From: Nocardioides sp.
Lineage (GTDB): Bacteria; Actinomycetota; Actinomycetes; Propionibacteriales; Nocardioidaceae
Reading direction: 5' to 3'
DNA: 46,329 bases
Assembly (NCBI RefSeq): GCF_034670285.1
Contig: NZ_JAXMNS010000001.1
Span: 1 to 46,329, forward strand
In this document: piece after piece, positions 1 to 46,329 of the stretch
Layout: the number at the start of each line of letters is the position of its first letter
Position numbering within the stretch: position 1 is the first letter of the stretch
Translations under genes and position numbers: made by a program
Notes under the pieces: generated by a model
Told to the model about the DNA's origin: nothing
Database searches by the model: none
What the model saw: the letters and a program-made list of their open reading frames with translations, nothing else

Positions 1-1
1 A

Positions 2-136
2 CTCGACCGCTCGCTGCAGGCCTGGGTGACCGACTACAACAACGAGCGCCCGAACAACGGTGACTACATGGCCGGCCGTACGCCATTGCAGGTCAAGAAG
101 GAACTCAAGCGCCGAATCCGCCAGACTGTCGCCTGA
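2..136 (+). CDS. C-terminal end of an IS481-family-like transposase (5' part outside the window)
   Basis: Frame from position 2 reads LDRSLQAWVTDYNNERPNNGDYMAGRTPLQVKKELKRRIRQTVA*. The YNxxRP...GxTP motif is typical of the end of IS481/IS3-type integrase cores. Not in the ORF track because there is no start codon. The IS right end is probably near 168-194. Confidence 0.7.
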   Translation, partial: LDRSLQAWVTDYNNERPNNGDYMAGRTPLQVKKELKRRIRQTVA

Positions 137-198
137 CCATCCGGTCAACAGTCCAAAGACATCGAACTGTCACCCCGACGCGTGCTCCGAAAGGCCCA

Positions 199-384
199 GC
201 CGACCAGATCGAAGGTGTCGCCGGCGAGCTCTCACCATTTGAGGAACTGCACGGCTTCAGCATCGATGGCGTCGACCTGAAGACGGCGATCCTCCCCGAC
301 GGCTGGCGCAACCGACTGGTCAAGGTGCAGAACGCAAACACCGCGGCGGCAGGCGGCGAACCGCGCTTCGCAGGCTGGTGTCTG
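199..384 (+). pseudogene. Internal fragment of a DUF6036-like putative nucleotidyltransferase gene
   Basis: Reads ADQIEGVAGELSPFEELHGFSIDGVDLKTAILPDGWRNRLVKVQNANT...GWCL, recognised as the middle of this family. No start codon; it begins right after the IS end and the similarity stops after GWCL. Confidence 0.55.
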
Positions 385-670
385 CAATGGACTCGTCCCC
401 TTCCGGCCATCCTTGACGGCAGACGCCACCGGATGGGACGTGGCATCAGACAAGGCAGATCCTGCCCGCCCCAGCGCTGGGGTGCAGGGACACCTTTGGG
501 TCAGCGGCTTGTCCGATACGGACATGGCGAATCAGGTGAACAGTGTGGGCACAATCTGGCGCGGCGGCATGCCTTCCATCGGGGCCGGGAAAGCTAAGCG
601 CTTGCGCCCTTCTACCCGGACGACCGTGGTCCGCGAGGTCGTAGGTGGCGCCCCGTACCCGAGCGACAAC

Positions 671-1309
671 TCAGGTGCGCGCAGCGGACAAATTCTCGGC
701 GGGAAGCCCCAGGTATCTCCGACCCACTTCGGTGATCTTGTGGGAAGTGTCGCTACGGGACCCGGTGGGGAGCGCGAGGTGGCTGACAGTGAGGCGTACC
801 AGGGCGTCAGCCGCGTCGAAGACCTCCTGTACGTCGAGGTCCGGGAAGTTGGACGTCACCCAGCGCGCAAGCGATCTAGTCGCCAGATCGAGCGACCGCG
901 CCGATGTGGTGAGGAGGGGAAGCATGCCCGTCGCGGACTGGGAAGTCGGGTCGCCGTTGGCGATCAGCACCGCTCGGAGAAGGGGACTGCGCTCCGCCTC
1001 TTCCAGGGTGTAGTCGACGGCAGCCGCCAAACCCCGAGACACATCGGAGCGAAAACACTCCAGCACCCCCTCGATCCCGTCGACGAAGCGCACCGCTTCC
1101 CTCAGAACCACGGCCTCCCCCAGGCCAGGCTTGTCCTTGAACTCCTTGTAGAGCAACGCCCGCGAGACGCCGACAGTATCTGCGATCTCCCCCATGCGGA
1201 CCCGGTCCCAGCCACGCTCAACGATCATGTCGTGTGCCGTCTCGAGGACGGCGGCGCGGACATGGTCGCGGTAACGCTCCCGCATCGACTGACGTGGCAC
1301 GACGGACAC
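671..1309 (-). CDS. TetR-family regulator, resembles the AlkX/Rv3249c type
   Basis: N-terminal HTH GWDRVRMGEIADTVGVSRALLYKEF; 212 aa; divergent from the 1425 gene. Confidence 0.85.
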   Translation of the reverse strand: MSVVPRQSMRERYRDHVRAAVLETAHDMIVERGWDRVRMGEIADTVGVSRALLYKEFKDKPGLGEAVVLREAVRFVDGIEGVLECFRSDVSRGLAAAVDYTLEEAERSPLLRAVLIANGDPTSQSATGMLPLLTTSARSLDLATRSLARWVTSNFPDLDVQEVFDAADALVRLTVSHLALPTGSRSDTSHKITEVGRRYLGLPAENLSAART

Positions 1310-1325
1310 ACTAGGCCATTTCTGT

Positions 1326-1410
1326 TGACAACGAGACGCGTGTCACGTCCCACGCATGGGTGACATGCTCATCAATCCGGTCTAAGTTTCGACAATCGTA
1401 TCTATTTGTT
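1326..1410. promoter_or_regulatory. Divergent promoter region with candidate TetR operators
   Basis: TGACA-N10-TGTCA (1326-1345), TGTCAC...GTGACA (1341-1365) and GACAA-N10-TTGTT (1391-1410) in an AT-richer intergenic stretch. Confidence 0.4.
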
Positions 1411-1424
1411 CATAGGAATGAGCC

Positions 1425-2501
1425 ATGGTCAGCCACGACGATTCTCACGTGATCACCTACCCTCATCGGCTCGGGGGGCACTGCGGTTCGGGTGCGATGC
1501 GGGACCTGCTTGAGTGGGCGGGCCTGGGCTGGGACGGGCCCCCAAGCGAAGGCCTCGTCTTCGCGCTGAGCGGGTCCTTGGACCTTTCCTACGTCCGCGA
1601 CGCCCAACTCCTGCCGCCGATCTACTTGGTTGGTCGTGGAGGCGAATTGGAGACCGACCTGCCGAAGCGGCTCGGTGCCGAGGTCACCGTCCGCGCCACC
1701 GATGCCCCCCAAGAGGGGTGGGCGTGGGTGCAGGAATCCGTAAAGCGCGGCCGACCGGCCCTGGTCTGGGCCGACATCGCCGAGCTGCCCTACCTGCGCG
1801 TTCGCCTGCAGATGAGCCGCCACGACATCGTCGTGATCGGCTACGACGACGAGCAGCAACTCGCCCACGTCGTCGACAACGACCGCGAGGCAGTCCAGCT
1901 CGTGCCCTACGACGCGCTCGCCAAGGCACGGTCATCGCAGGGCTTCCCGGTGCCGACTCGACACACCTTCTTTGACATCGAGTGGCCTCAGACGCTGCCG
2001 GACCTGGAGCCCCTCAGCCACGCAGCTTTTGCCCAGGCCTCGGCCGCCATGACCATGTCGAGCGGGCCATCAATCATCCCCGACAACGACACCGCCGCCG
2101 GGGCCACCGGCCTCGCCGCCGTCGATCTCTTCGCCGAGGACTTGGCCCGTTGGCCTGATGTGTTCCCCGAGGAAGTGCTCCACCTGGTCCTCCTAGGGCT
2201 GAGCGCCTTCGTCGAGAAGGCCGGGACTGGCGGCGGCCTGTTCCGCAGGCTGCTTGCCAGTGGCGCTCGCGACATCGCGCGCCTGACGGAGAACGAACAC
2301 GCCGACCACGTCGCCCTCGCCGCTCACGCCAGCGCCGAGGCCTGGTCGGAGGTCGCCTCCCTGGCCCGTCGGGAGGGGGCACCGGCTGGACGTGCTGAAG
2401 CTGCTGCCAGGGCCGCCGCCGCACTTCCCTCGCTCGAGCGCGAGCTGGTCCAAGCGCTTGGTCGCGCCGGAACAGCCCAGGACGCCAGGGTCGGCGCCTG
2501 A
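1425..2501 (+). CDS. BtrH N-terminal-domain / DUF4872 protein (papain-like fold, putative acyltransferase or hydrolase)
   Basis: GGHCGSGAMRDLL (Cys), SRHDIVVIGYDD (His), VVDND (Asp); C-terminal EKAGTGGGLFRRL motif; stop overlaps the next start (TGATG). Confidence 0.75.
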   Translation: MVSHDDSHVITYPHRLGGHCGSGAMRDLLEWAGLGWDGPPSEGLVFALSGSLDLSYVRDAQLLPPIYLVGRGGELETDLPKRLGAEVTVRATDAPQEGWAWVQESVKRGRPALVWADIAELPYLRVRLQMSRHDIVVIGYDDEQQLAHVVDNDREAVQLVPYDALAKARSSQGFPVPTRHTFFDIEWPQTLPDLEPLSHAAFAQASAAMTMSSGPSIIPDNDTAAGATGLAAVDLFAEDLARWPDVFPEEVLHLVLLGLSAFVEKAGTGGGLFRRLLASGARDIARLTENEHADHVALAAHASAEAWSEVASLARREGAPAGRAEAAARAAAALPSLERELVQALGRAGTAQDARVGA

Positions 2502-3172
2502 TGGCCGACCACGCAACCCCGCGCGAGGCCCTGGCTCCGGGACAGTTCGTGGACAGCGACCATCCCGCCATCCGCGACTTCGCCTCGACCGTCACCTTCG
2601 GCGCCCGGGACCCCCGCGAGCAGATCCAACTCCTGTTCACCGAGGTACGAGATCGCCTCCGATACGACCCGTACAGCGTCACGTCCGACCGCGACGACTA
2701 CCGCGCCAGCGCCATCTTGGACGGCGGCCCGACATGGTGTGTTCCGAAGGCGATCCTTCTCACCGCCAGCCTCCGAGCCATCGGCGTCCCCGCCGTGCTC
2801 GGCTTCTCGGACGTGCGCAACCACCTCAACAGCAAAGCCCTCCTGGCTCTCATGGGCACGGACCTCTTCGTCTACCACGGGTGGTGCGGGGTATACGTCG
2901 ACGGTCAGTGGCGCAAAGCCTCCCCTGCCTTCAACTCCGAACTGTGCCAGCGGTTCGGCGTCCCACCGTTGGAGTTCGACGGCACGCAGGATGCGCTACT
3001 CCACGCCAACGACGGAGCTGGGCAACGCCACATGGAGTACGTCCGTGAGCGGGGGATGTGCCTCGACCTCCCGTTTGAGCAGATGATGAACACCCTCCTC
3101 GATACCTACGGGCCAACAATGATGACTAGCGCCGACAGACAGCGCACGCCAGACGCAACCTTCGGCCACTGA
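2501..3172 (+). CDS. Transglutaminase-like (papain-fold) protein
   Basis: VRDRLRYDPY, WCVPKAILLTASLRAIGVPA, YHGW..VYVDGQWRKASPAF; translationally coupled to the upstream gene. Confidence 0.85.
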   Translation: MADHATPREALAPGQFVDSDHPAIRDFASTVTFGARDPREQIQLLFTEVRDRLRYDPYSVTSDRDDYRASAILDGGPTWCVPKAILLTASLRAIGVPAVLGFSDVRNHLNSKALLALMGTDLFVYHGWCGVYVDGQWRKASPAFNSELCQRFGVPPLEFDGTQDALLHANDGAGQRHMEYVRERGMCLDLPFEQMMNTLLDTYGPTMMTSADRQRTPDATFGH

Positions 3173-3393
3173 GCACGCGTCGAAGCACAGAGACCACGCG
3201 CGCAGGGGTTTCCACGCAGCGGGGTGCCACTCGAGCCAGCCCCTGAATACACCACGCCCATGGTCTCCACGAGCACCGGTGCGGGCACCTCGGAAGGCAA
3301 GTGGTGAACACAGAATCAACATTCTTACGGCCGGTGAACAAACGAACTTTGTGTCTCTCAGTCAAGCCCGACCGAACTACGAGGAGCCCATCC

Positions 3394-3963
3394 ATGAGTG
3401 ACTCTTTCCAGCACATCGACGGCGTGGTCGAGCAGGGCGTCGCGGGCTCCGGGGCCGAGCCCGGGGCCGAGGCAACGACGTTGGAGACCTGGATACGTGG
3501 AATGTCCGGTGCCGCAGAGTCCACACGGGGTCGCCTTCCCTCCCACTCCCCCACCTGTGCCGGGTGTGGACCGGAAAATCCCGCGAGCTTGGCGTTGCAA
3601 GTCGATGCCACCGAGGGGGGCGTGCGCTCAGTGCATCGTTTCGACCCCCGACAGGAAGGCGCGCCGGGGATCGCCCACGGCGGCATGGTGGCAGCGGTGT
3701 TCGACGACCTCTTCGGCTTTCTGCTCTATCGCGTGGGAGAGCTCGCGGTGACTCGATCCTTGTCAGTGGAGTACCTCCGCCCGATCCTGCTCGAGACCGA
3801 CTACGAGTTCACGGCTCGTGTTCGAGAGCGGGCGGGACGACGCATCGAGGTGAACGCGGAAGCATCCAGTCTGGACGGCGACAAGCTCGCGACCGCGCAT
3901 GCGACCTTCATCATCGTCAGCCACGAGCACTTCGAGCAAGGTGTGGACCGGACTCAAAACTGA
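3394..3963 (+). CDS. PaaI/hotdog-fold thioesterase
   Basis: CAGCGPENPASL and EGAPGIAHGGMVAAVFDD motifs; ATG at 3394 follows GAGGAG (3381-3386), preferred over the 3301 start. Confidence 0.85.
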   Translation: MSDSFQHIDGVVEQGVAGSGAEPGAEATTLETWIRGMSGAAESTRGRLPSHSPTCAGCGPENPASLALQVDATEGGVRSVHRFDPRQEGAPGIAHGGMVAAVFDDLFGFLLYRVGELAVTRSLSVEYLRPILLETDYEFTARVRERAGRRIEVNAEASSLDGDKLATAHATFIIVSHEHFEQGVDRTQN

Positions 3964-4171
3964 TGTCTCACTCGGGGACGAACGGCTCGAGCTCGACCAC
4001 GGGATCAAGAACGATGCCGCGGCGAGTCACCGCGTCTTGGAGCACGAACATGACGTGACAGCCGCTCGGCCACGACCTCCATCGACTCGTCGGGCGCTGA
4101 TCCAGCCACCAGATGACGGCGGCGACCAGCATGCCCATCACACAGACCCAGATGCCTTGCGGGAAGCTTGC

Positions 4172-4268
4172 GTGAACGATTACCCGCATCGGTCGCGTGT
4201 GGGCCGACCTGTGTGTGTCCCAGATCTACGCGGGCAGCTCGGACATCGTGAAGCCGTTCGTTGCGAGC
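4172..4268 (+). pseudogene. Degraded C-terminal remnant of an acyl-CoA dehydrogenase gene
   Basis: VNDYP (+1 nt at 4187) IGRVWADLCVSQIYAGSSDIVKPFVAS resembles the ACAD C-terminal pattern GYxxEYPIARxWxDARVxxIYxGTSEIMK. Confidence 0.55.
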
Positions 4269-4636
4269 CCGCACTCCCGAACCACGAACCTCGGCCGACC
4301 GGCACCATCCGGGCGACTCCGGCGTCGCAGCGTCGGAACTTGTGCGCGGGTCCGGGCGTGGTTGCCGAGAATTGAGCATGCGCACAAGACGGGAGGTTAC
4401 CGAATGTGGGACCTTGCCTCATCGCCGCAGGACGGGAGTAGCTGCGACCGACTGCGTGTCGACATCGCTGAAACGGCCCGAGTCCGTCCTGGCGCTGATC
4501 CCAACCGAATCGCCATCCCTCGCGCGACTCCACGTCGCAGTCGCACACCTCTCGGGGCGACCAAGATCCGGAGAGCGGGCACAACAACGGACACACCCCC
4601 CCATCACCGACACAATCCGCTCGAGAGGACCCACCC

Positions 4637-6346
4637 ATGAGTTCGAATCACTACGACGTCCTCATTATCGGCTCAGGCTTCGGGGGCTCGGTCACTGCGA
4701 TGCGCCTTGCAGAGAAGGGGTACCGCGTGGGGGTGTTGGAGGCCGGCAAGAGATACACCACCGACGAACTCCCGGCCACGTCCTGGGACGCTCGACGTTT
4801 CGTCTGGGCACCGAAACTCGGCTGCTACGGCATCCAGCGCATCCACCTGCTCCGTGACGTCGTCATCCTCGCCGGAGCCGGCGTGGGCGGGGGCTCACTC
4901 AATTATGCCAACACCCTGTACCAGCCGCCCGCGCCCTTCTTCAACGACCCTCAGTGGGCCCACATCACCGACTGGCGCGCAGAGCTCGACCCTCACTACC
5001 AGACGGCACGCTGGATGCTCGGCGTCGTCGAGAACCCCCACATGACACCGTCGGACGAGGTGCTGCTGGACGTCGCCAGGGACATGGGGGTCGGACACAG
5101 CTTCACCTTGACACCGGTCGGGGTCTTCTTCGGTGAGCCCGGCAAGGAGGTCGACGACCCGTACTTCGGAGGCGCAGGGCCACGCCGTACGGGCTGCACC
5201 CAGTGTGGGTCGTGCATGACCGGGTGCCGGGTCGGCGCGAAAAACACCTTGGACAAGAACTACTTGTACTTCGCCGAGAAACTCGGCGCAGAGGTGCACC
5301 CGCTGACCACGGTCGTCGATGTACGCCCGCGACGTGGCGGCGGCTACTTCGCCGACACTGTGCGCACGGGCAAATCCGCCCGCCGTCGCACGAACCGAGA
5401 GACGTTCACGGCCGAACACGTGATCTTCGCAGCCGGGACCTACAACACTCAAAAGATGCTGCACCGCTTCAAGTCAACTGGGTCGCTCGCCCACATCTCC
5501 GATCGACTCGGCATGCTCACTCGCACGAATTCCGAAGCGATTCTCGGCGCGAAATCCCGCAATCGGTCGAGCGACTACACCCGGGGTGTCGCCATCACCT
5601 CCTCGATCCATCCCGACGAGTTCACCCACATCGAGCCCGTTCGCTACGGCAAGGGCAGCAACGCCATGTCACTGCTTCAGACCGCCCTCACCGACGGTGA
5701 TGGCCCCGGGCCCCGTTGGTGGCGATGGTTGAGGACGATCGCGACCGACCCCTCGCACCTGACATGGTTCAGCCCGCGGCGTTGGTCGGAAAGGACCGTC
5801 ATTCTGCTGGTCATGCAGACTCTCGACAACTCGATCACGGTTCGGACGAAGAGGAATCTGTTCGGCCGGCCCACCATCACCTCCGGACCCGGCCACGGGG
5901 CACCAAACCCGACGTGGATCCCCGTGGGCAACGAGGTCACTCATCGCGTCGCCGAGAAGATCGACGGCGTCGCGGGCGGATCCACCGGCGAGATTGCCAA
6001 CATCCCGATGACCGCGCACTTCATCGGCGGCTGCATCATCGGCGACTCCCCCGAGACGGGGGTGATCGATCCCTACCACCGCCTGTACGGCCATGACGGG
6101 ATCTACGTCGTCGACGGCTCGAGCATCTCGGCCAACCTGGGGGTCAACCCGTCGCTGACGATCACCGCCCAGGCCGAACGTGCCGCCTCGCTGTGGCCGA
6201 ACAAGGGCGATCTTGACGAGCGCCCGCTACTCGGAGCCGCCTATGAACGACAGGCCCCCATCGCCCCGGCGAATCCTGCGGTTGTCCTGCCGAGCGACGG
6301 CACGACACCTGCAGGGCATCGGGGCCCCGACACGGACTGGGAGTGA
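4637..6346 (+). CDS. choD: GMC oxidoreductase, ChoD/Rv3409c-like ('cholesterol oxidase' family)
   Basis: DVLIIGSGFGGSV FAD motif, GAGVGGGSLNYAN, CTQCGSCMTGC, TAHFIGGC, GVNPSLTITAQAER; RBS GAGGA upstream. Confidence 0.85.
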   Translation: MSSNHYDVLIIGSGFGGSVTAMRLAEKGYRVGVLEAGKRYTTDELPATSWDARRFVWAPKLGCYGIQRIHLLRDVVILAGAGVGGGSLNYANTLYQPPAPFFNDPQWAHITDWRAELDPHYQTARWMLGVVENPHMTPSDEVLLDVARDMGVGHSFTLTPVGVFFGEPGKEVDDPYFGGAGPRRTGCTQCGSCMTGCRVGAKNTLDKNYLYFAEKLGAEVHPLTTVVDVRPRRGGGYFADTVRTGKSARRRTNRETFTAEHVIFAAGTYNTQKMLHRFKSTGSLAHISDRLGMLTRTNSEAILGAKSRNRSSDYTRGVAITSSIHPDEFTHIEPVRYGKGSNAMSLLQTALTDGDGPGPRWWRWLRTIATDPSHLTWFSPRRWSERTVILLVMQTLDNSITVRTKRNLFGRPTITSGPGHGAPNPTWIPVGNEVTHRVAEKIDGVAGGSTGEIANIPMTAHFIGGCIIGDSPETGVIDPYHRLYGHDGIYVVDGSSISANLGVNPSLTITAQAERAASLWPNKGDLDERPLLGAAYERQAPIAPANPAVVLPSDGTTPAGHRGPDTDWE

Positions 6347-6435
6347 CCTTGGACCGCTGCGATCACCTGTGTGCTCGCAGCGGTCCACTTGCTCGTCAGC
6401 GTCCAGGGCAGCGTCTGAACCTACCCATGCGCAGC

Positions 6436-7263
6436 TCAGCTTCTGCTGACCCGCTCTAGGTAAGCCTGGCGGGCAGCGTGGTCGACCCGGTCGAGGAAGA
6501 CCGTGTCGGTCCCGAGGAACGCGCCGAGCGGGGTTGCGAGCCGCTCGGGCACGAACTTCATGGCCGCGACCATGGAGCCCGCCACGCGTGTCACGCGCAC
6601 GAACGGCTGTGGTCGCTCGATGAGCGCCGCTGTCGCGCGCGCGATCTCCTCGGGCTCCGCGTTCCGCATGGCTTTGGCTCCACTCGTCCCGGCCACTAGT
6701 TCGGTGTTGGTGAAGGTCGGGCGCACCGTGGACAGGGTGACACCCGACTTGCGGTACTCCAGCCTGGCGGCCTCGGTGAAACCGATGACGGCGAACTTGG
6801 TGCCGCAGTAGGTCGCCAGACCCGGGACGGGGAGCTCGCCTGCGAGCGAGGCCGTGTTGATGATGTGCCCCTGGCGGCGCGGCAGCATCCGCTGCAGTGC
6901 GAGCTTGGTGCCGAAGATGACACCCAAGATGTTGATCTCCACCTGACGCCGGGTGACGTCATCGGCTTCTTCGTGAGTATGTCCGGTCGGCATCACTCCG
7001 GCGTTGTTGATGAGGACGTCGATGGCGCCGAGCGTTCCCTCGGTGACGTCAAGGAAGGAGGCGATCGACTCCGGGTCGGTGACATCCAGCCGAACGGCCA
7101 CCTCGACCCCGAGGTCCTCGGCGGCAGACTTGAGTTGCACCTCGTCGATGTCGCCGATCGCGACGCGGTGACCACGCCTGATGAGCTCCCTTGCTGTGTG
7201 GTAGCCGATCCCTCGAGCGCCGCCGGTGATGGCGACGACCCGTGATCCAGTGGTTGTCTTCAT
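6436..7263 (-). CDS. Short-chain dehydrogenase/reductase
   Basis: TGGARGIG, NNAG and YCGTK catalytic motifs. Confidence 0.92.
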   Translation of the reverse strand: MKTTTGSRVVAITGGARGIGYHTARELIRRGHRVAIGDIDEVQLKSAAEDLGVEVAVRLDVTDPESIASFLDVTEGTLGAIDVLINNAGVMPTGHTHEEADDVTRRQVEINILGVIFGTKLALQRMLPRRQGHIINTASLAGELPVPGLATYCGTKFAVIGFTEAARLEYRKSGVTLSTVRPTFTNTELVAGTSGAKAMRNAEPEEIARATAALIERPQPFVRVTRVAGSMVAAMKFVPERLATPLGAFLGTDTVFLDRVDHAARQAYLERVSRS

Positions 7264-7276
7264 GGTGCCTTTCCTT

Positions 7277-8785
7277 TCAGAGGCCGAGCCGCTGTCGCAG
7301 GCTGCGGCCGGCAGCCAAGCGCAGCGCGCGGCTGGCGATGGCCGTACGCCGGGCGGAGTACGGGTACCAGGTGAGTTCTTTGGTGGTCAGCGCGATTCGC
7401 GGCTCGGTGATGGCCTGCACGCGGCAGTACTTTCGCAAACCCTGTGCTCCACCTAGCCGTGCACCGAGACCAGAGGACTTCCAGCCGCTGTGCGGCAGCC
7501 CGACCGCGAACAGGTTGCTGAAGACGTCGTTGACATTGACTGCCCCCACGTCGAGCCGGTCGGCAATTCGCCGTCCGCGTGCAACGTCCCGTGTCCACAC
7601 CGTCGCTGAAAGGCCGTACTCGGAGTCGTTCGCCAGGCGCACCGCCTCCTCCTCGTTGGCTACCTTCATAACCGGCAGCGTGGGACCGAAGGTCTCCTCG
7701 GTCATGCACGCCATGCGGTGGTCGACGTCGACGAGCAGAGTCGGAGGGTAGAAGTGCCCCTTCGAGTCGCTGGCACCACCGACCAACACACGGGCCCCCG
7801 ACTTCCGGGCATCCTCTACGTGCCGCTCCACGGTCTCCACCTGCTCCCGGGTGACCATGGCCCCCACGTCATCGCGAGACCCGGAGCCTTGCTTGAGCGA
7901 TCCGAGCGCGGCCGCCACCTTCTCCACGAACTGGTCGTAGACCTCCTCGGCCACGTAGACCCGCTCGACGGAGATGCACACCTGGCCGGAGTTGAACATG
8001 CCGCCCCAGACGATTCCGTGCGCAGCGCGGTCCAGATCCGCGTCCTCAAGCACGATCGCGGCATCCTTACCGCCCAACTCCAGGCTGACCGGTTTGAGAA
8101 GTTCCGCGCAGCGCGTGGCCACCCTGCGCCCCGTCGCCGTGGATCCGGTGAACTGCACGAAGTCGACGGCCTCGACCACTGCTGCTCCCGTTTCCCCTGC
8201 GCCCGCAACATGAGCGATCACGGGCGGCGCACCGATCTCGTGCCAGCCCTCGATGACACGAGCGCAGGTCAGCGGCGTCAACTCCGAAGACTTCGTCAGC
8301 ACGGCACAGCCTGCGGCCAGCGCCGGTGCGGCATCCATGAGGAAGAGGGTGATGGGAAAGTTCCACGGGATAATGAGTCCCACCACGGGGTAGGGCCGGA
8401 AGGTACGGGTCAGCCGCTTGGGCAGGCTGAGCAACCCGCCCGCCGCGACCCTCTCAGGGGCGAGGAACTTCTTCGCCTGATCGGCGTAGTAGGAGATGAA
8501 CTCACACGAGGCCGTCGTCTCGACCAGCGCGTCGGGCCGGACCTTGCCTGTCTCTGCGACAAGCAGATCCGTTAGCTCGTCGGTGTGCTCAAGAATCCAC
8601 GTTCGCCAGCGGCGCAGCCACATCGCTCGCGCCGAAGGACCCATGCTCTGCCATTCAGCCTGCGCAGACCGGAGCCCGTCAGCGACCGTGTGTACGTGAG
8701 CGGCGTCCGCGACTGGCACCAAGCGGATGGCCCTCCCATCCGCGGGCCGGCGAATGTCAAGTGCGGAAGCGGACGATGCGTTCAT
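7277..8785 (-). CDS. Aldehyde dehydrogenase (502 aa)
   Basis: PWNFP, FTGSTATG, LELGGKD, GQVCISVER and EETFGP motifs. Start reassigned to ATG 8785; the longer ORF-track version overlaps mceG. Confidence 0.92.
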   Translation of the reverse strand: MNASSASALDIRRPADGRAIRLVPVADAAHVHTVADGLRSAQAEWQSMGPSARAMWLRRWRTWILEHTDELTDLLVAETGKVRPDALVETTASCEFISYYADQAKKFLAPERVAAGGLLSLPKRLTRTFRPYPVVGLIIPWNFPITLFLMDAAPALAAGCAVLTKSSELTPLTCARVIEGWHEIGAPPVIAHVAGAGETGAAVVEAVDFVQFTGSTATGRRVATRCAELLKPVSLELGGKDAAIVLEDADLDRAAHGIVWGGMFNSGQVCISVERVYVAEEVYDQFVEKVAAALGSLKQGSGSRDDVGAMVTREQVETVERHVEDARKSGARVLVGGASDSKGHFYPPTLLVDVDHRMACMTEETFGPTLPVMKVANEEEAVRLANDSEYGLSATVWTRDVARGRRIADRLDVGAVNVNDVFSNLFAVGLPHSGWKSSGLGARLGGAQGLRKYCRVQAITEPRIALTTKELTWYPYSARRTAIASRALRLAAGRSLRQRLGL

Positions 8786-8886
8786 GAGAGTTCCTATCGA
8801 GGTGCGCTGAGGGATGGAGCGGAGCAACGAGTCGAGCACCGGTCGAGCGTCGTCGACCAGGAGTGGCCGACTCAGGGTGCGTGCGA

Positions 8887-9834
8887 CTAGGTGACGCTGA
8901 CGAGGTCGGTGGCGAAGGAGCCTGGAGGCGGCGTGACACCGTTGTCGCGGCACCAGCCACCGGGCTCGCGCTGGCTGCGGCGCGGGATGCCGCTCGACGG
9001 CTCGATCTGCATCGGGATCGGCGGCAGCGGCGGCATCTCCTGGTCCTTCTCGGCCTCGAGCTCGTCGGCGTCCTTCTCCTCCGACATCCCGATCGGACCG
9101 ACGCGCTGGGCGTTGAGGAACTGACGCACCACCGGCTCCTGCGAGCTCAGCAGCATCTCGCGCGGGCCGAACATCGCGAGGTGCTTGTGGTAGAGCAAGC
9201 CGATGTTGTCGGGCACGGTGCGGGCGGTGTTGATGTCGTGGGTGACGATCAGGAACGTCGCGTCGATCTGAGCGTTCAGGTCGACGATCAACTGATTGAG
9301 GAACGCCGTGCGCACCGGGTCGAGGCCGGAGTCGGGCTCGTCGAAGAGCACGATCTCCGGGTCGAGCACCAGGCCACGGGCGATGCCGGCGCGCTTGCGC
9401 ATTCCACCGGAGATCTCACCCGGGAGCTTGTCCTCGGTGCCGAGGAGGCCGACGAGGTCCATCTTCTCCAGGACGATCTCGCGGATCTGCGACTCGGACT
9501 TCTTGGTGTGCTCGCGCAGCGGGAAAGCGATGTTGTCGTAGAGGTTCATGGAGCCGAACATCGCGCCGTCCTGGAACAGCACGCCGAACAACTTGCGGAT
9601 CTCGTAGAGGTCCTTCTCCGAGCACGAGGCGATGTCGGTGCCCTCGATGACGATCGAGCCGCAGTCGGGCTTCAGCAGACCGATAAGGGTCTTCAAGAAC
9701 ACCGACTTGCCGGTGCCGGACGGCCCCAGCATCACGCAGATCTCGCCAGCCGGGATCGTCAGCGAGACGTCCGCCCAGATGAGGCTCTTTCCGAAGCTCT
9801 TGGTGAGGTTGTCAACCTTGATCTCTACACCCAT
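8887..9834 (-). CDS. mceG: Mce-system ABC ATPase (MceG/Mkl)
   Basis: GPSGTGKS Walker A, ISGGMRKRAG signature, FDEPDSGLDPVR, and the Mkl-type C-terminus GPIGMSEEKD. Confidence 0.92.
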   Translation of the reverse strand: MGVEIKVDNLTKSFGKSLIWADVSLTIPAGEICVMLGPSGTGKSVFLKTLIGLLKPDCGSIVIEGTDIASCSEKDLYEIRKLFGVLFQDGAMFGSMNLYDNIAFPLREHTKKSESQIREIVLEKMDLVGLLGTEDKLPGEISGGMRKRAGIARGLVLDPEIVLFDEPDSGLDPVRTAFLNQLIVDLNAQIDATFLIVTHDINTARTVPDNIGLLYHKHLAMFGPREMLLSSQEPVVRQFLNAQRVGPIGMSEEKDADELEAEKDQEMPPLPPIPMQIEPSSGIPRRSQREPGGWCRDNGVTPPPGSFATDLVSVT

Positions 9835-9889
9835 GTCAGTCCTTCTGCTTTCGCGGTGAAGCCCTGCTGATACGGCCTGGGTCGACTCG

Positions 9890-10432
9890 TCATTTGGTCT
9901 CCAACCCGGCGATCTTCCAGGTTGACCCGACGCGTTGCATGGTGACGTCGACCCGACTGCCGCTCACCACGGGATCAGGGGAGTTCCGACTTGTGGTCGA
10001 CTGGGTCAGGAAGATGAGCAGCACGACCTCGTCGTTCTTCGTGGAGACCACGCCTGCCGCATTGACGCTCGCCTGTGTCGTGATCCGCCGATCTGTGGCG
10101 GTGTCGCGTACGACGTCGTCGAGCAGAGTCCGAAACTCTTCCGTGAAGGCGCCCGTGGTCTGGCCCAGTGCGGTCGCGAGATCCTCGTCCAAGGTGGTGT
10201 GACGGTAGCTGAGCAGCAGGGATATTCGTTCTCGACCGACGTTGAGCGCTTCGTCTCGGGCCGACGCCAGATCGTGGATTTGGCCGGTCCGCCACGTCGC
10301 GAACCCGGCAACGGTCGCGAAGACAATCGCCACGCTCAACAACAGCATGGACAGGCCGCGTCTGCGCCCATTTCCGGAGGAGGCAGAAACGGACTGATTC
10401 TCAGCGGAATGCTCGCTGGTCCTGTCGCTCAT
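9890..10432 (-). CDS. Mce-associated membrane protein (Mam)
   Basis: Single TM helix, LLSYRHTTL, LIFLTQST, WKIAGL; ATG 10432 overlaps the upstream stop (ATGA). Confidence 0.85.
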   Translation of the reverse strand: MSDRTSEHSAENQSVSASSGNGRRRGLSMLLLSVAIVFATVAGFATWRTGQIHDLASARDEALNVGRERISLLLSYRHTTLDEDLATALGQTTGAFTEEFRTLLDDVVRDTATDRRITTQASVNAAGVVSTKNDEVVLLIFLTQSTTSRNSPDPVVSGSRVDVTMQRVGSTWKIAGLETK

Positions 10433-10962
10433 GCCACGAACCGTAGGGTCGAGACCAACCACATGCCGTCAACCTGCTTGAACTCGACCTCGAGCCGATA
10501 GTTGCGTGGTTCTGGTTCTCCGGTGTTGAGGTTGTCGACGGATCCCTTCGCAGCCACGATGACCGTCGCTGCGTCGTCTTCAACGCTCACGACTCCCGTA
10601 GAGACGACCTCGCCCGTGGCCACAACCTCGTTCTTGATGACCTCGTCACGTATCCGACCGGCTTGCGCACGTAGGTCGTCGCGGAAGGACGCCGTAGCCC
10701 CGGCAATGAGCTCGTCAAGGTCCTCCGCCGTCGTCTCCGCGCTGATAGTGATCAGCCCTAAGACCTGCTTTTTCGCGGCCTCCACGACTTCGCTTCGTTC
10801 CTGCTCACGCTCGTGAGCGTCCCGCCACGCGACCCCGCGCTCCCATGCAGCGCCGGCCGCGAGGACGACGAGGAGAGTGACAACGACCTGCAGCCCGAGC
10901 GGACGCCATCCCCGCCACCAGGTTGTCGCCCTGTCCGCGAAGAACTCCCGGACGTTCTTCAT
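10429..10962 (-). CDS. Mce-associated membrane protein (Mam)
   Basis: Single TM helix, GATASFRDDL, PRNYRL...WLVSTLRFV; coupled to mceF. Confidence 0.85.
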   Translation of the reverse strand: MKNVREFFADRATTWWRGWRPLGLQVVVTLLVVLAAGAAWERGVAWRDAHEREQERSEVVEAAKKQVLGLITISAETTAEDLDELIAGATASFRDDLRAQAGRIRDEVIKNEVVATGEVVSTGVVSVEDDAATVIVAAKGSVDNLNTGEPEPRNYRLEVEFKQVDGMWLVSTLRFVA

Positions 10963-12281
10963 CGCGCCTCCAGCGGACCGAGCATCAGCATCTGCCAGCC
11001 CGAACGTTCTGCACTGTCCGGACTTGACGAGCCTTGCAACCCCCGGGCGAGATCAGACCCACGGGACGATCCCCGATTGTTGGGCCACACACCCTTCCCG
11101 AACTCGAGTCCGCAGGCCGACGGCAACGGACCGCGCTCCGCGCTTTGTGGGCACGGAAGGAGTCGGGCGCCCCGCACCGATTTGGGGTCCGGGTCAGGCA
11201 CCGTGCAGTGTGCCAACCGGTCAACCTTACGGACACCTTCGACCGAAGGGTCCCGCCGTTGACTCGCTGGCAAATAGCCCTGAGAGCAGGCGGGTGGGTT
11301 GTTGACATTGAGGCGAAGGTCAAGGTTGACGTCCCCGAACTCTTCCCTCGGGTTGATGGCGCTCTGAAGGCGCGCGACGGTGACCGGGTAGTAGACCAAG
11401 CCCTCCTGGATCTGCGGGAGGTATGTGTTGAGGACCTCGGCGTTCGTGGTCAAGTTGGTCACGAGGAGGGGAAGCGTCGGCTGGAGGTCGGTGACGAGTC
11501 CGGTGGCCGACTCCAGACCGTCGGGTGCTTCATCCAGCAGCGAGCGCAGGTCTCTGTCTCGGTCAGCGAGCTCTGCGGTGAAGGACGCGAGTGACTGTGC
11601 GTAGCTGAGGGTCGTGCCTCGCAATTCCTGCTGGGTGCCCAGGACAGGTTGTGCGGTCCTGATCAGTGACGTCGTCGCGGCCAGTCGCGCCTGCGCTGTG
11701 ATAATCAACTTGTCTGCTGCGTCGATCGTGGCCGCGAGGTCGGGACCGCTGCCCCCCAGTCCCTCATCCACCTGGTCGAGCACACGCCGGGTGCGTTCTC
11801 GTGGGATGGCGCCCAGCAGGTCGTTGACCGACTCCAAGACGGGGGTGATCTGCGGCATCGCGATCGTGCGCTCAGCAGGGATCAGGTCGCCGTCGGACAT
11901 GCTGGCGGACCCGCGCGCCTCGGAAGAGGCACGTGCGGGCGGCACCAGATCGACGTACTGCTCACCGATTGCGGACGTGCTGTGCAGTTCGGCGATCGCA
12001 TCGGCGGGGATGTCGTGCTGGTCGTCGATCCGCAAGGTCGCGACAGCACCACCGTCCTCGACCTCAAGGTCGGTGACCTCACCGACCTTGACACCCTGGT
12101 AGGTCACCATGGCCTTGGGGTACAGACCACTGGCGTCTGGGTATTCAGCACGAACTTCGTACACGCCGACGCCCATCATCGCCGGAACTCGTGCGTAGAC
12201 CACCGCGGCGAAGAAGAGGGCGACCACCGTGAGGGCCGCGAAGATGCGGAGTTGGCGCTTGATCAACGGGGTGAGAACCAT
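10959..12281 (-). CDS. mceF: MCE-family protein MceF
   Basis: ASGLYPKAMVTYQGVKVG and STSAIGEQYVDLVP; sixth mce gene; ATG 12281 overlaps the mceE stop (TAATG). Confidence 0.88.
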   Translation of the reverse strand: MVLTPLIKRQLRIFAALTVVALFFAAVVYARVPAMMGVGVYEVRAEYPDASGLYPKAMVTYQGVKVGEVTDLEVEDGGAVATLRIDDQHDIPADAIAELHSTSAIGEQYVDLVPPARASSEARGSASMSDGDLIPAERTIAMPQITPVLESVNDLLGAIPRERTRRVLDQVDEGLGGSGPDLAATIDAADKLIITAQARLAATTSLIRTAQPVLGTQQELRGTTLSYAQSLASFTAELADRDRDLRSLLDEAPDGLESATGLVTDLQPTLPLLVTNLTTNAEVLNTYLPQIQEGLVYYPVTVARLQSAINPREEFGDVNLDLRLNVNNPPACSQGYLPASQRRDPSVEGVRKVDRLAHCTVPDPDPKSVRGARLLPCPQSAERGPLPSACGLEFGKGVWPNNRGSSRGSDLARGLQGSSSPDSAERSGWQMLMLGPLEAR

Positions 12282-13495
12282 TAGCAGTCTCCTAGCAGTT
12301 GGAGGAGGCATAGGCCACCGCTGTCATTCGTGCCGTCGGCGCCCTGGTCGGCGTCGCCGCCCGATGCGCCGCCCCGAGTGCCCTTGTCCGCTTTGCTCTC
12401 TGTGCGGGGCTCTTCGATCGGTCCCGTCACGGGGTCCTCGGACTGCAACGACGGCAACTGATCCGTGCCCAGGAGCAGATCGACGAGACTGCGATTACTG
12501 ACGTCGATGGTGGCGAAGAGGTTGGAGTAGTCCCCTCGCAGCGTGTCCTCAGTGGTCATCGCCGGGAAGGGGATCGTGATCGCGATCTTCAGGGCCTCCG
12601 GCACCCGAGTGGCCGCCTTACCGAGGTTGCTCAAGACCGGGCCGAGCGCATCTAGGTTGGCCAGGATCGCTTCTTGACTTGCCTGAATCACCCCGACTGC
12701 GCGGGTGCTGGCTCGTCCGGAAGTGGTGACGGCGTCTACGAGACGAGCCCGCTCCTCCTCAAGCGCCTCGAGCCCCGGACCAATGCGGTCGATGGCGCGG
12801 GCAATCGTGTTTCGGTCGCCAGCCAACCCCTTGCTGAGCCTGTTGAGAGACTCCAGCGCCCTGACGATCTCCCCCTTCGTGTCGTCCAGGACGCCCAAGA
12901 GCTCGTTGGATCGCGTGACCAAGTCGCGGGTGTCCAACTCGCGCTCGTCTAGCGCTGTGGTCAGCTCACCGGTGATGGTGCTGATCTGGGAGAGCCCGCC
13001 GTTGTTGAGCAGCAACGCCACTCCCGCGAGCACCTGCTCGGTGGCCGGCGCCCGCCCCGTCCGGGCCAGAGGCACTTCGTCGCCCTCCGCGAGGAGACTC
13101 GACGGGACCTCCCCGGTTGTCGCGGCAGGATTGTCCACATCGACGTATTGGGCGCCGAGCAGTGTTTTCTGTCCGATGGTGAAGCGCGCTGTACTACTGA
13201 TCGGCATCGAATCCAGCAAACGGATGTTGGCCACCGCATGCCAGTCCTCGACCTCGATGGAGGCCACGGTTCCGACGACGACGTCGTCGAGGAGCACCTG
13301 GGAGTTCGGGACGAGGTTCTCCACGGCGTCGAAGTGCACGGTCACGGAGTAGCCGTCATCCCCCGTGGCAACCTGCCCGGGCAGCGTGTTCTCGTTCGGC
13401 TGCAGAGCGCAACCGGATATCAGCGGGAGAACCGCCATGGCGGTGGCACACACATGCGCCGCGCTCCACTTCCGGCGAACAGTGCGGGTGGTCAT
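12281..13495 (-). CDS. mceE: MCE-family lipoprotein MceE
   Basis: Lipobox-like LISGC, NLVPNSQV, QKTLLGAQYV, LLNNGGLSQI; fifth mce gene. Confidence 0.88.
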   Translation of the reverse strand: MTTRTVRRKWSAAHVCATAMAVLPLISGCALQPNENTLPGQVATGDDGYSVTVHFDAVENLVPNSQVLLDDVVVGTVASIEVEDWHAVANIRLLDSMPISSTARFTIGQKTLLGAQYVDVDNPAATTGEVPSSLLAEGDEVPLARTGRAPATEQVLAGVALLLNNGGLSQISTITGELTTALDERELDTRDLVTRSNELLGVLDDTKGEIVRALESLNRLSKGLAGDRNTIARAIDRIGPGLEALEEERARLVDAVTTSGRASTRAVGVIQASQEAILANLDALGPVLSNLGKAATRVPEALKIAITIPFPAMTTEDTLRGDYSNLFATIDVSNRSLVDLLLGTDQLPSLQSEDPVTGPIEEPRTESKADKGTRGGASGGDADQGADGTNDSGGLCLLQLLGDC

Positions 13496-14703
13496 GGCTT
13501 ACCTCCAGTACTGCCGGTCAGCAGGAAACCGAGGCTTTGCAGGAGATCGATCTCAACACCAGCGAGACCCGGAATCGGGAGGTCTTCCCCGTCACCGGGC
13601 TCACCGACGTTGATGCCCGGGACCAGGTCTTGGTCCAGCGAGCCCAAGCCCAGCGACTCCAGCAGCGGCTCAAGCACCTGGGTGCACTGGGCAGCAGTCC
13701 CGCCTGCCCCGAGGATCGCGCCGCACAGTAGCTGCGGGAGGCTATCGAGCGCGCTGAGCGTTGCGCGCCCCTTCAGGGCGGAACCCTCCACGATATTGGC
13801 CAGGTTGATCAGGGCGTTGGTACCGATGTGCAGCGAACCCGCCAGTTCATTGGATCGGTCTGCGAGCGCCGCAGAGAGGAGGTTGACTCGTCGGACCGCG
13901 GTCGAAATCCCCTGACCGTTGGCATCGGTGAAGTTGCGGACCGTCTTCAACGTCACTGCTAGGTCACGCAGGACGCTGGTCAGGGCGAAACGATTGCGCT
14001 CGAGCACCTCACCCACGGAATCGATCTCCGAGGCGAAGCCCCGAACGGCTCGATCGTTCAGCGCGAGCGCGCGGGTGAAGGTATCGAGGTTCTCGACGGT
14101 TGAGAAGAGGTCTGACCTCGGGTTCGAGAGAGCCTCGGCCGACGTCCGAAGACCGGCGATCGCTCGACGCAGTTCGGCGGCGTTACCCTCGTCGAGGCCT
14201 TTGTCGAGAGCCACGACCGCTCTCGAGAGGGCACCCCGCCCGGCACCCGGGCGCGGCCCCAATGCTCCGGTCAAGTCGGTGAGTTGTTGCTTGACATCGT
14301 CGAAGGTGACCGGCACCGCCGTGCGGTCGATGCCGATTTCGGCTCCGTCTTCAAGCACCGGTCCGCCGGTGTAGACCGGCTCCAGCTGGACGAATCGACC
14401 GCTGACCAGGCTCGGTGACACGATGGCCGCTCGTGCGTCTGCGGGGATCGGCTGGTTCTCGTCGATAGCGAGCTCGACCTTCACGCCAGCCTCACCAGGC
14501 ACAACCTTTCGAATAGTGCCTACACTCACCCCCAGCACCCGGACGTCGTCCCCGGGGTAGAGGCCCTCGGCGCTACTGAAAGTCGCCGACACCGTCCTTT
14601 GGCCGGCCCCTCCGACCAAGGTGATGCCGACAGCTACTAAGAGTCCAAGCACGAGAAGAACGATCGGGCTACGCAGTGTGCGAGCGTGCGACAAGGCGGT
14701 CAC
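13492..14703 (-). CDS. mceD: MCE-family protein MceD (native start GTG 14703)
   Basis: GLYPGDDVRVLGVSVG and SPSLVSGRFVQL; GTG overlaps the TGA of the mceC C-terminal frame (GTGA). It forms the last part of the 737-aa ORF. Confidence 0.85.
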   Translation of the reverse strand: MTALSHARTLRSPIVLLVLGLLVAVGITLVGGAGQRTVSATFSSAEGLYPGDDVRVLGVSVGTIRKVVPGEAGVKVELAIDENQPIPADARAAIVSPSLVSGRFVQLEPVYTGGPVLEDGAEIGIDRTAVPVTFDDVKQQLTDLTGALGPRPGAGRGALSRAVVALDKGLDEGNAAELRRAIAGLRTSAEALSNPRSDLFSTVENLDTFTRALALNDRAVRGFASEIDSVGEVLERNRFALTSVLRDLAVTLKTVRNFTDANGQGISTAVRRVNLLSAALADRSNELAGSLHIGTNALINLANIVEGSALKGRATLSALDSLPQLLCGAILGAGGTAAQCTQVLEPLLESLGLGSLDQDLVPGINVGEPGDGEDLPIPGLAGVEIDLLQSLGFLLTGSTGGKP

Positions 14704-15672
14704 GGGAGCACTCCAGACAGGATCGGCGACAACGTGGCGGGGTCGGTGAGGTTTTGGATGTAGGCGTCGAACCATGGACCGGTGGAGGCGGCGTCGCCGA
14801 ATGCCGTGGCGTACCCACGAAGGCCCACGATGGTGTCCTGGATCGCCTTCTTGTTGCTGTTGAGAACATCGACGATGTCGTTCAGTTGGCGCAGCGCAGG
14901 GCCGATGACCTTTGCGTTCTCGTCGAGCACAGCCCGAAGCTGGTCGGCCAGCGTCTGAGCGCTGACCAAGAGCTCGTCGATGACACGCTGACGTGCGTTC
15001 AGTTCGGCGAAGAGAGACTGTCCGGCTGTCAACAACGAAGCGACCTGGCGGTCCCGGTCTGCCAACACCCCGGTCACCCGGCTGGCTCGGGCCAGCAACG
15101 TGGCGAGCTGGTCGTCGTTGGCGGCGATCGCGCCCGAGAGGTCGGAGATCCCGCGCAGGGCGGGACCGATAGAATCCTGGGACCCTTCGAGCACTCCGCT
15201 GGCCTGGTCGATGGCTTGTTGCAGGGCGGCCTTGTCGATCTGCCCGCTCTCGGAGGGCACTGGTGATGCTGTACGGCGAATCAGTACGGTCGATAGGGAT
15301 CGTGTCTCCCGCCTTGAGCGATCCGCGGCCAGCGGGCACGAGTTCGACTGCGGCGCGGCCCAGCAGGGTAGTGGTGATGATCCGCGCCTCGGTGCGGTCG
15401 CCGAGCTCGACGTCCGGGTCGGTCAGCGCCAGGTCGGCCTCCACGACGCCACCCTCTAGGGTGACCTCGCGCACTTTGCCGATCTCCGCTCCCGAGAGCA
15501 TCACCGAGTCACCACCGCGCAGTCCCCCGGCTTCGGCGAACTGGGCGTGGATGACCTCGCTGTTGCCCACCAGGGGTAGCCGGTTGAGGTTCAGGCTGGC
15601 GAGGACCACCAGCACGATCGCCAAAGTGCCCACCAGTCCTCGCAGTGCGCGCCTTTCCGACAGGCTGCTCAT
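14700..15672 (-). pseudogene. mceC: MceC, frameshifted near 15255-15262
   Basis: N-half (AEAGGLRGGD...TTTLLGR...SPYSITSAL) is in the 15705 frame. C-half (SESGQIDKAALQ...GPWFDAYIQNL) is in the 15260 frame, one base further on. Confidence 0.8.
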
Positions 15673-16709
15673 GGCTGGCACCTCTCGGCGTCGGAATTGA
15701 TCCATGGGGTCAGGACCGGACGGCCGGCCGCCGCGTCGGACTGGATCCGGACGCCGCAGAGGAAGAAGTTGAAGAAGTTGCCGTAGGAACCGGCGTTCTG
15801 CAGCTTGCGGTAGTGACGCGGGAGCTGACGGAGCACCGCCACCAGTTCATCCCTCTCCATGTTGAGCCCGCGTGCGGCGACAGTGAGCGCACGCAGGTCG
15901 GGCGTCAGGTCGCCGCGCGCCCGAGCGAGCAGCCCGGATGCCTGGCGGGCGAACTCGTCGATCTTCCCAGCCGCGACGAGGATCTCGGTGTCCTGCTGGT
16001 CGAAGCGGGTCAGGACGATGTCGAGAGCATCGATGAGCTCTCCGACCTCGTCTCGGCGCCCGTCGACGGTCTCCAGCACCTGGTTGAGGTTGCTGATCAC
16101 CTGGGTGATCAGTTGCTCTCGTTGGGCGATCGTGGAGGTGAAGGAGCCCACGCGACTCGTGAGTGTCTCGACCGCGGACTCCTGACCTTGCAACACCTGC
16201 ACGAGTTGCTGCGACAACTCGTTTACCTGGGTCGGGTTGAGACCTGCGAAGAGCGGCTTGAAGCCGTTGAGGAGCGTGTCTAGATCGAGCGCCGACGCCG
16301 TGTTGGCGACGGGGATCATGTCGCCGGGCGCCATCTCCTGCGCCGCCTGACCCCCGCTGGCGAGCTGGACGATGCGGTCCCCGATGAGGTTGCGGTACTC
16401 GATCGTCGCAGTCGTGGCGTCATCGAGCGTGAGCGACGCGTCGACCGCCACACTCACCACAACGGTGCTGTCGGGCTGAACGTCGATGTCGGTCACCTTG
16501 CCGACGCGAACGCCGGCAGCCCGGACCTGGTCCCCCTTTTGAAGACCTGAGACATCGCTGAAGGCGGCGCGATAGGCGACGGTGTCGCCGGAGCGGTACT
16601 CGCCAGTGACGGCTGCCACCCAGAACGTCACCAGTGCGGCGACGACCAGAAATATCACGAGCCGGATGAGATCGGCCCGCTCCTTGACACGCAGAGGACT
16701 CGTCGCCAC
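15669..16709 (-). CDS. mceB: MCE-family protein MceB
   Basis: FSDVSGLQKGDQVRAAGVRVG, YRNLIGDR, LDLDTLLNGFKPLF, GSYGNFFNFFLC. Confidence 0.9.
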   Translation of the reverse strand: MATSPLRVKERADLIRLVIFLVVAALVTFWVAAVTGEYRSGDTVAYRAAFSDVSGLQKGDQVRAAGVRVGKVTDIDVQPDSTVVVSVAVDASLTLDDATTATIEYRNLIGDRIVQLASGGQAAQEMAPGDMIPVANTASALDLDTLLNGFKPLFAGLNPTQVNELSQQLVQVLQGQESAVETLTSRVGSFTSTIAQREQLITQVISNLNQVLETVDGRRDEVGELIDALDIVLTRFDQQDTEILVAAGKIDEFARQASGLLARARGDLTPDLRALTVAARGLNMERDELVAVLRQLPRHYRKLQNAGSYGNFFNFFLCGVRIQSDAAAGRPVLTPWINSDAERCQP

Positions 16710-16710
16710 G

Positions 16711-17880
16711 TCAGCGACCTCCCAAACCTAGGATCTCGAGAATGTCAGCGGGTTTCCCTGCATCCGCTTCAGTCGATTTATAAGGATTCACCCCGACGTC
16801 GAACGTGGGCTGGTAGCTGAGCGGCACTTCTTCGGGGGTGACGTAGGGCAGACCGAAGCAGTTGGGGCCACGGTTCTCACCCAGAGCCTTCACATCGGTG
16901 GGATAGGCGTACGGTTCACGCCCCCGTACGACATGCGTGAAGGTCGTGATCCCCGGGTTGGTTCCGCCGACTGCCACCTCAGCCAGTTCGTTGCCCTTGG
17001 CCAAGCCCTCGACCAGACATGGCACCTCCGGGGAATAGCGGGCGAGCGTACCCGTGACGGGTTTCAGAAGTTCCAGGGACGTTGCAAGGCCCGGACCGCT
17101 CTCACGCAGCAATGTGTCTCCCTCGCTGCTGAAGGACGTGAGGCTGAGTTCGAGGGCTCGCAGGGAGGCCTGCTGCTCCACAACCGTCTGCAGCGTCGTC
17201 GCAGCGCCGTCGAAGGTCGAGATGAGGTCCTCACGGGCCAGTTCGTAGACCGCCGCGACGTCGTCCACGCGACGCAGATCCTCGCTCAAGGCCGGGAGTG
17301 CGGGGTTGAAAGACGTCAGGTAGGTCTCCGTCAGGGTGACAAATTCACCCAGCGCCTCACCCCGCTGGTCCAGCGCTCCCGCGACCGCCGACAGCGCATC
17401 GCTGACCTGCGCGGGACGTGCGACGTCGAGGACCTCAGTGAGGTTCGTGAACGCCTCGTCCACCTCGACTGTCGTGCTCGTGGCCTGGATCACGTCTCCT
17501 TCCCTGACCGGCTCTGCGGCCGAGTTCTCCGACCTGCTGAGCTGGACGTACTTTGCTCCGAACGCGGTCGGCGGCACGAGTTGCGCAGTGACGTCCTGCG
17601 GGATGGCATCGACCGCACTTGGGTCGAGCTCGAGCGTGATCTGGACGCGGTCGCCGTCGACGTTGACGTTGCTCACGGCCCCGACCTCGACTCCATAGAG
17701 CTTCACCGGAGCCCCCGGTGCCATCGTGAGGCCGGCGCGGTCGGCCTGCACCACGACATCGACACTGGGGCTGAACGAGCCCTTGTACTGCATCACCGTG
17801 CCCACAAGGACCGCGGCCACGAGCAGCACAAAGGTCAGGCCCGTCAGCAGCTGTCTATCGATGCCTCTGAACATTGACAT
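16711..17880 (-). CDS. mceA: MCE-family protein MceA
   Basis: RAGLTMAPGAPVKLYGVEVG and PTAFGAKYVQL; ATG 17880 follows GAGGAG. Confidence 0.9.
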   Translation of the reverse strand: MSMFRGIDRQLLTGLTFVLLVAAVLVGTVMQYKGSFSPSVDVVVQADRAGLTMAPGAPVKLYGVEVGAVSNVNVDGDRVQITLELDPSAVDAIPQDVTAQLVPPTAFGAKYVQLSRSENSAAEPVREGDVIQATSTTVEVDEAFTNLTEVLDVARPAQVSDALSAVAGALDQRGEALGEFVTLTETYLTSFNPALPALSEDLRRVDDVAAVYELAREDLISTFDGAATTLQTVVEQQASLRALELSLTSFSSEGDTLLRESGPGLATSLELLKPVTGTLARYSPEVPCLVEGLAKGNELAEVAVGGTNPGITTFTHVVRGREPYAYPTDVKALGENRGPNCFGLPYVTPEEVPLSYQPTFDVGVNPYKSTEADAGKPADILEILGLGGR

Positions 17881-17885
17881 TCTCC

Positions 17886-18713
17886 TCACCCCGCGATGTG
17901 GACCGACGGCCCGCCCCACACGGCGAGCGCGAAGATCAGGTCGACGAACATGGTGGCGATCAACGCCGAGCGCACGGCGCGGCCCACGGCTTGTCCCACT
18001 CCTGCTGGCCCTCCACTGGCTCGGAATCCGTGAAAGCAGCAGACCGACACGATGACCAGAGCCATGATCAGGACCTTGATGCCGGCGAGCAAGAGGTCGG
18101 AGGGGACCAGGAACGTCTCGAAATAGTGTTCGTAGGTGCCCGGAGCTTGGCCGTAGCCGACGGTGACCACCAGCCTCGTCGCCAGCCAGCAGGACATCAA
18201 GGCGATCGTGAACAACGGCACCACGGCGATCAGACCGGCGATGATGCGCGTCGTGACGAGGTAGGGGATGGGCGGAACGGCCATCACCTCGAGAGCGTCA
18301 ATCTCCTCGCTGACGCGCATCGCGCCGATCTGGGCGGTGAATCCCGCTCCGACCGTCGCGGTCAGCGCAATGCCCGCAATAATCGGCGCTACCTCACGGG
18401 TGTTGAAGTAGGCAGAGAAGAACCCCGACAGCGCGGAGACGCCGATGTTGTCGAACGACGTGTACGCCTGCAGCCCCACCTCGATGCCAGAGGCAGCGGT
18501 CAGGAAGCCGATCACCAGGACCGTGCCACCGATGAGAGCCAGCGCACCCGACCCCAGTGAGACCTCGGCGAGGAGCCGGACGATCTCCTTGGGATAACTC
18601 CGGATCGCACGCGGCACGGCGCGGTAGGCCGAGGCGTGAAACTCCAATTGGTCGCCTAGTTCGCGCAGCCCCCGCGCAGGACCGCGCAGCAGTGCTCCTT
18701 GCCAAACGGCCAT
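17886..18713 (-). CDS. yrbEB: YrbEB/MlaE permease
   Basis: GAGFTAQIGAMRVSEEIDALEVM and GGPAGVGQAVG; start reassigned to ATG 18713. Confidence 0.9.
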   Translation of the reverse strand: MAVWQGALLRGPARGLRELGDQLEFHASAYRAVPRAIRSYPKEIVRLLAEVSLGSGALALIGGTVLVIGFLTAASGIEVGLQAYTSFDNIGVSALSGFFSAYFNTREVAPIIAGIALTATVGAGFTAQIGAMRVSEEIDALEVMAVPPIPYLVTTRIIAGLIAVVPLFTIALMSCWLATRLVVTVGYGQAPGTYEHYFETFLVPSDLLLAGIKVLIMALVIVSVCCFHGFRASGGPAGVGQAVGRAVRSALIATMFVDLIFALAVWGGPSVHIAG

Positions 18714-18714
18714 C

Positions 18715-19587
18715 TCAGGCCCCCAACTTGATCTGCAGAAACAGCGCGCTGATGACGCTATTGGCCGCGAACAGGAGCATGAAGGCGAAGACGACGGTCT
18801 GGTTGACCGCGTCCCCCACGCCCTTCGGGCCACCCTTGGCGTTGAGCCCCAGGTAGCACGCGGTCAGGCCAGCCAGCATGCCGAAGACGGCCGCCTTGAT
18901 CTCTGAGGTGACGAAGTCCTCCAACCCGACGAGCAGAGTGAGGTCGGCGATGTAGAGGCCCGGGGTAGCACCTTGGAGGATGACGGAGAAGACGTAGCCG
19001 CCCACCAAGCCCACCACAGTGACCATGCCGTTCAGCGCGACGCCGACGAGCATGGAGGCCAGTACGCGGGGCACGACCAGCCGCTGGATGGGATCGATGC
19101 CGAGGGTCACCATCGCGTCGATCTCGTCCCGGATCTTGCGTGAGCCCAGGTCCGCGCAGATCGCTGTGGCGCCGGCACCGGCGACGACGAGCACGCTGAC
19201 GATCGGCCCAATCTCTCGTACGACCGCGACCGCCGCACCCGCGCCCGCGAGGTCGACGGCTCCAATCTGGATCAATAGCTGGTTGACCTGGAAGATGATG
19301 ACGACGCAGAAAGGGATCGCGACCAGCAGTGCGGGAGCGAACGACACGGTCGTGATGAACCACGCCTGGGAGACGAACTCGCGGAAGCGGAACTGACGAG
19401 TGAACATCTGCTTGAAGACGTTCCCGACGAACGAGTAGAAGTCGCCGACGGCGGCGAGCACATTGAAGACGGTGCTCGAGCGCAGCGCGTCACGAGCAAT
19501 CTGGCGCGACGCAGGAGTCATGCCGCTGGGCCCTGTGCCGGCGGGGGATTCCTGCGCCGAGGGCACGGCGGGGAGCGTCGTGCTCAT
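18715..19587 (-). CDS. yrbEA: YrbEA/MlaE permease
   Basis: AGAGATAICADLGSRKIRDEIDAM and KGGPKGVGDAVN. Confidence 0.92.
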   Translation of the reverse strand: MSTTLPAVPSAQESPAGTGPSGMTPASRQIARDALRSSTVFNVLAAVGDFYSFVGNVFKQMFTRQFRFREFVSQAWFITTVSFAPALLVAIPFCVVIIFQVNQLLIQIGAVDLAGAGAAVAVVREIGPIVSVLVVAGAGATAICADLGSRKIRDEIDAMVTLGIDPIQRLVVPRVLASMLVGVALNGMVTVVGLVGGYVFSVILQGATPGLYIADLTLLVGLEDFVTSEIKAAVFGMLAGLTACYLGLNAKGGPKGVGDAVNQTVVFAFMLLFAANSVISALFLQIKLGA

Positions 19588-19920
19588 CGTTTCTCATCCA
19601 TGTCCACCGGGACTGCCTGGTAGGGCAGCCGAATCCAATTCGCGTGGTCTTGTTGCGGAGCGGGCTGCGGGCGCCGTGACGCGAAGCGCTCGACGTCGCA
19701 GTCGTTGTGCACCCAGCCCGTTGAGGGGCTGTACGGGAAAGCCATTTCCACGCTCCTCAGGACGCAATGTGTATGTATGTGCATTCAGAAGACAAAAAAC
19801 GCGATCTGATGTGATGCCTATTACAGGACCATCCAGAGCTCAGCGTCTCGTCGGCCGCACCAACCGCCCCCTCCTGTGTTGTACGTTTGCACAGAATTGA
19901 CGTGAGCAGAGGGAGCGCAC

Positions 19921-21165
19921 ATGAGCGGTCAACCGTCCGCGTGGGTACGGCAGTGGGTGAAGGATTTCGTATCCGTTGAAGAGCAGGTCCCCCAGGTGGA
20001 GGCCTGGGTGGCGCGAACAGCCGCGTCTATCATGAGCGCCATCCCAGAACTGGCCAGCAGGCATGACCTGGTCGGCGAAATCGATCGGGGCATCCGCGAG
20101 CACTGGATCGCTTTTTTGCGCGAACTCGATCGAGCAGAAATGCACTTCGAACTGGTCCCGAGCGCTCAACGAATCGCTCACCAGGCGGCGGAGACCTCCC
20201 TTCCGCTGGAGACCCTCGGGCGCGTGTACCGGGTCGCCCAGCGAAGCACGTGGTCCTACGTGACGAGCCTGATGTCAGATGTCCACGGGTCCGAAACGGA
20301 CCGCACCGAACTGATCATCTTCTTGTGGGAGAGAGCCGCTCAGTGGATTGACAGCTCGGTCGACGAATCGGTCCGGATCTATCAAGATGCCCGGCAGCGA
20401 AACGAGATCGGGACGAACGCCTTGCGGTACGAGGTCGTCTCTCAGCTGCTGCAGGGTGACTTGTCGGATGCCGCAAGGGCCTCGGCAGACCTTGGCGGCT
20501 ACGCCATCAGGAGCTTCAACACGGCTCTGATCCTGTCTTCGCAGGAGCACTACGACTACGCCATCGATGCGCTGGAGGAGATCGGCCGCGACCTGGCCCG
20601 GCAGGTCCAAGCCAAGCACCCCCTGGTGGTGCGCCCGGGAGGGCGTCGTGTCTGGGTGTGGCTGGCGACCCAGCATGAGCCCGCCGCTCCCCTACGGTCT
20701 GATCTCGTAGGAAGCCTCGATGAGCGCGCCCGCATTGCTGTTGGGCCAAGCAGGAGGGGGATCTCGGGCTTCGTGGAGTCTCATCACCTCGCGCAGCGGG
20801 TAGCGGAGGTGACCAGCGGTCATGGTCACGGAGTCCTGAACTTCCGAGAGCTTGAGTTGGTCGTCCTCCTGGGCTGCAGCCGAGATGTCGACATGTTCGT
20901 CCGCCGAACCCTCGGCAACCTGGCCGACCCGTCAGCCCACGCGCAACGCCTGCGTGACACCGTGACTTCATTCATCCGGCAGGGCACGAGCATCGATGCA
21001 GCCGCACAAGAACTGGTGGTCCACCGCAATACTGTGCGCTACCGTCTCCAGCAGGCCACCAAGTTGCTCAGAGATGATTTGATCCCGTCAAGTCCCGAGG
21101 TCTCGCTCGCATTGCGTCATTTTGAGGTCTGCCATCACAGCGACTCCGCGGATCTTCAGGCATGA
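19921..21165 (+). CDS. PucR/CdaR-family transcriptional regulator
   Basis: C-terminal HTH AAQELVVHRNTVRYRL; 414 aa; divergent from the mce operon. Confidence 0.88.
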   Translation: MSGQPSAWVRQWVKDFVSVEEQVPQVEAWVARTAASIMSAIPELASRHDLVGEIDRGIREHWIAFLRELDRAEMHFELVPSAQRIAHQAAETSLPLETLGRVYRVAQRSTWSYVTSLMSDVHGSETDRTELIIFLWERAAQWIDSSVDESVRIYQDARQRNEIGTNALRYEVVSQLLQGDLSDAARASADLGGYAIRSFNTALILSSQEHYDYAIDALEEIGRDLARQVQAKHPLVVRPGGRRVWVWLATQHEPAAPLRSDLVGSLDERARIAVGPSRRGISGFVESHHLAQRVAEVTSGHGHGVLNFRELELVVLLGCSRDVDMFVRRTLGNLADPSAHAQRLRDTVTSFIRQGTSIDAAAQELVVHRNTVRYRLQQATKLLRDDLIPSSPEVSLALRHFEVCHHSDSADLQA

Positions 21166-21199
21166 CCCACGACTATTGTCGCCGGCTGCTGATCTGGGT

Positions 21200-21890
21200 G
21201 GTTCTTCGACGCTTCTGAAACATCTGTGGGTGTCCGAGCCGGCCGACCGAGGCGCACGCCGTTGTCCGCCTGAGTTCATGGCTGTGCGTGATATCAGCCG
21301 ATGGCGGTGCCTGCTGGGGCGCTTCAGGGCGAGAACACCGTGATCGAGCGAGTCGATTTCGACGAGGACGCGGAGTTGGTCGTCGTTCAAGTGCGACCCG
21401 CGGCGCGAGAGCATTGACGGTGGCCGCCGGGCCCTGTGGTCGTCGTAGCCTCGGCTACGCTCCCGGTATCGACGTGGACACGGACGGCACCGTCCGGCCC
21501 AGGTCGTCGAGTTGGCGGGAACTGGGCCTGGGCGATATCGGCGCAGACTCGAGGCCACCACCCAGTGAGTCACGTGCCGGATCCGCGGGTTGGCTCGGTC
21601 CACTGGGTGCGTCGCGGCGCCGGCCCCACCTAGGCCATCGACCGACCATGTCGCCTGGCTGGCAATCAAGGCATCGAAGTCCACGGCCGCCGAGCTGCTG
21701 CGGATCGCCCTGCGCACCGTCGGGTCGATCATCACCCCGGTCTATGCCGACATCAACGCCACCCACGACCAAGCGGACGGGCAACGTGCGCGCCAAGACA
21801 CCAAGAGGCGCACGGTACTTGATGTGGAAGAACCCCGAGAACGAGCAGGTCAAACTAACCTGGCTCGCTGCGCCCGGCCCAACGAAAGGA
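21200..21890 (+). mobile_element. Degenerate, internally deleted ISL3-family element
   Basis: ISL3-like end GGTTCTTCG at 21200. Transposase pieces in different frames: MRDISRWRCLLG, ENTVIERVDFDEDAELVVVQVRP, DHVAWLA...LLRIALRTVGSII, GARYLMWKNPEN. The central DDE region was not seen. Confidence 0.75.
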
Positions 21891-21903
21891 GAGCCGATTG
21901 TTC

Positions 21904-23532
21904 TCAGAGATCGATCACGGCGAGATCGCCACGGGCGTGCATGGCCCGTAGAAGCTTCTTGTCGAACTTTCCCACGGAGGTCTTGGGCACCTCGGCGACG
22001 AAACACCACCGCTCGGGGAGCCACCACTTCGCGACCTTGCCCGTGAGGAACTCGCGCAAATGATCTGGCGCGACGGTGGCGCCGTCGCGCGCGACGACCA
22101 CCGCTAGTGGACGCTCCTGCCACTTCTCGTCCGGCACCCCGATCACCGACGCCTCGAGTACGTCGGGATGGCCGGCGAGCAGGAGTTCCAACTCCACCGA
22201 GGAGATCCACTCCCCCCCGGACTTGATCACGTCCTTCGCGCGGTCTGTCAGAGTGACGAAGCTGCGCTCGTCAATGCGCCCGACGTCTCCGGTGCGCAAC
22301 CATCCTCCGTCGAACTTCTCTGCGTCCTCCTCACCGACGTAGGAACCAGTGATCCAGGGACCGCGCACCTGGATCTCGCCGACTGACTCCCCGTCGTGCG
22401 GGACCACGCTGCCTTCGTCGTCCATCAGTCGCAACTCGACACCGGCCACGGGCCGACCCTGAGTCGCCCGCAGCGCCCAATGCTGCTCGGGGTCGAGCGC
22501 CGCGGGCGGCCTCGCGATCGCGGCCAGCGGAGATGTCTCGGTCATCCCCCACGCCTGGACGATGCGCACGCCGTACTTGTTCTCGAACGCCTGCATCAGG
22601 TGGAGCGGCACAGCAGAACCACCACAGGCGACCAATTGCAGAGACGACACGTCATGCTCCGGGTTTGCCTCCAGATAGTTCAGCACGTCGCTCCAGATGG
22701 TCGGGACCGCCCCCGCGATCGTCGGCCGCTCTGCCGAGACCAGCCGAACTATGGGTTCGGCTTGGAGGAACCGGTCCGGCATCAACAAATCCGCGCCAGC
22801 CATGAACGCTGCGTAGACTAGGCCCCACGCGTTGGCGTGAAACATCGGCACGATGGCCAACACACAGTCGTCACCCGTGACGCTCAGACCGTCTGCGGCG
22901 CAGGCCGCCATGGAGTGCAGGTAGGTGGATCGGTGACTGTAGGCGACGCCCTTGGGGTTGCCGGTGGTGCCGGAGGTGTAACACATGGCAGCAGCGGAGA
23001 CCTCGTCGACCTCGGGCCAGTCGAACGTCTCAGGGTGACCGGCGAGAAATTCTTCGTAGCCCAGCACGGTGACCCCATCGCGGCGCAGTGGCGTCAGGTC
23101 GATCTGACCGGTCACGATAACGGTGTGGACACTGGGGATCTGCGGCAGCGCGGGAGCGAGGAGGGGCGCGAGACTGCCGTCAAGTATGACGACCTTGTCC
23201 TCGGCGTGATTTCCGATGTATACGAGTTGCTCCGCAGTCAGCCGGGGGTTCAAAGTGTGCAGCACCGCGCCCATCGACGGAACTGCGCAGTAAGCCTCGA
23301 CGTGTTCCTGGTTGTTCCACATGAACGTGGCCACCCGCTCGTCGCCAGTGACGCCGCAGGAGCGTAAAGCGTGGGCCAACTGTGCGGATCGGCGACCTAC
23401 CTCGGCGAAGCTACCGCTCCTGACGGTCCCGTCGGGCTGCAGGGTTCGCACCCGCGCCGAACCGTGGATGGTTGTTCCGTGACGCACGATCGCGGCCGTG
23501 GTCAGCGGAATGTTCATCATCGTGCTCTGCAT
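21904..23532 (-). CDS. Fatty-acid--CoA ligase (AlkK/DmdB-like adenylate-forming enzyme)
   Basis: YTSGTTGNPKG, WGMTETSP, DRAKDVIKSGGEWISS, PKTSVGKFDK; ATG 23532 follows GAAGGA. Confidence 0.92.
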   Translation of the reverse strand: MQSTMMNIPLTTAAIVRHGTTIHGSARVRTLQPDGTVRSGSFAEVGRRSAQLAHALRSCGVTGDERVATFMWNNQEHVEAYCAVPSMGAVLHTLNPRLTAEQLVYIGNHAEDKVVILDGSLAPLLAPALPQIPSVHTVIVTGQIDLTPLRRDGVTVLGYEEFLAGHPETFDWPEVDEVSAAAMCYTSGTTGNPKGVAYSHRSTYLHSMAACAADGLSVTGDDCVLAIVPMFHANAWGLVYAAFMAGADLLMPDRFLQAEPIVRLVSAERPTIAGAVPTIWSDVLNYLEANPEHDVSSLQLVACGGSAVPLHLMQAFENKYGVRIVQAWGMTETSPLAAIARPPAALDPEQHWALRATQGRPVAGVELRLMDDEGSVVPHDGESVGEIQVRGPWITGSYVGEEDAEKFDGGWLRTGDVGRIDERSFVTLTDRAKDVIKSGGEWISSVELELLLAGHPDVLEASVIGVPDEKWQERPLAVVVARDGATVAPDHLREFLTGKVAKWWLPERWCFVAEVPKTSVGKFDKKLLRAMHARGDLAVIDL

Positions 23533-23618
23533 CGGAGGTCCTTCATGTGAGGTGGAGCGAGCGGAGACGGAAGCATGGGTCAATCAGCGGTGGCAGCGCC
23601 GCCCGAAACGGAGGAGAA

Positions 23619-24821
23619 TCAGTCCGCTGCGATCTGCAGCAGCTCGGCGCGGTCGACTTCGAGACCTTCGGTGATCTTCTGCTTGCTTCGCATGAAGTCG
23701 CGCGGTCGGTTGACGCAGTCGGCTGCGATCAGCCTCTGCTCACGCAGGTAGAAGCAGGTGAAGTCGCGGTCTAGTGTCGGGTCGCCGCTGAGCAGGATCT
23801 CGTCGTACCCGGCGCTCAGGCCGGCGATCTGGAGCTTGAGGTCGTACTGGTCGGACCAGAACCACGGCAGCGCGGCGATGGTCTTCTCCTTGCCGCACAT
23901 CGATGCCGCCGCGGCTTTTGCCTGCTCGCCGGCGCTGGGCACCGACTCCAGCCGGATTCTGCGCCCGTAGCGCGTCATCCAGTGGCTGGTGCAGTCGCCT
24001 GCCGCGACGATGTCGGTGTCGCTGGTGCGGGCGTTGTCGTCGATGACGACGCCGTCATCAACGACAAGGCCTGCGGCCGCGGCTAGCTCGGTGTTCGGCT
24101 CGATCCCCACGCCGATGACCACGAGGTCGGCGCGAAGTCGCTCCCCGCCGGCGAGCTGGACCTCACGGACGCGATCTTCGCCTGTCATGGCCTCGACCAG
24201 GGCGCCGGTGCGGATCGTGACACCCGCCTCGCGGTGGATCCGCTCGTAGAAGGCCGACACCTCTGGCGCCGTGACCCGCATCAGCACCCGCTCGGCGGCT
24301 TCGAGGACGGTGACGTCCAGGCCCAAGGCAAGGAGGGATGCTGCGGTCTCCAGTCCGATGTATCCGCCGCCCACGATCACCGCGTGGCACCCCGGCTGCG
24401 CCGACTCCCTGATCTGTTCCACATCGGCAAACGTGCGCAGGTAATGGACGCCCGGGAGATCGGCTCCCGGGACCGGAAGCAGCCGGGCCCGCCCGCCAGT
24501 GCACAGCGCGAGCTTGTCGTAGGACACGCTGCGACCGTCAGCCATTACGAGCCGGCGCTCTGCTCGCTCGATCGACTCCACGTGAGCATCGAGCAGCTCG
24601 ATCTCCTGCTTCGCGTAGAAGTCCGGCTTGCGGATCGCCAGCTCGCCGATGGCGCTCTTTCCCGACAGGTAGGCCTTCGACAGCGGCGGCCGGTGGTACG
24701 GAAGGACTGCCTCGTCGCCGATGAGGACCACTCGCCCGGACCACCCCTGCTGACGCAAGCCCGCCACCACCTGCGCGCCGGCGTGACTGGCTCCGACGAC
24801 AAGTGCGGTCCCCTGCGTCAT
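23619..24821 (-). CDS. fdr: Ferredoxin reductase
   Basis: VGASHAG, PYHRPPLSK, GGGYIGLE, PWFWSDQY; ATG 24821 overlaps the CYP stop (ATGA). Confidence 0.93.
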   Translation of the reverse strand: MTQGTALVVGASHAGAQVVAGLRQQGWSGRVVLIGDEAVLPYHRPPLSKAYLSGKSAIGELAIRKPDFYAKQEIELLDAHVESIERAERRLVMADGRSVSYDKLALCTGGRARLLPVPGADLPGVHYLRTFADVEQIRESAQPGCHAVIVGGGYIGLETAASLLALGLDVTVLEAAERVLMRVTAPEVSAFYERIHREAGVTIRTGALVEAMTGEDRVREVQLAGGERLRADLVVIGVGIEPNTELAAAAGLVVDDGVVIDDNARTSDTDIVAAGDCTSHWMTRYGRRIRLESVPSAGEQAKAAAASMCGKEKTIAALPWFWSDQYDLKLQIAGLSAGYDEILLSGDPTLDRDFTCFYLREQRLIAADCVNRPRDFMRSKQKITEGLEVDRAELLQIAAD

Positions 24822-26209
24822 GCTGGGGCCTTCGGGGTCAGGCGCACCGTGAGCTTGCTGATTCCTCTGACGAAGTTGGACTGGACGTACTCCGGCTCGT
24901 CGACGACCTCGATCTTCTCGAAGCGGGTCAGCAGTTCCTCCCACAGGATCCGCAGCTGCATCTCGGCCAGGCGGTTGCCCATGCATCGATGCACGCCGAA
25001 GCCGAACGCGATGTGGTTGCGGGCGTTCTTGCGGTCGATGACGAGTTCGTCGGGTCGCTCGAAGACCCGCTCGTCGCGGTTGCCCGAGGCGTACCACATG
25101 ACGAGCTTGTCGCCCTTGCGGATGAACTGTCCGTTGAGGACGATGTCCTTCTTGGCGATCCGGCGCATGTAAGCCAAGGGGGTCTGCCACCGGATGATCT
25201 CCGAGACCATGTTCGGGATGAGGTCGTGGTTCGCCTTCAGTTTCTCGAACTGTTCGGGGAACTGGTTCAGCGCCAGCACGCCGCCACTCATCGAGTTCCG
25301 CGTGGTGTCGTTGCCCCCGACGATGAGCAAGGTCAGGTTGCCCAAGAACTCCATCGGACGGTCGATGAGGTCCTTGGTGTCCTCGTTGCTCTGTAGCATC
25401 GTAATGAGGTCGAAGCCGGGCTCCTCCCCTGCAGCGAGGCGCGCCTTCTTGTCGTGCCACAGCGCGCTGAGACCGCGCGCCATGTCGGCGATGCCGCGGA
25501 AGACCTCGTCGTTGTCCGAAGGCCCTCCGTTCGCCTGCTCCATCGAGCTCGCCAGGTCAGACCATTCGACGAGCTTGTTTCGCTGCTCGTAGGGGAAGTC
25601 GAGCAGCGTGGCCAGCATCCGCGCCGTGAGTTCGATCGAGACCCGATCAACCCAGTTGAAGGGTTGGTCGAGCGGAAGCTCGTCCAACACCTCCTTAACG
25701 CGGGATCGGATCAGGCCTTCCATCTCGCGCAGGTTCTTGGGCGCGACAACTCCCTGCACCGCCGCCCGCTGCAGGTCGTGTCGCGGCGGGTCCATCGCGA
25801 TGAACATGGCCAGGTCCATGAACCGCGGCGGCTCGCCAATGACGATGAAAGGCTCGGCGGAGAAGGCCTCATGGTTCTTGTCGACGGCGATGATGTCGGC
25901 ATGGCGGGTAACCGACCAGAACGGTCCGAAAGGGCTGTTGGCCTGGTAGTGCACGGGTGCCTCGTTGCGCACCCGCTCGAAGTAGGACTGCCACCGGCCC
26001 TGCCGGTACAGAAAGGGGTTGCTCAGGTCGATGTCGGCGAGCTCAACCTCGTCCACCGGAGGGATCGGCTGCTCGACGAACATCTTCTGACCATCGGTCC
26101 GAGTCACCCATCGTCGCGTCTTGTCGTAGAGATGTGCCCCGCGGATCTGCACCTCCATCGGAACGACCGACTTGACCTTCTCACCAATATCTTCTGCAAC
26201 GTTGAACAT
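24818..26209 (-). CDS. cyp153A: CYP153A alkane terminal hydroxylase (cytochrome P450)
   Basis: CYP153 hallmarks MFIAMDPPRHD, LLIVGGNDTTRNS, EIIRWQTPLAYMRR and heme motif FGFGVHRCMG; fdx-cyp-fdr gene order. Confidence 0.95.
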   Translation of the reverse strand: MFNVAEDIGEKVKSVVPMEVQIRGAHLYDKTRRWVTRTDGQKMFVEQPIPPVDEVELADIDLSNPFLYRQGRWQSYFERVRNEAPVHYQANSPFGPFWSVTRHADIIAVDKNHEAFSAEPFIVIGEPPRFMDLAMFIAMDPPRHDLQRAAVQGVVAPKNLREMEGLIRSRVKEVLDELPLDQPFNWVDRVSIELTARMLATLLDFPYEQRNKLVEWSDLASSMEQANGGPSDNDEVFRGIADMARGLSALWHDKKARLAAGEEPGFDLITMLQSNEDTKDLIDRPMEFLGNLTLLIVGGNDTTRNSMSGGVLALNQFPEQFEKLKANHDLIPNMVSEIIRWQTPLAYMRRIAKKDIVLNGQFIRKGDKLVMWYASGNRDERVFERPDELVIDRKNARNHIAFGFGVHRCMGNRLAEMQLRILWEELLTRFEKIEVVDEPEYVQSNFVRGISKLTVRLTPKAPA

Positions 26210-26231
26210 CAACAGTCCACCTTCTCTTCAG

Positions 26232-26552
26232 TCACATCTGGAACTCGGGCAGGTGGACGGTGAGCCCGTCCCAGCCGTCGGACACGTTCATCTGGCACGA
26301 GAGGCGCGAGGTCGGCTGACGCTCGGGATTCATCGACAACATCTCTTCCTCGACGGGGCCGGACCCACCCACCGTGTCGGCCCACTGCGCGTCGACGACC
26401 ACGTGACAGGTGCCGCAGGCGGCCTCGCCACCGCAGTCGCCGTCGATGCCAGGGACCCCGTTGTCTACCGCGACCTGCATGAGCGTCTGGCCGTCTTCGA
26501 GCGGCGCCTCGTGGTTCTCGCCGTCGTACGACACGAAAGTGACAGCTGCCAT
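26232..26552 (-). CDS. fdx: 2Fe-2S ferredoxin (putidaredoxin type)
   Basis: DCGGEAACGTCH...SRLSCQ; ATG 26552 is properly spaced from GAGGAG. Confidence 0.95.
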   Translation of the reverse strand: MAAVTFVSYDGENHEAPLEDGQTLMQVAVDNGVPGIDGDCGGEAACGTCHVVVDAQWADTVGGSGPVEEEMLSMNPERQPTSRLSCQMNVSDGWDGLTVHLPEFQM

Positions 26553-26615
26553 GGTGACCATCTCCTCACTGGAATTGTCCTTCCACTATTGGCCCCGGCC
26601 TTTGCATGTGGCTAT

Positions 26616-26650
26616 GGTCACCAGAGTCATAAGATTGTGATTTCGGGTCA
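26616..26650. promoter_or_regulatory. Candidate AraC-regulator binding repeats upstream of fdx
   Basis: GTCA at 26617, 26626 and 26647 plus GTGA at 26637: two imperfect direct units about 20-21 bp apart. Confidence 0.4.
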
Positions 26651-26661
26651 GGGGTTGATGC

Positions 26662-27684
26662 GTGAGGAACGACGAAGCCGGGGTTCCCCCGTTGGCATTC
26701 GTGCAGCTACTCAATAGCGGTGCGCTGGATGCCGGCTCGGTAGCCCACTTCCGCCGCATCGTCGCCGCTCAGTTCACGTCCGAGATGGAACTGGTCGAAC
26801 GCAACGTGCAGGTCCCCGTGCGGTGGTTCCGCGAGGTCTATCCAGACCTGGCCACCGACAGCGGCACCTCGCTCGGCTTTGCGTTCGCCGAACAGGCACA
26901 GCTGACCTCCTTCGGACCTCTCAGCCTCCCGCTGGTCAGCGCCAGTTCGGTGTCCGAGATCTTCGAACTGCTCGGCTACCTGCCCGTCATCTCAACGGCG
27001 CTGCGCCCCCACTTCCATCACAGCGAGCGTGGACTGACAGTCGGACTGAGCGGTCACACCGGTGATCCCGCCCTCGATTGCCTGGTCATCGCGTACGCCG
27101 GCTCAGCCCTGCTGCGGCTGCTCGACATACTGGCGGGCACCCTCCCCGCAGTGACACTCAATCTGGGCTGGGCGGCACCCCGATCACAGCCGCGACCCGA
27201 AAACACCTTCGGCGCAAGAATTGTTTTCGACTCGCCCGCATCCTTCGTGGACGTTCCCGCCAACATCCTGGGCACGCCTTGCCGGTTCTCCGACCCGGTG
27301 GCCTACCGCTTGGCCATCAACGAGCTGCGGCGCACCCTGGACCGACGCAGCACTCCCAACAGCTTCACCGAACATGTGAGGCGCTTGCTCGAGCAGGACC
27401 CAGGACGCCACCGCGGCTGCGAGGTGGCGAGACTGCTTTCCGTGTCTCCCAGCACCATGAAACGGCGACTGAACGCAGAAGGGACGACGTTTCGTGACGT
27501 CCGTCAGTCGTTGCTACGCGAGCGTGCGATCCTGCGGCTGCTCGACCGCTCGATGTCCGTCAGCCAGATCGCTGCAGACCTCGGCTACGGAGACCTCACG
27601 AACTTCTCACACGCCTTCAAGCGCTGGACCGGGCAGTCCCCCAGCGAGTTCCGGAACGTCGGCGGCCTCGGACGGGACGAGTAA
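26662..27684 (+). CDS. AraC-family regulator, CypR-like (activator of CYP153 operons)
   Basis: C-terminal IAADLGYGDLTNFSHAFKRWTGQSPSEFR; divergent from fdx-cyp153-fdr, as known for Dietzia. Confidence 0.88.
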   Translation: MRNDEAGVPPLAFVQLLNSGALDAGSVAHFRRIVAAQFTSEMELVERNVQVPVRWFREVYPDLATDSGTSLGFAFAEQAQLTSFGPLSLPLVSASSVSEIFELLGYLPVISTALRPHFHHSERGLTVGLSGHTGDPALDCLVIAYAGSALLRLLDILAGTLPAVTLNLGWAAPRSQPRPENTFGARIVFDSPASFVDVPANILGTPCRFSDPVAYRLAINELRRTLDRRSTPNSFTEHVRRLLEQDPGRHRGCEVARLLSVSPSTMKRRLNAEGTTFRDVRQSLLRERAILRLLDRSMSVSQIAADLGYGDLTNFSHAFKRWTGQSPSEFRNVGGLGRDE

Positions 27685-28065
27685 GAGCTGGCAGTGCCAG
27701 TAAATTGGCGGGGATCCGATGATTTGCGCCGTCCCTCCGAGCACACCCGGGGATGATGAGTCCGCACCGCGACGAACCGGCGACTTCGGGGATCGCGGCG
27801 CCGTCCCGGTCCCACTCCAGTCATCTTCCAGTCATCGCGGCCGGCCCCGGTCCAATAGGCGAGGCAGAGGTCGTGGTGTGGCGGAAGGTGAGCACTGTCC
27901 TCCTACGGTCAGAACTTTCTCATTCCACCTCGCGAGGAGCTCATTCAGAACGGTCGCGGCCGCTCACCCGGCTCGTGCTCTTGGAGGGCAGAACTGTCCC
28001 GTCCGGTTGAGGCAGGCTCCGGCCTTGTCCCCCTCCAGCCAGCAGGGCGTCGAAAGTGCCGCCCA

Positions 28066-28668
28066 TCAGGCGCCAGTCGCGCCGGGCGAGCGTGGCGCCA
28101 AGCCGTCCAGGAGGAGCCGGGCGACGCCGTTGGCGATGGCGTCCATCTCCCGATGGGCGCCCATGATGGCCTCCATTAGGCCGGCGATCGTGACGGTCCC
28201 GAAGATCATGACTGCCTCTGACATGGGGTCCTCGGCCCGGCGCAGGGAACCATCCTCAGCCCCTTCGCGTAGGAGTTTCTCAACCGGCTCGTAGAAGGCT
28301 GCACTGAGTGCCGCTGCGAGTTCGGGTAGGCGGGTGGCTCGACCGAGATCGCCGACCAAAGCCCGGCACGAGGCAGGGTTACGGAGCATCACACCCAATT
28401 GAGCGCGGACGACACCGGCCAGGCGTTCGCTGGCCCGCCCCTCAGCACTCACGGCTACGGCAACATCGCCGGCGATTGCTGTCAGAAGGTCCTTGAGCAA
28501 GAACGCGAGGATCTCCTCCTTGCCGGTGAAGTAGTAATACAAGGTCGCCTTGGGCACACCGCTGGCCTCGGCTATGTCGTCGATCTTGGTGTTGTCTAAC
28601 CCTTGATCGGCAATGAGCTCGGCCGCTCCGTAGAGCTTGGTCGCGAGCTGCACCGGCAGTTCCCTCAT
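28066..28668 (-). CDS. TetR-family regulator
   Basis: TKIDDIAEASGVPKATLYYYFTGKEEIL; RBS GGAGG upstream. Confidence 0.92.
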   Translation of the reverse strand: MRELPVQLATKLYGAAELIADQGLDNTKIDDIAEASGVPKATLYYYFTGKEEILAFLLKDLLTAIAGDVAVAVSAEGRASERLAGVVRAQLGVMLRNPASCRALVGDLGRATRLPELAAALSAAFYEPVEKLLREGAEDGSLRRAEDPMSEAVMIFGTVTIAGLMEAIMGAHREMDAIANGVARLLLDGLAPRSPGATGA

Positions 28669-28716
28669 TGACCCTCCTGGAAGTCGAGGTCAGCCTAGCG
28701 TTCCATGCTAAGAGTT

Positions 28717-28873
28717 TGTACTCTCCGTACAGCACTGTGGCGAGAGGCATGAGATGGGGTTTGGTCAAACCCGGTCGTCATAACAAGCATCTTCGGCCCG
28801 ATCGGGCCACCTGGCCTCGACCTCGACCTCGACCTCATCCTGTGTTGTACTGATAGTCCAAACTCTCAGTCCA
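28717..28873. promoter_or_regulatory. Candidate TetR operators in the tetR-mmpL divergent region
   Basis: TGTAC-N5-GTACA (28717-28731), TGTAC-N5-GTCCA (28846-28860) and a degenerate CAAAC-N5-GTCCA (28859-28873). Confidence 0.55.
28815..28836. repeat. Short tandem repeat (CCTCGA)x3 + CCTC
   Basis: cctcga cctcga cctcga cctc read directly. Confidence 0.8.
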
Positions 28874-28891
28874 GACGATTGGTGTTGAGCC

Positions 28892-31800
28892 GTGGGACGT
28901 GGTGTTCGGACCGGGATCGGTGGACCGGTGCGGTTTGTCCTCGGGTTGGGACACCGCTTTCCAGCGATCGTGGTGTTCGGCTGGGTGCTGGCCGCCGCGG
29001 CGCTCTCGCTGCTGGTGACCCCGCTGGGGGCGGTGGTGGAACGGAGCAGCACCGCGTTCCTGCCAGAGGACTCCCCGACTCTGAACGGGCTGCGGGTGAT
29101 GGACAGCGCGTTCGGGTCTGGCACCACTCAGTCGTACGTGTTCGTGGTCATCACCGACGACGACGGCCTAGGCGTCGGTGACCGCCGCGTCTACGCCGAC
29201 CTGGTGCGCACCCTCGAGGAGGAGCCGGCGCGGGTCTCGGAAGTCCAGGATTCCCTCGGCCAACCGCAGCTTCGGCGCTCGATGACCAGCAAGGACGGCC
29301 AGGCGACCTACCTGGTCGTCGGGCTCCGGTCCGCGGTCGGCTCGCCGGCCTCGGACGAGGACGTGAAGTGGGTCCGCTCGGTTGTCGAGGATCTCGATGC
29401 TCCATCCGGTACGGAGGTCTATGTCACCGGAGATCCGGCGATGATCTCCGACCTGACCACAGCCGTGAACGACGCCTCATTGAAGATCACGGCCGTGTCC
29501 CTGCTCCTGCTACTCGGCATCTTGTGGCTGGTCTACCGCCGGGTCGCAACCGTCCTGATCTCGCTGGTGACCATCGGCATCGCCTTGTTGTGCACCCGCG
29601 GTGCCCTGGCGTGGGCAGGTGAGCACGGGCTGGCACTCTCCACCTACACCGATGCGTTCGTCGTGGCCATCACCTTGGGGGCAGGGACCGACTACTGTGT
29701 CTTCCTCATTTCCCGCTTCCGTGAGGAGTACGGCAACGGCCTCGACCCCCTCGACGCGGTCGTTGAGTCGGTCTCCCGGGTCGGGCCCGCCCTGCTTGCC
29801 TCCGCGGCAACCGTCATCCTTGGCGCCATTTCGCTGGGCTTCACCGACCTGGCCATCTTCGCCACCACGGGCCCACCGATGGCGATCTGTGTCGCCGTCA
29901 CCGTCGCGGTCAGCCTCACCTTTACCCCCGCTCTGATGCGCTGGTTCGGACCTCGCATCGGGCCCGCCCCGGCTACGCGAGCGGACTCGCGGTGGGCCCG
30001 CACCGGTCGGCTCGTGGGACGCCACCCGGCCCGGATCCTCGTCGCCGGTGTGACGGTGCTGGTCCTGCTGGCCCTCGCGCTGCCCACGATGCAGCTCTCC
30101 TACGATGAACGCGCCGCCCAGCCGCCCGACACCCCGAGCAACCTGGGACTGGCGGCGATGGCCGAGCACTTCCCGCCTAACCAGACGCTGCCTGACTACC
30201 TGCTCATCCGCTCCGACCACGACATGGCCAACACCCGCGACCTGGCCGTTCTGAACTCGATCAGCACGGCTGTGACCAAGGTCGACGGCGTCGACCAGGT
30301 CCGCAGCATCACCCAGCCAGCCGGCAAGCGGCTGAAACCCGCCTCCATCGCCAACCAGCTCGGGAGGCTCGCCAAGGGACTCGACAAGGCCGACCGCAAG
30401 CTGGAGTCCGCAGAGCCGGGCCTGGAGCGACTCGCGTCAGGGGCCGGAGGCCTCGAGGACGCCCTCGATTTGGTCTCCACCGGCGCCGGGAAGGCCCAGG
30501 ACGGCGCCGAGAAGCTCAGCGACGGCAGCCGCCGCATCGCCGGAGGTCTGGGGCGGGCCGCCGATCGCACCGGGCGGGCCGCAGACGGAGCCACCCGGCT
30601 GCGCGACGGCGGCGCCGCACTGGCCGCCGGGCTCCGCACCGCCCACGACCAGGTCGCCCAGGCCGTCGACGGGCTCCGGATGATCATCGAAGCCCTCGAG
30701 GGCGACACGATCTGTACCGCCGACCCGACCTGCAGGCGTTCGCGTGAGGGCCTGCGCAAGATCTACACCGGCCAACGCGACGAGCTCTTGCCCGGACTGG
30801 CGCAAGCTGCCGCCGGCGCCGAACGCCTCGCCGCCGGCGACGGGCGCCTCGCGACCGGCCTCGACCAGCTCACCGAGGGCCTCCGCCGAGCACAGTCGGG
30901 AAGCAACCGGATCGCCGACGGCCAAGCCCTGCTGAGCGAGAACCTCGGCGAGCTCGAAGGCGGCACGGACCGGCTCGCCACCGGCGCTGCCGGCATCGCC
31001 CCGGGTATCGAGGAGCTCCTGACCCGGACCGAGGAACTGCGCGGCGGGCTCGACGACTCCGGTGACTACCTCCAAGCGGTCAACCAGCGCGCCGACACCC
31101 CGGAGGCCGGAGGCTTCTACCTCCCCGCCGCCGCGCTCGATAGGCCCGACTTCGCCCTGGCTCGCACCCAGTTCCTCTCCGAGGACGGGAAACTGGCCCG
31201 CATCCAGGTCACCGGCGACACCGACCCCCTCACACCCGCCGGGCAGCAGCGCTACAACGAGATCCAAGACGCCGCCGAGCAAGCCATGAACAACACCCGC
31301 CTCGACGACTCCACGATCCTCGCCACCGGCGCCGCCGGCCTCGGGGCCGACCTGGCCCACTACCTCACCGACGACGCCGCCCTCGTAGTCCTGGCAGTCC
31401 TGCTCTTGGTGCTCCTCATCCTCATCCTCACCCTGCGCGCCCTCACCGCACCGATCTACCTGCTGGCCTCCGTCGTGCTGTCCTGCGCGGCCGCACTGGG
31501 GCTCACCACGCTCGTCTTCCAGCACCTGATCGGACAGGACATCCACTTCACCGTCCCGGTCATCGTATTTGTCCTACTCGTCGCCGTCGGCGCGGACTAC
31601 AACATCCTGCTCATGAGCCGGATGCGCGAAAGCGGCCTCGCCTTGGACCGCGACGAGGTCGCCCGCGCAGTCACCGCCACCGGACCCGTCATCACCGCCG
31701 CCGGCCTCATCTTCGCTTCCACCTTCGTGGCCCTGCTGTTCTCTCCCGTCGAAGCGCTCGCCCAGACCGGGTTCGCCGTCGCAGCCGGACTCCTGCTCGA

Positions 31801-31939
31801 CACCTTCATCGTCCGCACCCTCGTCGTGCCCGCCTGCGCGGCCCTGTTCGAGGACCGCAGCTGGTGGCCACACCGCAGGACAACGCTCGCCGCCCCAGCC
31901 GCACTGCAGCCAGCCACCACGTCCGAGACACATGCGTGA
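28892..31939 (+). CDS. MMPL/RND-family transporter with a central heptad-repeat region
   Basis: GAGTDYCVFLISRFREE and AVGADYNILLMSRMRE (paired DY motifs), LLDTFIVRTLVVPA. Start position uncertain. Confidence 0.9.
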   Translation: MGRGVRTGIGGPVRFVLGLGHRFPAIVVFGWVLAAAALSLLVTPLGAVVERSSTAFLPEDSPTLNGLRVMDSAFGSGTTQSYVFVVITDDDGLGVGDRRVYADLVRTLEEEPARVSEVQDSLGQPQLRRSMTSKDGQATYLVVGLRSAVGSPASDEDVKWVRSVVEDLDAPSGTEVYVTGDPAMISDLTTAVNDASLKITAVSLLLLLGILWLVYRRVATVLISLVTIGIALLCTRGALAWAGEHGLALSTYTDAFVVAITLGAGTDYCVFLISRFREEYGNGLDPLDAVVESVSRVGPALLASAATVILGAISLGFTDLAIFATTGPPMAICVAVTVAVSLTFTPALMRWFGPRIGPAPATRADSRWARTGRLVGRHPARILVAGVTVLVLLALALPTMQLSYDERAAQPPDTPSNLGLAAMAEHFPPNQTLPDYLLIRSDHDMANTRDLAVLNSISTAVTKVDGVDQVRSITQPAGKRLKPASIANQLGRLAKGLDKADRKLESAEPGLERLASGAGGLEDALDLVSTGAGKAQDGAEKLSDGSRRIAGGLGRAADRTGRAADGATRLRDGGAALAAGLRTAHDQVAQAVDGLRMIIEALEGDTICTADPTCRRSREGLRKIYTGQRDELLPGLAQAAAGAERLAAGDGRLATGLDQLTEGLRRAQSGSNRIADGQALLSENLGELEGGTDRLATGAAGIAPGIEELLTRTEELRGGLDDSGDYLQAVNQRADTPEAGGFYLPAAALDRPDFALARTQFLSEDGKLARIQVTGDTDPLTPAGQQRYNEIQDAAEQAMNNTRLDDSTILATGAAGLGADLAHYLTDDAALVVLAVLLLVLLILILTLRALTAPIYLLASVVLSCAAALGLTTLVFQHLIGQDIHFTVPVIVFVLLVAVGADYNILLMSRMRESGLALDRDEVARAVTATGPVITAAGLIFASTFVALLFSPVEALAQTGFAVAAGLLLDTFIVRTLVVPACAALFEDRSWWPHRRTTLAAPAALQPATTSETHA

Positions 31940-31961
31940 ACCGACAACCGAGAGAGATGCG

Positions 31962-33140
31962 ATGAGTAACCAGCAGCTGACTTACAGCCCCTTCGACCCG
32001 GAAGTCATGGCGGACCCATACCCCGTCTACCGCGAGCTGCGCGCCCACGCTCCCGTGTACTGGTCCTCCCAGGCCAACTGTTGGGTGCTCAGCCGCTACG
32101 ACGACGTCTGCGTGGCCCTCGCCGACCCGGCGACGTACTCCTCGGCGTCCGGGATCTTTCCCACCCCACCCGGGGTGGACATGACCGACCTGTTTCTGCC
32201 GATGCTCATCATGAGCGACCCACCCCGGCACACCCAGCTGCGTCACCTCGTCAGCAAGGCCTTCACCCCACGCCGCATCACCGAGCTCGAGCCACACATC
32301 CATAGCATCGTCGACGACCTCCTCGACCAGGTTCCCGCCGCTGGCCCGTGGGACTTCGTCTCCAGGTTCGCCGGGCCCCTCCCGGCCATCGTCATCGCCG
32401 ACATGCTCGGTGTCCCACGAGAAGACCGCGACCAGTTCCGGACCTGGTCCACCACGCTCATCCAATCGAACCCCACACGAGGCGAGTTCGGCCCCGGCCT
32501 GGACGCCGCCGCGGCGCTCTACGAGTACTTCTCGGCGTTCCTCACCGCACGACGCGCGCACCCCCGAGACGACCTCATGACCGCACTCGTCCAGGCCGAA
32601 GTCGATGGCGAACACCTCAGCGACGACGAACTCCTCGGCTTCTGTCTGCTGCTGCTCGTCGCCGGACACGAAACCACCACCAACCTGCTCTCCAACAGCG
32701 CCGTCATCCTCGCCCAGCACCCCGAGACCCGTCGGCAGCTGGCAGACAACCCAGATCTCATCCCGGCCGCGGTCGAGGAGCTGCTCCGCTACGACTCACC
32801 GGTCCAAGGCCTCGCGCGCACCCTGACCCAGCAAGTTGACCTGCACGGACAACCCATGAAGGCCGGCGACACCGTGCTGTTGCTCTTCGGCTCGGCCAAC
32901 CGAGACGACCACGCGTTTCCCGACGCCGACCACTTCGACATCAACCGTCGCCCCGAACGACAGGTCGCGTTCGGACGCGGCATCCACTTCTGCCTCGGCG
33001 CATCCCTTGCCCGCCTCGAAGCACGCGTCGCTCTGCAAGCGCTCCTAGCCCGCCAACACGACTGGGGCGTCGACCTCGACTCAGCGGTCCGACTGCGCTC
33101 CGGTCCGATTCGGGGCTACTCCTCGCTACTCGTGCACTAG
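31962..33140 (+). CDS. Cytochrome P450 (not CYP153; loosely CYP123/CYP130-like)
   Basis: AGHETT I-helix, EELLRY, FGRGIHFCLG. Alternative start at 31932. Confidence 0.92.
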   Translation: MSNQQLTYSPFDPEVMADPYPVYRELRAHAPVYWSSQANCWVLSRYDDVCVALADPATYSSASGIFPTPPGVDMTDLFLPMLIMSDPPRHTQLRHLVSKAFTPRRITELEPHIHSIVDDLLDQVPAAGPWDFVSRFAGPLPAIVIADMLGVPREDRDQFRTWSTTLIQSNPTRGEFGPGLDAAAALYEYFSAFLTARRAHPRDDLMTALVQAEVDGEHLSDDELLGFCLLLLVAGHETTTNLLSNSAVILAQHPETRRQLADNPDLIPAAVEELLRYDSPVQGLARTLTQQVDLHGQPMKAGDTVLLLFGSANRDDHAFPDADHFDINRRPERQVAFGRGIHFCLGASLARLEARVALQALLARQHDWGVDLDSAVRLRSGPIRGYSSLLVH

Positions 33141-33178
33141 GTCAGACGCACCCCTCAGCCCTAGGGAAGGAGCAACCT

Positions 33179-33706
33179 ATGAAGGACAAACCGAAGCCGA
33201 GCCGCGCCGGCGTCCTCCACCAGGTAATCGAGGAGATCCTTTCTCGAAAGGACGGGCAGATCCCACCCGACATCGAAGGCATCGACGTACTTTTCGACGG
33301 CATCGACGACCTCGCGAACGCCCTGCTGCTTCGATGGCACACCCGCCTGGTGGCATCACTAGAACGGGGACTCGCCGACGAACCCGAGGACCGCGAGGAA
33401 GCCGTCATCGAGGCATGGCGGCACGCCACCTGGATCTACTGGGGCGTCCGGAAGGTCATCGACGACCTCGCGGACCACCCACCCACCAAAGAAGTTGCTC
33501 ACGCCGTCCGCACGACCGCACACAACGACCGGGCAGCCATGGCTCTCGCGGCCGGCCTGGCCAGCGGCTACGACGAACCAGCAATTCGAGTCGGCCACCG
33601 ACTCGAACTCGAAGCGCGACGACGCAATCTCGTAGAGCACAGCACGGCCCGCATCCCCCGGCAGCGAACCGTGCTCGGCAAGGTCAAAGCAATACTCACC
33701 GGTTAA
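33179..33706 (+). CDS. Hypothetical helical protein
   Basis: 175-aa ORF with AAGGAG RBS and coding-like composition, co-oriented with mmpL and the P450. Confidence 0.7.
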   Translation: MKDKPKPSRAGVLHQVIEEILSRKDGQIPPDIEGIDVLFDGIDDLANALLLRWHTRLVASLERGLADEPEDREEAVIEAWRHATWIYWGVRKVIDDLADHPPTKEVAHAVRTTAHNDRAAMALAAGLASGYDEPAIRVGHRLELEARRRNLVEHSTARIPRQRTVLGKVKAILTG

Positions 33707-33927
33707 GGGAGCTGGGCCTGAAGTTGCGATAGTGGTTCACCACCGACGTGATCTCTGTTCTCAGCCGTAGATGAGTACCCGCGTAACGCTCGACGTCAGC
33801 GATGAGGACACGAATCGTTGGCCCTTGCTGACCGTCGCTGGCCGCTCAACTTTCTCGCCCAGCACCGGTTCGGCTCACTCTTCAAGCCTTACAAATCGTC
33901 GGCACGCATGCTACGAAGGATCGTGTT

Positions 33928-33952
33928 GGGTCGCCCTTGGACGGGCGACCCA
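33928..33952. repeat. Inverted repeat upstream of the relaxase (oriT candidate)
   Basis: TGGGTCGCCC...GGGCGACCCA, perfect 10-bp arms. Confidence 0.5.
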
Positions 33953-34032
33953 GAGTCGATTTTCAGGGTAGTTGTTGGACGTTGCTGGCAGTGACTGTGG
34001 CGGCGTCCGGGACCGGATTCGGGGTGGTCGGG

Positions 34033-36783
34033 GTGCGTGGTGGGATGAAGTTCTACCGCGGCAGCGCCGCTGCGGCACGCTCCTACGTCGAGGCCGATCA
34101 CTCCCGTGCCGATGACTACTACCTCGGCGAGGGTGCCGGGGTCGCGGCCCGGTTCGTCGTCGATGTGAGGCACTCGGTGAGCCCCACTGTGCGGCAGGGT
34201 GACGACTTGGACGGCGACGCCTATGAGCGGTGGGTCGGCGGATACGACGTCGACACCGGCGCGGCGAAGGGCCGGCTCCGAGACGATGCGAACGCGTTAC
34301 GGTTCGTCGAGGTCACCGTCAACGGCCCGAAGACCTGGTCGCTGGCGGCCGCGTTGCACCCGGAGATCTCGGCCGCGTTGGACGCCGCGCAGGACCAGGC
34401 CGCGGCCCAGATCATCAGCTGGGTCGGCGCGCACGCCACCACGAGGATCGGACCGCGTGGGCGTCAGGTCCAGGTGCCCGTCGAACGTGTCGAGGCTGCG
34501 GTGATCCGCCATCACACCTCACGTGCGGGTGACCCGCACCGCCACCTGCACCTGCAGATCAACGCCCGCGTCTTCGCCGCCGGCGGGTGGCGCGGCATCC
34601 ACTCGGTCGGGGCACGGGACTCCTTGGAGGCGATCAACGGGATCGGGCACGCAGCAGTCGTCACCGACCCCGGGTTCCGGGCAGCACTCGCCGCGCACGG
34701 GTTCACCTTCGACCCGAGCACCGGTGACATCTCAGAGTTGGCGACGTACGCGGGACGGTTCAGTGCTCGGGCGGCGCAGATCGGACGCAACGTCGACGCC
34801 TTTGAAGCGACATGGCGGGCGGCGCACCCCCGCCAGGAACCCGGACCCAAGCTCCGGCGGACCTGGGACCGGCGGGCCTGGTCCCAAGCACGACCCGACA
34901 AGGTCGTCCCGACCGACGGGGCGACGATGGTTGCGGCCTGGAACGAGGACCTCCACGAACTCGGCTACCGCGACAGGTCAGCACCGAGCACGCGCACCTC
35001 GGTTTCCACGCCGAGCGTGGGCAGCCTCGATCGTGACGCAGCTGTCGAGGTCGTGCTGTCGCGGTCGGGGGCGAAGCGCTCGGCGTGGAACGCAGCCGAT
35101 ATCCGGGGACACGTCGAGCAGTGGATCGCCGCGACCGGGATTGTGGTCGAGGCTGGGGTGCGCCTCGAGTTGGCCGAGGACCTCACCGCTCGTGCCCTGT
35201 CCGTGTGCACACCGTTGTTGGACCGTGACGACGTCCCAGAGCACGTCCGGGCCTTGTCGTCGCCGCGGGTGATCGGGGTCGAGGACCGCATCACCGAGCT
35301 GTTGGGGGTGCTGGCCTACAGCCGCGGAGGGGACGCCGACCTCGACCCACACCTCAGCGCAAGCCTTGACCCAGCCCAGAAGCAAGCTGTCGCTGCCCTG
35401 GCCGGCACCAAGCACCTCCTCGTTGTTGAGGGTGCTGCCGGGGCGGGGAAGACCACGACCCTCACCGCCACCAAGACAGCCCTGGCCGCCCAAGGTCGGC
35501 GGTTGATGGTCGTGACACCGACCCTGAAAGCAGCCGGGGTCGCGGCCGCAGAGATCGACGGCCCCGCGTTCTCCGCGGCGTGGTTGGTGCATCAGTGGGG
35601 GTGGCGCTGGGACGCCGACGGCCACTGGACCCAGGAGTTCCAGGCCCCGACCGACCCCGCCGCACGACTTGACCCCGGTGACCTGCTGGTCATCGATGAG
35701 GCCGGGATGCTCGACCAGGACACCGCCCGCGCCCTCCTCGAGGTCGCCCAGGAAACCCAGGTGCGGGTCGCGTTCATCGGTGATCGTCACCAGCTCCCAG
35801 CCGTCGGGCGTGGGGGTGTCCTCGACCTCGCCACCCAACACGCCGGAGCTGAGGCGACAGTGTGCCTCGACGTCGTGCACCGCTTCGCCGACCCCGCCTA
35901 CGCCGACCTCAGCGTCGCCATGCGACGAGGAGACCCGGTCTTCGACCAGCTCTGGGAGGACGGCCACATCGTCCTCCATGCGAGTGAGGCCGAGCGGACC
36001 CAGACTCTCGCCACCCAGGCTGCGGAGGCGATCCTGGCCGGGCACACCAGCAGGGCGCTGATGGCCGACACCCGCGAGCAAGTCGCCGCCCTCAACGCAG
36101 CCATCCGCGACCGCCTCGTCGCAGCCGGCCTCGTCGATGACCACACCGTCGTGACGACCCGGGCCGGCGAGCGGCTCGGGGTCGGGGACCGGGTCGCGAC
36201 CCGCCGCAACGACCTCCAACACGGTCTGGCGAACCGTCAGACCTGGACCATCACCGCCATCAACCCCGCCACCGGCTACGTCCTCACGACCTCGAAAGAC
36301 GATGGCCCGGCCCTGGAGCTGACGTTGCGCAACGAGCACGGCATCACCCGACAGGTGCCGTCCTGGTACGCCTCAGCGTGGGTCGAGTCCGCCTACGCCA
36401 CCACCGTCTACGGCGCCCAGGGCGAGACCACCGCTGTCGGGCACCTGGTCCTGGGCCAGGGCACAACCGCAGCATCTGCCTACGTGGGGATGACCCGCGG
36501 ACGGCGCGCCAACACCGCCCACCTGATCGCTGAGACCCCAGCACAAGCCCGGACCATGTGGGAAGGCGCCTGCTCGCGCGAACGGGCCGACCTCGGAGTC
36601 GCGCACGCCCGACTGCAAGCTGTCGATGACATCGACCGCTACGGCCCCATCGGACACCCCTCGGTCAAGAAGGTCCCGCGGCAACCCGAGACCGAACGGA
36701 AACGAGTCCACGACCCCGCCCACGTCACCTCTCCGCACCGCTCGCGGAGCTCCTCGAAGTCCGGCCCCAGCATCGGGTTCTGA
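34033..36783 (+). CDS. MOBF (TrwC-like) relaxase fused to a RecD-like helicase
   Basis: ADDYY catalytic tyrosines, GPKTWSL, HHTSRAGDPHRHLH HUH motif, GAAGAGKT, IDEAGM, GDRHQL, YVGMTRGR; start reassigned to GTG 34033. Confidence 0.93.
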   Translation: MRGGMKFYRGSAAAARSYVEADHSRADDYYLGEGAGVAARFVVDVRHSVSPTVRQGDDLDGDAYERWVGGYDVDTGAAKGRLRDDANALRFVEVTVNGPKTWSLAAALHPEISAALDAAQDQAAAQIISWVGAHATTRIGPRGRQVQVPVERVEAAVIRHHTSRAGDPHRHLHLQINARVFAAGGWRGIHSVGARDSLEAINGIGHAAVVTDPGFRAALAAHGFTFDPSTGDISELATYAGRFSARAAQIGRNVDAFEATWRAAHPRQEPGPKLRRTWDRRAWSQARPDKVVPTDGATMVAAWNEDLHELGYRDRSAPSTRTSVSTPSVGSLDRDAAVEVVLSRSGAKRSAWNAADIRGHVEQWIAATGIVVEAGVRLELAEDLTARALSVCTPLLDRDDVPEHVRALSSPRVIGVEDRITELLGVLAYSRGGDADLDPHLSASLDPAQKQAVAALAGTKHLLVVEGAAGAGKTTTLTATKTALAAQGRRLMVVTPTLKAAGVAAAEIDGPAFSAAWLVHQWGWRWDADGHWTQEFQAPTDPAARLDPGDLLVIDEAGMLDQDTARALLEVAQETQVRVAFIGDRHQLPAVGRGGVLDLATQHAGAEATVCLDVVHRFADPAYADLSVAMRRGDPVFDQLWEDGHIVLHASEAERTQTLATQAAEAILAGHTSRALMADTREQVAALNAAIRDRLVAAGLVDDHTVVTTRAGERLGVGDRVATRRNDLQHGLANRQTWTITAINPATGYVLTTSKDDGPALELTLRNEHGITRQVPSWYASAWVESAYATTVYGAQGETTAVGHLVLGQGTTAASAYVGMTRGRRANTAHLIAETPAQARTMWEGACSRERADLGVAHARLQAVDDIDRYGPIGHPSVKKVPRQPETERKRVHDPAHVTSPHRSRSSSKSGPSIGF

Positions 36784-36833
36784 CCCACCCACGCCCCGCG
36801 AAGCCCCATTTCGAGTCCTCATCGACATCTCGT

Positions 36834-36942
36834 CGAAAGTTTTTTCAACTTTCGGACGGGCGCTCGCTGACCTGCACAAACACCACCACCAGGGCTGCGC
36901 CCGTCCTGCGCCCGTCCCAGGACGGCGCACCCAGGACGGGCG
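36834..36942. repeat. Cluster of inverted and direct repeats between relaxase and xis
   Basis: CGAAAGTT-N5-AACTTTCG, and the motif CGCCCGTCC/GGACGGGCG at 36854, 36898, 36909, 36934 plus a 1-nt-short copy at 36920. Confidence 0.7.
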
Positions 36943-37050
36943 TTTATTGGTGCGCACCCTGAGGAGAGTTGACCCCGCACTGTCCACTCAGCACCCATCA
37001 CGCGCTTGCAGGACACGCGACAACACCACACCCATCACCAGGAGAAGCCC

Positions 37051-37296
37051 ATGACCACCGCCCTCAACGACGACCACCACGAGCACGACGAAATGCTCAC
37101 CATCGAAGAAGCCGCCGCCCTGCTCCGAGTCCCCGTCGCCACGATGCGCTACTGGCGCTACACCGGCGAGGGACCCTTCAGCTTCAAAGTCCAACGCCAC
37201 GTCCGCTACTGGCGCACCGACCTCATCGTGTGGCGCGGCGAGCAAGGCCGCCGACCTGAGCAGAGTTCTCCACACCCGGACGGCTCGAAGAAGTGA
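37051..37296 (+). CDS. Excisionase-like helix-turn-helix protein
   Basis: MLTIEEAAALLRVPVATMRYWR..GEGP...VRY; AGGAG RBS; lies directly upstream of the integrase. Confidence 0.85.
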   Translation: MTTALNDDHHEHDEMLTIEEAAALLRVPVATMRYWRYTGEGPFSFKVQRHVRYWRTDLIVWRGEQGRRPEQSSPHPDGSKK

Positions 37297-37443
37297 ACAT
37301 CGGCGAACCGAGCAAAACTGATAACGGGGATGAGCGATCACGGCCCGAGCAGCTGCACCACCCCAGCGTTGTTCGGGCACAGCGACCCTTCAGTTCGCGT
37401 CTGAGGCTCGCGCACCACGCCATCACAGGAGAGGATCACAGGC

Positions 37444-38745
37444 ATGGCCAGCATTGAAAGGCGCCTGCGCGACGGGCAGTCGACCTGGCGCGCGCACTAC
37501 CGCACCCCGTCGGGCGCCCAACGCAACAAGACGTTCCCCCGCAAGGTCGACGCCGAGCGGTTCCTCGCCGGCGTCGAGCACTCGAAGACGGCAGGCTCCT
37601 ACGTCGACCCCGCACTGTCGCGAGTCACGCTAGGGGCCTGGGCAGAGCGCTGGCTCGCCGGGCAGGCGCACATCAAGCCCACGACGCACGCGCGCTACGC
37701 AGGCATCATTCGCAAGCACATCCACCCGACCTGGGGGCATCTGAGCCTCGCCAGCGTTGCGCACGCCGACGTGCAGGCCTGGGTCACGGAGCTGACACGG
37801 GAGCACTCCCCCGCGACTGTCCAGAAGATCCACCGGGTCCTGTCCCAGGTGCTCGACCTGGCCGTGAAGGACGGGAGGCTGGCGCGCAACGTCGCGACCG
37901 GGGTGAACCTGCCTCGCGTCACCAAGCACGAACGTCTCTACCTCAGCCACGAACAGGTCGAGGACCTCGCCCACGAATGCGGATCCCCGTCGGAGCCGAG
38001 CAAGCACGCGACCTACGACACCCGCACCAACACGACGTACCGGCTCGTCGTGCTGTTCCTCGCCTACACCGGAGTCCGATTCGGTGAGATGGCAGCGTTG
38101 AAGGTCGCGCGACTCGACCTGCAGCGCAACCGGGCCGTGGTTGCCGAGTCCGTGACGCCCATCGCCGGTCAGGGAATGGTCTGGGGTACGCCGAAGACCC
38201 ACCAACGCCGAGAGGTCCCGATCCCGACGTTCCTCGCCATCGAGCTCGCCGCTCACGTTGCCGGCGCTTCCCCCGATGCCCTGGTGTTCGCGAGCATCCG
38301 CACCGGCGAGCCGCTGCGGGTCAGCACCTTCCGCCAGACCTTCGGCGTGGCGGCCACCACGATCGGACTACCGGACCTTCACCCGCACGAGCTGCGCCAC
38401 ACCGCGGCGAGCCTGGCCATCGCCTCCGGCGCGGACGTGAAGGTCGTCCAGCAGATGCTCGGGCATGCCTCAGCAGCGATGACACTCGACACCTACGGGC
38501 ACCTTTTCGAGGACCGTCTCAACGAGGTCGGCGACGCTTTGGACGCCGCTCGTCGGGCCGCTCAGGAGCGTCGGGCAACGCGTAGCGCTCTTTCTGCTGT
38601 TGCCCCAGTGTTGCCCGAGCCCGATTCGGGCGAAATAGCCGAAGGGGCCCTGCCCTGCGTTTCCGCAGGTCAGGACCCCTTTTCGGACCTGTACCCCCGA
38701 CCGGATTCGAACCGGCGCTACCGCCGTGAGAGGGCGGCGTGCTAG
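37444..38745 (+). CDS. Tyrosine recombinase/integrase
   Basis: AYTGVRFGE, HELRHT, LGH, TLDTYGH catalytic residues; the ORF runs into the antisense strand of tRNA-Glu. Confidence 0.95.
   Translation: MASIERRLRDGQSTWRAHYRTPSGAQRNKTFPRKVDAERFLAGVEHSKTAGSYVDPALSRVTLGAWAERWLAGQAHIKPTTHARYAGIIRKHIHPTWGHLSLASVAHADVQAWVTELTREHSPATVQKIHRVLSQVLDLAVKDGRLARNVATGVNLPRVTKHERLYLSHEQVEDLAHECGSPSEPSKHATYDTRTNTTYRLVVLFLAYTGVRFGEMAALKVARLDLQRNRAVVAESVTPIAGQGMVWGTPKTHQRREVPIPTFLAIELAAHVAGASPDALVFASIRTGEPLRVSTFRQTFGVAATTIGLPDLHPHELRHTAASLAIASGADVKVVQQMLGHASAAMTLDTYGHLFEDRLNEVGDALDAARRAAQERRATRSALSAVAPVLPEPDSGEIAEGALPCVSAGQDPFSDLYPRPDSNRRYRRERAAC
38598..38616. repeat. Candidate integrase arm-type sites
   Basis: TGTTGCCC at 38598 and 38609 (11-bp spacing), about 75-95 bp from the tRNA 3' end. 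Confidence 0.5.
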
Positions 38746-38764
38746 GCCGCTACACAACGGGGGC
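38692..38764 (-). tRNA. tRNA-Glu (CTC)
   Basis: GCCCCCG acceptor stem, CCGCC-CTCTCAC-GGCGG anticodon arm, GCCGG-TTCGAAT-CCGGT T-arm; CCA not encoded. Confidence 0.97.
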
Positions 38765-38848
38765 CTGAACAACCTGGTGAAGCCTAGCCACAGCTGGTGC
38801 TTCACCACAAATCGCGAGCCCTGCTTGAAGATCAGGACCTGCAACTCG

Positions 38849-38920
38849 CTGGGATACTAGGACTCGAACCTAGAATAACTGGACCAGAACCAGTCGTGTT
38901 GCCAATTACACCATATCCCA
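38849..38920 (-). tRNA. tRNA-Gln (CTG)
   Basis: TGGGATA acceptor stem, ACTGG-TTCTGGT-CCAGT anticodon arm, CTAGG-TTCGAGT-CCTAG T-arm. Confidence 0.97.
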
Positions 38921-38972
38921 ATGCGGCCGATTTCTGACTGCCCGAAGGCGCCAGGACGACCGGAAAGAAACA

Positions 38973-40034
38973 CTACACGCGCCCTCCGGTGGGCTCCAAA
39001 ACGCCCGGGGTCGTTCGCGTCCGAATGCCCATCCTGCGGGCCACGTAGATGGACAGCGCCACGAAGATCGCCGACTTCACGAGCGAGATCGCGACGTCCC
39101 ACCAGCCGCCCCCGCTGGCGTTGAGCGCCTCGGTCATGTCACCGAAGAAGAGCGCGAAGCCGAAGGCCAGCAGGTTGTTGAGGACGTGGTAGGCGATGGC
39201 GGCCTCGAGACCGCCCGTGGCGATCACCAGGATCCCGGCCGCGACACCGAAGGCGAACCGGTCGGTGAACACCGCGAAGCCCTGGCCGGCACCGTGCGCG
39301 ACGGCGAAGAGCAGCGCCGGCCCGAGGACGGCGAGGAAGCGGGCGACCTGCGCGTTGCGCAGCAGTCCCCCGAACGCCTGCGTGAGGTAGCCCCGGAAGA
39401 CGTACTCCTCCGCGACGGCCTGGAGCGGGGTCATCAGCACGATCACCAGCAGGAAGTCGCGCGTGACGTCGGTGAAGGCGTTGATGCCTCCCGAGACGTC
39501 CTCGCTCTCGCTCGCCCCCGGCAGGAGCGCCCCCAGCACGAGGGCGATGAACAGCGTCAGCAGCGACACCCCGAACGACGCCAGCAGCCACCGCCAACGG
39601 ATGCGCGGCGCGACCGAGGCCAACCACCGCGGTCGCACTCCGTGCAGCACGCGGGCGCAGAACCACGCCGACGGGATGCCCAGGATGAGCACCGCGTTGA
39701 GGAAGAGCAGCACCGACGGCGTCACGTCGTCGGTGCTCGCCAGCGCCGCCACCCGGTCGCCCAGCTCGCCCAGGGGCGTGCCGGTGGCCAGGAGCAGCAC
39801 GATGGCTCCGGCGAGCACCACGACCGCGCCCACCACGAAGAAGAGGAGGAGCGAGGTGAGGATGCCGCCGACGTACCAGCCCCAGCCCTGACGGCCGGCG
39901 CGGTAGATCCGGTGGTACTCGTAGCCCTGCGTGACCTCTGGCGCCGTGGCTGCCGGCTCTGGGGGCCCCCACGGCTGCGCAGGGGTGACGGGCTCCCCCG
40001 TCGGGGGCGGGTAGTACGGGTTCTGGTCGACCAC
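38973..40034 (-). CDS. CPBP/Abi-family intramembrane metalloprotease
   Basis: EEYVFRG, FAVAH and HVLNN motifs; multiple TM segments. Confidence 0.9.
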   Translation of the reverse strand: MVDQNPYYPPPTGEPVTPAQPWGPPEPAATAPEVTQGYEYHRIYRAGRQGWGWYVGGILTSLLLFFVVGAVVVLAGAIVLLLATGTPLGELGDRVAALASTDDVTPSVLLFLNAVLILGIPSAWFCARVLHGVRPRWLASVAPRIRWRWLLASFGVSLLTLFIALVLGALLPGASESEDVSGGINAFTDVTRDFLLVIVLMTPLQAVAEEYVFRGYLTQAFGGLLRNAQVARFLAVLGPALLFAVAHGAGQGFAVFTDRFAFGVAAGILVIATGGLEAAIAYHVLNNLLAFGFALFFGDMTEALNASGGGWWDVAISLVKSAIFVALSIYVARRMGIRTRTTPGVLEPTGGRV

Positions 40035-40036
40035 GC

Positions 40037-41536
40037 TCAGCCGTTCAGCGCCCGTCCGAGACGCGACAGGCTGCGCTCACGGCCCAGGAGCTCCATCGAC
40101 TCGAAGAGCGGCGGGGAGATCCGCTTGCCGGTGATCGCCACGCGCACGGCGCCGTAGGCGACGCGCGGCTTGAGTCCACGCTCGTCGACCAGCGCCGTCT
40201 GGAGGGCGGCCTGGATGGCGTCGGTCGACCACTCGGAGAGGTCGGCGACGGCGTCCAGCGAGGCCTGCACGATCTCGCGACCGGCCTCGTCGAGCAGCTT
40301 GGCGGCGTCGGCCTCGTCGAGGACGAAGTCGGCCTCGTCGACGAAGAGGAAGCCGAGCATGTCGGGAGCCTCGGCGAGCTTGTTGATGCGCTCGGCGATC
40401 AGCGGCATCGCGAGCTCGAGCAGCTGGGCGTCGGCGTCGGTGACGGGGTCGCTGACGACACCTGCCTCCTTGAGGAAGGGCAGCACCCGGTGCGACACCT
40501 CCTCGAGCGACAGCAGCCGCATCTGGGAGGTGTTGATGGCGTCGGCCTTCTTGAGGTCGAAGCGCGCCGGATTGGGGTTGACGTCGCCGATGTCGAAGGC
40601 GCCGACCATCTCCTCGAGGGAGAAGATGTCGCGGTCACCGGAGATCGACCAGCCGAGCAGCGCGAGGTAGTTCAGCAGACCCTCGGGGATGAAGCCCGCG
40701 CGACGGTAGCCGAGCGCGTCGGCCTCGGGGTCGCGCTTGGAGAGCTTTTTGTTGCCCTGGCCCATGACGTAGGGCAGGTGACCGAACTGCGGCGCACCCG
40801 AACCGATGCCGACCTCGGCGAGGGCAGCGTACAGCGGGATCTGGCGAGGGGTGCTGGAGAGCAGGTCCTCGCCGCGCAGCACGTGGGTGATCTCCATCAG
40901 CGCGTCGTCGACGGGGTTGACCAGCGGGTAGAGCGGGTCACCGTTGGCGCGCGCGAGCGCGTAGTCGGGCACGTCGCGGCTGTCGAACTTCACCTGGCCG
41001 CGCACGAGGTCGTCGAAGACGATCGGGCCGTCAGGCATCGTGAAGCGGGTGACCGCGGCGCGGCCCTCCGCCTCGAAGGCGGCCTTCTGCTCGTCGCTGA
41101 TCGTGCGGCAGAACCGGTCGTAGCCCTGGCGCTTGGAGCCGGCGGCCTGGTGGCGCGCGGTGACCTCGTCGGTCGTGCAGTAGCAGGGGTAGGTGTAGCC
41201 GGCCTCGGTCAGGCGCGCGAGCGCGTCGCGGTAGAGGTCGCCGCGCTCGGACTGCTTGTACGGCGCGTAGGGGCCGCCGACACCGGGGCCCTCGTCCCAG
41301 TCGAGCCCGAGCCAGCGGAAGAGGTCGAGCAGCCCGGCGTAGGACTCCTCGGTGTTGCGGGCGGTGTCGGTGTCCTCGATGCGGAAGACGAAGGTGCCGC
41401 CGTGGTGACGCGCGAAGGCCCAGTTGAACAGGGCGGTGCGGACCAGGCCGACGTGCGGGCTGCCCGTCGGGCTCGGCGCCATGCGCACGCGCACCGTCGG
41501 GTCGGGGGTGCTGTGGGTGCTGGCGGGGGTCTTCAA
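40037..41536 (-). CDS. gltX: Glutamate--tRNA ligase
   Basis: RMAPSPTGSPHVG (HIGH-type motif), FRIEDTD, THVLRGEDL, KLSKR. Confidence 0.97.
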   Translation of the reverse strand: MKTPASTHSTPDPTVRVRMAPSPTGSPHVGLVRTALFNWAFARHHGGTFVFRIEDTDTARNTEESYAGLLDLFRWLGLDWDEGPGVGGPYAPYKQSERGDLYRDALARLTEAGYTYPCYCTTDEVTARHQAAGSKRQGYDRFCRTISDEQKAAFEAEGRAAVTRFTMPDGPIVFDDLVRGQVKFDSRDVPDYALARANGDPLYPLVNPVDDALMEITHVLRGEDLLSSTPRQIPLYAALAEVGIGSGAPQFGHLPYVMGQGNKKLSKRDPEADALGYRRAGFIPEGLLNYLALLGWSISGDRDIFSLEEMVGAFDIGDVNPNPARFDLKKADAINTSQMRLLSLEEVSHRVLPFLKEAGVVSDPVTDADAQLLELAMPLIAERINKLAEAPDMLGFLFVDEADFVLDEADAAKLLDEAGREIVQASLDAVADLSEWSTDAIQAALQTALVDERGLKPRVAYGAVRVAITGKRISPPLFESMELLGRERSLSRLGRALNG

Positions 41537-42342
41537 CGTCGTGCCACCTTGTTCGTGAGTGCTCCGAGACCGGCGATCGAGACCTCGACCTCGTCACCGA
41601 CCTGCATGGGACCGACACCCTCGGGGGTGCCGGTGAGGATGACGTCCCCGGGCAGGAGCGTCATCACGCTCGAGACGTAGGCGATCAGGGCCGGGATGTC
41701 GTAGATCATGTCGGCCGTCGAGCCGTCCTGGACGACCTCACCGTTGAGGTGGGTCTGGATCGCGACCCCGTCGGCGAAGTGCTGCGGGTCGAGGTCGGTC
41801 TCGATCCACGGCCCGAGGGGGCAGAAGGAGTCGAAGCCCTTCGCACGGGAGAACTGGCCGTCAGCCTTCTGCAGGTCGCGCGCCGTGACGTCGTTGCCGA
41901 TCGTGTAGCCGTAGATCACGTCGGTGGCCTGCTCGGGCGGCACGTCGCGGCAGATCCGCCCGATCACCACGGCCAGCTCGCCCTCGTAGTGCAGGTCCTG
42001 GGTCTGGGTCGGATAGAAGATCGGGTCACCGGGGCCCGCGACCGAGGTGTTGGGCTTGAGGAACATCAGCGGCTCCTCCGGCACCTCGTTGCCCAGCTCG
42101 GCCGCGTGCGCGGCGTAGTTGCGCCCGAAGCCGATCACCTTGCTGCGCGGCAGCACCGGTGCGAGCAGGCGCACGTCGGCCAGCTTGTGCTCCTGGTCGA
42201 GCAGCTTGAGCCCGACGTACATGGGGTCGCCGGCAAGGGCGACCAGGACGGCGTCCTCCTCCGGCTGTCCGAAGGCGTCAAGCTCTCCTGAGAGCACGCC
42301 ATAGCTGGGTTCGTCACCGGTGGTAAATCTCGCGATACGCAC
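41533..42342 (-). CDS. Fumarylacetoacetate hydrolase family protein
   Basis: GRNYAAHA, YEGELAVVIG, NDVTARD, GDVILTGTP; usual neighbour of gltX. Confidence 0.93.
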   Translation of the reverse strand: MRIARFTTGDEPSYGVLSGELDAFGQPEEDAVLVALAGDPMYVGLKLLDQEHKLADVRLLAPVLPRSKVIGFGRNYAAHAAELGNEVPEEPLMFLKPNTSVAGPGDPIFYPTQTQDLHYEGELAVVIGRICRDVPPEQATDVIYGYTIGNDVTARDLQKADGQFSRAKGFDSFCPLGPWIETDLDPQHFADGVAIQTHLNGEVVQDGSTADMIYDIPALIAYVSSVMTLLPGDVILTGTPEGVGPMQVGDEVEVSIAGLGALTNKVARR

Positions 42343-42452
42343 CCCCCGACCCTAGCGAGGGGCCCGAGTCGAGTGCGGAGTCCGGTCGCTCGGCCACCCG
42401 GGCCCTCCGCCGTCGGCTTGCCTCGCGACCTCGACGCAGGTTGGCTGCACCT

Positions 42453-43328
42453 ATGAGCGCGGTGGCGGTGGTGGGTCTCGACGAGGCCATCTGGCGAGGT
42501 CGGGCGACCGCACACGCCCAGCGGGTCGACGCGCTGCTGCGACCCCACCTCGAGCGTCGCAACGCGCAGGTCAAGCACCCGGTGCACGACTTCCTCTTCA
42601 CCTACTACGCCCAGCGGCCGGCGCAGCTGCGCCGCTGGCACCCCGGCGCGGGAGTCACGTTGGAGGGTGGCGCCGACGACTACGGCCCGCTCCGGGGCTA
42701 TGCCGTGTCCGGCGACGACGCTCACGTCGACCCGTCGTACATCGCCAAGCAGCAGCCGCTCGTCGTCGCGCTCCACCGGCTGCTCAAGGCCACGGCGTCG
42801 CGCCCGGCCCACACCGGCTGCTTCGGGCTGCACGAGTGGGCGATGGTCTATCGCCTCGCCGACGACGAGACCCGGCACGCCGACTGGCCGCTGCGGCTCG
42901 GCGGCGACGGCACCGACGCCGTGGTCGAGTCGCACCGGATCTCCTGCACGCACTTCGACGCGTTCCGGTTCTTCACCCCGCCGGCGCGCTCGCTCAACAC
43001 GCTCTCCCCCGAGCGCGACGACCGTGCCGACTTCGAGCAGCCCGGCTGTCTCCACGCGGGTATGGACCTTTACAAGCACGCCTTCCGGCTCACGCCGATG
43101 ATCAGCTCCGACCTGGTGGCCGACTGCTTCGAGCTGGCGCGCGAGATCCGCGAGCTCGACATGCGCGCGGCGCCGTACGACCTGGCCGACCTCGGCTTCG
43201 AGCCCGTGCGCATCGAGACCGCCGAGGGCAAGCGGGTCTACGCGGCCGCGCAGGCGGCGTTCGCCGAGCGCGGCGCTCCGCTGCGGGCGCGGCTGCGCGA
43301 GGAGTGCGAGTGGCTGCGCGTCCGCTGA
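42453..43328 (+). CDS. Conserved actinobacterial protein (often auto-labelled '3-methyladenine DNA glycosylase'; function unverified)
   Basis: HPVHDFLFTYY, CFGLHEWAMVY, CTHFDAFRFF, EQPGCLHAGMDLYK motifs. Confidence 0.75.
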   Translation: MSAVAVVGLDEAIWRGRATAHAQRVDALLRPHLERRNAQVKHPVHDFLFTYYAQRPAQLRRWHPGAGVTLEGGADDYGPLRGYAVSGDDAHVDPSYIAKQQPLVVALHRLLKATASRPAHTGCFGLHEWAMVYRLADDETRHADWPLRLGGDGTDAVVESHRISCTHFDAFRFFTPPARSLNTLSPERDDRADFEQPGCLHAGMDLYKHAFRLTPMISSDLVADCFELAREIRELDMRAAPYDLADLGFEPVRIETAEGKRVYAAAQAAFAERGAPLRARLREECEWLRVR

Positions 43329-43341
43329 CGCGGGGCTGGCG

Positions 43342-43425
43342 CCGAACTGCTGAACAAAGGCGCCCTCCGAGCACCGAGTCACGCGGGGAGCCGACGTCGC
43401 GGGGGCCGTTTGTTCAGCAGCTCGG
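43342..43425. repeat. Intergenic long hairpin (REP/MITE-like)
   Basis: CCGAACTGCTGAACAAA (43342-43358) pairs at 16 of 17 positions with TTTGTTCAGCAGCTCGG (43409-43425). Confidence 0.7.
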
Positions 43426-43442
43426 TCTGAAAGGGTGCCCTC

Positions 43443-44048
43443 ATGAGCGACCACGACGGGCAGCACGACGGGCAGACCGTCCGCAGCGAGGACTGGTACG
43501 GCGAGGACCTGGGCGCCTCGCGCTTCGTGAGCACCACCTTCATCGACGTGGACCTCAGCGAGATCACCACGAACGGCGCCTACTTCGAGGCCTGCACGTT
43601 CCGCAGCTGCCGCCTCAACTCCTCGACGCACCGGGCGTCGGCCTTCGTGGGCTGCACCTTCGAGGGCAGCAACCTCTTCGACCCCACCTGGGACGGGTGC
43701 AAGCTCACCGGCTCGACCTTCTCGCGCTGCACCATGCGGCCGATGACGGTGCGCGGCGGGCAGTGGCTGGGGGTCAGCCTGCGCGGCGCCGACCTCTCCA
43801 AGCTCGATCTCAGCGGCATCGACCTGCGCGAGGCCGATCTGTCCCTGGCGCGCCTCACCGACACCGTGCTGCGCGACGCCCGGCTCGGCCTGGCCACGAT
43901 GCGCCAGACCCACCTCGGCGGCACCGACCTCCGCGGCGCCGACCTGGACGGCGTCGACCTGTCCTCCGCCACGCTCAGCAGCACCCGGCTCGACCTGGCC
44001 GGCGCGGTCCTGCTGGCCGAGCTGCACGGGGCCGTGGTCGACCCCTGA
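43443..44048 (+). CDS. Pentapeptide-repeat protein (MfpA-like fold)
   Basis: Periodic repeats such as GADLS KLDLS GIDLR EADLS. Confidence 0.9.
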   Translation: MSDHDGQHDGQTVRSEDWYGEDLGASRFVSTTFIDVDLSEITTNGAYFEACTFRSCRLNSSTHRASAFVGCTFEGSNLFDPTWDGCKLTGSTFSRCTMRPMTVRGGQWLGVSLRGADLSKLDLSGIDLREADLSLARLTDTVLRDARLGLATMRQTHLGGTDLRGADLDGVDLSSATLSSTRLDLAGAVLLAELHGAVVDP

Positions 44049-44142
44049 GTGGCAACAGGTGGACCGCGCACCGCGCCGGCCCCGGTGATCGTCATACTGA
44101 TCAGCGAACCCCGCCGTGCCACACGCAACACCTGGAGTGCCG

Positions 44143-45213
44143 ATGACCACCTCGTTCGACCAGCTCGCCACCGCCATCCTCGAGGGCAAGCCCGCGACCG
44201 AGGACGACGCCCTGGCCGTGCTCCGCGCCCACGACGACGAGCTGCTCGACGTCGTCTCGGCCGCCGGCCGCCTGCGCCGCGAGCACTTCGGCAACACCGT
44301 CAAGGTCAACTACCTCGTCAACCTCAAGTCCGGGCTGTGCCCCGAGAACTGCAACTACTGCTCGCAGGCGCTCGGCTCGACGGCCGACATCCTCAAGTAC
44401 AAGTGGCTCAACACCGACGAGGCGCTCGAGCAGGCCGCTGCCGGCCTGCGCGGTGGCGCGACGCGCGTGTGCATGGTCTCCAGCGGCCGCGGTCCGACCA
44501 ACAAGGACGTCGACCGCGTCGCCGACATGGTGGGCAGCATCAAGGCCGAGAACCCCGGCGTCGAGATCTGCGCCTGCCTGGGACTCCTCAAGGACGGCCA
44601 GGCCGAGCGACTGCGTGACGCCGGCGTCGACGCCTACAACCACAACATCAACACCGCCGAGTCCCACCACGACAAGATCGTGCAGACCCACACCTACGCC
44701 GACCGCGTCGACACCGTGAGCAAGGCCAAGAGCGCGGGCCTGTCGCCGTGCAGCGGCCTGATCGCCGGTCTCGGCGAGACCGACGAGCAGCTCGTCGAGG
44801 CCCTCTTCGCGCTGCGCGAGATGGAGTCGGACTCGATCCCGGTCAACTTCCTGAGGCCCTTCGACGGCACCCCGTTCGAGAACACCTGGGAGCTCACCCC
44901 GGCCCGCTGCGTCAAGATCCTCGCGATGGCGCGCTTCGTGTGCCCCGACCGCGAGATCCGCATCGCCGGCGGCCGCGAGATGCACCTGCGCTCGCTGCAG
45001 GCGATGGCCCTGCACGTCGCGAACTCGATCTTCCTCGGCGACTACCTCACCTCCGAGGGCCAGGCCGCCGAGGCCGACCTCGAGCTGATCCGCGACAACG
45101 GCTTCGTCGTGCTCGGCTCCGAGGACGCCGCCGCGGGCGAGCCCACCGACGTCTCGCGCGACCCGGCGAAGCGACGTCGTGGCGCGGGCACCGCCGCAGT
45201 GCCCAACGCCTGA
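44143..45213 (+). CDS. bioB: Biotin synthase
   Basis: [10 protein letters not shown] radical-SAM motif, YNHNINT, IPVNFL, RIAGGRE. Confidence 0.96.
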
Positions 45214-45226
45214 TTCGCAGCGCCTC

Positions 45227-46329
45227 GTGACCCCGCCGAACGCTGCGCTCCTCGCCTTCGACCGCGAGCACGTCTGGCACCCCTACACCTCCATGACCGA
45301 CCCGACCCCGGTCCGGATGGTCACCGGGGCGTCGGGCGTCAGGCTGAGGCTGGACGACGGCAGCGAGCTCATCGATGCGATGTCGTCGTGGTGGGCCGCC
45401 GTGCACGGCTACGGCCAGCCGTCGCTCGACGCCGCGGTGGCCTCGGTCGACTTCGCCCACGTGATGTTCGGCGGGCTGACCAACGCCCCGGCCGTGCGGC
45501 TGGCGCAGCGACTCGTCGAGATCACCCCGGACCCGCTCGAGCGGGTCTTCCTCGCCGACTCCGGATCGGTGTCGGTCGAGGTGGCGCTCAAGATGGCCCT
45601 GCAGTGGCAGCGCGGCGCCGGGCGACCGGGCCGCACCAAGATGCTCACCGTGCGCGGCGGCTACCACGGCGACACGTTCGGCGCGATGAGCGTGTGCGAC
45701 CCGGTGGGTGGCATGCACTCGATGTTCACCGATGTCCTGATGAGTCAGCACTTCGCGCCGCGACCGCCCGCCCCCGGCTCCACCGGACCGTCAGGGGTCG
45801 ACGCCTGGACCGCTGAGTTCCGGGACCTCGCCGCCGAGGTCGCCGACGAGGTGGCCGCGATCATCGTCGAGCCGCTCCTCCAGGGGGCCGGCGGCATGTG
45901 GGTCTACGACCCGCAGTGCCTGCGCGTCATGCGCGAGGTGGCCGACGAGCACGACTTCCTGCTGATCTTCGACGAGATCGCCACCGGCTTCGGTCGCACC
46001 GGCACCCTCTTCGCCGGCGAGGCCGGCGGCGTCGTCCCCGACCTCATGTGCCTGGGCAAGGCCCTGACCGGCGGCTACCTCTCGCTCGCCGCCGTGGTCT
46101 GCACCGACCGGGTCGCGCGGGGCATCTCGGGCTCGGAGTCGGGCGTGCTCATGCACGGTCCGACCTTCATGGGCAACGCCCTGGCGTGCACGGTCGCCCT
46201 GGCCAGCCTGGATCTGCTGATCAGCAACGACTGGTCCGCGCAGGTGGCCCGGGTCGGCGCTCGACTGGTGCACGGACTGACGCCGCTGCGCGACCTGCCG
46301 GGCGTCGTCGACGTCCGCACGATCGGCGC
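45227..46329 (+). CDS. bioA: Adenosylmethionine--8-amino-7-oxononanoate aminotransferase (runs off the window)
   Basis: Own translation from GTG 45227: FDREHVWHPYT, DAMSSWW, SGSVSVEVALK, YHGDT, DEIATGFGRTG, LGKALTGGY, HGPTFMGN. Confidence 0.93.
   Translation, partial: MTPPNAALLAFDREHVWHPYTSMTDPTPVRMVTGASGVRLRLDDGSELIDAMSSWWAAVHGYGQPSLDAAVASVDFAHVMFGGLTNAPAVRLAQRLVEITPDPLERVFLADSGSVSVEVALKMALQWQRGAGRPGRTKMLTVRGGYHGDTFGAMSVCDPVGGMHSMFTDVLMSQHFAPRPPAPGSTGPSGVDAWTAEFRDLAAEVADEVAAIIVEPLLQGAGGMWVYDPQCLRVMREVADEHDFLLIFDEIATGFGRTGTLFAGEAGGVVPDLMCLGKALTGGYLSLAAVVCTDRVARGISGSESGVLMHGPTFMGNALACTVALASLDLLISNDWSAQVARVGARLVHGLTPLRDLPGVVDVRTIG

Follow-up and report, generated by a model that had tools for sequence, protein, structure and literature searches.

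A Nocardioidaceae clade of Mce transporters genomically linked to two unrelated kinds of alkane hydroxylase

Fatty acids and cholesterol are the only well-supported cargoes of Mce transporters, whose substrate range has been named as an open question (PMC13492129). Mce1 (PDB 8FED) combines YrbEAB, MceA-F and MceG, and its hydrophobic tunnel holds several chains in parallel (PMC9882608); mce1 has been placed in Mycobacterium only (PMC1810536). The Mce4 operon of Nocardioides simplex (KR76_12195-12230) has this architecture too and is linked to the breakdown of a hydrophobic carbon source; it is sterol-induced and belongs to a predicted KstR regulon (PMC7593942). In a third group, the mkl-linked housekeeping mce operons, the ATPase gene adjoins the yrbE-mce genes (PMC1810536). 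For alkane uptake, the parts of a review drawn on here name proteins for Gram-negative bacteria (the AlkL, FadL, AupA and OmpT channels, which serve alkane hydroxylation) and only unvalidated candidates for Gram-positives (PMC12472514). Another review, as far as the portion used here goes, relates that MCE transporters were proposed from proteomics to handle polyethylene-derived compounds in a Rhodococcus, without mention of a locus or clade, of a link to hydroxylases or of a genetic test (PMC13327627). Our literature search, which covered few subscription papers, turned up no report of an mce operon associated with alkB or CYP153, and the term "mce" had no occurrence in the hydrocarbon and polyethylene omics papers checked for it.

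The window analyzed here is a stretch of 46,329 nucleotides from a Nocardioides genome. On its minus strand, from 19587 to 6436, a pair of MlaE/YrbE permease genes is followed by six MlaD/MCE domains and two small ORFs, and then by genes for an ABC ATPase, an aldehyde dehydrogenase (ALDH) and a short-chain dehydrogenase (SDR). The initial annotation had proposed the order yrbEA-yrbEB-mceA-F-mam-mam-mceG-ALDH-SDR on one strand with no gap above 101 nt. Pfam and NCBIfam matches bear this out, with junction gaps of -4 to 101 nt, the widest lying between mceG and the ALDH gene. The top PDB match of yrbEA (18715..19587, -; PF02405, E = 3e-60) is M. smegmatis YrbE1A (8fed_I, E = 4.5e-76), and yrbEB (17886..18713, -; PF02405, E = 9e-58) starts at an ATG 1 nt past the yrbEA stop. 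The product of mceA (16711..17880, -; PF02470 and PF11887) aligns with Mce1A through the ring and needle (residues 11-355 to 8fed_A 21-371, E = 7e-45). PF02470 is also found in mceB (15669..16709, -) and mceF (10959..12281, -), both above the TIGR00996 cut-off, and in mceE (12281..13495, -), a likely lipoprotein gene whose signal-like start is followed by LISG-C, which we take to be a lipobox. The two small genes (10429..10962 and 9890..10432, both -) have no family match in Pfam or NCBIfam and are called mam-like by their position, which is kept across the clade described below. Two YrbE permease genes followed by six MCE genes is the layout of an actinobacterial Mce ABC transporter, and the locus is one by its gene content, with ATP-dependent lipid import as its predicted function. 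Mce1 subunits are the best matches of YrbEA and MceG, whereas MceA is only distantly similar to Mce1A (157 bits; the trees built here include no Mce1 row). The locus further differs from Mce1 in its mceG at the 3' end of the operon, its PucR-like regulator, its tie to a hydroxylase and a host without evident mycolic acids.

In the assembly, mceC (14700..15672, -) is frameshifted by a 14-nt deletion after 15252, which places its halves in different frames; these are adjacent in relatives. The 5' half therefore reads in frame into mceD (13492..14703, -), the second MlaD domain of a 737-aa ORF, and mceC and mceD otherwise meet in a GTGA overlap. In contigs from four of four sequencing runs, 14 extra bases are present at this point, which leaves mceC intact in the samples concerned. 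The apparent MceC-D fusion is an artefact of the deletion, and the repair of mceC that had been suggested is unnecessary because intact alleles exist.

The transporter had also been singled out for having its own ATPase. The gene is present, mceG/mkl at 8887..9834 (-; 8fed_G, E = 3e-130), with Walker A, ISGGM, Walker B and H-loop all intact. Its presence is not special, since mce-linked mkl genes were already known from non-mycobacterial actinomycetes (PMC1810536) and this copy groups in the tree with the housekeeping mceG of the host (contig C134; 92.6% identical in DNA, 96% in protein). In the housekeeping operons mceG lies upstream of yrbEA (24 of 39 control operons), whereas the island copy lies downstream; the remaining Mce subunits are about 32% identical between the two kinds of operon and fall on different branches. 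Most clade members have no mceG in the operon, and sequence comparison indicates that the island gene is likely a captured copy of the housekeeping one.

A second minus-strand operon (26561-21904) encodes a 2Fe-2S ferredoxin (26232..26561, -; PF00111), a CYP153A alkane/fatty-acid omega-hydroxylase (24818..26212, -), a ferredoxin reductase (23619..24821, -; PF07992, PF14759) and a long-chain fatty-acid CoA ligase, FadD (21904..23532, -; NF004837, 666 bits against a cut-off of 476). The P450 matches 5fyf (E = 1e-213), the "alkane hydroxylase" 8b2p (E = 2e-208) and CYP153A7 (3rwl, E = 8e-136), and is 82-88% identical to P450s of Rhodococcus plasmids, with a figure of 87.7% near the top of that range. 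With its ferredoxin, reductase and AraC activator it forms a CYP153A system that would be expected to act on alkanes; some CYP153A enzymes act on fatty acids. CYP153A operons with CypR, in Dietzia DQ12-45-1b and on Rhodococcus plasmids, share the araC-divergent fdx-cyp153-fdr arrangement; most have no Mce cassette, and none is described with one in the parts of the review drawn on here (PMC12472514). The cassette, pucR-yrbEAB-mceA-F-mam-mam-mceG, lies between fadD and the ALDH gene of the CYP153 cluster; in clusters free of Mce, ALDH follows fadD or fdr. That ALDH (7277..8785, -) is GabD2-like (PF00171, E = 7e-135; NF006916 below cut-off), and the SDR (6436..7263, -; NF005878 above cut-off) is a candidate alkanol dehydrogenase. 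The initial annotation spoke of a full alkane oxidation pathway: genes for CYP153A, ferredoxin, reductase, FadD, ALDH and SDR are all there, and "full" overstates the case in that the roles of the SDR and ALDH are putative. Just outside the 6436..27684 block lies a gene for a ChoD-like FAD oxidoreductase (4637..6346, +; GMC domains; NF058674, 591 bits against a cut-off of 850), a candidate long-chain alcohol oxidase; at most sister loci the first gene of the mce operon is a paralogue 58-65% identical to it. A role as cholesterol oxidase was set aside, as solved cholesterol oxidases match it weakly and locally only.

The block was described at the outset as part of a tRNA-integrated relaxase element, and we located the expected parts. 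A tyrosine integrase ORF (37444..38745, +; PF00589) runs through a 48-bp att core (38689..38736) that forms the 3' end of tRNA-Glu (38691-38764, -). An identical direct copy of the core lies at C261:3693-3740, where it coincides with a step in GC content (71%/64%), and a MOBF (TrwC) relaxase-helicase is encoded at 33937..36783 (+; PF08751, E = 2e-49; NF041492 above cut-off). A scan of window ORFs found no coupling protein or mating-pore gene; the central part of the island, from C261 to the window start, is unassembled. Blocks related to this one share 99.5-100% identity across genomes in which gltX is only 78-94% identical. The island is integrated and likely mobile, and the proposal of a transferable uptake-plus-oxidation block holds, with the substrate as a prediction.

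To place the transporter, we compared mce loci across 400 genomes and recovered 53 copies of one clade. They form a monophyletic group (support 1.00) that leaves out every one of the 39 control mce operons. CYP153 lies within 20 kb of 19 of the 53 copies and an AlkB-rubredoxin fusion within 20 kb of 21 (40/53 together); two more copies are split by contig ends, with matching halves at facing ends. In a matched window reaching 10 kb upstream and about 10 kb downstream of mceA, CYP153 or AlkB adjoins 32/53 clade copies and 0/39 non-clade mce operons. Because the surveyed genomes are related, these counts are not independent draws. The AlkB assignment rests on NYMEHYG in 5/5 fusions inspected, histidine boxes and a match to 8f6t (E = 2e-156). 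Desaturase-reductase-ferredoxin fusions near three loci (L050, L051 and L037) were left uncounted: the two inspected have no NYxEHYG, and L050 yields no AlkB match at E = 1e-15. The earlier expectation that this Mce is tied to CYP153 fails for CYP153 as such: AlkB-rubredoxin is equally common and looks like the ancestral partner. Parsimony places AlkB at the clade root with six switches between AlkB and CYP153, the earliest branch (L062) carries both, and the CYP153 partners fall at 66-67%, 75% and 84-89% identity. The opposite outcome, close Mce homologues mostly apart from alkane genes, was not seen; synteny is kept in close homologues. We conclude that one Nocardioidaceae Mce clade is linked by gene neighborhood to two unrelated types of alkane hydroxylase, an association that is new here.

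This conclusion relies on position and not on co-occurrence between genomes. CYP153 is found in 33/47 genomes with the clade and 23/353 without, a difference confounded by kinship and by AlkB-linked members; alkB is present in 318/400 genomes, mostly without clade mce, which makes its genome-level co-occurrence uninformative. Conversely, the cassette is optional: among 72 CYP153 copies, 19 lie within 20 kb of a cassette and 53 do not. For 11 of the 53 clade copies, the sequence retrieved, which reached 10 kb or more upstream, contains no hydroxylase gene, a pattern that requires four parsimony changes; these copies adjoin beta-oxidation, CoA-transferase, ALDH or carboxylase genes. All of the alkB loci of the linked subtype that were retrieved (4/4) have no clade mce, although pucR is retained. 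A class-wide search detected the clade in 4/401 genomes, namely three Nocardioides and one borderline 41% match (L216) at a locus without a hydroxylase, and in this search and the survey the clade was confined to Nocardioidaceae.

Each operon has a divergent regulator beside it, as first noted. The AraC protein opposite the hydroxylase operon (26662..27684, +; PF12833, PF12625) is CypR-like (NF053784, E = 4e-24, below cut-off), and the PucR/CdaR-like protein opposite yrbEA (19921..21165, +; PF13556, PF17853) is kept across the clade. The pucR-yrbEA intergenic region holds a conserved operator-like motif (19847..19893, -) whose pattern, derived by eye from these same regions of the clade loci, matches once in the 3.7 Mb genome, in 31/56 clade loci and in 0/39 control loci; it has no match upstream of the hydroxylase. 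A sigma-70 scan returned no promoters, and terminators were at chance level. Across the AlkB/CYP153 switch the geometry is retained, with the hydroxylase genes and pucR convergent and pucR and mce divergent.

We propose that the clade Mce imports long-chain alkyl compounds, alkanes and their alcohols, for terminal oxidation, a reading to which we assign a probability of about one half from genomic context. MceA-F would form a Mce1-like hydrophobic needle across a hydrophilic wall with no outer membrane, and YrbEAB, driven by MceG, would hand the chain to the membrane or cytoplasm. CYP153A with its ferredoxin and reductase, or AlkB-rubredoxin in sister loci, would yield the 1-alkanol, as is known for these families. 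The SDR or ChoD-like oxidase, ALDH and FadD could then lead to acyl-CoA, as families and gene order suggest. The PucR-like protein may activate the mce operon at the conserved operator, apart from AraC control of the hydroxylase, and the extra mceG may free a cassette traveling on integrative elements from the ATPase of each new host. A narrower version is more tentative, and we hold it at somewhat less than even odds: a dedicated ATP-driven long-chain alkane importer of Gram-positives, counterpart to AlkL/FadL, whose needle would take apolar hydrocarbons through the wall of cells that have no outer membrane, with AlkB and CYP153 interchangeable, spreading between species on integrative elements with a captured ATPase. 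AlkL, FadL, AupA and OmpT are passive barrels. They are Gram-negative outer-membrane proteins in the parts of the review used here (PMC12472514), whereas the island encodes a multi-subunit ABC tunnel, and no homology is expected.

Against alkanes as cargo, the Mce cargoes known to us have polar heads. The pucR-driven operon contains genes for alcohol or aldehyde oxidation rather than the hydroxylase gene, upstream of which the operator has no match, so the products of hydroxylation fit equally well as cargo. Alkanes might partition into the membrane unaided, leaving Mce to import or recover 1-alkanols, fatty acids or wax esters that escape from cells carrying out hydroxylation or accompany alkanes in natural waxes. 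This is possible, though we regard it as unlikely. It fits the separate regulator and operator, the co-orientation of the ChoD-like, ALDH and SDR genes with mce, the WS/DGAT genes close by in several loci, the beta-oxidation genes beside the 11 hydroxylase-free copies, an ALDH-SCP2-FadD-mce version on a Rhodococcus plasmid, and fatty-acid import by Mce1 as given in the part of the source consulted (PMC9947336). A fatty-acid importer, however, needs no tight tie to a first-step hydroxylase, and this tie was re-made with two unrelated enzymes.

Mla/Ttg2 and LinKLMN serve the envelope in Gram-negative bacteria, and the ATPase and permeases here are homologous to MlaF/Ttg2A and MlaE. By moving membrane lipids or clearing alkane and alkanol from the envelope, the clade Mce might confer tolerance rather than feeding, and such a role would likewise select for hydroxylase linkage. 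We consider it improbable: Mkl ATPases cluster with those of importers (PMC1810536), the operon also includes catabolic dehydrogenases and no mycolic outer layer is evident. The host had been predicted to be free of mycolic acids, and our search agrees, with no Pks13 found (best 101 bits against a cut-off of 2100, which one control exceeded; a Corynebacterium control was among the genomes with matches); a parallel MmpL3 search was uninformative, as no control passed the cut-off. Mere co-inheritance of an unrelated lipid importer that came to adjoin alkane genes on catabolic islands is very improbable: the islands are IS-rich mosaics, the cassette is optional and kin share gene order, but the link is absent from all 39 other mce operons, recurs in differing gene orders with AlkB and with two or more CYP153 subtypes, and comes with PucR and the operator conserved throughout.

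An Mce4-type sterol importer was set aside. No steroid-ring genes were found among the neighbors scanned. More indirectly, the sister operon in N. simplex, KR76_01200-01220, starts with a gene that was not induced by cholesterol or lithocholate, whereas another mce operon was (PMC7593942).

A clade that tracks alkane hydroxylases of two unrelated chemistries is a specific, deletable uptake candidate, and cultured strains carry it, among them Nocardioides (Pimelobacter) simplex ATCC 6946 (L038, of the AlkB type). It bears on the role of Mce needles in cells that lack an outer membrane, and on the turnover of oil, wax and plastic-derived alkanes. Among the actinobacterial CYP153 plasmids listed, 30/35 have no MceA match; on 5/31 Mce-bearing plasmids, an Mce of a separate lineage is found 14-45 kb from CYP153. 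In two sequencing runs (X4 and X7), coverage extends over the island as far as the att core and over hardly any of the host flank, and these runs were left out of the mobility evidence. The run search listed no RNA sample carrying the block, which has no bearing on its expression. Near-identical copies of the block turned up in sequencing runs belonging to 13 studies of seawater, soil and plastic; three of the rows may be the source sample.

The yrbEA, yrbEB, mceA-F, two small ORFs, ABC ATPase, ALDH and SDR genes lie on the minus strand of the window from 19587 down to 6436, with junction gaps of -4 to 101 nt, in the order described by the initial annotation. The fdx-P450-fdr-fadD genes, whose P450 is CYP153A, occupy 26561-21904 on the same strand, and the divergent regulators are also present: a PucR-like gene diverges from one operon and an AraC gene from the other. 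The 740-nt gap between pucR and fadD (21166-21903) is much shorter in several relatives and is possibly an insertion remnant. The window divides mceC between two reading frames. Contigs from the four sequencing runs compared (four studies, two of the runs possibly being the source sample) all contain 14 additional bases at the break, which argues that the lesion is private to this assembly or strain. In the pieces listed, each up to 8.6 kb, they otherwise depart from the window at no more than 11 bases.

The locus had also been assigned to a tRNA-integrated relaxase element, which the sequence bears out. An integrase and a MOBF relaxase adjoin the tRNA, the 3' 48 bp of tRNA-Glu are repeated on contig C261 of the same genome (flanking GC 71% on one side, 64% on the other), and GC rises from 65.8% over 1-38690 to 70.8% to the right, with 70.6 ± 1.1% in 101 other long contigs. 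The host genome comprises 3.7 Mb in 586 contigs (70.6% GC). Its close homologues with a name come from Nocardioides or Pimelobacter, and the loci recur in genomes assigned to its genus, which identifies the host as a Nocardioides. Pks13 was not found in the host genome; the genus Nocardioides is not known to have mycolic acids. The block shows 99.5-100% identity among genomes G074, G231, G232 and G424, against 78-94% for their gltX genes, and 98.3% between G072 and G214 (gltX 81.7%). At the sequence level, identity so far above that of gltX shows horizontal transfer of the block, with the proviso that several of these genomes are binned assemblies and mis-binning could account for single cases. 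The G231 block is surrounded by insertion sequences, with no integrase among the ORFs scanned there, and the carrier element therefore varies. The window's integrase ORF (37444-38745) crosses the 48-bp att core and stops two residues later in tRNA sequence. At the island's far end (locus L014; C261 3693-3780) the frame would continue for 11 residues, so that excision would change the integrase C-terminus. On the host side, a pentapeptide-repeat protein is encoded beside a biotin-synthase-like radical SAM gene (43443-45210).

At least 53 clade copies were identified in 47 of 400 genomes of the genus (E <= 1e-75), a count that may miss copies because four candidates were scored per genome. In a four-protein tree, 57 clade rows form a single branch (support 1.00) separate from all 39 control operons, and in a class-wide draw the clade was confined to this genus. 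The genome search for hydroxylase co-occurrence suggested in the initial annotation found a hydroxylase in the matched window (10 kb upstream and about 10 kb downstream of mceA) of 32/53 clade copies versus 0/39 controls, the latter being non-clade mceA loci picked from the matches listed, mostly on long contigs. Neither alkB, CYP153, ChoD-like nor PucR-like genes were found near any control. The proposed CYP153 partner holds for the 19/53 copies with CYP153 within 20 kb; near 21/53 the partner is instead AlkB-rubredoxin. These fusions emerged as desaturase-plus-rubredoxin proteins in a neighbor scan of the remaining copies, and lie 4.6-8.1 kb upstream of mceA in 20 copies and at 19 kb in one more. 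Eleven of the 53 had neither gene in the fetched DNA; contig ends interrupt two clade copies, whose matching halves sit at the end of another contig. The earliest branch, from Aeromicrobium (MceA identity 36%), carries both CYP153 and AlkB. A desaturase-reductase-ferredoxin fusion without an AlkB motif lies near some clade operons (L050 17856-19856; L051 2915-4918), and contig C5 of the window's genome encodes a relative (69%) of the fusion's N-terminal portion. On the short contigs C277 and C283, that genome also carries another CYP153 (70%) and a gene of AlkB-rubredoxin type (65% to N. simplex locus L038); neither contig gave an mce match.

Among close relatives (MceA 75-81%), the full order from araC to SDR recurs in six of eight genome loci, the other two stopping at an upstream contig edge. 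The upstream order is repeated in five metagenome loci, and four more are too short (some are duplicates). Twenty CYP153 loci that lack a nearby clade copy were also retrieved, and none has an mce gene within 10 kb; the order is fdr-fadD-ALDH-SDR in one of them and fadD-[mceG remnant]-ALDH-SDR in two. The segment pucR-mce-mceG is thus a cassette that may be present or absent between fadD and ALDH, and ALDH-SDR belongs to the CYP153 cluster. At alkB loci of the Mce-linked subtype (L229, L230, L231, L232), pucR is kept (with choD in L230) and clade mce genes are absent. Many Nocardioides CYP153 clusters also contain BtrH-like, transglutaminase-like and thioesterase genes (window 1425-3963), of which the BtrH-like and transglutaminase-like ones occur on Rhodococcus and Mycolicibacterium plasmids too. 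TetR, MmpL and second P450 genes (28066-33140) are repeatedly found beside CYP153 clusters; 2603 bases of mmpL (29297-31901) are missing from contigs of runs X4 and X7.

Nothing about the ATPase points to a special mechanism. Most sister-clade operons have no mceG within 3 kb downstream. Where present, clade mceG is downstream, as in the window, whereas it lies upstream of yrbEA in 24/39 controls, an arrangement described for non-mycobacterial actinomycetes (PMC1810536). Clade copies are dispersed among housekeeping mceG in a 51-row tree, and the window's copy groups with that of its own host (support 1.00; 92.6% DNA identity, at most 89% to other loci); judged by this placement, it is probably a captured general motor. 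In L077 (17270-20360), cassette mceG runs straight into housekeeping-type yrbEA-yrbEB-mceA, through either a mis-join via near-identical mceG copies or real recombination. The gene is in several pieces in L018 (8767-9702) and L052 (18165-19155), which may reflect frameshifts or assembly errors.

The region separating pucR from the mce operon contains a motif, TGTGC-N6-ACAA ... TTGG ... CGAG. The pattern has a single match genome-wide and is present in 0/39 controls and in 31/56 clade loci, the last partly by construction since it was derived from those same regions; it was not found before the CYP153 operon. In sister loci the motif-bearing promoter region is followed first by a ChoD-like oxidase gene and next by yrbEA; in the window type yrbEA comes directly after it, and ALDH and SDR close the operon. 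In N. simplex, KR76_01195 (PucR-like group), 01200 (choD), 01205 (yrbEA) and 01215 (mceA) are consecutive in the supplement of PMC7593942; protein P0059 is identical to L038 MceA and is inferred to be KR76_01215. In that study, cholesterol and lithocholate did not induce choD, and KR76_12195-12230 were induced. The ChoD-like enzyme is a candidate long-chain alcohol oxidase. ChoD-like oxidases of an 83-88% type accompany the CYP153 cluster (window 4637-6346), and those of a 58-65% type the mce operon; at another site in this genome (L160, C306) one pairs with a GabD2-like ALDH.

The window's mce operon has standard actinobacterial Mce architecture, and its MceA aligns with Mce1 through ring and needle. 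Mce1 is a 310 Å complex whose hydrophobic tunnel, measuring 7-11 Å, holds several chains (PMC9882608). We put at roughly 50% the probability that the clade system is an ATP-driven importer, which would move long-chain alkyl compounds through the cell wall and supply them to the hydroxylase and dehydrogenases. Salvage of oxidized products only is a possible but weaker reading; in the sister loci and in the window type alike, alcohol- or aldehyde-oxidizing candidates are co-oriented with the transporter genes. A role in envelope protection is unlikely, and an essential role of any kind is disfavored because 53/72 CYP153 copies and most alkB genes manage without the cassette. Hitchhiking with alkane genes is very improbable. 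A parsimony history has AlkB at the root, six AlkB/CYP153 changes and four linkage losses (some inner nodes weak; root not formally tested); such events outweigh raw counts because related genomes are not independent.

The locus is real and mobile, and its transporter is of a known kind, new in its clade-wide tie to alkane hydroxylation. No mce-alkB or mce-CYP153 link was found in the literature searched, which covered few subscription papers; a 2026 Mce review contains neither "alkane" nor "Nocardioides" (PMC13492129), and a Dietzia paper of 2025 describes alkane uptake as incompletely understood, giving unvalidated candidates (PMC12472514). Another review, drawing on Rhodococcus proteomics, credits MCE transporters with the import of alkanes, alcohols and acids derived from polyethylene (PMC13327627). 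The clade-wide tie opens alkane uptake by Gram-positive bacteria, here a putative function, to testing in cultured strains.

Plasmid-borne Mce operons are not rare. CYP153 lies 14-45 kb from a different Mce lineage in 5/31 Mce-bearing plasmid records, among the 60 of 94 CYP153 records listed. Rhodococcus pRB11 reads ALDH-SCP2-FadD-yrbE-mce-mam-ATPase, then araC-fdx-P450-fdr. A Rhodococcus plasmid module (L163, L164), a second candidate system for long-chain lipid uptake, combines alcohol dehydrogenase, ferredoxin, an R2-like ligand-binding oxidase, a two-component pair, ALDH, SCP2, FadD and mce, with an ATPase gene 3' of mce.
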